Below are positions 1 through 64,000 of a stretch of DNA of 64,000 nt, one piece after another. The notes under the pieces were generated by a model. It made no database searches. It was not told where the DNA came from and saw nothing but the letters and a program-made list of their open reading frames with translations. How positions within the stretch are numbered: position 1 is the stretch's first letter; each line of letters starts with the position of its first letter. The position numbers and the translations under genes are program-made. Origin of the DNA: Euprymna scolopes (Eukaryota); NCBI GenBank assembly GCA_053919585.1, contig CM132810.1; one strand, 5' to 3'.

Positions 1-2971
1 CAAGATGAAAGTTCTCAAAATCATTTGTGCAAATTTGACTCTGTACATATATTTGTCTGAATTAACAAGAGATAAACATATTCTGAGCCAATCAGAAGCT
101 TCTCTCTGAAGGTGTCGAATTTATGATCCACCTGTGATTCATCAACTCGCAGGATAATGCAAGCATTTGTATTACACTCAGCTTTCCTCAACCTCTGGTT
201 GGCTTGGGAGAGTTAAATTCAATTCTCAACTCCTGCACAACAGTCATATGCATACTCACTGCCAAAAACGTGACACACACAATGCCTAATTCTCTTAGTC
301 ACACACAATACCAACAGAAAAGCAACAAAGAAAAACATTTTTAACACTCAAAACGTTTCTCAATTTGAACTATCTATGAAAACTGTAAATATTAAATTAA
401 CATTAACTTTTGCAAATAACTTTGGATCAAATGTAATTTTTATAATTGAATGGGAGAAGTTTTGATTACAACTTTTCTGACTTGTGGCTACTTCCGAGCT
501 CTTAATTTTAAACTCCACCTTCTTCATTAGCGTAGCAAGAACTATCAGACTCTGAACATTGTTTGTTTTTCAATTTATGTAAAATGGCATTTATATATGC
601 ATAAAATATTTATTTTATGAACTGATGCTTTTTGTACTCATTATTGTTTGTGTTTTTACCATACATTTCCCCTACTCTCTCACTCTAGTGTATCTCATAA
701 AAATGTTTTGCTAAAACCTGCTCTGCTAAAATGCTGGGTCACTAAAATCATCATTCCACACTTGTTTTAAAAAATGAGATCATTTGATCACCAAAGATGA
801 ATTAAAAATTGTTGGTTATGTGTGTCCATTTACCAAAAATAAATTTTTTTTACCCATTTTGAAATGAACTGCTTCAAAATCATAGAATTCTGCCATTGCT
901 GCTGAAATTTGTTTTTACTTAAAGGATATTTAGCCGACAATTATGTTTATGGTAATGCAGATGTTTTATTATAGGAAAAAGTAAAGATAAAACAAATTAT
1001 ATTGGTAAACATTGATAATCCTTTTCCAAAAGAATTTGAACACCTTAAAAAAATTATTTTACGAAAATATAAAATATTACTGTTATACATGAAAACAAAT
1101 CTGCATAAGATAAAATTTTAATCATATTTACTGTAGTTACTGAGAATTCTAATCTAAAATAAAAATATTATGAAAATAACAAAAATGACAGTTTTTAATC
1201 AAAATGTATTAACTCTTTGAACTTGTCTGGACTTTAAAAAATGTTATTTATCTCTTCATTTCAAAATTAAATTTCATATTCAAAAAAGATCTTTTTATGC
1301 ATTTTTTTTTAAAGATGAAACCATCAATTGTAATAAAAAAAAAAATGAAAGAAAAAGAAGTGAAATGCTTTAGCAACCCAAATTAAAAACAATTAGCATT
1401 ACTAGCCTACACCTCCTCAACCTGAGCAAGTCAGAATTTGTTTGATTCTACCTTTCAACCATGGCATCTACTAATTGGAGGAGGGTAGGCCTCATCATTC
1501 CAGAGCAGAGGGAAAGACAGAAGAGCTAGTACATAATTAGGATGAAGACCAGACGAAGGCATGCATGGTTCTATTTATGCTACACTGAGAACCATCATAA
1601 ATTGTCTTGGCTTTAAGAGCACCTTTTTATTGTTATTATTTAAAGAACTGTCTTGAGCTTGCTTTCTTCCTGCCAAACCAGCAGTTTATCCGCTGACACT
1701 TCTTGATGTTTTAAATACAGGTTTTAAAATTTGGTGGTTTAAGATTTTTATGAAATTTAAATTTCATGGGTCAGGAAAATATTTTATAGAATGTAGAATT
1801 CTGTATAAATTTATATGAGCAAAGAAAATAAGGTATAAAAGGAGATAATTTAGGAGAAAAGGAAAACTGTCATTTTGATAAAAAAAATTTCAAAACTTTT
1901 TCATAAAAGTAAAATGATTGAGGACAGCACTGTCTGAACATTATTACAGAAGTACAGAGATTCTTAAACACCATCACCCTCATGAGGAAAAATCAAATTT
2001 AGGATCTTGTAGGAAACATTCTCTAAATTCTAGTATCAGCAGAAGTTCTCGTACACAGACAATAACAAAAGTAGCAAGTTGTGGCACATTAAAAAAAGAC
2101 AATCTTTTTGCAAACATGGGTTTTTATGCTCTGGCTATCTATCAGAAGATGGATGCGTTGGACATCTTGCTACTGTAGATACCAAATGCCTTCTCCAAGG
2201 TGAATGGTTTGTAACTATAATAACCGAGAAAATCAGCAATTCAATCCGGTTTGACATTCAAACTTTTACAAATTGTATATTAATTCATAAGTAAAATGTA
2301 TCATAATATTTGCACTGATTTCACAAAGTACACAAAATTAAAATAATAATAATTGTAATCAAATGTAGTGATTGTTGTTTCTGAATTTCATTTATCCTTT
2401 CATTTTTTTCCACTATAGTCTTGACATCAATCACACCATTTTAAACTGCAATCTTAATGCTTATCTCCCTCCCACAGCAAGATGATGTGACACATGTGCC
2501 AGGAAAATGGGATTTGAAAAACCAGCACTCTAGAGTAAGAGCACTCTGGTCGGCAAAAAATGCCTGGGCAGCCCCACTAGCATTTCCTAGGGGAGTTTCA
2601 AGCAATTAACAATAAACTAACCAATTCTCAAAAGGTGAGAAGGCAAAGCCTGAAAAGCTGGACCTCCTAAAACTGCAGAGGACCAGAAACATATCTCAGC
2701 CAAAACGAAACAACCCATCTTAGCAATAACCTAGATTAAAGACTTAACTACCTTTAGACTTGTGGTTAGTATTGGGTTAAGAAATGACAATTTTTTTCCT
2801 TTCATTCAAGTAAATTCCATTTTTTACTAATTCCTCTAATTTTGATAATTCATCTCCATTTACTATGAATGTATTTGCATGACAGTCAACAGAATTATTT
2901 TCTTTATATATTTTTGGTAGTCATGTTATTGTAATGAAAAACAAAAAACTATCAGTAAATAATTTGCTTAC

Positions 2972-3055
2972 CTTAGAGTTTTCTTGTAGTCTTCTCTCTT
3001 TAGTTTCAGCAGTTTTTCTTCCAGAACGTTCTTCTTCTAATTCATGTTCCAAAGT
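2972..3055 (-). CDS. CIT: CIT-like exon, 28-aa repeat (TLEHELEEERSGRKTAETKERRLQENSK)
   Basis: ttccatcag acceptor, GTAAGC donor, 84 nt, phase 0-0. Confidence 0.85.
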
Positions 3056-6000
3056 CTGATGGAATGAAAAGTTTAAATTGTTATTGCAAATATATGTGTC
3101 TGAGAGAAAGAAAGATTGTTTGGATTGAAAGTGGAACCACTTGATCAATCATTAGATAATTACACGAGGAAAATAATGTTTATTAAAACTATTCATTTTG
3201 TTGTGTTTTGTCTCTACATTATTAAAAGGTGCAAGTACAAAGTTCAACCTAATTAAAAAAAGAAATATACAGAAAAATTATTATGTACTCATGATGGAAT
3301 GAAAATGTCACATTCCAAAAAATGTGAATTGATCAAGTAATTTTATTTCATATTTAGAAAATTATTTTTTTACAATTTTTAGGGATTTTAATTGTAAATC
3401 ATAGCCATTAACAAGGCTTATTTTGATTTTGGTAGTTTGAATTTAGTCGTCTCCTTTTGTTAAAATTGGCAAATCAAGACATCTTGCTTCCTCATAAAAC
3501 TTAATATTCTTAGTTAAAAAACAAACTTTCTCAATTTATATGATTTTTGGAATATGACATCTTTGTTTTGTAACAAATACATACATCAATACATTCTGTA
3601 TTTTCTGTATCTTTATTTTTTTTGATTAAGTTGAATTCTTGACTTGCACCAAATAAAATTATCACTTCTCATGTATGCGTTTTTCATCTATGTAACAAAC
3701 AATATTAATTTACTATTAATTGATTGTTTATTAAAATCAAAAATACAGTAGTGATAAAACATTTTTAAAATACTATTTTTCTATTTAAGAAAATAATCAC
3801 AAAATTAAATCAACCACAATCCAAATCAACTATTTTAATGCATTTCTGTTTAAGCTTTCAACATTTGAAAAAAATTTTGAAAGCATTTAAACTACTGAAT
3901 AGAAAATGATTTCAGTTTTGAAAATTCTTAGCAAATTCTCATGTATTAAGTTCAGTTTTTAAAGCTATTTTACAAAGATTAAAATATTATTTTAACAAAA
4001 TTATTAGTTATAGCTTCATGAGAATTTGATTCAATTAATGATTTAATGACAAAACAATGCTGTAAAAATTAACTTTTAAATATTCCATTAAAAAAATAAA
4101 ATTGTTAAAGCAAAACAAAACATAAGATTTATGTATGTGTTTATTCATTTTTTTCATTTGTCCAACTACTACCAAAAGGTGCTGTAACAGTTCACAGTGA
4201 AGGGCAAATAGTATCGGAGGTGGTGAAAAGAGGATGGAAAATATATTAAACAGAAAAGGTTAAATGTTTATCCTGTCCACTCACCCTAACTCTATCAGCA
4301 AGCCGATGTTCTTTATTTTCCAATATCTTCTTTGAAGATGTAACCTGCTCCAAATCAATTTCAAATTTCTACATAAAAGAGAAAAAAAAGAAAATTGATC
4401 AATTTTATATAATTATGTTATTAATTCAATGCCAGATAGGTGTACTTTCATACCACCACAGCAAAATAAATTGTTTCTACTGATCGGTCAATAAAACAAA
4501 GTACAAATCAAAAATAAGACAGGATAGTACAATCAAGTATAATATAAATTGAAATTTTTTTTTCAATTTTATTAATTAAACAATAAAATAAGTCAGTTAT
4601 TAGACTGCATACCTCAGCCTGAGAATGTAAAGATGGACAAAAGTCTTATCTGAGCCTTACTTCTCCAGGTTGTATGAAGCCCAGAGTTATGCCATAGAAA
4701 CATTGATAACTCAAACACTACTTATTTGATCAAACTGAAATTTTTTTACATGCTAGTTATTGCTATCAAAGAGCATCATATCTATATATCAAATGTGGAA
4801 AAATTGTAGGTTGAAATTCCGTCAACATTTTAACCAGTGTTTAACTTTTCATAATCAAGGTCAAGGGTAAGATAAGATGTGGGGCTTCATCAGCTACGAT
4901 ATGGGCTAAATGGTGAGTCTCTACAATGAACAGAAACAAAGTTATCTTCAAAAGTATGATTTGTTTTCCATGACTGACATACATATCCCAAAATTATATC
5001 AGTTTTTAGTTAGACCATGACTGATATTTTAAACAAGTTTGGTGATGATTGGTCAAGTGATGTAGCTGTACTTGAGAAAACAATGGCAAACCAACAAATA
5101 AACTCTACTGAAAATATAACCTCCTTAGCTAAGATAAAAACAATTTAATTTTTCAATATTCATGGTTAATTCAAATAGTAAATAAAATACTTTTTACTCA
5201 AGGTAATATTTTTTGCATGGTAAGATTAACAACTGTCATACTGCCTGTAATATACAGGATTAGAAAATCTGACAAAGAGTAATAATTCTTGATATATCAA
5301 GGATTTTTGATGGAGTTAGGCACAAAGGTTTGTTTCACAAGCTTGCTAGCTATGGAATATCTGGAAATATCTTTTCAACTATTTCTTTCTCACTAATAGA
5401 TTCATAAAAGTAATTATTGATAAGCAGTAGTCTAATGCATATTGCATCAATGCCAGCATACCTCACCGATCTATTTTGGGCAAACTCTTTTCTTAATATT
5501 AATTAACATTTCCAAGAGCATTAACAATCAAGATCATTGTGATCCTCTCTTTTCCTACCTCGATCATATTGTGCAATGGGGAAAATGTTAGTTGGTTTTA
5601 ATACATTTAAAAATCAAGCTTCTCTCCATTCATAACTGACACTTTGATCCTCACTTTACTACAGTTGAAATGGGTGGCATCTTCCTTAAGAAGGTTCCAT
5701 TTTGATAAGCTTCTAGGATTGGTCTTCACTCCAAACCGTGAGTGAAAAACATGAGATTTGTTGCAAAGGTTGTTAGAAAACTAGTTGGATCTACTGCTTC
5801 AGAAGGTATAATTCTCCTGACACAATTTTCTGCCTGTAAAGAGTCAGCTATGTCCTAAGATTAAGTAATGGTGCCACATCAGAGGAGGTGCTTCAACAGA
5901 GTACAAAATTGTTTTCAAAATCTAGTGAGGGAGGTCAATCTCATCATTACAGCTTTATTACAGTAGAGACATTGCTTGTCTCTCTCTTATTTTTATTGCA

Positions 6001-9000
6001 TGTGCTCAACTGAGCTCCAATCTCTGGTTCCTTTTTGTAAAACATTCACACCAAGAACTTGTCAGTAACAGCCAACATAAGGAATATTCCTTTCTTCCAT
6101 TGTGTACCTGGAGCTAAGCAAATCTTCTATGAGCAGAATTTCTTTCTGTGGAACACAATACCACATGGCTGTTTTCCAGCTGAATACAACAGGATTATTT
6201 TTAAGTCTATTGTTACTAAGTTCTTGTTGAGTTGTCATTTTAACTGATCAAATTCTGCCCAAATCCAATCCATCATCTGCAATCCTTATGGTATCAGTCT
6301 CACCTGACATAAATCATTAATCCTTTTCATAGAGTGATCTTTAGGCTTTGATGAGCAGTGACTCTAGCATATGCAGATAAGAGCAAATAGTTATAAAGTA
6401 TTTCTATAAAAAGTTAATAAAAGAAAGTGAAAGAAAACTAATGTTCAATGGTATTAAAAAAATATTGAATAAATCAAAAAACTGTTCAATTTAAGCATCC
6501 TATTCTGATTTATTTAGGATCAAAAGAAAAGTTCAATATCTTACCCGTAATTTTTCCACCATTTCTTTTTCATTAGCTTCTAAGATTTTACGTCCGGCAT
6601 TAACATGATCCAATTCAGTTCCCAATGTCTGAAAAAATATCATTCAATTAGAGAAGAAAGATTTTGATTAAATTACCAGCAAGTATGAAAAGAGAAACCC
6701 TCTACCAAAACACTATTCAGAGAGAATGACATCAGCTCCAACAAATATGAACTAAAGACCAAAGGACACCACCCGAAAATTCACCACAGTTTGTATACCA
6801 CACATGAAGGGCTTGTATGAAAAACTTTAAAGTAGCAATACCAGACCATTTTTTTTTCTTTACATCCAAAAAATTCAAATTAAGCATTATTGAAAAGAGC
6901 ATTAAAAAAGAAATATGGTCTGAAGTCTTTTAAAAATCGGTTCATTAGAACTGGAATTATAACTATTCAAAGTATCGGAAACTGCATGGTTCACCGGAAA
7001 TTTAATCTTAAGTCAGTCCTATTCAAATGCATATAAGCTTGTGATTAAAAATGGTAAGAAATTTTCACCATTTACAGAACTATTCATCTTTAAAAAGCTG
7101 TATCTTCAGATCTCTTTCAAAATATTATGATGAAATTTTGAACACATTATCACAATACCTTGAAGATGGCTGTACTTATGACCATCTCATTTGGTAATTT
7201 ACATACTAATTAGTATATTTAAGTTTCATTTTAATGACTAAGTAGAAACATAAAAAAAAAAAAAAAAAAAAAAGGTAGGTGAGGCTTTATCATCAGATGA
7301 AGTATTATTCTGATGGATATTAACATTTGTCACTGTGAAAAATCCAAGATCACGATCAGGAAATCCAAGATGGCAACTGGAAAATGCAAGATGTCCACCA
7401 TGACCAGATTCATAAAAAGTTTTAACAAAATATGGCTTGTAGCATATCAAATTGAAGGAAATTTTGTACAGATGTGATTATGTTTTAAAGCACATAAAAC
7501 TATGTCCCATTATTAAAAATTGCAGTATTGTAAGTATTTTCTGTTTTATATATGACTTTGGAGGAAACATCATGGCTAAAGAATATAAGCTGTGAACTAT
7601 TATCAACCACCTAGTGGAGTTTGTAGCAAGCATAATCTAAAAATACTGAAATTTGTAGGAATCAGATTTTGCAGCTCATTGTACAATGAATTCTTCAAGA
7701 TTTCTTAATTTTAATTTTCTTCTTTTTCTAATCAGTTTATGAACTTTGATTCTCAATGTATTGAGTTATTGAATATAATACTGTAAAATTTCCAGCATAT
7801 TGAAAATGTTTTAAATGGGTATGGAAATCAGAAAGTTTTCAAATGGATACATTCTTCAATTAATGGGAAAATTTGCCACAAATCATTCATTTAAAAAATC
7901 TCATGTTATCAGTTCTTGTTACCATTCCTAACAATGCGTACATAAAAAGTGTTCAACCGATTCTCTTAAAACTTTTAGGACATAAGAAATTATTATCAAA
8001 TGCTGTTGGAACAAAGTTTCTATCTTAACTTAGATACTACAAAACTGAAAATTTGAGATATTCTAACTTAACTGAAAAGATGCTAGTGTTTTGTTCAAAT
8101 TCTCTAGCAATGACAATTCTTTTGCCTGATTGACTAAAAAAAGATATGAAACTTCATTAACTGGTAGAATTTTCATATGTGAAGAGACCCGACCGCATAG
8201 TTGCAAAAAGTCATCTACGGTTAGCAGGCATGCAATACTGGCATACTTCATTGTAAGTCATCAGATTTAAATAGCAATTTCTTGGAATATACAAATCACA
8301 ACAAAAATATCAAAATACCATTTTAAAGAAAAATTTATTGTGAACAGAGTCATATAAGTTTTATTTTGATAGATGAAGAAGAAATTTATTAATTACTGCT
8401 TTAAAGACTAAAATTCTATGATTGTTAGGTAAAGTAGCGGTGTGAACCTTGTCCAGTACTGAATAGTACATTTTCTAATAATAGTATTCAGGAATGATTC
8501 GACTGAAAACAGCTTGTGCGAATCAAGCCTCCTATAAAAGAAAAAATCATGACTAAGAATGTTGTGTATGAGATCACTTGTAAATGTGGAAAACTATACA
8601 AAAGGTGAGACATATCGTTCACTAAGGGTGCAAAGAACATCAAAAAGCATGGAGAGATTGAAAAGTTGGATATGGCTGACCATATATAGAGGGTAAAGAG
8701 AAACCATCTATCTTTACAGAACAAAATCAAAATTATAGACAGAAAAAAATAATGGATGGTAAGAAAACTCAAAGAAGGGGTAATGATCAATTACTAAGAC
8801 TTAATATAAAATTTAACAATACGAAAATCATTAATTAGAAATAATATATATAGACCTGCACTGGTTAGAATACTTGGAAAAATCAATTGTAAAAAGTAAT
8901 ATCCTTCTGAAGGTTGAAGATTCAATCTTCAGTGTAGGCGACTGAAAAATACAATCGCGAATTACTTACAACCACTATCATAAGTCAGGGTTAATTGAAC

Positions 9001-12000
9001 GAGAACATGCTACTCCTGTGTTGTTTGAAATTTTGTTCAGATTCCTGAGTTCGACAAGATACAGCTGAAGAAGATTGCAGGTTACGTAGATAGAAACATT
9101 ATGAAAATGACACTCAAAATGAGAACGGTTGTCCAAAAAATCCAAATATGATTAAGAGTGAATAAAATGAGAAGTAGCAGGAGGAAAGGTAACAATGGGA
9201 ATATTCAACCCAAAATTTTCAATTTAATCCTTCTAACAAGGCAGTATATTTTCATTTTATCTTCAATCAAACCTAAAAATAAATTTCACAAAATGATATA
9301 AAAGAACACACTGATTATTATTGAGTTGTTTTAAAATGTCGCAATGAATGGAAAGAATTGTCTTGTTACTAAAAAACCAAGTGAAGTCTTTATCTGTTAA
9401 AATAAAACGAGTTCTCTTCTAATATACAAAACAGAAGGAAAAATAAGATATTATAATTATTTACAATTTCCAGATTGGTTCCCTTATCTTAGCTTTGTTA
9501 TCATATTTCAGATGCTTTGCAATTAAGGCTTCTTTAGAGGTCTTGTATTAAACTCGAGAATGTTAAGAAATAATAATCTAGTCAGTAGGCCAAGTATCAA
9601 GATAAACATGAGGTCCTCTAACCGAGGAGCAAGATGAATACGTTTATGAATCTAAGTTGACATATGATGCAGCTTTTGGAGTCTAGTATCTCCCAAGGAA
9701 AGATGGATTTATAGCTTTCCAAAGAATACTAGTAAAAGTGATGTAATCGCCAACATGATACGTCAATAACCACAGTTGGTTTTGTTTTATGCATATTAAC
9801 TTTTTTCATGTTATTTAATATCAAATCCAGTTATTTTGTAAAAGTTTTCAAACTTCAAGTTATTAATATCTTCAAATATTTCTTCATGATGAAAATGTAT
9901 ATTTTTCTGTACGCATATATTTTATGAATAGCTTGTAAATTGTAAATTCTATTTAACAAATAGATGGGACTACTATCACTCTAGCACCTGGAAATAATGG
10001 CAACTAAGATGATTATTCTATTCCCAAAGCTTATAAATTAGGGTTTTAACATCAATTTAGAATTATACCTAGCATAATTATGGCTCCACTTGATTAATTG
10101 ATAGGGTAAGAAAACAGAGTGGGTAGAAAATGTAAATCATAAAGGGTTAAAAGAAGATACATTTTGGAGGGTCGTGCCAGAAACTGAATTAGTCGTTTAC
10201 AACATTCTAACACACACAGTGTGTATGCATTGAAAGCCCAAGAAAATAATGATTTACCTTTAGTTCATTCTGAAGACGATATTCCTTGGTTTCAAGGAGT
10301 TTATTATCCACATTCTCCTGGTCCACTTGATTTTCCAGTTCCTGAAATGTAAATATTCAAAAATTAAATTAAAATTTCACTACCATATTTGATACGGTGT
10401 TGAGAGATTGTAATGAGTTATGCAAACTGAAAGTAAGTTAACTAAAAAATGGTTACACATGAATAAAATTTTAACAGTTTCTACAAGAATCAACCTTTCA
10501 ACAGCAACCAATGAAAACATTTTACCATTTCTTGAATCCATTTAAAGCATTAGTGATACTTAAGATGACAATCCTCAGTAATCATAAGTTACATTAAATA
10601 TGATTTTAATTTCATATTATTGTGTAAAATAAATTTTAAATTTTAGTAAAAACAAGTAGTTTTTTATTTAAGATTTTAAAACTTTATGAATATTTAAATC
10701 ATGACATATTTACATAAATCTACACAAGTGTAAAATTTTATGATAATCATTTGCAAAGTCCTTTTGAAAATGTGCGAATTTTAAAATTAAAAAAAAAAGT
10801 ACCTGTTTTCACTAAAATTTGAAATATTTTTTTTTTATTTATTTATTTATTTATTTTTTTTTTTTTACACACAAAAGATTGAGGTTGATCCAATGAACAA
10901 CCACATGCATATCACGCATAAATGTCCTTCACTTAGATGATTAGATACACTTAGAATATACACTGGGAATCAAGTGAGCGGTGCCTGGGCAACCCAAAGA
11001 GTTCTTGCTGGTCAGGAAAACAATGTGTGGCATACCATTTCCTCCATGTTCCATTCCACGAGGCAAACAATGTAATAAAACCATGAGGCAAGTAAAGAAA
11101 TGGATGTTAAGAACCAATACAAGGCAAGTATACGTCACCCGTACAAGTCTATTGTGCCCTTCTGTAAAATTTCTACTGAGGTAGGAGCTAATTAATGAGA
11201 GACTTGTACAAGTCACAGTTCCTAATGGTTTTCTTTCTTCAGTTATCATAAGAAGCATCTTTCATAATAATGATTCAAATGATCATTCCTGCCATCAACC
11301 ATCTTGGAGAAAATTGTTAATTTGTTGGTAATTACCATAGAAGAGCTGTTAAACTTGCTGCTAATCAGTATTTTAATAATATCGTTTAAGTGAAATTTTA
11401 AAAAGACGCAAAGAACTGAAAAAGAATATTCAAAATATTTCAATATTTAAAAATATAAGAAACAACTTTGGTGAAGAGAAACTATGTTGTTTGTCTTTCA
11501 AGGCTACAATTAACAATGTGATTTGGATATTTTTCTTTTGGACGGAATGCTAGACAATTACAGACGAACAATAAAGATAATCATTTTAATTTAATTTCAT
11601 TGACTTAAACATGGATTTATTTTCTTAACTATGAATTGCTTGTGGCTTTCATCAAAAGGGACATGAGGCGAATCTAAACATACTTGTCTAGATGATGTAA
11701 CAATCATTCTGTTCTACAATTTAAAATTACAAACTAACTAAAAATTCTTCTAAGTCACATAATCAAATTAAACATTGCCTCATATCAACAGGTGAATCAA
11801 GAGATCAAGCTACATTGATCACAGTTGATATTATGCATTTTGGCCAATCATTTTACCAAATGCCAAAAACATTTTACTTTGATTATTAATAATTGTACAC
11901 TATATGAAGATATACATCTGAAAAAAGAAAGAAAGAAATGTTTGATACCTTTATTCTTGCAAGTAACTGCTGTTCTTTTAATTTTTTTCCTTGTTCTATT

Positions 12001-15000
12001 TCATCCAGCATTTTCTCTAATTCCTGACAAGAAAATAAATTATTAAAAAAAAGAAAATGTTAATACATTCCAAAGTAAGAATGAGCAATTTTGCTTCATA
12101 AATATTAATCTTAAGATTCAATTAAAATGTCTAAATTAACTTATCTAAAAGAAGTATACCTTCAGAATTTTGAAGATAGAGATCAGCATTTCTGATAATT
12201 AAGACAACTGTTTAACAGTAATCTGAATAACACAGGTGCTTATTCATAATTAAAATTGATTAATAAATCAAAAATGCAGAAAAATCCTTATGATATATGT
12301 ACCTGTCACAGAATGAAAATGTCATATTAGAAAAATCATGCAAATTAATTAAGTAGTTTTAGTTTTATAAAGAAAATCCAAATTTACGATTTTTAGTAAT
12401 TAATAATTTTGTAGTTGTGGCAGTTCTCAACTCCATTATTGTATCTTCATAAAATCTGATTTTCTTATTTGAAAAATAAATAAATCAATAAATACTCAAT
12501 GAATTTATGTGATTTTTGGAATATAATATCTTCAATCCATGATGGGTATATACATTACAAAGATTTTTTTTTTGAAAGTGTAATTCTAAATAAGCATCTA
12601 CGAATATACGATCATCGTTCCAAAGAAAACCCACTCAAACATTCATATTTAATACTTTTACTCAATAAAAAAGCCCATTGCCTTTTTTATAGTCAATAAA
12701 ATCAATTAAAATTATCATATTTGATTGATACGTAATAAATAGTGTTAACAATAGAATTCATTTTTTTTTTATTAACTTACATAGTTATCCAAAATATTAT
12801 TAAAAATTAAATTGTTCCTGACAAATTAAAATTTTTAAGTTAGTTAAAAAAATAATTTTTGTGATGTTTTGAAGGAAAATCACAAGTAGAGCACGAGTTG
12901 TCTCCTCCTATAATCACTTAGTTGAATAGTGTAATTTTTTTTTTTTTTTTTATAATTTAAATTCAATTTTCAGTCCAAACAAGACACAGTGCCACTTTGA
13001 AGTAGGGGGCTACTACCAGGGACATAAGTTGTAGGGATATTATGAAGGGAGATGAGTAGCAAGATGTCTGTTCACATTACACTTCTGTAAGTCAGTACAG
13101 TTAGGAAAGCAAAATCCCGGAAGGGAGTTCCAAAGTCTAGAAGTTCTGGGGAATAAACTATTGAAATATAAGATTTTCTTACACCTAGGGATCTCTACTG
13201 TGTAGGGGTTGGATTTTGCTGTTTGTCGGGGGTATTTACATCGAGGGGGTACAAGTTTGTAGTTTGTCAGAGCATTCACCATTAAAGTACTTGTAGAACA
13301 GGCAGAGGAATGCAACATTTCGTCAATGGGACAGAGGCTGAAGTTTACATGACTGTTCAGGACCTATCAGGTTGGTAACTCTCTTTAAAACCATGCCCAG
13401 GAGTGAGAGACAAGTAGCAGATGCACCAGCTCAAATGTTACAACAGTACACCATACATGGGCGAATAATGGCCTTATAGAGGTATAAGATACTTTCAGGC
13501 GTAAGTAGCTTTTTAGCACAGTAGAGAGAGCCCACCTTCTTTGCAGTAGCCTTGGCAATGCTCTTAATGTATCTGCTCCAATTCATGTTCCCTAGGAACG
13601 TTAGACCAAGGAGTTTAAAGGAAGTACTTTCAGATGTGTTTTTGGCCATTGCTATTGGTGGTAGAGAAGGTTTCTTGTAATTATTGAAGGAAACAAGCAT
13701 TGAATGAGACCATCCATTTTTGCCCCGATTCCACTACAGATTAGAGGTCTTCATCTAGTGTTTCTGCCATTTCCTTAGATATGTGCTCATTCGTTTTCTC
13801 CTCGTGCCTGTTATAGAGCATGGTGTCATCCGCAAATATACCCATCTCAGAAATGTTCAGTAATGAACCATTCATTAGATTAGAGGGGAAAACTACTTTT
13901 CTGAAAAAACACAATTTTTGTCAATTGTGATTAAGTCTCCGAGAGTGCACACCACAGTCTTCTAGTTATTTTAAGTAAATAACTATTAGTTCCAACTTTC
14001 CATAAAGTAATGAAGAAAATTTCAAAAATTTGTAAAGAATTGCAATTTTAGGCCATTTTCGCTCACTAGAGAACAAACCAGAGTTTTTTGAAAGTCTTCT
14101 TTTGTCAGTTGTCTGCATTCATGGTCATTGACATCTTTTTGTGAAAAACTAATAAAACAATAATGGAATAATAGACTAAAAGACTGGCAAAAACATGTTG
14201 TTTCTGATTAACAGTGGAGACTAAAAAAAACAAAAAGAAAAATTAGAGGAATTAAAAAGGAAAATCTTCCCAAACTGATTTATTTGCAGTTTGGCATATC
14301 TTTATATTAATAATCTTTTTTTTTGAGTTTCGTAATAATGCATACAATTTAATGTGTTAACATATCCAAAACCAAATATTCTCAAAATAATAAAATATTT
14401 TTTGACTGAGGTAATAATTTTTTTTTTTTTTTTTTTTTTTAACAAGGTAGTCACTACTTATCAAGGCCCGGAAGCCACTCGGGGATAAGGGTTATTGCGT
14501 TTACAGTATGTTAGTATTGCAGATTTGATAAAGTGTCTTATTTAAGGAGGCGGTTCATCAGGAATTTGTTTATGTTGGACATGAAGACATCCAGGTTGTA
14601 GTCAGGTGAGAAACAGGCAAACGGAACAGAGTTCCACAGGCGTACACTTCTAAGAAAGAAGCTTTGTTCATGGAATCTATGTTTTAGTTTTGGCACGGAT
14701 AAAGAGTGGGGAAACTTTTTGACAGTGGTTTCAGCTAGACGGATGTTTATCATATTATATTATCATATTAGCAAGGGGAACCAGAGATTGGAGCTCAGAC
14801 GAGCACTTGCCATGGAAGTAACGATAAAACAAAGACAGGCTCGCAATGTCTCTCCTGTGGGTTGGTTGGTTGTTTTTGTTTTACGGCATATCAACCCTTT
14901 TCAGGTTATTTAATGCCGAATCCAAAGATTTTGAAGAAAAAATTTTTTAATAGAATATATTTGTTGTTTTCACGTCGGTTTCTATTTAACCCATAGTTGG

Positions 15001-18000
15001 GACCCTAACAGGTACTACCACTCCGGGTCAGAGTGGACCTGGGAGCAATAGTAATTAAAGGGTGGCTCCACACTCCTCAAAGCCCACAAGCTGGGGCCCT
15101 CACCACTGGATATAGTTTAAGGTCCTCTCCTGTGGGAGAGCGGTTGCAAGGAAGAGAAAAAGGCATCTCTCACTAAGCCACGAAGCCTATTTTATACTCT
15201 GTCAAGGCAGGATAGGCTGTTTTTAGCAGCTCCTGCCCAGATGTGGCAGCAGTACTCCATCCTTGGACATACTTGGCTTTTATATAGATAGAAAATTGCA
15301 TGAGCAATGAGATATCTTCTGGAGTGGTAAAAGGATCCTACCATTTTTCCAGCGACCTTGGCAATTGACTTGATGTACGTGTTCCATTTCAGGTCAGAAG
15401 CTTATTGAAACATGGAGCTTCCCCTAGATGAGAGCCATCCATTTTAATTGATACCAGATGGATAAAAGTAGACCAAAAATAGTCACAGGAAAAATGAGAA
15501 GGTATATTGTCTGCTGCCTTTGTTGACTCCTGCTGAATTGCTTCTCTCTGGTGTTAGCATGTACTAAGATGGATAACCATTTGGGAATAACAGGTGTTGT
15601 ATATAGAATGCAGCCCTAGTGACAAATTAATACCAATCTGCAAATATAACACAAGACAGTATTGGGCTATTCATTATGATCTGCTTTAACTAGCCACTGG
15701 CTGGCAATGACAAGACTAATTTCAGAATATCTTAAATAATGGAGAAAATATAGAACTAATGGTTTATATCATATATATGAAAGTTATGTTTCTTTGTAAC
15801 ATTGCATCAGAGTTTGGTATTGAAAGATCACATTTGCATGTTCTTAAAAAAGCATATCTGATATGTTCCACTGTAAATGGAACACAAAATTTCATTTTCT
15901 CCTTACTTTCCACACAAAACAAAGCTTTATATTAATAAAAGGTTCTTGTCTAAATATTTATATTAATAAAAAGGTTCTTGTCTAAAATTCCTCCTATATT
16001 AGAAAATGAAAATAAAGAAAAATCTATATGATGCATGTATCCGTGATGAAACAACATATTCCAAAAATCACATAAATTGATCAAGTAGTTTTATTTTTGA
16101 ATAAGAAAATTAAATTTTATGAGTAATGAAAGAGTGACTGTCTTGTTTGCAATTTTGAAAACAATCTAAGGGGGAAACAAAGGGAGGTAACTTAACAATA
16201 ATTAAAACCTGATAGATTTATATTGTAATACCTACAAATTCCCATTAATCACTTAAAAATGATTTTCTTTATAAAAATAAAACTACTTAATCAATTTACA
16301 TAATTTTTGGAATATGATATTTTTGTTTAATCATAAGTACATACATCATACAGATCTTTCTTTCTGTTTTTAATATAGAGGGAATTCTGGGTAAGAATCT
16401 AATAAAATTAAACACTTCTTTGAAGGACAGCCAGATATCCTCAGCTGTGGACTCTTCGAGTTGAAATGTTTCTAAACTGTCGAAACAGTTTGACATCTGG
16501 AGTTGGAACTTGGCTTTGGTCTCCAGGCATTTGAGTCGTGAAATGTCACATTTTTAAGTTGGTTGGTGGATAGATTGGCTTTCAGGCGTAGGCGTAGCTT
16601 TACACGGACCATCATATGATTGGAGCCATGCTCATTACCGGTCTCCACGCCTTGGTAAGAATGGTAGTCTAGCATGCTGGAGGCCCAACGAGTTCTGATG
16701 AGAACATGATCGATCTGGTTATGAGTGACTCAATAATTGGAGTACCAGGTGACTAAGTGGCATGGCGGATGCTGGAAATTGGTGCTTGACACTGTCATCT
16801 GGCTTACAGCAGCAAAGTTGTTAAGATGATCACCATTTAAGAAATAGTCACCAACAGCAAAGGGGCCAACAACATATCAGGGTCAGTGCAAGCGTTGACG
16901 TCACCTGCAACCACTACGAAGTCTCTTGCTGGAATACTATCTATAACAGCCTGCAGGCTATCGTAAAAGGTATCCTCGGTGACATCATCTGCATTGACAA
17001 TGGCAACGTACACAGCCACTAGTGATGTTGAAAAAGGCACCTCGTAGATGGACATTGGCAAGACGTGGAGAGATTGACTCCCAGGCAAGGAGAGCGTTGC
17101 TCGCCTAATGATTTAACCGAATCCATTTGTAGGATTGCTGTAGTAAAGGTGATAAGATCCATCATTTTGGGGGATTTTGATTGTTTTGTGGCCATGATCT
17201 GCAAGGCTGACCTTCGGAAGGTAGGCTACATTAACATTGTACTAGTGGAGGGTGTGTTTTGTCACCTTTTAACACGTGCACGCTCCAACATGCAAATTGA
17301 TGACTGATTTGGGTCTGAGAATCCTAGTTTGCTGACGAGGCACTCACTGCGCTGAGAAAGAGAGTGCGTCAGTTTCTTCCAACGCTGTAGCAGTAGTCGT
17401 AGTTAAGGTAGAAGTAGAATTCATTTTTATATTTAGGAGTTTCTAGAGAATATGAAATCCACAAGCGGTCCCCAAACCCGCCTGTATATCCTTGTTGAAG
17501 GAAGTTGGCTTTTGGAGCTCGGTTTTAAGGCACCGAACATTCGCCTTTCACACCCTCCAATTTGTATGGGACAGGAATTTGGCAGAGGTGAGTAGGTTGC
17601 TTAAGTCTACATGGGCTATTTTGTAGACCAGCAGGAGTGCTATGCATACTAAACCTTTTTAAAGCATGTACTTGCTTGCCATAGATGATGATGATGATGA
17701 GAGGTACAATTAAATAGATTTAAATATGAATAAATACAATGATCATGACAATGGTGATGATTGGTACACTTAAATAAATTTAAACATGAATAAATAAAAA
17801 CAAACCCAACTCATACGATACATAGAGCAAGGAGTCATAAATTGTGGAGTTTTGTGCAAAGTTCAACTTGAAGGAGCATTTAAAACGGCAGGATTCCTCA
17901 ATGATCTTGAGGATTGGGATGATGGGTATAATTAAATAGATTTAAATAAGAATAAATAAAAAAAATGAACTTGCCCAACAGATTGGGTAAAACCAGATGC

Positions 18001-21000
18001 TATGCAAAGGACTGGATCTCTGGTTACACCAAGCTTGCTAACAAAATAAAACTAGCCCACTGCTTTGGATGTGATCGCTTCCACCAACTGTGCCAAGCAA
18101 CTGCCCACTCAGAAATGGCTGATTGAAATGTCCACTAGACAAAAATCGCCGAAGATATGGAACATGCAGCATCAGTGGGGGACAAGGAAGCTTTACAGTA
18201 TTCTCCAGTCCAGCACCAAACCATTCCAGGGAAGCAGTGAGGTGATCCTAAACCAACAAAGAAGACTCATTTCCAATCTTGATAAGCGGATACAACAATG
18301 AAGCGACCACTTCGCTGCTCAACCATGTTAGCAACATTACACAACTGAACCTGATCAACACCTTAAATACATACGATTGTGACACCTCTACCTCAATGCT
18401 GGACGAAACCAAAGACATCATCAAAAAGCTAAAAAGCAACAAAGTGGCCAGTGAGGACGGCATCTCTGCTAGAAATCTTTAAAATTGCATTAGTGGGCCC
18501 TATTCTTCATCAGATCATCTCCCGTGTGTGGGAAACCGAGAGCCTTCCCCAAGACTGGAGGGACGCAGTTCTGCTCCCTTTCTTCAAAAAGGGCGACAAT
18601 TGTTGCTGCAGTAACTACTGCGGAATAAGCCTCATCGATATTATCGCCAAAATCTTTGCTTCTATATTACTGAAGAGGTTTCAGAGAAAACATGTTACCA
18701 GAATCAGACCGGATCATGACTGCACAGATCAGATTTTTACGCTGCACTGAATCCTTGAACATCGCTAGAGCTTTCAGCAGAAAACACTTGTGTGCTTCAT
18801 CGACTTTGCCGATGCCTTTAACTTAACTGTAAAGCTATTTAACAGATAATGCAGGCAGACACCTTTCGAGTCATCTCCCTCTCAATGCAAACCAAATAGT
18901 CTCCTGTGCATCATGAGTTACTGGAATCTGTTTAAATAGAAACAAAGTCAATAACTCAGCAAAAATAACTTTCTCGGTTACATGCAATATGGTTTCCATT
19001 TTGCTAGATCTACATCATATGTGCTAACAGTTATAGGATTAGCAAATCTCTCAATGGAGGCTTCCTTTCCAGGGCAATTACCCTTGACATATCAAAGACC
19101 TTTGATAGGGTATGGCATAAAGGTCTAGTGCACAAAATCTCCAGCTATGTTATAACTGGAAATGTCTTCTCAATTATTAAATCATTTCTCTCTGATTGGT
19201 TCATAAGAGTAGTGGTTGATGGGCAGAAATCAGAAGCTCACAGTATTAATGCTGGAGTTCCTTAGGGATCCTTCCTGGGTCCAACTCTCTTCCTGATCTA
19301 CATTAATGATCTCCTAAATCACATCCCAAGATCATTCATAGACATTTATGCTGATGACACCACCATCTATGGCAACATTTCAAAGGCCATAAACGACCAA
19401 GTTCTTTCTGATTCTCTCTCTCCTCTGATCTTGGTGCAATGGGGAAAGGGGTGGCTGGTAAATTTTAATGCATTTAAAACCAAGCTATCTTTCCATCATC
19501 ACCGCTCTGAGCCCTGTCTGTCTGAAATGAATAGCTCTCATCTTGGGAGATCCATGTTTTAACAAGCTTCTGGGTTTAACCTTTATTCTTGATCTGAGAT
19601 GGAACACTTACATCAAATCAGTTGCCAAGGCTGCTGGAAAATGGTGGGATCATTCTACCACTCCAGTAAATATCTCACTGCTGATGCAATTCTCTACCTG
19701 TATAAGTGCCAAGTATGTCCAAGGATGGAGTACTGTTGCATCCCGCCGAAACTGCTGAACTTGATCAAAGCTGTTTAATTATCTACACGCATAAAGGTCC
19801 ACACATACGGTCAATCAAGAGTTTAACTTCTTTGAAATATGTTCGGGAGTCAGTCAGGGCTGTTTTCTCTCCCCCACAATCTTCAACTATGTTATTGACT
19901 GGATCACCTCCAACTCTCTAGCAAATTTTCCACAGGTCACCATGAGCCATGACCTATGCATCTCTGATTTTGACTATATTGATAATATAGCTATCCCACG
20001 TGAAAGCTTTGATTCATATTGCCATTACTCAGATGCAGAATTTTGCTTCAAAAGGTAGGAATGAAGATCAACGTGACAAGACAAAATTACTAGCGGCTGG
20101 ATTCTCCCCAAACAATTCACAACCAATTTTCCTTGGAGAAATCCTTGAAGAGGTCCAAAGTTTCAAATACCGGGGCTCTATTATCACTACAACAGGCCAA
20201 GATGAAAAAGATACTGACAACCATATCAACAATGCCCACGTTGCCTTCTGCCACCTTCACACTTGACTCATCTCCAAAAATGAAATCAGACTTGATACAA
20301 AAATTTAAATATACCAAGCTCTTGTCTGCACTATTCTCCTATACGTATGCAAAACCTGGCCAGTACACGTTTGTGACCTGCACAGACTGAAAGTTTTTGA
20401 TCAATGTCTACACCGCATCCTTTGGATTTGCTGGCACCAATTTGTCCCAAACACCATTATCCATTCACGCTGCCGGATACCATCCCTCAAACAGACCCTC
20501 CTTTTGAGACATCTCTGATGGTTTGGTCACACTCTGCGCCAGCAACCAGATGACTTCATCCATGCCACCATCAACTCAACCCAACTTCAGGGTTGGAAGA
20601 AACGATGCGGTGGTCAGCTGCAAAACTGGCTCAGCATGGTGAAGCAAGATGCTGATCTGATCCTGTATTCTGAGTGCGCCGCTGGAACTGTGAATGGCTG
20701 GACCTGATATTGAAGGTAGCCTCAAACTGACGTGCCTGGGCGGCATCTATACAAAATGCAGAGAATGCAGTTGGAAGAGCTGGTTCAACCAACCCACAAT
20801 GAATGCTGACACAACAACACTTTTTGTCTGTCTGTGTATGTGTTTCTCATTTCAGATTCTTGTCAAACTTTGGAACCGGTAAAGAATTTTGATCTGAATA
20901 TTTTATTTAATCCCCGATGATAAATTGTTTTCATTTCATCAGCCATGACAAGGTAGAAGCATTAATTTATGTTATCTATAATTATTATTGCCTAGAGTAA

Positions 21001-24000
21001 GGACTGACCTTCAGCCTCCAAAAGACTGTCACTTAGATATGTCTATATTAAGATAAAGTCTAATGATTAAAAGCATTGGTTAACATGAAGATATAAATAA
21101 AGTTGATATATTATGTAAAGATAGACATTGTTTTTTTTACAGTGTCTTATCCTTCCCGGTTCAATCCTTACTACAGGTAATAACATAAATTCACCAACCT
21201 TATCAGGTGCATCTTTTTCAACATGGAAATGTTTACAGAATTATTTCAGACTGAACCCTTCATTAAATCTACAGGGGAAAATTGTTCTTATTCCATCAGT
21301 CATGAGCAGATAGAAATCTTATTTTATATTAATTTTAGTTATTCTTGCTTAAAGTCAAAACCGAACTTTTTCAGAAGACGGTTATTGTTAATCAATGTTC
21401 TTACTCACCAGGCCATAAAGCCATGGTGACAATTCCTGTATGAATTTTGGCAAACTTAACTTAATTTTGTCTAGATGCATAGCATAACTAGTTATTACTA
21501 TTGAATTTTTAAAATACATTTTTACTCAGTTATGACTACTGAAATGAGAACAATTTAGGCCAGGGATTACTAAATTCACAAAAATGAACTTGAAGGTCAG
21601 AGGTTACATCAGTCGAAACATTATGAAACAAAGGAAATGATAATTCAAATGATACAGAAGATCGTTTAGTATAGTTTCAGAATATTTTAATTTTTGACAA
21701 CATTAACATGTTTGATTTAACATCCAGATAAATGTTGCCTATGTTTTCCAATGCTTGATTGAACTTTTCCAAAAAAAAATGTAACATTTTTTTTTCTTCA
21801 GTCATTCTCAATATATTTATGTATGGATACCTTTGTATATACCCAAAAATTATCAAATCTCTGTATTAATAAAACTTTTTCTTGTCTATACGTAACTTTG
21901 ATATATACAGATTGAATTTGTTTTATCTACTATTAACCAAATATTTATTGAAAAGTTTTACATTTTTAAAAAAGGTTTTTTTTTTGTTTTTTAATTATAA
22001 TTATGAATATATTTTTAATTACTTTTCTCTCATTTTTGTACTTGGCAATACGTCTCCACCCAGATAATGCTGGGTAAATATAGAGGAGTGAACCTTCATA
22101 TGACTTAGAAGACTTTCTCCTAAAATAATTTTTAAGAAAAATAATCTTTTTGTTCATAATTTAAAGTAAAACAAGGCTTTTCTATGAACAATTTAATCAA
22201 ACACCAGCTAATATTGAATATTTTTGCGACAATCCAAGCACAACTAACTTAACATTAACCCTTGTCAGTCACAACACAACTATAGATCCTTTATCGGCAA
22301 TGAAAATTGAGCCATAGTTGCTAAACCATACATCTTTGGCATACAACATAAACAGTTATGAACTACTAAAAATAGCAATAGCTTATACACAATCTTAAAA
22401 ACTTACAATCAAATTTATACAAACAAAACTATTCATCTAGACACTTTAAAATCTTATTAATGCTTTACTTTTGATTATTCTAATAAGTCATAAATAAAAT
22501 CATATATTTATGTATGGATAAACTTTTCCATTACAACTACATCTAGCATATAAAATATTTCTTTTGTTTAAATATAATTCAATATCTTTAGATTAAAATA
22601 GCTTTATACAGTTTAATAAGTGAAATAAACAAGGAACCTACTCTTATTTTCTCATTTTGTAATTCTTCTCGACTTTCAAAAATTTGACGACTTGTACTCT
22701 CTCGATTAGCTTGTCTCTGGGCTTCCTGAAATAGAAACCTTGATATTAATGCAGGTTTACCTTTTTCTAATCACACCTTGTTGTGAGGAGAAGATTAGAA
22801 ACACAATAAATAATTGCAAAAAATATTTCATGTTATTAATAAGATAACATTTTAGGATAAATTTTACATGTAATATTTCAGTGCTTTCTTTGCACAAATG
22901 AATGTGTAAACATCAGCATAAGAAAAAATATATTTTAACTATTAAATATCAGGAATACACAAAAAAAATGAATTTAAAAAATGAGAAAAATTGAGGCAAT
23001 AACTCATTTGTTTACCTACGGATGCACAGAACTAAAAAAAAAAAATAATAATAATAATAATAAAAAGTATTCGTCCCATTTCTAGAAAAATCTTCAGAGG
23101 AAAATAAAGAAATTCTTGTGTATATTCATTACATAAGCTTTTCCTGTTCAAATAAAATAATCAAACAAAATTATTATGCTTATCATGATCTGTAGTTTAG
23201 TGAAAATCAGCACCATTTGTGTTTACATTTTTAACGGGACATCTTTTTCATACTGTAAATTGCTTTTTTGGTTTATTATGCATTTTTTTTTGTAATAAAA
23301 CGTAAGTATATTTTTGTAAATTTGGTATCTTATGAGTTTAATTTATTAATTATTGGTGAAATAGTATAAGAAAACTGATAATTATTTTTCCAGAAATTTT
23401 TAAAGTTGATTTATTCGGACTTGAAATTTAAACAAAATGTTTTTTGGGTTTTTTTTTTTTTAAACATTTTTTAACATTTTTCACATTTTTTTTTCCTTTT
23501 AGAGATTAACTTTGATCCGTTATCTTTCAAACAGTCAAAATTTAGACGTAAATTAAAAACAATAATTATGATAAGCATCTTTTAAGAAGCATAGGAGTCT
23601 GTTTTTTTTTTGGGGGGGGGGGGGTTCAGTTATTTTTGCCCCTACCTATATATATTTTGTCTATGAACTGGATGGACATTCTACCTAATTGTTTCAAACA
23701 CAGACTCAGATAGGCCTTCAATCCAAACCCAACTTCAATTATAATGAAGATGGATATCTGTTTACCCCATTCATCCATTATAAAACTTCAGTAGATCTCC
23801 GCAATACAGTGGCCGTAGGATACTTTTTTTTTCAGGTTACAATGTGGAATACAATGTTTTTCCGGCCTCTGGTTACGGTATTTGCCCTGCTTTACAATGT
23901 TATTTATAATGTTATTTGATTATATACTGTACTGTATTTTGTTACTAATTTTTAAATGTTGTATCCTAGGGTTCTACTGTATAAGTAAAAATAACTGCTC

Positions 24001-27000
24001 TATATGATATACTACTTTACAACTACTTCTTATATGACCATCAATCTCGAGTGGATTGAGCAGACTCTTTTCAATAAATCAGCTGCATTACAAATTGATT
24101 CCTTCCAACTTGAACATGAGCAGCATATTTTGTGTGGCCATGTCAAACCATTTCCTTTTTTAACAACTATAAAGTTTTTCCCCCCGAGATCTGATATTCT
24201 CTTTTTTACAGATCTCAAAACCATAGAAGGTTTCACTTCAGTAAGTGTTTTCTTTAATCAATGTTAACCAAGCCAGTGGAAAAACCATTAGAATTGATGA
24301 TGATCAGTACTTTCATGTGTACATCATTTGATCGCAGCTCATTAGGTTTCACAATGGTAGAAGAGAATTTATCGCACAAAAAAGTTTTGTAGATACCTCA
24401 TTTGCTGCGATTTTGAATTTCCAACCCAGATTACGGATGGCAAATAAACATGTTTTGTACAAGAGTAATGTTTGTATCAATCTTACGTAAACTCTTGACA
24501 CGATAGTATCATTTATTATTATTTAAAGTAGTTAGTTTTCTAAGTTGAATTTGTATTTATATGCTGTATCTTAAAATGCCATGGTGTTGTCAGCAATCAA
24601 AATTATTGACTGATTAAATACAAAAAGAAAAAGATTGTCATTTTATTTAAACCAAAAAAGGAAGAAAGAAAAAACTGCATCCAAAGAAAATCAAAAAGCT
24701 CTTGAGGTAGAAGAATCAGTACACAAGAATATTCAAGCCAACCATATCTATGCTATGTATTAAAACTATAACTGATAATGTAGATAAGTAGTGACAATGC
24801 TATTAATACATCGATGATCCTTTTAAATATAATTTTGGCATTACGATAGTAAGGCTCAGGACTCAAACATGTTAAATATCATTTTAAAGACCTCAATAAA
24901 GATGTCTAAATACAGAAGCTTCCATTTTTTGGTCATGCGTTTGAATCCAAATTTTAACATTTATTTTTTAGGGAGAACCATTTTACAGGTTTATGTAGCT
25001 AGGTAATGAAAAGAGCAACATTATATGAAGAGAGAAACAGAGGGAGATCTTGCCTTTAATTTGTTTCGGAGTTCATCATGTTCAGCATCATAATCAGTTT
25101 TGAGATTCTCTTTTAGAGTCTGGAAACAAAAATAAAAACATGATTAGCATTTGGAACTTTAATGCACACACATACACAAAACGATTATGGATTCATATTG
25201 ACAACATTCTGTGATGGTATATGTCTTATTACTGCAATGACCATAAAAAGTTAGCTAGGTCAGAGAAAACTAATTTTTTTTCTCTTATTGCAAAGTTTTC
25301 TTTAAATTAAACTGCCTGAAAAACTTTTGGTACTAAAATTAGAATTTTTTTAATTTCAAATACACACTGGAAATAATTACAATGAAATTTTTGCTGTATT
25401 ACACAAGTTAGTGTCTAAAATTTGTTAACAATTGGAGTCTTATTCATGCTTGGTCAAAAAATTGATTTTAAAGCCTTTTGTTTATTTTATTAGATTTAAC
25501 ATTTACAAATAAAAAAATATTTTGTAAATTCTAAAACAAATTGCTTTTTAAGACAAAATTAATCTTTCTTTTACATATGTTATCATAAAGACCTGGTGTA
25601 ATAAAATGTGCTGTCCATTTTCATTCCCACAACAAGCCGGGTGAAACGCTTCTCTTAATGGTTACATAGTAAAATTTATTTTAAATTCAAAACCACGTCA
25701 TCAAAATTATTAAAAAAAAATATAGGGTTTTTTTTAGGCATATGCCTAAACTGGAGATATTTGGATTAAAATTGGAGAAGTACATGTTTTTGTCATGAAA
25801 TACACGTCCATGTGCAAAATTTATAACTATTCTCATTAGTTCTTAGTCAATATTTTATTTTTAATTTTGCTTAGTTTTATTAATTTTCTAAAATTTAACA
25901 TTAATATTAGTTTTTACAGATAAAAAAAAATCCCGTTAAATCTAATAAAAATGAAATTGCCTACTGCCTTTGTGACCTTATTTTTAAAGTCAATTTCTGC
26001 CTACCCTTGATTTAAATCAATCCTGCATAAGGATAAAAACCATGTGGAAATATATTAGACAGAAGTCTACATTGGAAAGAAAATGCTAAAAATATACAAA
26101 ACAAAACATATTCCTTAATCTTGTTAAAATTATAAATGGCAAGAAAGCAATTTCTACAGGTGATTTTCAGTCTAAAGAGTTAAGGTTAACAAGACGGAAA
26201 TAAACATAACTTGAGCCAAAAGATCAAGTTATTAATTTTTTTTTTTTCATTTCTTTTAAATTCCACTTCTCTTTAATGAAAAGCTAGTTGTGTAGCTGTA
26301 GCAACCTGGCATTGCTTCAGTTGTTTTTTTGTTTTGTTTTTAAATCACAAATACTATTTTTTTAAATCTTAATTTAAGATAAAAATGATAATTTATCAAA
26401 ACAATGTCTAAAGTATTATCAGTAATACTTAACTTTTTTTGCATGTAGCAGATTTATAAATAAAATATCTGCTATATGCATGGTATAAGTCAAATGTCAC
26501 TGGAAATACTTTAGATATTGTTTTGTTTGAATAGGATTAGAATTATTAATTCACCTCAGCTGCTTAAGATCTCTGAGTTTATTTATCCAAATATTTTACA
26601 ATCATTTAAATATTTCATTATCTGGATTAAAATTTCTAAAATAAAATTACACTCAAATCTGCTGTGTAGACAAAAATGTCCATAAATAAAAAAAAAAAAA
26701 AAAATACATAAAACCATAGAAAATCTTTCTTTTTTTTTTTTTTTTTTTGATTATTACATTTTCACCCCAGACAAGGCACATTGCCACTTTGATGTAAGGG
26801 GCTACTATCAGGGACATAAACTACAGGGGTACTATGTAGGGAGTTGGGCAGCAATATGTCGGTTTACGTTACACTTGAACTTCTGCATGTCAGCACAGTT
26901 GGGGAAGCAGGAACCTGGAAGGGAATTCCAAAGTCTAGCGGTTCTGGGGAAGAAACTACTGGAGTAGAAGGCTCTCTTACATCTAGGGATCTCTATTGTG

Positions 27001-30000
27001 AAGGGGTGGGATTTTGCTGCTTGTCGGGTTTGTCGGGGATATTTACGTTGAGGGAGTACAAGTGCTTGCAGTTCGTCGGAGCATTCACCATTAAAGTACT
27101 TGTAGAACAGTTTTCCAGCAGGCAGGAAAGCAAGATTCATTAAGGCATTTGTTGTAAAGTTTGGAGAGAACTGGAGCTACTTCGGCGGAGCACTTTTTTA
27201 ATAGCCCAGCCGGGATGAGATCAGGTCCACATGCTTTTGAAGTATCAAGATTTTTTACGATAGCATGCACCTGGGAAGGAGTGATTTTCAGATCGTCTAG
27301 TGTGGCGTCTGTCCGAAAAGGAAATTCAGGGAGGGGGTGGTTAGCAGGGTCCAGTGTGGAGTTGGAGACAAACCGACTAGCAAGCATGTTAGCCTTCTCG
27401 GTTGCTGAGCAAACAACCTCATGATTATTGCCCAATTCAGCAATTATGACAGATAAATTGTTACCAGATTAATTTTTTTGTCATTTTTTTTATACAGTAA
27501 TAAATTTCTTATATTTGTTTTTCTTTTGTTTATATAGGATATTTATTATTGTTTTTATAAATTTTACTCAGTATTGCTGAGTCTTTACTTTCATTTTTGT
27601 TTTGCTTTTTTAATTTTTTTTAACTATGCATTTTTTTTTTTTTTTTGCTAAAGCATTTCTTTAAATAGAATTTTCAAAATGAAATGTAATTATTAATGTT
27701 GGGCCAGCATTATTTCCCTTGGATATAATATTTGGTTTTAATGTGAGAATATACTACGAGCGCATAAATCTATATACTCATTCTTCTATTTTGTGGAAAT
27801 TCATAAGTAAGACTTTGACTCTTCTTGGCACAATCATTAGACTGACTGGAGGTTGTTCAAACCAGCTCTACTTTTTAGTTGGTTTTCGAAACACTTAACA
27901 GTTTTGCCTGCTATATTTCTGATGTAGTTAAACAACTCTTGGACACTAGTCATCAAACAATAAGTGAATTTTCTGCATTGTTATTAAACAATTGTAATTC
28001 TTGTTTAGAATTAATTTTTCCTAGTTACTTCCATTTTTAGCTTCATGTCTTTTTGACCTCTTTTTAATGGTTGTCCCAAATTGTAAATAAACTAAATGTC
28101 ACGCCAACAAACAGTTTCCTTTTTTCTTTATGACATGCATGCAGTATTTGATGATACAAAAAAACTCGTGAACATGACTGATATATTTCATGCAAGTGTG
28201 CGACAAACGAAATGTTGAATATCAAATATTACCATTTTACAACAGAATCGTTCAATCATTTAATTATTTACTGAACCAAACTGTGATAAAACTAAACCTC
28301 ATTGTTGTTTAAAGTAATGTTGTTTAAATCTCCATAAAATTATTAGATATAGTTTCCAGAACTTTAAATACATGAGGAATTGTCAAGAATTTAAAAACCA
28401 GTTTAAATGATTTTCTATTCAACAGTTTAAGCGCTTCCAAATTCCCTTAAAATTTTGAAGGGTCAAATTTTTTTTTCAACTATTAACAAAAGACATGTTG
28501 ACAAATAGAAATGCATCATGATGGATTTAATAATGTAATTTTTTTTTTTAGATAAGATTTTTAAACAGTTGTTATTGGTACCTCCTGCTATTGCATTTTT
28601 GGTTTTAATAAGTGATGAATAATAAACAAACAAAAACAAAATTAACTTACAATTGAGAAACAAAGACACAAAAGTGGTCACACAATTTCATAACATTTTT
28701 TATATAATGAATTATTATACGTCTAGTGTGTTTGCATAACTAATGACTGAACACTATGTTACCTTGATCTGAATGCGTAATTGCTTCACTTCATCCTGGT
28801 AAGTGTTCACCTGTTGTAAGAGGCTACATTTCAGTTCAGCACTAGATTTCTCCCAACGTTTCAGTTCTTGCACCTCTTCTTCTAAACCCTACAAAATAAA
28901 GCCAAGTAAAAAACATTTGAAAAGAAAAAGAAACCAAAAAAAGCGTGCATCTTTCATTTTATAGCATATCAACCCTTTTCACATTATGTAATAACAAAAT
29001 CAGTCATTTTTCTAAAAATTTGTAAGTTCTTAATTAAGTAATACTATATATCAAAACTAACTTGGGTTTTAACTTTGCCAAAATTTATACTAGAATTGTC
29101 CATGTAGACCATAATCTCATAGTTAAGAGTTTGTTAACAATCAGTTCTAAGTGACAGCATTTTACAGTTTGAAGGTTTAATCCTTAATACAAGTGATAAG
29201 AAAAATTAATATTTTTACTTGATCATGACTGAAGAAATGAAAACAATCTACCTACAGTTTGGGAATTCCATCCAGATCCTAAAGTTCAACTAGAAGGTTA
29301 CTTCAACTGAAACGTTGTGAATATAACGACCAGGATTATAATAGAAGACTGAATAGTGTAAGTTGCTTGTTTGATTTTGTATATTTTTATTAATTTCTTT
29401 CTTTTTTTCACTTGTCATACTCTTTAATTTGTGCTCTGGCCTTTTAGGCAATTAGCACATTTCAGGTTTTTTTGTTTTTTTTTTACAATCTGTGTGTCAT
29501 TATTCCCATACCTTATGCATACTGAAAGGTATGTACATCGTTCTTGATAGTATTCATATTTTGGACAGTTGTAGAATCTGAGCGAGTTTGGTATGTAGGG
29601 TTTATTCATTTTTTTCATACCTTATTTTAATATTATTTGGGATTTGGTAGGTGTTAGGATGTAGGTGTTTGTATTTATGATTTTACCAGATCTTTTATTT
29701 TGGGTTCTTTTGATATCAATAACATTTTGGTTTTTAAAGTTTTTTTTCTTCTTTTTTACATAGGCATAAGCACTTATCAAGGCCCAGAGACCACTAGAGG
29801 ACAAGGGTTAAGAGTGTACAGTAGTCAATTGGACAATATAGTAATCGTTAGTAATGGAAATTCGGTAATTCGTTGACTTAAGTCGAACGGCTCATCAGGA
29901 ACTTGTTTGCATTGGACTTGAAGACAACCATATTGTAGTCAGCTGGAAAGCAGGAAAAAGGAACAGCTCCACAGGCATGCACTTCTAAGAAAGAAGCTTT

Positions 30001-33000
30001 GTTCATAGAATCTACGTTTAGATTTAGGCACAGATAAAGAGTGGAGGGAATTATTGATAGTGTTTTCAGCTAGACGAGTATTTGTGAAAATTTGGCGAGG
30101 GGGGACCACTCATTGAAGCTCAGTCGAACACTTTCCATGAAAATAACGATAAAGCAGAAACATACTTGCAACATCTCTTCTGTGAGAAGTTGCAGGGAAG
30201 AGAAAAGGACATCTCCTACGAGGCTACAAAGTCTATTTTAAACTCTATCAAGGCAGGACAAGTCCTTTCTAGCAGCTCCTACCCAGATGTGGCAACAGTA
30301 CTCCATCCTTCAGCGTACCTGGCTCTTATATAGATAGAGAATTGCATCAGCAGTGAGATATCTACTGGATCAATAGAAGGATTCCACCATTTTTCCAGCG
30401 GCCTTGGCAACAGATTTGATGTACGTGTTCCATTTAAGATCAGTCTCGATGGGCACAGGTATTATTCAGCACTTCTGATTACTCCTTTACTAGTATTCAG
30501 CATTTTGTAGGGGTAAACTTTGATTTTTTGGTTGTCAAAACGTCTCCATATGGAAACTTCTGCTGCTTGTCTTTGGTTTGTTACTTCTAGCAGTGTGCTG
30601 TGGGTCTGTTTTTTTTTACCATTTTAGGTTTGATATTTGGCAATATTTTATCTATTTTGAATAGATGTTATTGGTTCTGCTTTCGTTGTTTCTATTACTA
30701 TGAAGTTGGAAAGGTTTGATATTTGGCAATATTTTATCTATTTTGAATAGATGTTATTGGTTCTGCTTTGGTTGTTTCTATTACTATGAAGTTGGAAAGG
30801 TTTGATATTTGGCAATATTTTATCTATTTTGAATAGATGTTATTGGTTCTGCTTTGGTTGTTTCTATTACTATGAAGTTGGAAAGGTTTGATATTTGGCA
30901 ATATTTTATCTATTTTGAATAGATGTTATTGGTTCTGCTTTCGTTGTTTCTATTACTATGAAGTTGGAAAGGTTTGATATTTGGCAATATTTTATCTATT
31001 TTGAATAGATGTTATTGGTTCTGCTTTCGTTGTTTCTATTACTATGAAGTTGGAAAGGTTTGATATTTGGCAATATTTTATCTATTTTGAATAGATGTTA
31101 TTGGTTCTGCTTTGGTTGTTTCTATTACTATGAAGTTGGAAAGGTTTGCATTTTCTGTTTCCAGGTCTGAACTGGTGTTGTCTCAAACTTCAGAGTGATT
31201 TCAATTGTGAGGCTTTTTGTCTAACATTTATGTATGTCTATTTCAAACCTCCTGCACCCCACCTACCTTGGAGCCATATATGGGAAGTGTTGGGGGAGGG
31301 AGTACCCATTTGTCCAAACGCAACAGGGATAGAGGAGAAATATACTTGTCTTGCTGATGGATTCAAGCACCTGTATTTTTTCTAAAGGCCTTGTTTTTTT
31401 TTTTAGGAAAAATGTTGGTTTCTTAGCCATGTTGAGTTTACTATCCAGCAAGTTGATTGACCCTTCAGTCACTGCTTACTAAATCAATTTATCGTCTAAT
31501 GTAGGGAGTATGAGCATATATCATGTTTGTCTGATTTAGTGTTAGACATGATCAACCGATTGATTGAATCAGGCCTGTTCAACCACTTATCTAAGGGCCA
31601 AAGAGGTTTGTTGCTGCTCATTTCCTTATAATACCTTGAACATAATCTCTTCAACCATAAGGATCCCATCTTTCAGCATTACAGGTCGCCACCCACAACC
31701 AACAAGTGATCCGATTGAGAGACTTTTACGCTACAGAGACTTTTTACTAACAAGGCCTCAATTTTTTTTGTAGATATATATATTAGGTTGGTACAAAAAC
31801 AATATCGCTTTCTCACATGTTACGTTTATATGATTTCTGAATTAATTTATTGATATATATATATATATATATAGCCATGTTTATATATCATTTTTAAACG
31901 TGTTTTTCGCTCTATTGAATCATGTTATTCGTTACTGTTCTCAATTTCTTCACTCATCTTTTTGGCAGGCTTTTTGACAGCATGGGTAAAATTAAGATCC
32001 GCACGATTTTCTTGTTCCAGTTACAACTAGGCTGAAAAGCTGCAAAGACAGCCTGTGATATCAATGATGTATTTCGTCCAGGAACCACTAATGAATGTGT
32101 GGGACATTGGTGGTTCAAAAAATTTTGCAATGGTGACGAGAGCCTCGAAGATGAAGACAGTCGCGGCTGGCCAACTGCGGTTGATAACGAACATTTGAAA
32201 GCCTTAATTAAAGCCGATCCTCACAAAACCACACAAGAAGTTGCTGTTGAACTCTAGGTCGACCACTCAATCGTCATTTGCCATTTAAAGCAAATAGGGA
32301 AGTCAAAAAAGTTGGATAATTGAACAATAATCAAAAACATCATTATTTTTAGGTGTTTTCTACGCTCATGCGTAACAAAAACAACCCATTTCTCGAGCAG
32401 ATTGTGACATGTGATAATAAGTGGATCTTCTACGACAACTGGTGACGTTCAACACAGTGGTTTGATGCAGGAAAAGCTCCACATTTCCCAAAGCCAAAAT
32501 TGCACCAAAAAAGGTTATGATAACTGTTTGGTAGTCTGTGACCGGTCTCATCCATCACATCTTGAATTTGGGCAAAACGATTATGGCAGAGAAGTGCTGC
32601 CGACAAATTGACGAAATGCATCAGAACCTCCAACATATGCGCTTGAGATTGGTCAATATGAAGGGACCAATTCTCTATGACAACACTCGCCCACATGTTA
32701 CTCAACTGGCCCTACAGAAGTTGAATGAATTGGGCGACAAGACTGTCTCATCCGCCATATTCACTGGACCTCTTGCCCACCGATTATCACTTTTTCAAGC
32801 ATCTCAACATCTTCCTGCGCAAAAAATGCTTCAAAAGCCGAGATGATGCCGAATCGGCCTTCAATGACTTCATTGTTTCCAGAACTCCGGATTTCTATAC
32901 TAATGGGATAAATAAACTTATTTCTTGTTGGCAAAAATGTGTCGATTCTAATGGTTCTTATTTTGATTAATAAAGGATTCAAATGGTTCTTATTTCAATT

Positions 33001-36000
33001 AATAAAGTTTATTATGAAAGAAGTTATGATCTTTTGAAGTTGAACGTCAAAAAATGACATTTTAGCACCAACTTAAATAATTTGCAAACAATGAATCATT
33101 TATCCCATAAATTGGACCCTGACAAGTAATACCACTTCGAGTCAGAGTGGATTTCACAAGGCTACACCATCTAACGTAGTTCAAGGATCAAAAAAATAGG
33201 TGTGAGTTGTTGAAAAGGTAGTTTCAAACAATGAATTAAGTCTGGCGCAAGGCAGAAACATTTGGAGCACTGGTCAAAATTAAAACTTACTCTTCCGATG
33301 TAGTTTGATGACTATGTTGGCAATTGTCAAATAATGCCAAGCTCTTGAATGACATATACGATCTATGCATTCATATAAGGATTATTATAGCAAGTGGAGA
33401 GTGATGGACACCCAACTTCTTTAAATAGTTGATCTAAGTAAGGTCTTCATGGATTCCTCCAGGAAAATATATAAGAATTATTTATTTTCATTTTTTGATC
33501 TTCTCTAATGCTGAGATTAGATGTTGGTCAATAAAGCATTTCAATCTGTTTAAAGATTGACTTTCCCCAAACAGATTGTAGATAACGTGGTTTTTGTTTG
33601 ATTAAGCATTATGTCATACAGCAAAGTTGTTACACTTTAAAGCATTATTTCTGTTTTTCTTTTTTCTCAGTTTGTTGCCCATGCATATTGCTTTTGTGTG
33701 GAAGCCATCTAGTTACCTATAAAAGTGAGAATGTGTCTGTAAGGGCACTTCTCAACCTATATACTCAACAAATTTTTGACCTGCAGACTTAAAATTTGGT
33801 ATGTAGAGTATTCAGACATGTGGAAAACTTTTTAATTGGTTTTCATCCAGAAAAAAGGGCTGTTAAGGAGTCAAAATTGATAATTGGTACTTGGAAATCA
33901 TCGAATTTTGATGTTTGTTAACTGTTTTACAAATGCGCATGACAGCTTCTTCATGTTAAGAATAAGCTGGTTTAAAAACACTTTGTGAAGATCATGCCAA
34001 GCTGGTCTAATGGTTCTTATTTGGATTAATAAAGGATTCAAATTCACTGTCTTTAGGTTTTGGTTTCGATCTCAGCTAGAGTTTTTTTTTTTTTTTTACT
34101 TATAAAAAGTGTACTGTTAAAAACAAAAACAGTCACATGTTTCAGTTTGTGTATTAATCAAAATATATTTATGTGTATTTTACAACTGTGAAATGCCGAG
34201 AGACCTACTAGTATGTAAATATATGTGTGTGTTTTCTGATTATACAGAACATTATTTTCTGCATAAAATTCTTTTTTTTTATTAACAAATTAGCTGTAAC
34301 TACAGAGGAGTCCAACTGTTTCACCCCCCCTTTTTTTTATAACTAGGACATTTTTCTAAACCAATTTTCTTTTATAAATTTTTAAAGATAATTATAATTA
34401 TTACTTAGACAAACTTATAAAACTGCAATTGTTATCAAAGCAATATTTTAATCTCTAAATTTTTTGGATGTAAATAGCTTCAAAAACATTGAATATTTTA
34501 ATACATGAGAATTCGCTAAAAATTTTAAAGCCAGAAATGATTTCACAATCTAAAAGTTTCAAATTTCTTTCAAATTTTGAAGGTGATAAATTCATTCATT
34601 CCTTTTTCTTTCACTAATGAAAAAATAAAATGGCGTCATTGTTTACAAAGAAACTAAAATGCATTATGATAGATATAATTTCCTAATTTGTTTAATCAAA
34701 TTTGTTTTCAGTACTTTGTTATTGGATTTTATATTTCAATAAATATTCAAATAGACAAAAATAATGTGAAGTCACATAGGAAGAGAAACAGAGACATAGA
34801 AAAAGTGATTACACAATTGTTTTAATACGATAAATATAGACTGCTCGTATTATTTGGATTCATTGGTTTACTGTTCTCATCTTTAGTGTCATTTTCACAA
34901 CGTTTTGGTTAATGTATCCTCTTTACTGTTTCTGTCAAACTCAAGAATTTGAATGGAATTTTAAACGGAACCCTTTATTGATTTCAGAGGTAGCATGCTC
35001 TTGTTCCGTTAGCCAGGACTAGATAGAGGTCCTAAATAATTTGCAATTGTTTTTTTTGGTCGCCCACACGTGACGTAAATAATGAGTTCCATTCGAAATG
35101 CTGTCCAAATACCCGAGTTTGACGGAAACAGTACAAAGTTCAATAAGATACACCTGAAGAAGGTCTAAGGTTACAATGACCGAAACATGAAAATGACACT
35201 CAAGATGAGAACAGTAGTTCGATAAATCCAAATAATGTGAACAATCAATCCTCACCTCAAAAATTTAGAAATAAAATATAGACTATCTTTTCAGGAAATA
35301 TTACAATATTTTCTTTTAGTGTAAATTTTGTATTTTTTCTTCCTAATTTCTAATACGACAACACAATGTGTTTACCTTTATCCTCGATTGCAAAGATGAT
35401 TCTTCTTCTCTCCATGCCTTTTCTTGATCATCAGATTTATCAAGCAGACTCTGATGAAAAAAGGAAAAAAAATATTCAATATCTAAAACAAGAATTTTTA
35501 AGTGTAATATTTCTTTTCTTCAATCTTCTTTCTATATAATAAAGTTGTAGTTTCCATCTGATTGTGAATTCCTCTTAGGCTTTTGGATGTAAACCACCAC
35601 AACCATATATATTCTTACACTACACGACTCAAGGTACTTGGATAAATATACAGTAGCACCAAAAAGAAAATCCACACTTGTCATTTTTTCAAAAACCGCA
35701 AATTTAAGCTAACTTGAATGTAACTGTTTAAACAAACTATACTTCATTTGATTCGCCTTTTATTCCTTTATAATTTTACCTGTTCATATTTGACTAATGT
35801 TCACGCCAATTTAAAAAATTGACTTCAAATTGAGAAGGCAAAAAAGAAACTTCACACAACTGAAAATTGTTATTTAAATGTAACTTTAGAACATTAATGC
35901 AACACAAATATAACAGGAACACAATGAACTAGTTATTATTTAGTAGCATAGCTCTTCTGTAATTTGACAGCCTGCAATCTTTTGGGCATTCTTTGAATTA

Positions 36001-39000
36001 GTCGACGGCAATACTCAATTGAAAGAACATCTCATTTCTCTTTAATTTTTGTCCAAAGTTCTTCCAGATTTGAAATGTTATCATTGTGTAGCTGTGCTTG
36101 ATGTAATGCGTTTTTGATAGGACTGAGGTCTGGAGATTATGAAGGCTAATGCAAACATAGAATATCATACTCTTCAAGGAACCACTGGACATTGCCAGTT
36201 GTGGGAATGGCAGCATTATCCTGCATGAAGATGGGATTATCATCGAAATTCCAGCAAAAGTAGGATAGAAAATGCTTAGTCAACATATTAATGTACTTAG
36301 TCAAATTAATTCGACTTTGCAAGCGAACTATAGGCCCTGGATCATTGACACTAATAACACCCCACACCAAAACTGAACCTCCACCACCTTGCAGTGTTGA
36401 AACCTAGGATTAAATTCTTCATCCTTCCTTCAATGGACGTACTGTCTACCATCATTGCGTAGCCTATTGAACTTGCTTTATGTAGCTAAAAATCATTTTC
36501 GACCAATATGATCTTCATTGCATCTGACAAAGTCCAGATGGTGCTTTCTGTTCTTTACAGAAATCATTGGCTTGCAACACAGCATCGCAAATTAAATTTA
36601 TTGAATTTGTTCTTAACTGTAGAAACAGTGCACTTTTTAACAAGATTACACTATTATTGGATTTGGGGAGCCGTTTCAAATTTGTTTCTGAGGCTGTGGA
36701 TCTTGATAACATTGTCTTCCCTGTAAGAAAGAAGTAACTCTAGGACGATCGGATTTAGAGGCATCATGAACACTGCCTGTGTTTTGGTGCTTTTGCACAG
36801 TCATTTGTACCATTTTCTCATCACATTTTAATCTGCGGTCGATTTCTCGATTGGATAAACCAAAAAGGTTGAGATTAATGAGCTGACGATCACTAAAAGA
36901 AGGTCAAGGCATATGAACTAAATGTTACGTTGTGTAACCTGGAACAACAATAATTACGATTAGATGCTTTGTTGCCTAAAAAGTGGATATTTTAAGCTGG
37001 TTTTAAGCTCATTTGTTGCTGCAAAATTTCTTTTTGTTTTCTCAATTTGAAGTTAATTTTTTTAAATTGACGTGAACACTAGGATACTTTAATTAAAAGT
37101 CAAATATGAACAGGTAAAGTTATAGAGGAATAAAAGGCGAATCAAATGAGTTATAGGTTGTTTAAACAGTTACATTCAATTTAGCTTAAATTTGTGGTTT
37201 TTGAAAAGATGACAAGTGCGGACTTTTTTTTTGGTGCTACAGTATTTCATTTTGATCAAAGAAGGTTAAAATAATATTGTAGTGTTTACATTTATGCTGG
37301 ACAGCTACAAAAAGGAAATACAATATTTTGCTTTATATTATTCATGAGCTATAAGATATAGAAATTAGATGTAAATAACAATGAAAAATAAACAAAAAAA
37401 GTATAAATAAAAATAAACATTGAAACAACATAACCTAGAATCATTGTACATTTCGACTGTAAATAAATGGTAACAACTGTTTTTGTTGACCCAAAATTTC
37501 TTTTATGGTTTTTGTTGACCCCAAATTAATTGTAATTGGAAATTTTTTTTAGCCTAATTTCGAATTCAAAAAACGATTTTTTAAAACTTTTTTAAACTTT
37601 ATTTTCCATTACTAGTAATACTGATAAAATGATAAATATTTATTGATTTTAAATTACCAGTAAAACAAAAATCTATACATAACAAATATAGGCACATTTA
37701 AAATGGTATGAGTAGGTAAATAAACTAAAATGACATAAGAGAAAACTACAGAATAAAATCTCATAATCTTATCAAAATCTTGGACACAATACATAAAGGA
37801 AAAAGATTAAAAAGTTTGTCAAATTAAAAAGAAAATTATATTTAAATCTAAAAAAAATAAGAAAAAAATAAAGAGATTTTACTATCTTTAGATTTAAAAT
37901 CAAAATACTCATGATTAACAATAGTAAAAAATAGTGTACAAAAATTTATGGTTGAGCTTAAAACAAAGAACTGTTGGGGATATTTTGTTAAATAGAACGT
38001 CATGGAAAAGAAGATTCTTGATATTTGCATTTTATTTGTAACCGAGAACCAACTTTTGAAAGTACTTTTTATTAGCGAATAATTGCAGATAAGCATAGTG
38101 ATTAATATGAACGCAGTCAAGTCGAAGGACGAGGATTTATGACTGGTTAGTCACTCCTATTTTCACATTAAAATTACCAATCAAAGAGCAGATAAAATAT
38201 AAAAATTACTGAAATCAAATAAAACTAAAATTATTGATGGAAATATAAACCAACAAGCAACTTAAATATATGCAAAGTAAAATTTTACATATAGCTTTGT
38301 TTACAGAGCTATACCAGTCAAAGAAATTGGGAATATATAACAAAAAAGTTGTGAATTACCTTGATCATGTTCTGCTGCTGTTGTATTTTCTCTTTGTTCA
38401 GAGCCAATTGGTCTCTGAGGGAATCTGAAGTATCAGTCAGCAATTTTTCACTAGACTTTTTACGCTGTATTTTTGGAAAGGAAAAGCCAGAATTAGAGAG
38501 AATAAACAAAAGGTTGATTGGTGATATGAAACTGTAGGCACAAAACAATAAATGACAACACTGTTTCAATTGGGGGGGGGGTCATTTACAGCACAGACTC
38601 TTTTGGGGTTATTGATTATCAAAACGGAAGAAATTTTTTTATAAATGGATTGATTTGTATACATTTAATTGAATAGTTGATATTTCACCTATAAAGAAAG
38701 GGAGAGGAATTGGTTCATAAATAACCACTGGAATTTGAATTCAGCATAGCTGAACCTATTATGTCACCAGCTGGTGACCCCCCCCCCCAAGCATCTCAAA
38801 AAGAGAAGGAATTTACAAATTAAGAAAAGCAAATAAAATAAATGATTGCTCAAATAAATCTGAATACAGCCAAGTTGAACCAAACTCTTGTTCAAGATAC
38901 AGAAATAATAAATATTTTTCTCTTGCAGAAATGTTTATTTTTACTCAAGTGGAAGTGAAGATGTCTGGAGTCATCATTTAATTAAATTTCTTCAGAAGAT

Positions 39001-42000
39001 TGTTAGGATTGAAGTTGAGTTAAGATATGAGCCTCACAGAAATGCTATCAGTTTGTCTCATTGGTGGGAGGGAGAGGGAGTAATGAAGCTGATAAGGGCA
39101 ATAATGACTGTGCACGACTAGTTTGTTATTTAAAAAAAAAATTTCTTTTCAATATTTTATTCATATGGTCATGTTCAAAGAGTGGTGTGAGTATGTTTAA
39201 GGACATTTCCACCTCTTGTGGTCATTTAATGTCAAGAAAAAGTTTTTGTTTTTTTTATTGTTTAAGGATATGGGGTTTTATAACTCTTTGTCTCATTTGT
39301 TATATTTTGTTGATGCGATTAGTATGTTTTAGGAAATTTATTATAGAATGAAGGATTAAATGTTTGGGTTGGTAGAGGAAAATTGTTGTTTTTGTTTTTG
39401 GCTTTATAGAACATGATTGAGTTTTGCAAAGGGAAATGAGGAGTTTGGTTTTACTTTAATCGCAGTGGATCATTCTATGCCAGATATGGTTTGCACACAC
39501 ACACACATATATATATATTTTACTTGCATTTACTCCTAACAAAGCATATTGCCACTAGGATGCAAGGGTCTATTGCCTAGAAAAGATTAAGAAGATGTTG
39601 GTTTACGTTACATTTGAACTTTTGCATATCAGCACAGTAAGGGAAGCAGATAGCAGAAAGGGAATTCCAAAGTGTAGCTGTTCTAGGGAAGAAACTATTA
39701 GAGTAGAAAGCTTTCTGGTATTTAGGGACCTAAACAGTGAAGGGGTGTGATTTTGTTGCTAAGTGAGTTTGTTGGGGATATGTATGTCGAGCGGGCACAA
39801 GTGCAACGAGTTCATCAGAGCAGATGCCATTAAAATACTTGTAAAACAGGCACAGAGATGCACCATTGATAAAGCAGGACCTATTAGATTGAAGACTCTT
39901 TTTTGAACCCTATCAAACGGAGAAACTAATAGTAGATGCACCAGTCCAGATGAGGCAACAATACTCCATGCATGGGCGAATGGTGGCTTTGTAGAGGTAC
40001 AGGATACTCGCAGGAGTGAGTAATCTTCTAGCACTATAAAGGGAGCCCACCTTCCTTGCAGCAGCCTTCGCAATGTCCTTAATGTATATGTTCCAGTTAA
40101 TATTTCCTGTGAATGTTAAGCCAAGAAGTTTGAAGGAAGAATTCTCAGGTAGGGTGTTATTTGTCATGGATATCGGTGGTTGGAGAGGCTTCTTGTAATT
40201 GTTAAAGGAGAGCAGCTTAGTCTTACTAGCATTAAATTTTACCATCCATTTATGGCCTCATTTCACTATGGTCTGGAGGTCATTTTCTAAGGATTCTGCC
40301 ATTGTCTTAGATTTGTGTACATCTGTTCTTAAAACAAATGGTTTGTTGAGCAATTCCATTGTATTATATTTTGTTTTTTTCCGTTTCCATTTGACCCATG
40401 ATTTAGCGTCAGTTCTTCTGTTCTATAAGATTTGTTTGTTGTATTATGGTTTTCTTCTAATTCCATTTTTTTCTATTATGGTCTATCTGTTGCATAACTC
40501 CTATGTTACATTCATAACTTTTGTTTGTTTCTGGATTGGGATGTGGCTTGTCGTGACATAGAGATTTGGGTGAAGGCTGGTTATACTGGGTTTTGTCCGT
40601 GTAGTTTCCATACAGCAAGATTGTTGGGTTTTTTCAAGATCTTTATGGTCTTTATTTCAAAGGGATTCAGGTATTTTGTGATATTTTTCTACCAGAGAGC
40701 CTTGTGATGGTGTTAATTGTTTTTCTTGATTATCTTGTTGTCTAAATATGCTTTAAAGCTGAAGATTGTTTAGATTGTTGTGTGACTATCTGTATTTGTT
40801 TTATGAAGGTTAGGAGTTCTTTTGGATTTATGTTTGCTAGTTTTCTATGAAGAGGTTACATTTTCGGCATTCAGAATTGGAAGTGGTTTGCAATGGTCGA
40901 ATTACTCGAGTAAAAACAGGCTGGATGGGTATTCTTGGCAATTTTCCGGACTTCTGGGAAGTAGATGTTCTGAGTATATTTAATTTTCATTACCTTTTTT
41001 TCTTTCTTCCATTCTTCAGTCAATCGAACATTCTCCTTGACGGTTTACATATTTTAGTCATTGACAAGTGGCTTCCTAATGGTCAGATCTGTTCATTCTA
41101 CAAATTTTATATAATTTACTTCTGGTACACCAGTTCTTGTGGTACTCAAACTTCTAGCAATTATAACATCCAAGTGGATTAGGGATATGGGTACTCACTT
41201 TTGTTATTATCTAACCAATCTTAATTTTTGTTAGAAGTTTGGGAGAGTTAAACGAGAGGATGTATGTATTGGTGCTGAGTTCTTGACTGTTTTTCTTTAT
41301 AGTAATCCTTTTTACACTTGTTACAAGTTGTTTTTAAATTTTAGTTTTATTTTGTCTATTGTTCAATTATCTAGTTCTGGGTTTCTCATCACCCCTTTGA
41401 AGTGTTGAGATTTATGAGGATAAACTCTTATTTTTATATTGTGTAGTAAGGTGGTTCTTAAGAAAACTTCAGTGTACTTTTTGTGTTTATTTCTACTATC
41501 AAGGTATTGTTACATGTTGGTTTGATTGATTTTGGAACCATGTTTGCTGTGAGATATTATGAAGGGTGCGAGTTTGGTAACAAGTTTGTTATCCACCAAC
41601 TCAAGAACTATTGTTAGAGAGTGGTGAAGCAAAAGATGTAAATTGTCTGTCTATCTGTGTATCTATATGTATTTGTATATCTATGTATCTATTTAGCAAT
41701 GAGTGAACAACAGAGATTTTAAGTCGTATTTTGACAGGTTGTCAAACATGTTAAACTGTGACCTGGTCAAGTTTGCATCGGAAAGTATCCGAACAGGTGA
41801 CTGGAAGTGACGTGTTACATGCCACATGTTCCGGTTTGCACAAGCATTGTGTAGTTGGATTTGAGATGTCAAGAGGGACAGACGGTTCATATGCGTCTCC
41901 CCATGAGGGGAGAGATTTTCAGAATGAAAACGTAGAAGAACCACCCCAAACCAAAGTTCGTTAGTCACTCCATTTCTGCTATGACGAATACCTGGGAGTG

Positions 42001-45000
42001 AATAAAATATATGAAAAAACACATCGTTTTGGTCTGTCTTGTGAAGCATCTCCCTTAAAGATGCCAAGAAGGTTGAAGAAATTCCCAGAAGAAACAACAG
42101 CAGAAACAGGTATGTTGTCATGTATATGTGTTATTTGTTCTGACATACAAACACGAAAACCACTAGATGAGACGAATCATGGGCCATAAAATAGACATTA
42201 AAGATCTAAAGACAACAGTCTGTTACACAGCGCATATACATATGGTCCATTTATGATAAGAAACAAGACATTTAGAAGTGCTACATATACACACTCAAAC
42301 ACATCACGATGCAAAAAGTATACACATATATAAAACCCTCAGCGATGTAAATATGTCACAAACATGTATAAACACAAGTATAATTCAACTAGATAAACAT
42401 GCATATTTATGTGGTACTGTATCTACATGGACGTATATATAGACATTCACTCCACTACCCAACAATATGTACATTGGATAGCAAGTGATTCCTTTTTCCG
42501 TTTCACTATCTAGGTCTGCACAAGTATTAATGTCTGGATGTGGTCTTTTGCGTAATTTCATAACTTTGTGTTAACTTGGGATTTATTGTCAGGTGCTATA
42601 TGTAGAGTTTGGGATTTCATTAGCTATGCTCTCTACCTACCTCTGAGCCACATGAGAGGATGCGCCTAGGGGGAAACCCATTCATCTAATAACATCAGGG
42701 CTGCATAGCCAATATACTTGTGCTGATGATTGATAGTTTAAATTTCTGTCCCTGGGTTTTCATTCTCAATACAATTACTTACCCAAGGATAGAAAGAGGT
42801 ATGCTTGCTTTCTCAGCAAGATTGGCCATCATCCTAATTCAGATTTTGTAGATCTGAAAAAGAGCTGACATGACCAATCAGACCGAGCCTCTTCAACCAC
42901 CCATCTAGGTCAGGTAATGCCCTACTCACAGAATGGATCAGAGGTCTTTGATTAGTAAATATAGATTAGTTGAAAAAGGAGAAGGCTCAGGAAAACATGG
43001 AGGAAGTAATCAAGATGAACTTGAGTGAAGGATAAATAAAGAACTGTTCAGAGACAGGTAAATTTGGAAGAATTTCTAAAAGTTATCCAACATGTAAATG
43101 GGCGTTAAATCAAAGATGATAAAAATTAGCTAAAGTATATTCCTTGTTTAAAAAATATTGAAGTATTTGAAAAATTTTACAGGCTTTATATTGTGGAAAG
43201 GGACAATAAAGAAATCTCCATGCATAATCGCATATTAACCACTTTTACTGTGGAGATCCATCATGTACAGTTTGACCCACTTAAATGTAGCCCAATTTCT
43301 TAGCCACATTATTATATGTCATATACTGAATATGTTGCTTTTTGATCCAAGGGTTTTGGCTCTCCTGTATCAAATAATTCCAAGCAATTTACATTTTGCA
43401 ACCTAAATTTTTATATTTTTCCACTTGATTAGTATTTAGATTACTTTTAAGGGGGTCACTCTGAATAATTCATATAATAAATGTATACTATTAACTACAT
43501 GATGTTGCTTTTCAGAAACCACTCTTCTATTTCATGTATTTCCAGATGCTGTAATCATTGGTTAATAAAGAAGATTGACTAAAGAGTTGAAGCTCATCTA
43601 TGATTGCAGTACCTTGCTATCGAGCCATTTGACTTCTTCCTCATCACGTCTCAAATCAACAATGGCTGACATTCCGTGCCCGCCCCCGATTGCGAGACCA
43701 CCTGATCAGACGACATCCCACGCCCGCACAGCCCATCCAGTTGACCAGACCGCACATCCGGCTCCCGCCGCCAGCGCCCCTAAAAGCAGAGAGGGTGAAA
43801 CAGCCAATTGTCACAGTAGGTGGCACAAGCGAGGAATGGTCCTACTTCGAGCTGCGCTGGACAGAGTACAAGGCTGCGACTCGGCTCCCTGGCACGAACA
43901 TCGCACACCAACTCCTCGAATGCTGCGAAGACAGTCTTTGAAAGGACCTCACAGACTTTTGGCGTCCTGACAACCAAGGACGAAAAGACCATACTCGGGA
44001 ACATCTAAAGCCTCACAGTTCGCCAAGAGAACATCACGGTTGCTTGTCTCCAACTTCAACAGACTCGCCAGGACCGTGATGAGCCTGTGAGGATGTATGC
44101 CGCCCGTCTCCGCGGACAGGCCAGCGTCTGTAACTTCAAGAAGACATGCACGTGTGCCCTGGAGATTGATTTCAGCGACATCATGATCCGGGACACCCTC
44201 ATTCGTGGACTGGAAGATGAGGACATCCGATTAGTTATCCTCGGCCAGGCAAAACAGCACGTGAGCCTAGAGGACGTCCTACAGTTTGTCGAGGCCAAAG
44301 AGAGCAGCAAGCACTCTGCAAGACGCTTATCTGAGACTCTTACCTCAGTTACAGCCGCCGCAGCGAGCACATACAAGCGTCGCAACAAACTGAAAACGGC
44401 TCATGACACCACCAAAGGTACCAACTGTGGCACCACAGGCCATGGGCGAACCAGACAAGAGCGCATGCAGAAATGCCCGACATATAATCACACATGCACC
44501 AAATGTGGAATACTTCACCACTTTGAGGGCGTATTGCCGACAGACACGTCAAAAGTCACCCTCCACTGGACCAGCGCCAACCCCAGATGATGCCACTGAT
44601 ATCTTTAACACCTTGTGCTCGATCACCAATGTTCCTTCTGTGGCAATCGATGCCATAAAGCTCGACCACCATATATACAATGAGTTTTGCGATGCATGGG
44701 AGCGGCGGCCTTCTGCCCCCAGCCTTGCATTAACGTGACAGTTAGCGCCACCCCATCTGATGCACACGCCCTCGGACTCCCGACACTGGAGACCATCCCT
44801 TTGAACACCACCCCCTTCAAAGCCTTATCTGACACCGGCTGCCAGTCCTGCTTGGCCGGCACAATGCTTCTCTTGAAACTAAGGCTGGAAAAGAGACATC
44901 TGCATCCAGTCCACATGAAGAGGATTACTGCCAATAATCGTGGGATTGACATCGCAGGCGCCACGGTCCTAAGAATCTCTGGGGCATCCCTGTCCAGAAA

Positions 45001-48000
45001 AACCATGGAAACGAGACAGATTGTCTACTTCTCCGACTCAATGGACAAACTGTTCTTGTCGAAGGAAGCATGCGTCGCCCTCGGGATGATACCAATCAGC
45101 ATCCTCATGATCAGTGAGACATCCAAAACCAACAATTCAAATGACGAAACAGATGTGTAATTGTCCCCATCATCAACAACCCTCGGCCCGCCCGACATTC
45201 TCTGGCCAGGAATGACCCTGGTTATCACTGAAATGAGCTCTCGCTGCTCTCCATGCAATCAGATGTCTCCATCGAACCCAAGCCAACCACCAACTCCTCC
45301 GGCTCTACCCGAATACTCGTTCCAGTGTATCACTGCGAACTACTTCACATTCCGTGGAAAACACTACCTTGTCAGCGTTGACAGGTACAGCAACTGGCTG
45401 AGAATTGAACAGGCGGTCAATGGTTTCAAAGGACTCATTTCAGCAATATGTCGCATCTTTGTAACATATGGTATTAGTGATGAAATAACATCAAACGGAG
45501 GACCTGAGTTCACTGCTCACGACACGCGTGATTTCCTTTACAATTGGGGTGTTCGCCACTGGATTTCATCTGTCGCATTCCTGCACAGCAACTGCCGCGC
45601 AGAAATAGGAGTCAAGAGTGTCAAGCGATTTCTCACGGACAACCCCGACATTGACGGTTCCCTCAACACAGACGCATTCCAGCGAGCCATGCTCATATAC
45701 CGCAACACTCCAGACCGTGATACCCTGCTGTCTCCGGCTATGTGTGTATTTGGAAGACCAATCCGGGATTTCATACCCATACATCCGGGAAAGTACCAAC
45801 CACACAGCACCTGGCGTGAAACTCTGGCATCGAGAGAGGAAACCCTCTGCAACTGCTACATGCGCATCTCTGAGCGGCTCACAGAACACACTCGTCCCCT
45901 GCCACTACTAGTCGTTGGTGACTGTGTGAGGATCCAGAAACAAATGGGACCTAACCCCAAGAAATGGGACAAAACTGGCATTGTCGTGAAGGTCCGACAA
46001 TTCGACCAATACGTTGTTCACATCGACAGCTCTGGCCGTGTTACGCTGCGGAACCGGAAATTCTTGCGGAAATACATGCCGGTGATTGAACACTCCCTAC
46101 TCCTGAGATAATCGGACCAACGCCTGTGTCCCACAGCCCAAGCAGTGCAACTGAACAGCCACAGCCAAACCAACCAACACCACTCACTAACACACCTTCC
46201 GAGCAAAAGGAACACCCAGCAGATACCACTGTCATGCCTCTCAACCCTGACCCAGCATTTGTTCAGTCAGCCCCCGCGATTAGAGAAACCAGCGGGCGAG
46301 CACAAACAGAAGATCCCTATGGCTCTTCAGGGTCTGATGCCACACAACGCCCCCGGCCTACAGGAACGCCCAGTGTCTCTGCCTGACTCAGACACCGCAC
46401 AGGAGCCTGTGGACACGTTGCCTTTATGTCAGTCAACCCGCCTCTCACACCTACCTGCCCAATTGAGTGTAGACTGAAACAGACTTTAAATCTCTAAATC
46501 TACTTCATGTACCAAGACATTTTATTAAGTTCACATGCCCAGATGGACCATTCGCATTTAGCTTAACTTATTACCTGGAAATCTTACAACACTCACACTC
46601 GTCTTTATGTCTTAAAGACTGGGAGGGGCATACATGATGTTGCTTTTCAGAAACCACTCTTCTATTTCATGTATTTCCAGATGCTGTAATCATTGGTTAA
46701 TAAAGAAGATTGACTAAAGAGTTGAAGCTCATCTATTAACTTTTGAAATTTATTTCACAATTACCATATTCAAGATTGTATACAACACAAGAATACATGT
46801 TAGGACAAAAAAAGATTTGATGGAAGTTTTTGTAAAACTTGAATTTGACAATACAAACTATGATTTATTATATGAAAAATATTTTTTAAAACCGACTCAC
46901 CATGAGTTCTTCTTCAAGCTGCTTTCGTAATCGACTTTCTCTCTCATACTTTTTAGTAATGTCCTTTGAAGGAATACAAAATAAATTGTATAGACAAATG
47001 GAAAATAAAAACTATATTGTAATATATTTGAGATGAGAAATTTTCATTATTTAAAATTTTTTGCCTCTTGAAAATTACCCAAACATCGCTGAAAATGTGC
47101 CAGTTATCTTGAGTTTCTGAGTCCAGTCATGAGTAAAGATAGCAAAATGATCAAACAACTAAAGAATCTTGCAAGGTCTAGAAAATAGAATGCGAAAAAT
47201 GTGTCCCTAAAGATAGAGTAAAGTATTGGGTTAAAAATTCCATAACAATTCCAGAGTACAAGTCACCCAATTAAGACGAGAGGGTAGTTTTACGGTTGGT
47301 TGGAGAGTGTTAAGATGAAGATTGGCATTTGGTTGACCTAGATGTACCTAACTTGAATTAAATAAAGGTCACCATTGTCCAAGGAAAACTCCAAAATCTA
47401 TACTAAAGTATAAATCAACTTTATTTCACTGGAACATCAGAAGATTTTTAAAAAATTGTTTGGTTGGCAGGTTTTCACTAAAAACAGATTGTGACATTCT
47501 GGAGTTCCATCTCGCCTTGCTGTTTCTAGCAACGGATGAGAATAGCTGCTGATGTTTTATATCTCATTCTGGAACTAATTTGTCTCTTTCCATTAATCGA
47601 GATGGGCATAAATCAACAGGCTACGAGTGCACATGTCAGTGGTGTGCTAGTCACCAGTGTATTAATACATGAAGCTGGGTAAGCTAATTGAACTACAATT
47701 CAATATAAGATTGCTTGTATAGACAATGGAAATTGATATGTCATGTAATTTTTACAAGGGCAAAACACTAGAAATCAAGCGTTCAGTTCAACATTTCCAG
47801 AAAAGCTTCTTTCTTTTGTAAATCTGTTCTTTAAATGACATGTACCAGATTCAGGCTGTTATCTTCATCTTAGTTGTTGTCATGGTTACATTAATTTTAA
47901 CCATTGTACTCTATGATAATCAACAAGTGCTTTTATTGTAGTCAGTATGTATTTTACTCAACACACAACCATATGGATGAAGGTTTTGGTCAAGAGATAT

Positions 48001-51000
48001 TCTAGAGTTAATTCTACCTGGAGGTTGCTAGTTCAAGTCCTTATGAAGGGACATAAAAGAAAAAAAAATTAAAAGGTATGGAACATGGGCCAAGAACTAA
48101 ACTAAAGGGATTAAATAAATGGATTCAGTTTAGAATTCCCATGCGGCTGAATAGGAACTTGAAAGCTAGAGAGTACAACAGCCAAAACGTGAGAATGGAA
48201 CCAACCAAGATGACAACAAACATGTAAATAACATGTAAATAACATGTCAATGATCACAGAAATATCATTAAATATTTTTTTGTTACAATCATTGTGGCAC
48301 TTTTAATGAGTTATTCAGCCTTGAATGTTTTATAATAGAAATTTTTAACTGCAAGATTTTCATAACCAAAAAATTCTTATTGTGAAAAGGTATGTTTAAA
48401 ATAGAATTTTATTTGTATTATTTGATCTTCTATTTTCATCTTGGTTGTTATATTCCCAACATTTCAGCTAATCTGACTTCGAATCTTCTTTGGGTGCATC
48501 TTTTTAAAATAAGGAACATTCTAGTCAAACTCCAGAACCTGGGCAGAATTTTTCAGAGAACCCTTTATTTAATTCATGCAAGTAGATTGTTCTTATTCTG
48601 TCAACCATTCTAAATTCTGCACCGGCTCCCAATTTTGATGTCACATTGATCAAAATATTGTAAACATAGCAAACAAGGATAGAAATCGGAATAAAAAACA
48701 GAAATTATCAATCCTTATCTCAAAAAACATATGATTTTATTATTTGTTAAACGTTTTAACAGTGGAAAATAAGTATTTTTCTAAACAAAATTAAAATCTT
48801 TAAAAGTTTAAGTATTTTTTACGAAAAAAAAAGTATTATCTTTATTATATTTTATTCATATTTTTTATTTATATAAACCCAATACTAAATGAATAAAAAG
48901 TATATACCTTATCAATATAGGAATCTGTTTGGTCATTTCGGTCATCTTGACAGTAATCACATTTTTTCTTTAACAACTGCTCATTCAGTTCCTACAAAAA
49001 AAGAAAAAATGGATTCATTGAGAAGAATTCTAAAACAATTACAAAGACAACAGTGGATCAATATCTTTATGTAAAAAAAATGAAAAAAAAAAAATGTAGT
49101 TTCTATCTATTTGTTCACAAGCTCTACCTTGAGTTCAAAAACATTCTTTTCCCATAATCATATATAGATTCTTACTCAGAATAGTATTTGGATAAGTATA
49201 TTTCATTTTGATTATAGAAGTACATTATCATGGGGCTTGTGCTCACACTTGACATCCATAAAATGGAAATATATTGTTTTACTTTATTTTAATTTAAAAA
49301 TTATAGAAATTACAAAATAGAAATGTTAAGGGGTTCAGAGGCCGGATTAGGAGTGAACATGGATTTTAGAAAGAATGCTAAGTACACACTTTGTCATTTT
49401 TTTTCTTTTTAAATTAAGAAATAGTCACCACTTATCCAGGCTATATACTATTTAAGGATAAAGGTTGATAAGATGGAATGATTGTCAAGACCAATTTCAA
49501 ATACAATTCTAAATAGAAATCTATTGGTACTGACTTTTAGTAGGATCAATATATGGAAAATACTCCCTCAACCTCCCAAAAATTCTAACAAAAGGTTTCT
49601 CAACTGATTATGGTAGGTTTTAATGTACTTTTTAATGTACTAAAAGTTTACAAAAGTATGACCCCTGGAAAAGTGTTTTTTTTTTTTTCAAAATGGCATC
49701 CAAGATGGCCTCCAAAACCGTTGAACGATCATAACTATAACTATCAACTCAAATTTGATGATCTCGGTGTCTATCCCTACATTTTTGGGGGGCAAAGAAC
49801 ACATTAAAATCATAAAAAATGATGTTGGCCTATTATGACTATGTGCCAATGTTTTGGGGGTAGAGGTGGCATTCTCCATATATTTGATTGGATCTAACTG
49901 TATAACTAATTCGCATCTTTCTCTATTTCAGATATGATTCAACAATGAGCGCAAGCACAGTCAAGCGTCTTGTCCAACATGCAAGGATTCCAGTGATAAC
50001 TGGGTTGCAATTCAGTGGAATGGGGCAAAAGTAATAAATGATGCCAGTGTAAAACAGAAAGACGATCTTGTAGTTGAAACTGGTATGAAAGTGTATAAAA
50101 GCTATTTGATTATTGGAATTCTTTTTGAGATGAATAATTTGTACATTTTTTTTTTGGTGAGACAACAACTACAGAAGGCAGTAATTACTGAAGATACTGT
50201 TGAAGATTCAGCATTCCTATCCCATCACAGTTAAATTAACAACCTGACAAGGACCAGGCGAATAGTTGGCCGAAATGTTGTGAAACAACATTAAAAGATG
50301 AGGATAATAGTCCGCAAATAAATAAAATGCATAAAAGCTGTCGTCAACAGTAAATTAATGTTAAAAATGTTAAAAGCCATGTTGCTTTTGTGTCAAGAAA
50401 GAGAACCACAAGAGGCTCAAGTGGAGCTTTTGATAGCGCAAAGGACTGCATATTCTGTGGATGTACAATTGATTTGGACAAGAGACACTTTAGCTGGGTA
50501 CGCACGGACAAATTTGTGGAAACAATTTTGGAGATCTGTGAATCCTGTTAAGATGATTGAGGCCACATTGCATACCATTTATAAGATTTACATGCAACAG
50601 ATGGCCTTTATCATAATCATGTAGTAGAAATTTTAGGAACCTCAAGTCTGTGCCTTTTGAGTTCCAGCATGCCCCTGATGCCAAGTGCAGAAAGCCAGGC
50701 CATCCTAAAGATGAAGAGAAGTATAAAGCATTTCAGAAAATGTGTGCTTAATTAAAACTGAACAAGTGAGGAACAACTAACTGTGACATCTTTGAGCCTC
50801 ATAATGAAACGTTATCTTTCCAATCCTGATTCTGAACCCTATGACAATTACAGTTTGAAAAAGCATCTTAAAGAGCACTTTAACAACTCAATCATATTTT
50901 CTGAAGGAGAAGGCTTGGACGATATTGTCACTATGAGAGAACAAACATTGCAGATTCTGAGATTATATTACAAAGGAAAGTGTCAGGAAGATGATGAAGA

Positions 51001-53715
51001 ATCCCAAGAATGTGCTATTATTGAAACTGTTGCCAGATTAATCAAAAGTGATGTTTCACTATGAAGAATCGGTATCCAAGTAATGAGGATTTAAAGCTTG
51101 ATTGAGCACTTTCATTCATTCTAGCATGTCTGCAAATAACACTGGAAACAGGGTTTGCTCAGAAGACAAGACACAAGGTTACTGTCATTGTACTGGTGCA
51201 AGTCCATCATCTATATATAGTTCAAAGTTCATTGCGGATATCCTTCATGAGATGGGATTTTGCTGCTCATATACAGAAGTGATGAGATTTGAAAAAAAAT
51301 GCAGCAGATTGTGTGGAACCTGATGTTCTAGGTGGAGATGTAGATTTGCTGGAAATGTCTGTTCTTTTTTGCCGCTGATAATATGGATCACAATCTTATC
51401 ACTCTGAATGGCAAACCTAAAACAGATTATAATGTGCTTGATGGAGGCTCTTTACTTCATCATTTACCATGGAAGAAAGGAAACTCATATTATACAATAG
51501 CTGAGTCTTATGCAGACTTCACTGTGAGAAATTATGGATAAACAACAGTGGTGTTCAATGGATATGGTGAAGGCACCCTATAATTAGTTTCACAGCAGAA
51601 ACAGAGTTTTCAGGCAAAAAGGACTTTATTTCGTGACAAAAACAAGACAGACATGATTTCTCTTATCAACACAGCACTAACTAAAAGGAGATGCCATGTT
51701 ATTCAGTCACCAGGTGATGCAGATGATATCGTTAAGGCAACTGTTGAACTATGCCATCATTGTTCTGATGCAAGCAAACAGTCAAGAAAACAAAGTATAT
51801 AACATTAATTTGTTGATAAAAACTCTAGGAGGTGATGTATGCACTGAATTACTCTTTGTACATGCTTACTCAGGCTGTGATTCCACTTCAAGGATTTCTG
51901 TATTGGAAAAAATCAGTCTTCCAGAAATTAGTGAAATCTAATCCTGTCATGAAGTCCTGTGCGAGTGTATTCACCCTTTAAAACAAATCTCAAGAGGAGA
52001 TATCAGATCTTGGCAAAGAACTGATGGTTGATTGCTTTGGATCTTTGAAGTCTAATGATACACTATCATCACTACGCCATACCATTTTCACCAAGAAAGT
52101 GGCAACTGCTGAAGCATTTGTCACTCCTGAAAGGCTTCCCCCAACATCATCAGCAACAAGTTTCTATAGCCAACAGGTGTACTTCCAAATTATGGTATGG
52201 ATGAGAAAGGCAAGTGAAATGAACTCAACTGACTGGGGATGGAAACTAGAGAATGATCAGTTAGTTCAAGTTATCACCCAAAACACTTGACAAACACTTG
52301 AAAATTATATACTGCAACTGTTCAGAAGGATGCAGAAAATCTCAATGCAGATGTTATGAGCTCCCTTGCACCGGTGTATGTGGCCCTTGCCAGACTTAAA
52401 ACTGTAACAATCCAAACAACACTTGAGAGGTTCATACTGAGGAGGAGGATGACACTTAAAATTGAAACTCTAAAACTTGTTCTATACAGATAAAAGTGTT
52501 ATTAACTGATGTAACCAAGTACTTAAAACAAAGAAGTTAAGTGTAATTAGGATTTGGTATAATGAGAAGATTATATAAACATGAGTACTGTAAGATAACA
52601 ACCCTACAGAAGATGCTCATAATTAGTTTGCTATCATTATACCTATTGCTTGTTGTGTTTGTGTATAAGGTGATAGTGAACATTTGAAGGTCAACAATCC
52701 AATTTCATGATTTAACAGCTCAATGACATCCCTAGTTGTCTTAATGTGTTCTTTGCTCCTAAAAATGTAGGAATAGACACCAAGTTAATTAGTTTATTTT
52801 ACCAGCATATCAACCCCTTTGGGTTATTTAATGCTAAAGAATTGGTCTGGTTTTGTTTATTTGTTTATTTTTTCTAGATTTTATTGATGTTGAAATTTAA
52901 AAAATAATGCTTTTTTGATAGGTACTAGTTATATATTGTGCTTTTCAGATGTTTGGGTTTTTTATTTCCTAATTATATCTTATTGTATAGTTTTGTTTCT
53001 TTAAAAATTCTAGGAGGTTTTAGGATCAAGTTTGTGAAAAATGTTTTTCAGATTGTTTTCTTGATAATATTTTATTCGAGTTTGACTGAACTTTGTGCAG
53101 TTGGTTAGGATATGTTTCACTGTATAGGGGTCTTGACATGGGGTGCAGTTTAGTAGATACGGGTGGCAGCGGTATGTCCTAGTTGAAGTCTTTTGTTGTC
53201 ATTTTCCTGTTGGAAACTAACTTCTGCCCATTTTTTGAGGATGGGTTTGATTTGATAAAGTTTTTTTTTTTTTGCATGAGTTCCATAGTTCTTGCCATTT
53301 GGATATGATGAACTTATTGATTAAGGGTTTGTAGTCAGTGTAGGGTACTTTTGTGTTGCTGGAGTCCATTTTGAGTGATTGTTTTACTGCTGTATCTACT
53401 TTTTCATTTCCTGTTAGTCCCACATGGCTGGGTATCCAACAAAAGGTAATATCTTTGTTTTGGGTGATGAAGTTGATTATTTGCAGGAGATTGATGATCA
53501 GAGGATTGTTTAGATTTTTGTTTTTTAGTGATGTTAACACTGATAGTGAGTTTAAAAGTATGATGTATTTGTTATAGTTGAGTTCAAGGATAAGGTAAAT
53601 CTATGGCTGTGGCTTCAGCACTGAACATTGATGTGTTGTCTGGTAGGCATTTTTAGGTTATGATGTTATTACAAATGGTTGCACTTCGACTTTATTCTTA
53701 TCCTTAGAGCTACCA

Positions 53716-53769
<54 letters not shown>

Positions 53770-56700
53770 CCAATTTGGATGTTGCTCCAATATGTCATTT
53801 AAGTGGTCTATGTAAATTGTGGGTTGTGTGTTAGATTTGGTGTATTTTGATAGGTTTAGAATGATTTTAGGTTGTTTTAGTGACCAAGGACGATGTTCAG
53901 GGAATTTCGATTTATGTATGTTGTTTTTGCCTATTCGACAGTTTTCTAGTAAATGTTCCATTTTTAATCCAAAAGTTTTTATCTTATTTTTTTTTTTTTT
54001 TTTTTTTTTTCAAAAGACACCAAGATCATCAAATTTGAGTTGATAGTTATAGAGTTATGATCGTTCAAAGGTTTCAGTGGCCATCTTGGACGCCATTTTG
54101 AAAAAAAAAGCACAATTTTCCGGGAGGCATACTTTGGTAAACTTTTAGTTTGTTAAAAAGTACATTAAAACCTACCAGAATCAGTTGAGAAACCTTTTGT
54201 TACAATTTTTTTTTTTTGGGGGGGGGGGGGTAAATAGTACTTTGATCTGACTATTGGAATACAAGCAAGTTGTAATTTACAGGGAAGCAGCAATGTGGCC
54301 ATAATACCAACGTACATGCATCCACTTTATTGTTAAGCACAAATAATTCTTTCATTTCTAGCACTCATATAAAAAACAAAAAAAAACATTTCAGAGTTCA
54401 TAGCTGATTTGTGATTGTTTAGTCTTAAAAACCGTTTTTGTTTTGTTTTTGTGTGTATATGTGGATGGTAATTAGGTGTCTATTAAAATGAATTGGATGT
54501 TATCTACTGTACATTCTGTTTGCTTGAAATGTTGGAAGCCAGATAATTTTTGCTGATATGAAGTTTGGTTATTAAACCTAATATCCAATAGTGGATACAT
54601 AGGTGAAACAAAATTAGCTTTTAGTCTTGGTTTAATAGTGATACAAGTAGTCAATGGTAAAAAAAGCTGAAATTGAGATGAATTTTCCAACCTGGAGGCC
54701 ATGGTCCCGTGTGTGCATGGAGAGAGGGTAAGATAAAAAAAACAACTTTTTTCTAAATTAAAGTCAGTTGCAAGTAAAAAAAGTCAAAATTAAAAAAGAA
54801 AGATGTTAAGTGCATATGTGGAGGAAAGAACAAGTCATCATTCTTTATGAAACAACATCTAACTTCCCTATCCTTTTCACAGTTTAAAATTTTAGCCTTC
54901 ACTTGAAAATTATTTTTGGAGAAAACTGTCACAAGCAGAAAAATCAACTTTTTCTTATTTAAAAAAAAATCAACAAATAGAAGAGTCTAGTTGTTGAAGC
55001 AGAAATCTGCTTTTTCTTAAAATAAAAAGTGGATCTCCACTAAAAAGTAGAGAACTCACATTTCTGATTTAATAAGCACAAATAATTTTGGCAAAAGCAA
55101 AGGGAATTTGAAAGAAACCGGATTTTTAATATTATTCGAGCCACTTCCACAAGATCTCTTCATTGGATGTTATGTGCATATCTGATTATCATAGCTTTAG
55201 TGAAGTCAAAATTATGATTAAATTCAAGCATATGCGAAATAAAAACATTTTTGACATTGCACAATCGAAACAGCTGATTACAGACTTAAACAATATTCAA
55301 GCAATGACGTGGTTTCTTTCAAATTTGTCTTACTCCCACTAAAAACATAGTAATAGGAAATGCTACATTCATGCACAATAGTCAAGTTGCCTATTAATTA
55401 TGATTTACTGCCTGCCTGTGGCACTTCTACTCTAGCGTAATGTCCTCAACCGCAGCAATAGCATTTACATTCTTTTCTCCTACGAACCATGTATGTATAG
55501 TTAGTCTCCAACATGCCGTTTCTTTTCAAGAAGTTAACATATATGCGTTCATCTCATCGTGAATTATTATTAACAGAAATAATTCCTTCAGCAAATAAAG
55601 TTTCAATTCCAAAACAAAATCCTTACTAATCGGCAAAAAATCAGACAAAATTAAAAACTGTTAAATAAAAAAAAAACATTATTTTACAAGCCGAGTGCAT
55701 ACTTTTGTTATGTGTTCTCACCTGAATATAATCCTGCAAATCATTGATATGTTGTTTCTTTATCTCAATCTGTTGTTGCCACATTTCTTCTGCATTTTGC
55801 AATCGGGACAAATCTTTTCTCTGATCTTCTAATGACCTTCGTTTTTCCTTAAATAAACAAAATAAAACAAAAGGAGAAAAAAAAAAAATAGAATTATCTG
55901 CGAACACACATCTGATTCATCCAGAAAAACTATCAGTGACATTCCTGGATTAACCAAGTGTTTCCGGTCTTCCAACATCACACACACTACACCAGATGAC
56001 CCAGTTCAGGTTGATCAGACAGTAGCTCATCATATCGAAATGGTTAGCTACTATGGCACTCATGATTCATTATTTTTTTTTTAGCCACAACCATTTTCAG
56101 AATCACTCTCTCTTTCAGTAGTACAGTATGCTCTTCCATGTGGACATAATTTCAGCATAAGTTTTTTGGGAAATAAACAAAAAATCAATAGAAATACCAA
56201 ATAGACAATTAAAAATTTAATCAGTTGCTTTAACACACATATCTTTTGACCTTGGTTGGCTAATATATTATTCAATTAAGGAGGAGCAATAGGTTGCTGT
56301 TAGCACAGCAGGATAGCCTGTTGTTCTCTTCGGAGATAGAGGAGCAGAAGATTTTTATTTTATCACAAATATTTTATCAACAGAAAAAACAATTTTCTAC
56401 CCTGCATTCCCATGAAATAAAAACAAAAGGCTTCTTTTCTAAAATGACAAAATGCTTGTATGAATCTCAAATAACAGCTTTTTTTCTTTTTTTAACAAAG
56501 GAATCACCACTTATCAAGGCCTGGAGGCCACTCGAGGATAAGGGTTAATGTGTATACATTAGTCAATAGGATTATAAGATAGTTATCATAAATAGTGGAA
56601 ATTTTGTAAATTAGATTAGTTAGGGGGACGGTTCATCAAGAACTTGTTTACGTTGGACTTGGAGACTACCAAATTGTAGTAAGCTGGAAAGCAGGCAAAC

Positions 56701-56823
56701 GGAAGAGAGTTCCGCAAGCGGGCAGTTCTAAGAAAGAAGCTTTGTTCATGGAATTTACGTTTAGGTTTAGGCACGGATAAAGAGTCTGGGAAATTATTAA
56801 TAGTGGTTTTGGCTAGACAAGTG

Positions 56824-56859
<36 letters not shown>

Positions 56860-59800
56860 CATCACCACATTACCAAGGCCCAGAGGCCACTCAAGGATAA
56901 GGGTTAAAGAGTGTACAGTAGAAATTGGTCAATATAGTAATCATTAGTAATGAAAATTTGGTAAATTTAATAACTTATATGGAACGGCTCATCAAGAACT
57001 TATTTACGTTAGACTTGAACACAACCATATTGTAGTCAGCCGGAAAGCAGGAAAACGGAAGACAATTCCACAGGCGTGCAGTTCTAAGAAAGAAGCTTTG
57101 TTCATGGAATCTACGTTTAGGTTTAGGCACAGATAAAGAGTGGGGGAAATTATTGATAGTGTTTACAGCTAGACGAGTGTTTCTTGTGAAAGTTTGGCGA
57201 GGGGGGACCATAGATTGAAGTTCAGTTGAACACTTTCCATGAAAATAACGATACATCAGAGACAAACTCGCAACATCTCTTCTGTGAGATAGAGGTTTTC
57301 ATGAAAGTTTGGCAAGGAGGTTTTCATGAAAGTTTGGCAAGGAGGGAACCCCCACTAAGCTATGAAGTCTATTTTGAATTCTGTTAAGGCAGGATAAGCT
57401 GCTTCTTGCAGCTTATCCTGCCCAGATGTGGCAACAGTACTCTATCATTGGCTGCACCTGGCTTTTATATGAGTAGAAAATTGCATCAGGAGTGAAATAT
57501 CTACTGGAGCGGCAGAAGGATCCTACCCTTTTTTCTAGCGGCTTTGGCAACAGATTTGATGAAGGTGTTCCATTCCAGATCAGAGGTAAAGGTTAAGCCC
57601 AGAAGCTTGTCAAAACATGGAGTCTCCCCAAGATGAGAACCATTCAATTGATGCTAAATGAGGATCAGAGCGAGCAATGCTACTTTAGGGTCTTCCTTTT
57701 TCAAGTTCCCATTTTTTGTTATTTATAAGTTTGAATTGAATGTGTCATTTATTTTCTATTATTTTCAATTGAAACTTTTTCACTTTTGAATAAGATATAA
57801 CCGACCCTTCCAAAGTTACATACAACTATTTAGATATATACTAGCTTGGCATTGTATTTTTAGTTTCATTTTTGTTTTGCTTTTCTTTTCATTTACAGGG
57901 TGGAATGATAAAACTGTTGCCATAGAGAAGACGACATGATTCCATTTTCATTTGATGAAAACCAGTTTTCTTTTTTTGTTACAGACCATCTACTAGTTGG
58001 CCAGTTGTGTACAAATCTCAAGAGTGATGAGCCTTCTATCATATCTGAAAGTGACACAATATTCAATGAGTGAGATCAGAGATGCACCACTGTACAACTC
58101 ATTCTCTCTATTGATCCAAGTTATGACAACAGGACCATTGCCAGCATCCTCAAAATGCAAATCCAGACGGTTCAACACGAAAGCACAACTGAACGAAGTT
58201 TCCAATGCCAAAAACGATTCCTTTAATTATCTTTTTTATTTAATTATATTTAAAACAAAATCTTCCATTACTGATAGTAATAATAAAATAATAAATATTT
58301 ATTGATTTTAAACTGGCAGTAAAACTAAAAGTTATATATCATCCCCCACCCCCACAAGTATTTTACCAAAAAAATATCTGCAGATTTAACAAGTGTTTTT
58401 ATGGTAATGAGAAAAAAATAACTTTATAGTTAAATATTTAGAGATTTTCAAATTAGAATCGGTAATTGAATTGGGAATTTAGTAAGGAATTGGTAATTCT
58501 TTCGAAATCAGGAAAACTATTGGAATCATCTCATCACTAACATATATAATCAAATTTGAAAATAATCTTACTTTATCAAGTTGCTCATGAAGAATTTTCA
58601 CCTCTTGCTGGTTGTCCATCAGTCTCTTTTGGCATTGCGCAATCACATGGTCTTTCTTTATTAACTGTTGCATCATTTTACCATTTTCGCCTTGAAGAAC
58701 TTTGACCATCTGTTTCAATTCATCGATTTTCACCCTTTAAAAAATAAAACATAACCATTAGACATGACCAGAGAAAGAAAGAAATTTTTTGTTTACATAT
58801 ATACAAATGTCATTAGGTAAAAAATAAAACAAGTATAGCATCTGTGATCCTCTCCTGCAAGTATCTGAATAATACATGGCAAACAGTTATTCTTATTTAA
58901 ACATTTCACAGATATGTTTTTATATAAACAATAAGATTAGCTTCATATTTATGTGATAAAAAACAGACATATTTTCAAACAACACTTCAGTGATAAAATG
59001 TCAGACTACAGACAAAGTAGTTGTATGTGCAATCCTTGATAAAAATAAAAAAATAAAAAAAATCAAACTATGCCTGTCTATGGATAACTTATGTACGTAA
59101 AAAAATTATATATATATATATATATATATAATATAAAGCTGAGCGTCTGTGTGTGTGTCTGGTCACGAATAGGCTCCTGTAAGGTTGACTATTATAGAAA
59201 ACTGATCAAATATAATGATAGAAGATGTATCGAGACACAGGAATGGGTATGTTTGATCTGGCATAATGATGATTCATTAAAATTGTGGGGTCTGCATACG
59301 CGCCTGGTCGTTAAAGTATGGAAATAAAAAATTTTAAAATTAAAAAAAATAAAAACGTTTACAAGTGTTTTTGATATAGATGTACATAATAATACTTTGA
59401 TAAGTATGTTTTAACTTAAATAGGGATGGTATAATAAAATTGTGGGGTCTGCGTTTGCGCCTGGCCTCCATAGAATGGAAATAGGCACAAACTTTAATAA
59501 AGACTTTTCATATCTATCTGCATAAGTATACTTTGATAATTATGTTTCAGTTTGAAGAAATATGGTATAATAAAATTATGGGATGTTCATTCGCACCTGA
59601 CCTCCATAGAATGGAAATATGTCACAAAGTTTAACAAGGTTTTTTAATATAGATCCACAGAATATTGTGATAAGTGTTTCAGTGTGAACAAGTATGGTAT
59701 AATAAATTATGGGATTTATCTATTTTATTTTTACTTTCATCATCTTTTGCTTTGGTTTTGATACCCTCAAATTCGACCCAAATTTATAACCCTTCCTTTT

Positions 59801-62800
59801 CATAACCTATCATACTTTCATAAATCAGAGTCCATTTTCTGTAGGCTGTTTTTGAACCCAGTCAATGACGGGTACTTTTGCCAGTATATATATATATATA
59901 CATACACGCACACAGTAAGAATAGCCATCCTATGATGGATGAAATCAGTTCCCCAAACAGGACAATTTTGCACCACTTTTATGTCCCCTATGAAGATAAA
60001 AATGAAAATATAATGATACTAAGCACTATGTATAGGATATTTATTCTGATTTCATTAAAATCAATTAAATTATAGAAAATGTCTAAAATGTAAGGCTTAA
60101 GTTTAAGGGGTCTTAAGAAATTTAAATTCAGAGGACTGTGCTTAATTGGAATCTAATAACAATAGATTAAATTTATGCAAACCTGAAATATTTACATTTT
60201 CAAATGGCCGACTGCCTCGTAAAAACTCTTCAAAATACTCTCAAGAAAATGAAATTTTGGGAAAATTATTAATGTCTAATACCACTTGTTAAAATTTCAC
60301 AAAAATAAGAATTTTCTGCATTTTTAGCATATGAGTTCCGAAATTCATAATGATAGGAGCGAATTCTGTACATGCAAATATATAATTCTGTATATCTAAT
60401 ACTTAATTGACACTATTGCAAAGATAAGAAAAAAAAAAATCACTAATAAAAAATCTTAGACCCCGCCCCTTAACTGTTTTAATACTGATTTTTATCTTAA
60501 GACAATAATTGGTTAATATTTTTTTATACTCGACCAAACTTATGTCATTTATTATATAGAAGCAAATAAAACAAAATTAAAAATAAATAACAGCAAAGTT
60601 ATTGATGAAAAAAAGTTTTTTAAATATTTTATACAAATTAGAAGTTCAATTAATCTTTAAATGCTTTAAAAATGCTATTTAAACAATATTTCAGTAATTT
60701 CATATGTGATTTGCCTGTAAATGAATATATAATTAAAAAAAAACAAAAATAAAACAAGACGAGACCACAGAAAAAATAAATATACTCACTGAGTGACAGC
60801 ACATTTAATCTCTTCTGACTCTTTGTTAAAAGTTTTGATATCATTCAATAGTGACACTCCTTGATCACGAACAGACTGCTTTGTTTCTAATTCTTCCTCA
60901 AGGCGTTTCAGCAACATCTACAATTAATCAGAATAAAAAGAATAGGCTATTAAAAAAATATTCTTGATTTAAAAATTAATTAAATAAATTTTTATGAAAG
61001 AATCCTTAGGTCTTTTGAAATGGGACAATGTCAAATGTTATGGTTTTAACATCCTTCCCCCCCCCCCCTGATTAACTTAAATCTGTCTAAGAATCTTGAG
61101 TAAAGATTATATAAACCATGTTTAATTTCTATGTGTATGTCATCTTGGTTGTTGTATTCAAGTTTCGGTTAAAGCAGCCTCTGACCTTCTTTAATCGTGC
61201 CTTGTTGAAGTTGGGAATTTTTATGGAATTTTAAACAGAACAGAAGTATATTGTTCTCATTCTATCAGCTGTTAATTTATGTTATTCTTTGTTATTATTA
61301 CCAGTAATAAGAATTGAACCGCCAACAGTCATATTTTCACTTGCAATTGATTCTTAACTATTAGGTCATGTTGATATAAAGATTCCCAAGTGTGAAAAGA
61401 TGCATCTGAAGAAGTTTGAAGATTACATTGGCTAAAACATTGTGAACAACCAAGATTAAGATATTAATCCAAATAGAAAATTTTCAATCCTCATCTCAAA
61501 AATCCTGAGACAATAGTTGAGTTTTCTTTGAGAATATGCAAAAATTTCTACATTACATAAATACATGTTTTATTGCATTATAGTGTTCCATATTGCTGAC
61601 CTATGTATAGTAAAGTCATAATCAACTCTTCTTGTTTATGTTTGACCAGTTTAGAGAATTTTAATATTTTTATCAGGTACCATGCTAGATAAAGATTCAA
61701 CCATTACGTCAGCCTTGTGATCTTCAGCAAAATATGATTTTTTTAGGTATTGTTTGTGGTGGTTAATTGGTTTAGAATTTCGACAATGAGATTATCCAAT
61801 TTTCTATTTTTAATGGCTTGTAGGATGGAATGGGGTTCTGAGGAGATAACGAATTTGCTGGTTTGCTGACCAAAACAATGTTGAATGTGAGATCTAATGT
61901 AATAGTTTACATTTTGTGACAATTATGATACAATATATTATTTCCTCTTTTTTTTTCAGAGGGAAGGGGATTTGTATATCTATTCTTTAATCATGATGCT
62001 ATCCTTCTGGAGATTAACTTTCTTTTTTATGGGGGAGGGTGATATACTAGCAAGAATATGTCATAAGTCGCTTATTTTTGCTTGTGGTTTTAATGTAGAA
62101 ACTGGAAGAAAAGATCCGAAGATCAAAGCAATATCAATTTCTTTAGATGTAATAAAACCACATTTTCATTAAGAATTACAGCATATTTCATTGTAATTTG
62201 CTTATGAAATGCTATATAAAAATGGAGAAACAAAGTTTACCAAAAATGAGAGCAAAATCAAGGAAAATATCCTACTTGTGTATGCTGCAGGGAAACGGAG
62301 CACATCTAACAGCATCTTTGAAAAATAGGATGAAAACTTACTGAAGATTTCTCTGTGCAAAGGTTGAGATCTTCTTCCAGGATTCTTTTATCATCCGTTA
62401 ACTTGGCAACTTTTTGTTTCATCTCCTCAAGTTCTGTTTGCAATAAACTCTCAGAGGAATCAGACGACTTTGATTGGTTTGTCAGTTTTTGATGGTCGGT
62501 GACATTGACAGTTAATGTCAGTTTGACATTGGAGGGCTTACCCTCATCTGTACTTTCATACTCAGATTCTGAAGAGCTAACACCAGACGTAGACGTTTCT
62601 CTATAGAAAAGAGAATAAAAAATCATTCAGTTCTTTTTATTACAATGAAACCAATAGTTTTTCTTTGCTTTAGGAATAAAAATATCATCATAATACTTGT
62701 CTATAAACAAGTATGAATATATATAGGAGTACATTTCATGTTTTTCATCAATTCTTGTATATTGGTTAAAGAGGTTTTTTGGGTTTGTTTTTTTTATTTG

Positions 62801-63909
62801 TTTGGTAATTAATCCCAACTTTAAACATCTGAATATGTAAATCTAATCTAAGACAAATTTAGAGATACATTTAAAATGCATGTTTGATTTACTAAGAAAA
62901 TATAATGCTTTAAAAAAGTTTTTTAAAAAAAATCTACATTTGATTAAAAAAAAATTAATGGAATCATGCATTTTGTAAATGACTATACCATTGTTATTAC
63001 TTATGTTATTACTTAGCAATAATAAAAATGGTTTAACATTCATTAATGTTCAGTTAACATTAATGAAAAGCAAATATTGTCTGCTTCAGCAACATTCATA
63101 CAAAGCAGACATTTTCAATTTCCAAAAAGTTTACAGTTTCAAAACTATTTTTTCAATCAACAAATTCTTTTAAATAAATATGTTAATACAACTGTTTTTC
63201 TTAAACTAACAAAATTTCTACTAATTTAGTTGATTTTCTTTTGCTTTTCTACTTAAATTGAATCAGATTGTCCACTTGTATTGGAAGTAATGTTGATTTT
63301 TGTGTCATTTTTTATTTCATTTTTTTTTTTTTTTTTTTTTTAGAATATTTTTTGTTTGAATTATTTTTATTCTACACATTATTTTTTAATAATGTTTGCA
63401 ATTTTGATTAAATTACATTTTTTCCCACAGGATCTTTTTAGTGCCATGTATCAGCAAGCGCAATGATTTTTATTATTACATATGTCCCTTTTTTTTTTTT
63501 CATTTTGCCTAATGGAGAAATTGGTTTTGTGATGTTAAATAAAAAAATAAAGGATGATTTATCATATTTTTATTTGTAAAATAATGCTCGATATACGAGG
63601 CAACTATTCATTCAGAGCAGATCTTTTCAAAATTACATTTATTTATTTTCAACAAAATCTAAAATATGTAAATAAAAGTGCTTTTCTTCAATAAGAAAAA
63701 TACAATATTATTAGTAGAAAAAGGAACTAACCTTCTCCCATTTGGAGATGTTCCTGTATAGGTAAAGCCAACAAATGGAAGATCTTTGCCAGTGAAATCG
63801 CGTCGTTGTTTGAAGTCTTCAAATCTTGGTGTAAAGTGGATTTTTTCAAACTCATCAAAATTAGATGTGTCATCAAGACCAGAAAGACTCGGTACAAATG
63901 GTGGTTTCA
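2972..63909 (-). CDS. CIT: Partial multi-exon gene, citron Rho-interacting kinase-like (AGC C-terminal tail plus coiled coil), 17 exons; continues beyond both window ends
   Basis: Manual splicing of 17 exons with AG acceptors and GT (one GC) donors gives a stop-free, phase-consistent frame. PPFVPSLSGLDDTSNFDEFE...FTGKDLPFVGFTY is a DMPK/ROCK/citron-family tail, closest to citron (PPFVP, DDTSNFDE), followed by a long coiled coil. Confidence 0.78.
3228..3650. mobile_element. MITE-like palindromic element (outer TIR pair plus an inner TIR family also at about 12296-12550 and 16035-16343)
   Basis: ggtgcaagtacaaagttcaacctaattaaaaaa is an inverted match of ttttttgattaagttgaattcttgacttgcacc; the inner arms tatgtac...cattccaaaaa / tttttggaatatg...acata recur three times. 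Confidence 0.6.
4285..4368 (-). CDS. CIT: CIT-like exon, 28-aa repeat (KFEIDLEQVTSSKKILENKEHRLADRVR)
   Basis: tttatgtag acceptor, GTGAGT donor, 84 nt, phase 0-0. Confidence 0.85.
5300..6365 (+). mobile_element. Decayed CR1-group LINE 3' half (family A)
   Basis: Degenerate RT-region remnants and a 3' end homologous to the family-A copies at 14417, 29740 and 56483. Confidence 0.7.
6545..6628 (-). CDS. CIT: CIT-like exon, 28-aa repeat (TLGTELDHVNAGRKILEANEKEMVEKLR)
   Basis: tttttcag acceptor, GTAAGA donor, 84 nt, phase 0-0. Confidence 0.85.
6650..9170 (+). mobile_element. Decayed Penelope-like retroelement 3' part (GIY-YIG endonuclease), split by an insertion
   Basis: TTVCIPHMKGLYEKL near 6790 continues after 8404 with KNVVYEITCKCGKLYK...MADHI; pLTR-like tail at 9040-9160. 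Confidence 0.65.
6831..8400. mobile_element. Non-autonomous Kolobok-like DNA transposon
   Basis: Flanked by TTAA on both sides (6827-6830, 8401-8404); imperfect AG...CT TIRs (agtagcaata / aattactgct); interrupts the Penelope sequence. Confidence 0.55.
10258..10341 (-). CDS. CIT: CIT-like exon, 28-aa repeat (ELENQVDQENVDNKLLETKEYRLQNELK)
   Basis: catttcag acceptor, GTAAAT donor, 84 nt, phase 0-0. Confidence 0.85.
10930..11330 (-). mobile_element. Possible piggyBac transposase C-terminal remnant
   Basis: MVDGRNDHLNHYY resembles the MGGVDxxD...YY motif; a Cys-rich frameshifted tail follows. Confidence 0.35.
11949..12023 (-). CDS. CIT: CIT-like exon (ELEKMLDEIEQGKKLKEQQLLARIK)
   Basis: ttgtcag acceptor, GTATCA donor, 75 nt, phase 0-0. 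Confidence 0.83.
12935..13858 (-). mobile_element. 5'-truncated CR1-group LINE (family B)
   Basis: FADDT, LYLYKAIIRPCMVYCC and FPRTSRLWNSLP motifs; poly(A) tail at about 12935. Confidence 0.85.
14417..15460 (-). mobile_element. 5'-truncated CR1-group LINE (family A) with a nested SINE
   Basis: FFLRSVRLWNSVPFACF motif, poly(A) tail, shared 3' UTR with other family-A copies. Confidence 0.85.
14862..15124 (-). mobile_element. 5'-truncated Ceph-SINE-like element
   Basis: 12-bp TSD ctctcctgtggg (14850-14861, 15125-15136); core CCCAGGTCCACTCTGACCCGGAGTGGTAGTACCTGTTAGGGTCCCA recalled as the Ceph/Nin domain; (AACC)n tail. Degenerate pieces at about 9950 and 33105. Confidence 0.75.
16418..20815. mobile_element. 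Near full-length decayed RTE-clade LINE with an inverted 5' half (minus 16418-17700; plus 17985-20815)
   Basis: AP-endonuclease motifs (VVAGDVNA, NQIDHVL) on minus; RT and 3' motifs (PQDWRDAVLLPFFKKGD, DCTDQIFTL, FKYRGS, WFGH) on plus; (ACA)n tail; 7-bp TSD aacactt at 16411-16417 and 20816-20822. Confidence 0.85.
18881..19740 (+). mobile_element. Internal CR1-group LINE fragment (family A RT core) inside the RTE
   Basis: LDISKTFDRVWHKGL, LGPTLFLIYINDL, YADDT motifs; no 3' tail. Confidence 0.8.
22642..22725 (-). CDS. CIT: CIT-like exon, 28-aa repeat (EAQRQANRESTSRQIFESREELQNEKIR)
   Basis: tatttcag acceptor, GTAGGT donor, 84 nt, phase 0-0. Confidence 0.83.
25054..25119 (-). CDS. CIT: CIT-like exon with GC donor (TLKENLKTDYDAEHDELRNKLK)
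   Basis: tttccag acceptor, AAG|GCAAGA donor, 66 nt, phase 0-0; reading on into the intron reaches a stop at the 11th codon. Confidence 0.75.
26728..27435 (-). mobile_element. CR1-group LINE (family B) with the RT core deleted
   Basis: KACGPDLIP...CFPACWK is fused directly to LFYKYF...RLWNSLP; poly(A) tail. Confidence 0.85.
28763..28888 (-). CDS. CIT: CIT-like exon (GLEEEVQELKRWEKSSAELKCSLLQQVNTYQDEVKQLRIQIK)
   Basis: ttttgtag acceptor, GTAACA donor, 126 nt, phase 0-0. Confidence 0.85.
29740..30445 (-). mobile_element. 5'-truncated CR1-group LINE (family A)
   Basis: Clear similarity to 14417-15460 and 56853-57290. Confidence 0.8.
30626..31148. repeat. Minisatellite, 6 x 86 bp
   Basis: Unit ggtttgatatttggcaatatt...gaagttggaaa repeats with period 86; only one variable site. 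Confidence 0.97.
31783..33076 (+). mobile_element. Decayed mariner (Hsmar1/cecropia-like) transposon
   Basis: TIR ttaggttggtacaaaaac / gcaccaacttaa; WIFYDN, PKPKLHQKKVM and HPPYSLDLLPTDYHFF motifs with stops and frameshifts. Confidence 0.9.
33715..34212 (+). mobile_element. Non-autonomous Helitron-like element
   Basis: 5' tataaaagtgagaatgtgtctgt; 3' GC-rich remnant followed by CTAG|T. Confidence 0.45.
34845..35275. mobile_element. Penelope-like terminal repeats in inverted arrangement (similar pairs at about 47870-48250 and 61130-61510)
   Basis: About 120-150-bp imperfect inverted arms (tattatttggatt...ctgttctcatctttagtgtcattttca vs tgaaaatgacactcaagatgagaacag...aatccaaataat), homologous to the tail at 9040-9160. 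Confidence 0.6.
35376..35450 (-). CDS. CIT: CIT-like exon (SLLDKSDDQEKAWREEESSLQSRIK)
   Basis: tttcatcag acceptor, GTAAAC donor, 75 nt, phase 0-0. Confidence 0.82.
35651..37242 (-). mobile_element. Decayed full-length Tc1-like transposon with long TIRs
   Basis: TA on both sides; about 190-200-bp TIRs starting cagtagcacc; VWGVIS, FMQDNA and SPDLSPI motifs. Confidence 0.92.
38360..38464 (-). CDS. CIT: CIT-like exon (RKKSSEKLLTDTSDSLRDQLALNKEKIQQQQNMIK)
   Basis: atacag acceptor, GTAATT donor, 105 nt, phase 0-0. Confidence 0.82.
38930..42800 (-). mobile_element. Highly decayed Nimb/I-group LINE (ORF1 and endonuclease region) with nested inserts
   Basis: NTYILSFNSPKL ORF1 remnant near 41240 homologous to about 29650; endonuclease-like remnants at 40330-40830 and 39130-39480; boundaries approximate. 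Confidence 0.45.
39520..40325 (-). mobile_element. 5'-truncated CR1-group LINE (family B)
   Basis: VKFNASKTK, LYKATIRPCMEYCCLIW and DRVQKR motifs; 3' UTR shared with 12935 and 26728. Confidence 0.85.
43496..43600 (+). repeat. 5' LTR (105 bp)
   Basis: Identical to 46631-46735; contains AATAAA. Confidence 0.95.
46631..46735 (+). repeat. 3' LTR (105 bp)
   Basis: Identical to 43496-43600; preceded by a polypurine tract. Confidence 0.95.
46901..46963 (-). CDS. CIT: CIT-like exon (DITKKYERESRLRKQLEEELM)
   Basis: ttcaaag acceptor, GTGAGT donor, 63 nt, phase 0-0. Confidence 0.82.
48908..48991 (-). CDS. CIT: CIT-like exon (ELNEQLLKKKCDYCQDDRNDQTDSYIDK)
   Basis: ttttgtag acceptor, GTATAT donor, 84 nt, phase 0-0. 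Confidence 0.75.
52785..54014 (-). mobile_element. 5'-truncated Nimb/I-group LINE (RNase H and C-terminal CCHC) inserted in the right Academ TIR
   Basis: FCWIPSHVGLTGNEKVD and PCQDPYTVKHILTNC motifs; 10-bp TSD agacaccaag (52775-52784, 54015-54024). Confidence 0.85.
53717..53769. repeat. (TA)n(TG)n microsatellite
   Basis: Visible dinucleotide run. Confidence 0.9.
55722..55847 (-). CDS. CIT: CIT-like exon (EKRRSLEDQRKDLSRLQNAEEMWQQQIEIKKQHINDLQDYIQ)
   Basis: tttaag acceptor, GTGAGA donor, 126 nt, phase 0-0. Confidence 0.88.
56483..57680 (-). mobile_element. Two nested CR1-group LINE family-A 3' fragments
   Basis: Two 3' UTRs and poly(A) tails (about 56483 and 56824); the outer copy resumes at about 57293. 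Confidence 0.82.
57895..58230 (+). mobile_element. Possible Tc1/mariner 5' remnant
   Basis: Starts ta-cagggtg; short transposase N-terminus-like remnant. Confidence 0.3.
58572..58734 (-). CDS. CIT: CIT-like exon (VKIDELKQMVKVLQGENGK...LHEQLDK)
   Basis: tttaaag acceptor, GTAAGA donor, 163 nt, phase 2 to 0. Confidence 0.88.
59126..59884 (+). mobile_element. Non-autonomous Helitron-like element with internal ~135-bp tandem repeats
   Basis: 5' tataatataaagctgagcgtctgtgtgtg; 3' hairpin acccagtcaatgacgggt then CCAG|T; about 4 degenerate units at 59260-59720. Confidence 0.6.
60790..60917 (-). CDS. CIT: CIT-like exon (MLLKRLEEELETKQSVRDQGVSLLNDIKTFNKESEEIKCAVT)
   Basis: ttgtag acceptor, GTGAGT donor, 128 nt, phase 0 to 2. 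Confidence 0.85.
62342..62600 (-). CDS. CIT: CIT-like exon, Ser-rich linker and start of coiled coil (ETSTSGVSS...LEEDLNLCTEKSS)
   Basis: ttttctatag acceptor, GTAAGT donor, 259 nt, phase 2 to 0, matches the upstream exon phase. Confidence 0.88.
63732..63909 (-). CDS. CIT: CIT-like exon, AGC kinase C-terminal domain (KPPFVPSLSGLDDTSNFDEFE...DLPFVGFTYTGTSPNGR)
   Basis: ttggtag acceptor, GTTAGT donor, 178 nt, phase 1 to 2; includes the FxxFTY hydrophobic motif. Confidence 0.9.
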
Positions 63910-64000
63910 CTACCAAAGAAAACAAAAAGAAAAAATGTTAAAAAGAAAAAGTATTTAACCAGCTATTGTATACCACCATGAATATGTCACTTCCTTGTCA

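What the first reader, a model, noticed from the sequence alone, without database searches (positions are those of the whole stretch)
2972..55847. Coiled coil built from 13 consecutive symmetric, heptad-sized exons: a possible splice-tunable molecular ruler
Seen: all 13 exons from 55847 to 2972 are phase 0-0, with lengths of 42, 28, 21, 35, 25, 42, 22, 28, 25, 28, 28, 28 and 28 codons. Ten are exact multiples of 7, and the others fit heptad plus hendecad sums (25=14+11, 22=11+11). Most end in hydrophobic-K/R and start x-hydrophobic, so junctions fall at the same heptad position. Known: citron kinase is a midbody scaffold, and rod length in this kinase family sets the spacing between kinase and C-terminal domains. 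Inference: skipping any heptad-multiple exon keeps both frame and coiled-coil register, so rod length could change in modular steps by splicing or by exon gain and loss.
Basis: partly seen in the sequence, partly recalled or inferred. Interest (0 to 1): 0.72.

Follow-up and report, generated by a model that had tools for sequence, protein, structure and literature searches.

The report
Heptad-registered exon modules in cephalopod citron kinase
The coiled-coil stalk of a cephalopod citron-kinase gene is built from 13 in-frame exons that all start and end at the same coiled-coil position. Several are recent copies of one 28-codon exon, which has made the stalk about 50% longer than in most animals, and relatives show that some of these exons can be skipped.

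Summary
Thirteen minus-strand exons (55847 to 2972) have canonical splice sites (one GC donor), are all phase 0-0, and have exactly the stated codon lengths. With four upstream exons they tile an mRNA of a related cephalopod without gaps, apart from a 12-nt indel inside exon 3.

A simple register model that did not know the exon borders places every exon start at heptad c and every end at b. The stutters and the skip lie inside the three non-multiple-of-7 exons.

The gene is the citron kinase (CIT) orthologue. Phase-0 dominance is a family trait: 50 of 62 rod introns in four outgroups. Uniform heptad-multiple modules are not. Exons 8 and 10-13 (exon 9 weakly) belong to a 28-residue, one-unit-per-exon array found only in cephalopods. 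The kinase-to-C1 spacer is 889-996 residues from cnidarians to vertebrates but 1444-1472 in cephalopods.

Splicing is supported only in relatives. Octopus RefSeq isoforms lack exactly the orthologues of exon 1 (42 aa) and exon 5 (25 aa) and two downstream 28-aa units. One of those 28-aa units is also present or absent in assembled mRNAs of a second lineage. No RNA data exist for this genome, and the ruler function is untested.

The parts
63732..63909 (-). Exon U1 (178 nt, phase 1 to 2): AGC-kinase C-terminal tail with the hydrophobic motif
   Evidence: Pkinase_C E = 8.9e-6. Same 178-nt length and phases as Lingula exon 8 and Antedon exon 7. Tiles mRNA L005 1271-1448.
62342..62600 (-). Exon U2 (259 nt, phase 2 to 0): Ser-rich linker and start of the rod
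   Evidence: The Lingula counterpart is 256 nt and the Antedon one 253 nt.
60790..60917 (-). Exon U3 (128 nt, phase 0 to 2)
   Evidence: Identical length and phases in Lingula, Owenia and Antedon. Tiles the mRNA.
58572..58734 (-). Exon U4 (163 nt, phase 2 to 0)
   Evidence: Identical length and phases in Lingula, Owenia and Antedon. Tiles the mRNA.
55722..55847 (-). ex1, 42 codons, phase 0-0. An old exon, and a cassette exon in Octopus annotations
   Evidence: Its profile hits Mya 548-588 (iE 2e-5) and the 42-codon phase 0-0 exon 15 of Owenia. It is absent from O. sinensis X3, O. bimaculoides X5 and both O. vulgaris models.
48908..48991 (-). ex2, 28 codons, phase 0-0
   Evidence: No outgroup counterpart was found.
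46901..46963 (-). ex3, 21 codons, phase 0-0 (25 codons in three other cephalopods)
38360..38464 (-). ex4, 35 codons, phase 0-0
35376..35450 (-). ex5, 25 codons, phase 0-0, with an internal stutter. Its orthologue is skipped in O. bimaculoides isoform X2
   Evidence: The ex5|ex6 junction matches the Lingula exon 15|16 and Owenia exon 16|17 junctions.
28763..28888 (-). ex6, 42 codons, phase 0-0. The best-conserved rod exon
   Evidence: 71-88% amino-acid identity to the relatives.
25054..25119 (-). ex7, 22 codons, phase 0-0, GC donor, internal skip residue
22642..22725 (-). ex8, 28 codons: a diverged member of the 28-residue repeat family
11949..12023 (-). ex9, 25 codons (a 28-unit minus 3): a weak family member
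   Evidence: (iE 0.92).
10258..10341 (-). ex10, 28 codons: repeat unit 1 of the clear array
   Evidence: 79% identical to Octopus X1 883-911.
6545..6628 (-). ex11, 28 codons: repeat unit 2
4285..4368 (-). ex12, 28 codons: repeat unit 3
2972..3055 (-). ex13, 28 codons: repeat unit 4. The array continues beyond the low end of the window
   Evidence: No further unit lies in 1-2971. Relatives have at least 4 more clear units.

Best explanation
The window holds the kinase tail and the first 380 rod residues (about 56 nm if fully helical) of a cephalopod citron-kinase (CIT) gene on the minus strand. An earlier scan note, not verified here, calls the genome cuttlefish.

The rod is encoded by phase-0/phase-0 exons, each a self-contained heptad module running from position c to position b. 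Two processes produced this.

1. Inheritance. CIT rods in all animals examined have about 80% phase-0 introns. These often sit at Lys/Arg|Glu codon borders that resemble the AG|G proto-splice site. The 42-codon ex1 and the ex5|ex6 junction predate cephalopods.

2. Tandem duplication of a 28-codon (four-heptad) exon in the cephalopod stem. This gave ex8-ex13 here and more units beyond the window. Together with other insertions (ex2-4) it lengthened the kinase-to-C1 spacer from about 950 to about 1450-1470 residues.

Because every module is in frame and in register, exon loss, gain or skipping changes rod length in steps of about 3-6 nm without breaking the heptad seam. Shown: the exon model, the register, the paralogy, the lineage restriction, the longer spacer, and cassette behaviour of four modules in relatives. 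Inferred: that this species also skips some modules, and that the length steps matter for function.
For: - Exon model: validated by contiguous tiling of a related mRNA and by gap-free exon-by-exon alignment of four cephalopod CITs.
- Register: Viterbi c-to-b for all 13 exons at two jump penalties; a/d hydrophobic occupancy 58/69%; autocorrelation peaks at lags 7, 14, 21, 28 and 35.
- Paralogy: in-register BLOSUM scores of 23-56 against -17 to +16 at shifts of 7, 14 and 21 residues; shuffle z-scores of 2.1-6.1, and 4.5-6.1 among ex10-13.
- Lineage restriction: the repeat profile finds 8-9 units in each of 4 cephalopod proteins and none in the other 62 metazoan CITs scanned, including 17 bivalves and 11 gastropods.
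- Gene identity. Exon lengths 178/259/128/163 nt match 178/256/128/163 in Lingula.
- Outgroup controls: phase 0 in 50 of 62 rod introns, multiples of 7 in 10 of 42 symmetric exons, and heterogeneous junction registers.
- Spacer length: 889-996 residues in most of seven non-mollusc groups, 1444-1472 in cephalopods.
- Cassette exons in relatives; mRNA contigs.
Against: - No RNA data exist for this species; the four runs found are low-coverage DNA.
- All four full-length mRNAs of the nearest relative include all 13 exons.
- The Octopus isoforms are computed RefSeq models, and I could not inspect their read support.
- The register model is home-made and crude.
- Core positions 13 and 20 of the 28-mer are polar, so parts of the array may be weak coiled coil or single-helix-like.
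- Exon borders inside the Octopus array could not be read, because the gene spans 272 kb and no DNA was served.
- ex3 has 25 codons in relatives, so the multiple-of-7 count drops to at most 9 of 13 there (8 in Octopus, where ex2 has 29 residues).
Confidence: 0.8

Rival explanations
1. Regulated splice-tunable ruler. Cells choose among rod lengths by including or skipping modules, and this sets the kinase-to-membrane or midbody spacing.
For: - The same 28-aa cassette is present or absent both in Octopus RefSeq isoforms and in assembled mRNAs of a distant second cephalopod lineage (53% identity over the rod).
- The ex1 orthologue is skipped in two Octopus species.
- Spacer length is tightly conserved (about 950 residues) across most Metazoa, which suggests length matters.
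- ROCK2 function depends on coil length (PMC4686654).
Against: - There is no evidence on tissue or stage regulation.
- There is no evidence for this species.
- Only 2 of the 13 window exons have skipped orthologues.
- Mollusc spacers range from 1101 to 1991 residues, so length is not tightly held in this phylum.
- A ruler role for CIT is stated as open in PMC5082667.
Confidence: 0.2
2. Neutral by-product. The modules reflect exon duplication plus the family's phase-0 bias. The skipped forms are low-level splicing noise that survives because it is in frame, and so gets annotated.
For: - Phase-0 dominance means almost any skip in a CIT rod is in frame.
- Large in-frame rod deletions are also annotated in a snail (420 aa) and a starfish (233 aa).
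- All four full-length mRNAs of the nearest relative include ex1-13.
Against: - The identical 28-aa cassette recurs in two deeply diverged cephalopod lineages. In one of them each form is assembled as a full-length contig from separate runs, which is unusual for noise.
- Exon lengths are held gap-free across four cephalopods.
Confidence: 0.4
3. Ordinary ancestral CIT gene structure, with the same exons in all bilaterians.
For: U1-U4, the 42-codon ex1 and the ex5|ex6 junction are shared with Lingula, Owenia and Antedon.
Against: - ex2-4 and ex7-13 have no outgroup counterparts.
- Outgroup symmetric rod exons are multiples of 7 in only 10 of 42 cases, and their junction registers are mixed.
Confidence: 0.05
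4. Exon-model artefact: borders chosen to look symmetric.
For: One donor is GC rather than GT.
Against: All 17 exons tile a related mRNA contiguously, the GC-donor exon included.
Confidence: 0.02

Closest known systems
Citron kinase (CIT/CRIK; Drosophila sticky), especially the Octopus sinensis, O. bimaculoides and O. vulgaris and Argonauta hians proteins
   Same: Collinear exon by exon with 50-88% amino-acid identity. Same AGC tail, the same conserved 5' rod exons, and the same 28-residue array.
   Different: Another species. ex3 is 4 codons shorter here. The C1, PH and CNH parts lie outside the window.
ROCK2 coiled-coil 'molecular ruler' (PMC4686654; review PMC5082667)
   Same: Same DMPK-family layout of kinase, long parallel coil and membrane-binding end. 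Spacer length is conserved while sequence diverges in most phyla.
   Different: Length dependence has been shown for ROCK2 only. CIT spacers are expanded and variable in molluscs. ROCK is not reported to vary its length by splicing.
Fibrillar collagen genes with 54-bp exons (textbook knowledge, not tested here)
   Same: Exon length is a whole multiple of the structural repeat, exons are symmetric, and the array arose by exon duplication.
   Different: The collagen repeat is the Gly-X-Y triplet, not a heptad. Collagen exons are mostly constitutive.
Titin and nebulin repeat exons that are differentially spliced to set spring or ruler length (textbook knowledge, not tested here)
   Same: Tandemly duplicated symmetric exons whose inclusion changes the length of an elongated protein in modular steps.
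   Different: Those are Ig, PEVK or nebulin repeats rather than coiled coil, and their regulated splicing is well documented, which is not the case here.
28-residue charge repeat of the myosin II rod (textbook knowledge, not tested here)
   Same: A four-heptad super-repeat with occasional skip residues in a long coiled coil.
   Different: Myosin exons do not follow the 28-residue units, and no sequence relationship was seen.

Membership tests
Citron kinase (CIT) orthologue | AGC-kinase C-terminal tail with hydrophobic motif directly upstream of the rod | tested here: met
   Pkinase_C E = 8.9e-6 on window:63734-63907:-. The best full-length hits are CIT proteins.
Citron kinase (CIT) orthologue | Collinear similarity to annotated CIT proteins along the rod | tested here: met
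   O. vulgaris, Argonauta and a Logan mRNA product match 8-14 exons in order. The alignment is gap-free.
Citron kinase (CIT) orthologue | Shared intron positions with CIT genes of other phyla | tested here: met
   178/259/128/163 nt with phases 1-2, 2-0, 0-2, 2-0, against Lingula 178/256/128/163 and Antedon 178/253/128/163.
Citron kinase (CIT) orthologue | Kinase domain and C-terminal C1, PH and CNH domains | not testable with these tools
   These lie outside the 64-kb window. They are present in the relatives' full-length products.
Heptad coiled coil | 7-residue hydrophobic periodicity with an a/d seam | tested here: met
   Autocorrelation peaks at lags 7, 14, 21, 28 and 35. Hydrophobic occupancy at a/d is 58/69% against 8-22% elsewhere.
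Heptad coiled coil | Forms a parallel dimeric coil | not tested
   No structure prediction or experiment was done. Positions 13 and 20 of the 28-mer are polar.
Tandem exon-duplication array | Adjacent exons of equal length and phase | tested here: met
   ex10-13 are 84 nt each and phase 0-0. ex8 is 84 nt and ex9 is 75 nt.
Tandem exon-duplication array | In-register sequence similarity beyond generic heptad periodicity | tested here: met
   The shift-0 score far exceeds the scores at shifts of 7, 14 and 21 residues for all 10 pairs, though the margin is smaller for pairs with ex8. Profile iE values are 1e-10 to 1e-14.
Tandem exon-duplication array | Restricted to one lineage | tested here: met
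   8-9 units in each of 4 cephalopod proteins and 0 in the other 62 metazoan CITs scanned, including 28 other molluscs.
Tandem exon-duplication array | One unit per exon in other cephalopod genomes too | tested here: inconclusive
   The Octopus gene spans 272 kb and no DNA was served. Only the cassette borders (42, 25, 28 and 28 aa) show exon edges.
Cassette (alternatively skipped) exons | Symmetric exon whose removal keeps the frame | tested here: met
   All 13 exons are phase 0-0.
Cassette (alternatively skipped) exons | Transcripts with and without the exon in this species | not testable with these tools
   The only runs that hold the locus are unspliced low-coverage DNA contigs.
Cassette (alternatively skipped) exons | Transcripts or models with and without the orthologous exon in relatives | tested here: met
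   The ex1 and ex5 orthologues and two downstream 28-aa units differ between Octopus isoforms. One 28-aa unit differs between the 2514-aa and 2486-aa mRNA products.
Coiled-coil molecular ruler (ROCK2 type) | Spacer length conserved while sequence diverges | tested here: inconclusive
   889-996 residues in most of seven non-mollusc groups, but 1101-1991 in molluscs.
Coiled-coil molecular ruler (ROCK2 type) | Function depends on spacer length | not testable with these tools
   This needs cell-biological rescue with length variants. It has been shown for ROCK2 only (PMC4686654).

The most novel reading that the evidence does not exclude
Cephalopods rebuilt the citron-kinase stalk as a chain of interchangeable four-heptad exon modules. 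They use conserved cassette exons (28, 42 and 25 codons) to set stalk length in steps of about 4-6 nm in different cell types, for example dividing cells versus neurons. This would make CIT the first DMPK-family kinase whose 'ruler' is adjusted by splicing.
Probability: 0.15. Interest if true: 0.75.

Novelty: new variant of a known kind. Interest (0 to 1): 0.55.

Why it matters
Whether the long coils of ROCK, MRCK and CIT kinases act as length-critical spacers is an open question for CIT.

This locus gives two natural handles on it. First, a spacer held near 950 residues from cnidarians to vertebrates has been lengthened by about half in cephalopods, and by other amounts in bivalves and gastropods. 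Second, the added part consists of in-frame, in-register exon modules, some of which relatives include or skip. That makes length-function tests straightforward, using natural isoforms that differ by whole 28- or 42-residue blocks.

It is also an unusually clean case of exon borders locked to a coiled-coil super-repeat, the heptad counterpart of collagen's 54-bp exons.

Tried and rejected
1. RNA evidence for this species. The one run search found four runs, guessed to be RNA. Laid on 1000-6700, they are low-depth DNA contigs that cross exon-intron borders unspliced.
2. Hidden extra repeat exons in the introns or in 1-2971. Six-frame profile scans found none.
3. Genomic DNA for Octopus CIT. The gene range of 272 kb was too long to be served. 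Mya and Patiria proteins were not on record.
4. Literature on CIT cassette exons, or on heptad-phased exons in coiled coils. Nothing relevant was found.
5. I considered that Lingula exons 12-13 correspond to ex2-4 in a different order (a shared C-x-x-C and a basic Ser motif seen by eye). Profile searches gave no support, so I dropped the idea.
6. A first global-alignment script for the mRNA tiling was mis-parameterised and gave nonsense. It was redone with local alignment.
7. I recall that human CIT has isoforms of 2027 and 2069 residues, a 42-residue difference. This was not checked, and no human sequence was used.

The joined (spliced) protein model was never sent to any database search. Searches used single exons by reference. 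The joined form was used only inside local scripts, for register analysis and for alignment to proteins already fetched.


Full report
**Observation.**
They are 55847-55722 (42 codons), 48991-48908 (28), 46963-46901 (21), 38464-38360 (35), 35450-35376 (25), 28888-28763 (42), 25119-25054 (22), 22725-22642 (28), 12023-11949 (25), 10341-10258 (28), 6628-6545 (28), 4368-4285 (28) and 3055-2972 (28). All have polypyrimidine-AG acceptors. Twelve have GT donors and exon 7 has a GC donor.

Four further exons lie upstream: U1 63909-63732, U2 62600-62342, U3 60917-60790 and U4 58734-58572. The U3|U4 intron is phase 2, so the run of phase-0 introns starts at U4|ex1 and includes 14 introns up to the window's low end. 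No further exon was found in 1-2971.

**Validation of the exon model.**
No RNA data could be obtained for this genome. The four runs found hold the locus as low-depth DNA, with contigs crossing exon-intron borders unspliced.

A word search with the Octopus protein turned up a cluster of products of 8-11 kb Logan contigs, each with an uninterrupted 2486- or 2514-codon frame. These are mRNAs of a closer relative, from runs SRR29271463, SRR29271478, SRR29271479 and SRR29271484. Each of the 17 window exons aligns to mRNA L005 at 72-86% nucleotide identity (U2 71%). Their mRNA coordinates are exactly contiguous, 1271 through 3171. The only offset is 12 nt inside ex3. Four cephalopod CIT proteins align exon by exon without gaps, except for +1 residue in ex2 of Octopus, -4 in ex3 of this species and -2 in ex4 of Argonauta. 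The exon model is therefore sound, including the GC donor.

**Identity.**
The U1 exon is an AGC-kinase C-terminal tail (Pkinase_C). Searched alone by reference, it retrieved CIT proteins, named as such by their sources. Octopus vulgaris CIT is collinear with ex2-ex13. The exon lengths 178/259/128/163 nt and their phases match Lingula (178/256/128/163), Owenia and Antedon CIT genes, whose structures I derived from their own genomic loci. A follow-up note of this scan calls the genome cuttlefish; I did not verify that.

**Heptad register.**
I joined the exons only inside local scripts and ran a simple seven-state Viterbi model, with a/d hydrophobic scores and a penalty for register jumps. The model knew nothing of exon borders. 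At two penalties it placed every one of the 13 exon starts at c and every end at b. The discontinuities lie inside ex5 (stutter), ex7 (skip) and ex9 (stutter), the three exons whose length is not a multiple of 7. Hydrophobic occupancy is 58% at a and 69% at d, against 8-22% elsewhere. Hydrophobic autocorrelation peaks at lags 7, 14, 21, 28 and 35.

It follows by inference that removing any exon, not only a heptad-multiple one, leaves a continuous seam at the new joint. Nine of 13 exons end in AG and 7 of 13 begin with G. The recurrent Lys/Arg|Glu border therefore also reflects splice-site consensus.

**Is it more than chance, and is it special?**
I compared four outgroup CIT genes: Lingula, Owenia, Bulinus and Antedon. 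In these, 50 of 62 rod introns are phase 0, so 14 in a row has P of about 0.05 given the family bias. Phase symmetry is therefore a family trait.

By contrast, only 10 of 42 symmetric outgroup rod exons are multiples of 7, and their junction registers are mixed: b|c in 0-6 junctions per gene. Ten of 13 multiples here gives P = 8e-5 at the outgroup rate. With the duplicated family counted once (6 of 9) it gives P = 8e-3. In relatives ex3 has 25 codons, so the count is at most 9 of 13 there (8 in Octopus, whose ex2 has 29 residues).

**Origin.**
- Ex8 and ex10-13 are similar in register. BLOSUM sums are 23-56 at shift 0, against -17 to +16 at shifts of 7, 14 and 21 residues. Shuffle z-scores are 2.1-6.1.
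- A profile of the unit finds 8-9 consecutive units in each of four cephalopod proteins. It finds none in the other 62 metazoan CITs scanned, including 17 bivalves and 11 gastropods.
- Units pair by position between species; for example ex10 is 79% identical to Octopus X1 883-911. The duplications therefore predate the split of these lineages.
- The array continues past the window. Octopus shows eight clean 28-mers followed by a 25-mer and four more 28-mers.
- Ex1 is old. Its profile matches Mya 548-588 (iE 2e-5) and coincides with a 42-codon phase 0-0 exon in Owenia. The ex5|ex6 junction matches junctions in Lingula and Owenia.
- Ex2-4 have no detectable outgroup counterpart.

**Rod length.**
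I measured the distance from the AGC hydrophobic motif to the C1 finger.

| Group | Distance (residues) |
|---|---|
| Cnidaria | 889-946 |
| Echinodermata | 934-979 |
| Hemichordata | 973 |
| Non-human vertebrates | 981-992 |
| Most arthropods | 914-996 |
| Lingula | 953 |
| A nemertean | 990 |
| Bivalvia | 1123-1343 |
| Cephalopoda | 1444-1472 |
| Gastropoda | 1537-1991 |

The spacer is length-conserved in most animals and expanded, by different amounts and with different sequence, in all three mollusc classes. The exceptions outside molluscs were amphioxus (1088-1108), Owenia (1158), Tribolium (837) and a sponge (770). One Physella isoform (X6) measures 1101.

**Splicing.**
Isoforms in the Octopus cluster differ by whole modules.
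- O. sinensis X3 and O. bimaculoides X5 lack exactly the 42 residues orthologous to ex1. Both O. vulgaris models also lack them.
- O. bimaculoides X2 lacks the 25 residues orthologous to ex5.
- O. sinensis X2 and O. bimaculoides X3 lack a 28-residue unit (X1 1161-1188). X4 lacks another (1217-1244). X6 lacks both.
- In the closer relative, the 2514- and 2486-residue mRNA products differ by the orthologue of the first of these 28-residue units. Each form was assembled from separate runs.

All four full-length mRNAs of that relative contain ex1-13. Large in-frame rod deletions are also annotated in Physella (420 residues, which is 60 heptads) and in Patiria (233 residues). This shows that skipping in phase-0 rods is easily annotated and may partly be noise.

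**Comparison with what is known.**
ROCK2 function depends on coil length (PMC4686654). The review PMC5082667 states that it remains to be seen whether CRIK behaves likewise. A 2026 review gives CIT lengths of 2027 (human), 1854 (fly) and 1286 (worm) residues, describes only the kinase-less Citron-N isoform, and places KIF14 and MKLP1 binding in the coil. I found no paper on heptad-phased exons in CIT or on cephalopod CIT.

**Verdict.**
The architecture is best explained by family-wide phase-0 bias plus a cephalopod-specific tandem duplication of a four-heptad exon, which lengthened the rod by about half. Exon gain is shown. Skipping is shown only in relatives and for only two of these 13 exons. 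A ruler function remains a hypothesis.

**Limits.**
The joined spliced model was never sent to a search tool. No human sequence was used. Read laying was given 5701 letters.

Noticed in passing
window 25052-25053 (donor of exon 7, minus strand): A GC-AG intron: the donor reads gcaaga. The exon end is confirmed by the related mRNA.
   Followed up: partly
window 46901-46963: Exon 3 has 21 codons here but 25 in the closer relative, Octopus and Argonauta. A 12-nt in-frame indel removes a stutter-sized 4 residues in this species.
   Followed up: partly
window 43500-46500 (+ strand, intron 3): A GC-rich (51%) block with long ORFs. One gives a weak integrase-core (rve) match at E = 6e-4, below the Pfam cut-off. 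It is probably an LTR-retrotransposon remnant.
   Followed up: partly
window 32000-33000 (+) and 53217-53540 (-): A mariner-like transposase fragment (Transposase_1, E = 2.5e-3, weak) and an RNase H fragment (E = 4.7e-6), both in introns. Several introns also carry copies of one repeat family ORF (for example 14538-14753, 29939-30109, 56616-56774, 56975-57265).
   Followed up: partly
window 3483-3673 and 5966-6156: Depth in the DNA runs jumps to about 1000-4200 and about 110-210, against 0-7 nearby. These are high-copy short repeats inside introns 12 and 11.
   Followed up: no
P0192 (Logan contig of 7097 nt, closer relative): A kinase-less product: 39 unique N-terminal residues, then 99% identity to residues 1452-2449 of the full-length protein. 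This is a Citron-N-like short form that starts downstream of the whole 28-residue array.
   Followed up: partly
CIT orthologues P0196-P0307: The kinase-to-C1 spacer is held at about 890-1000 residues from cnidarians to vertebrates. It is expanded in every mollusc class: bivalves 1123-1343, cephalopods 1444-1472, gastropods 1537-1991. The cephalopod 28-residue repeat is absent from the other molluscs.
   Followed up: partly
P0272 vs P0273 (Physella acuta), P0124 vs P0201 (Patiria miniata): Annotated isoforms lack 420 residues (exactly 60 heptads) and 233 residues of the rod. The snail short form returns the spacer to 1101 residues.
   Followed up: partly
L001 exons 12-13 (Lingula), L003 exons 13-14 (Owenia): Two phase 0-0 exons (82-83 codons together) lie between the 163-nt exon and the 42-codon exon in these outgroups. 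They have no counterpart in cephalopods, where U4 joins ex1 directly.
   Followed up: partly
Octopus bimaculoides models P0151-P0162: The RefSeq gene appears to be split into an N-terminal model (1505-1561 aa isoforms) and a separate C-terminal model (1165 aa). This is probably an assembly or annotation break rather than biology.
   Followed up: no
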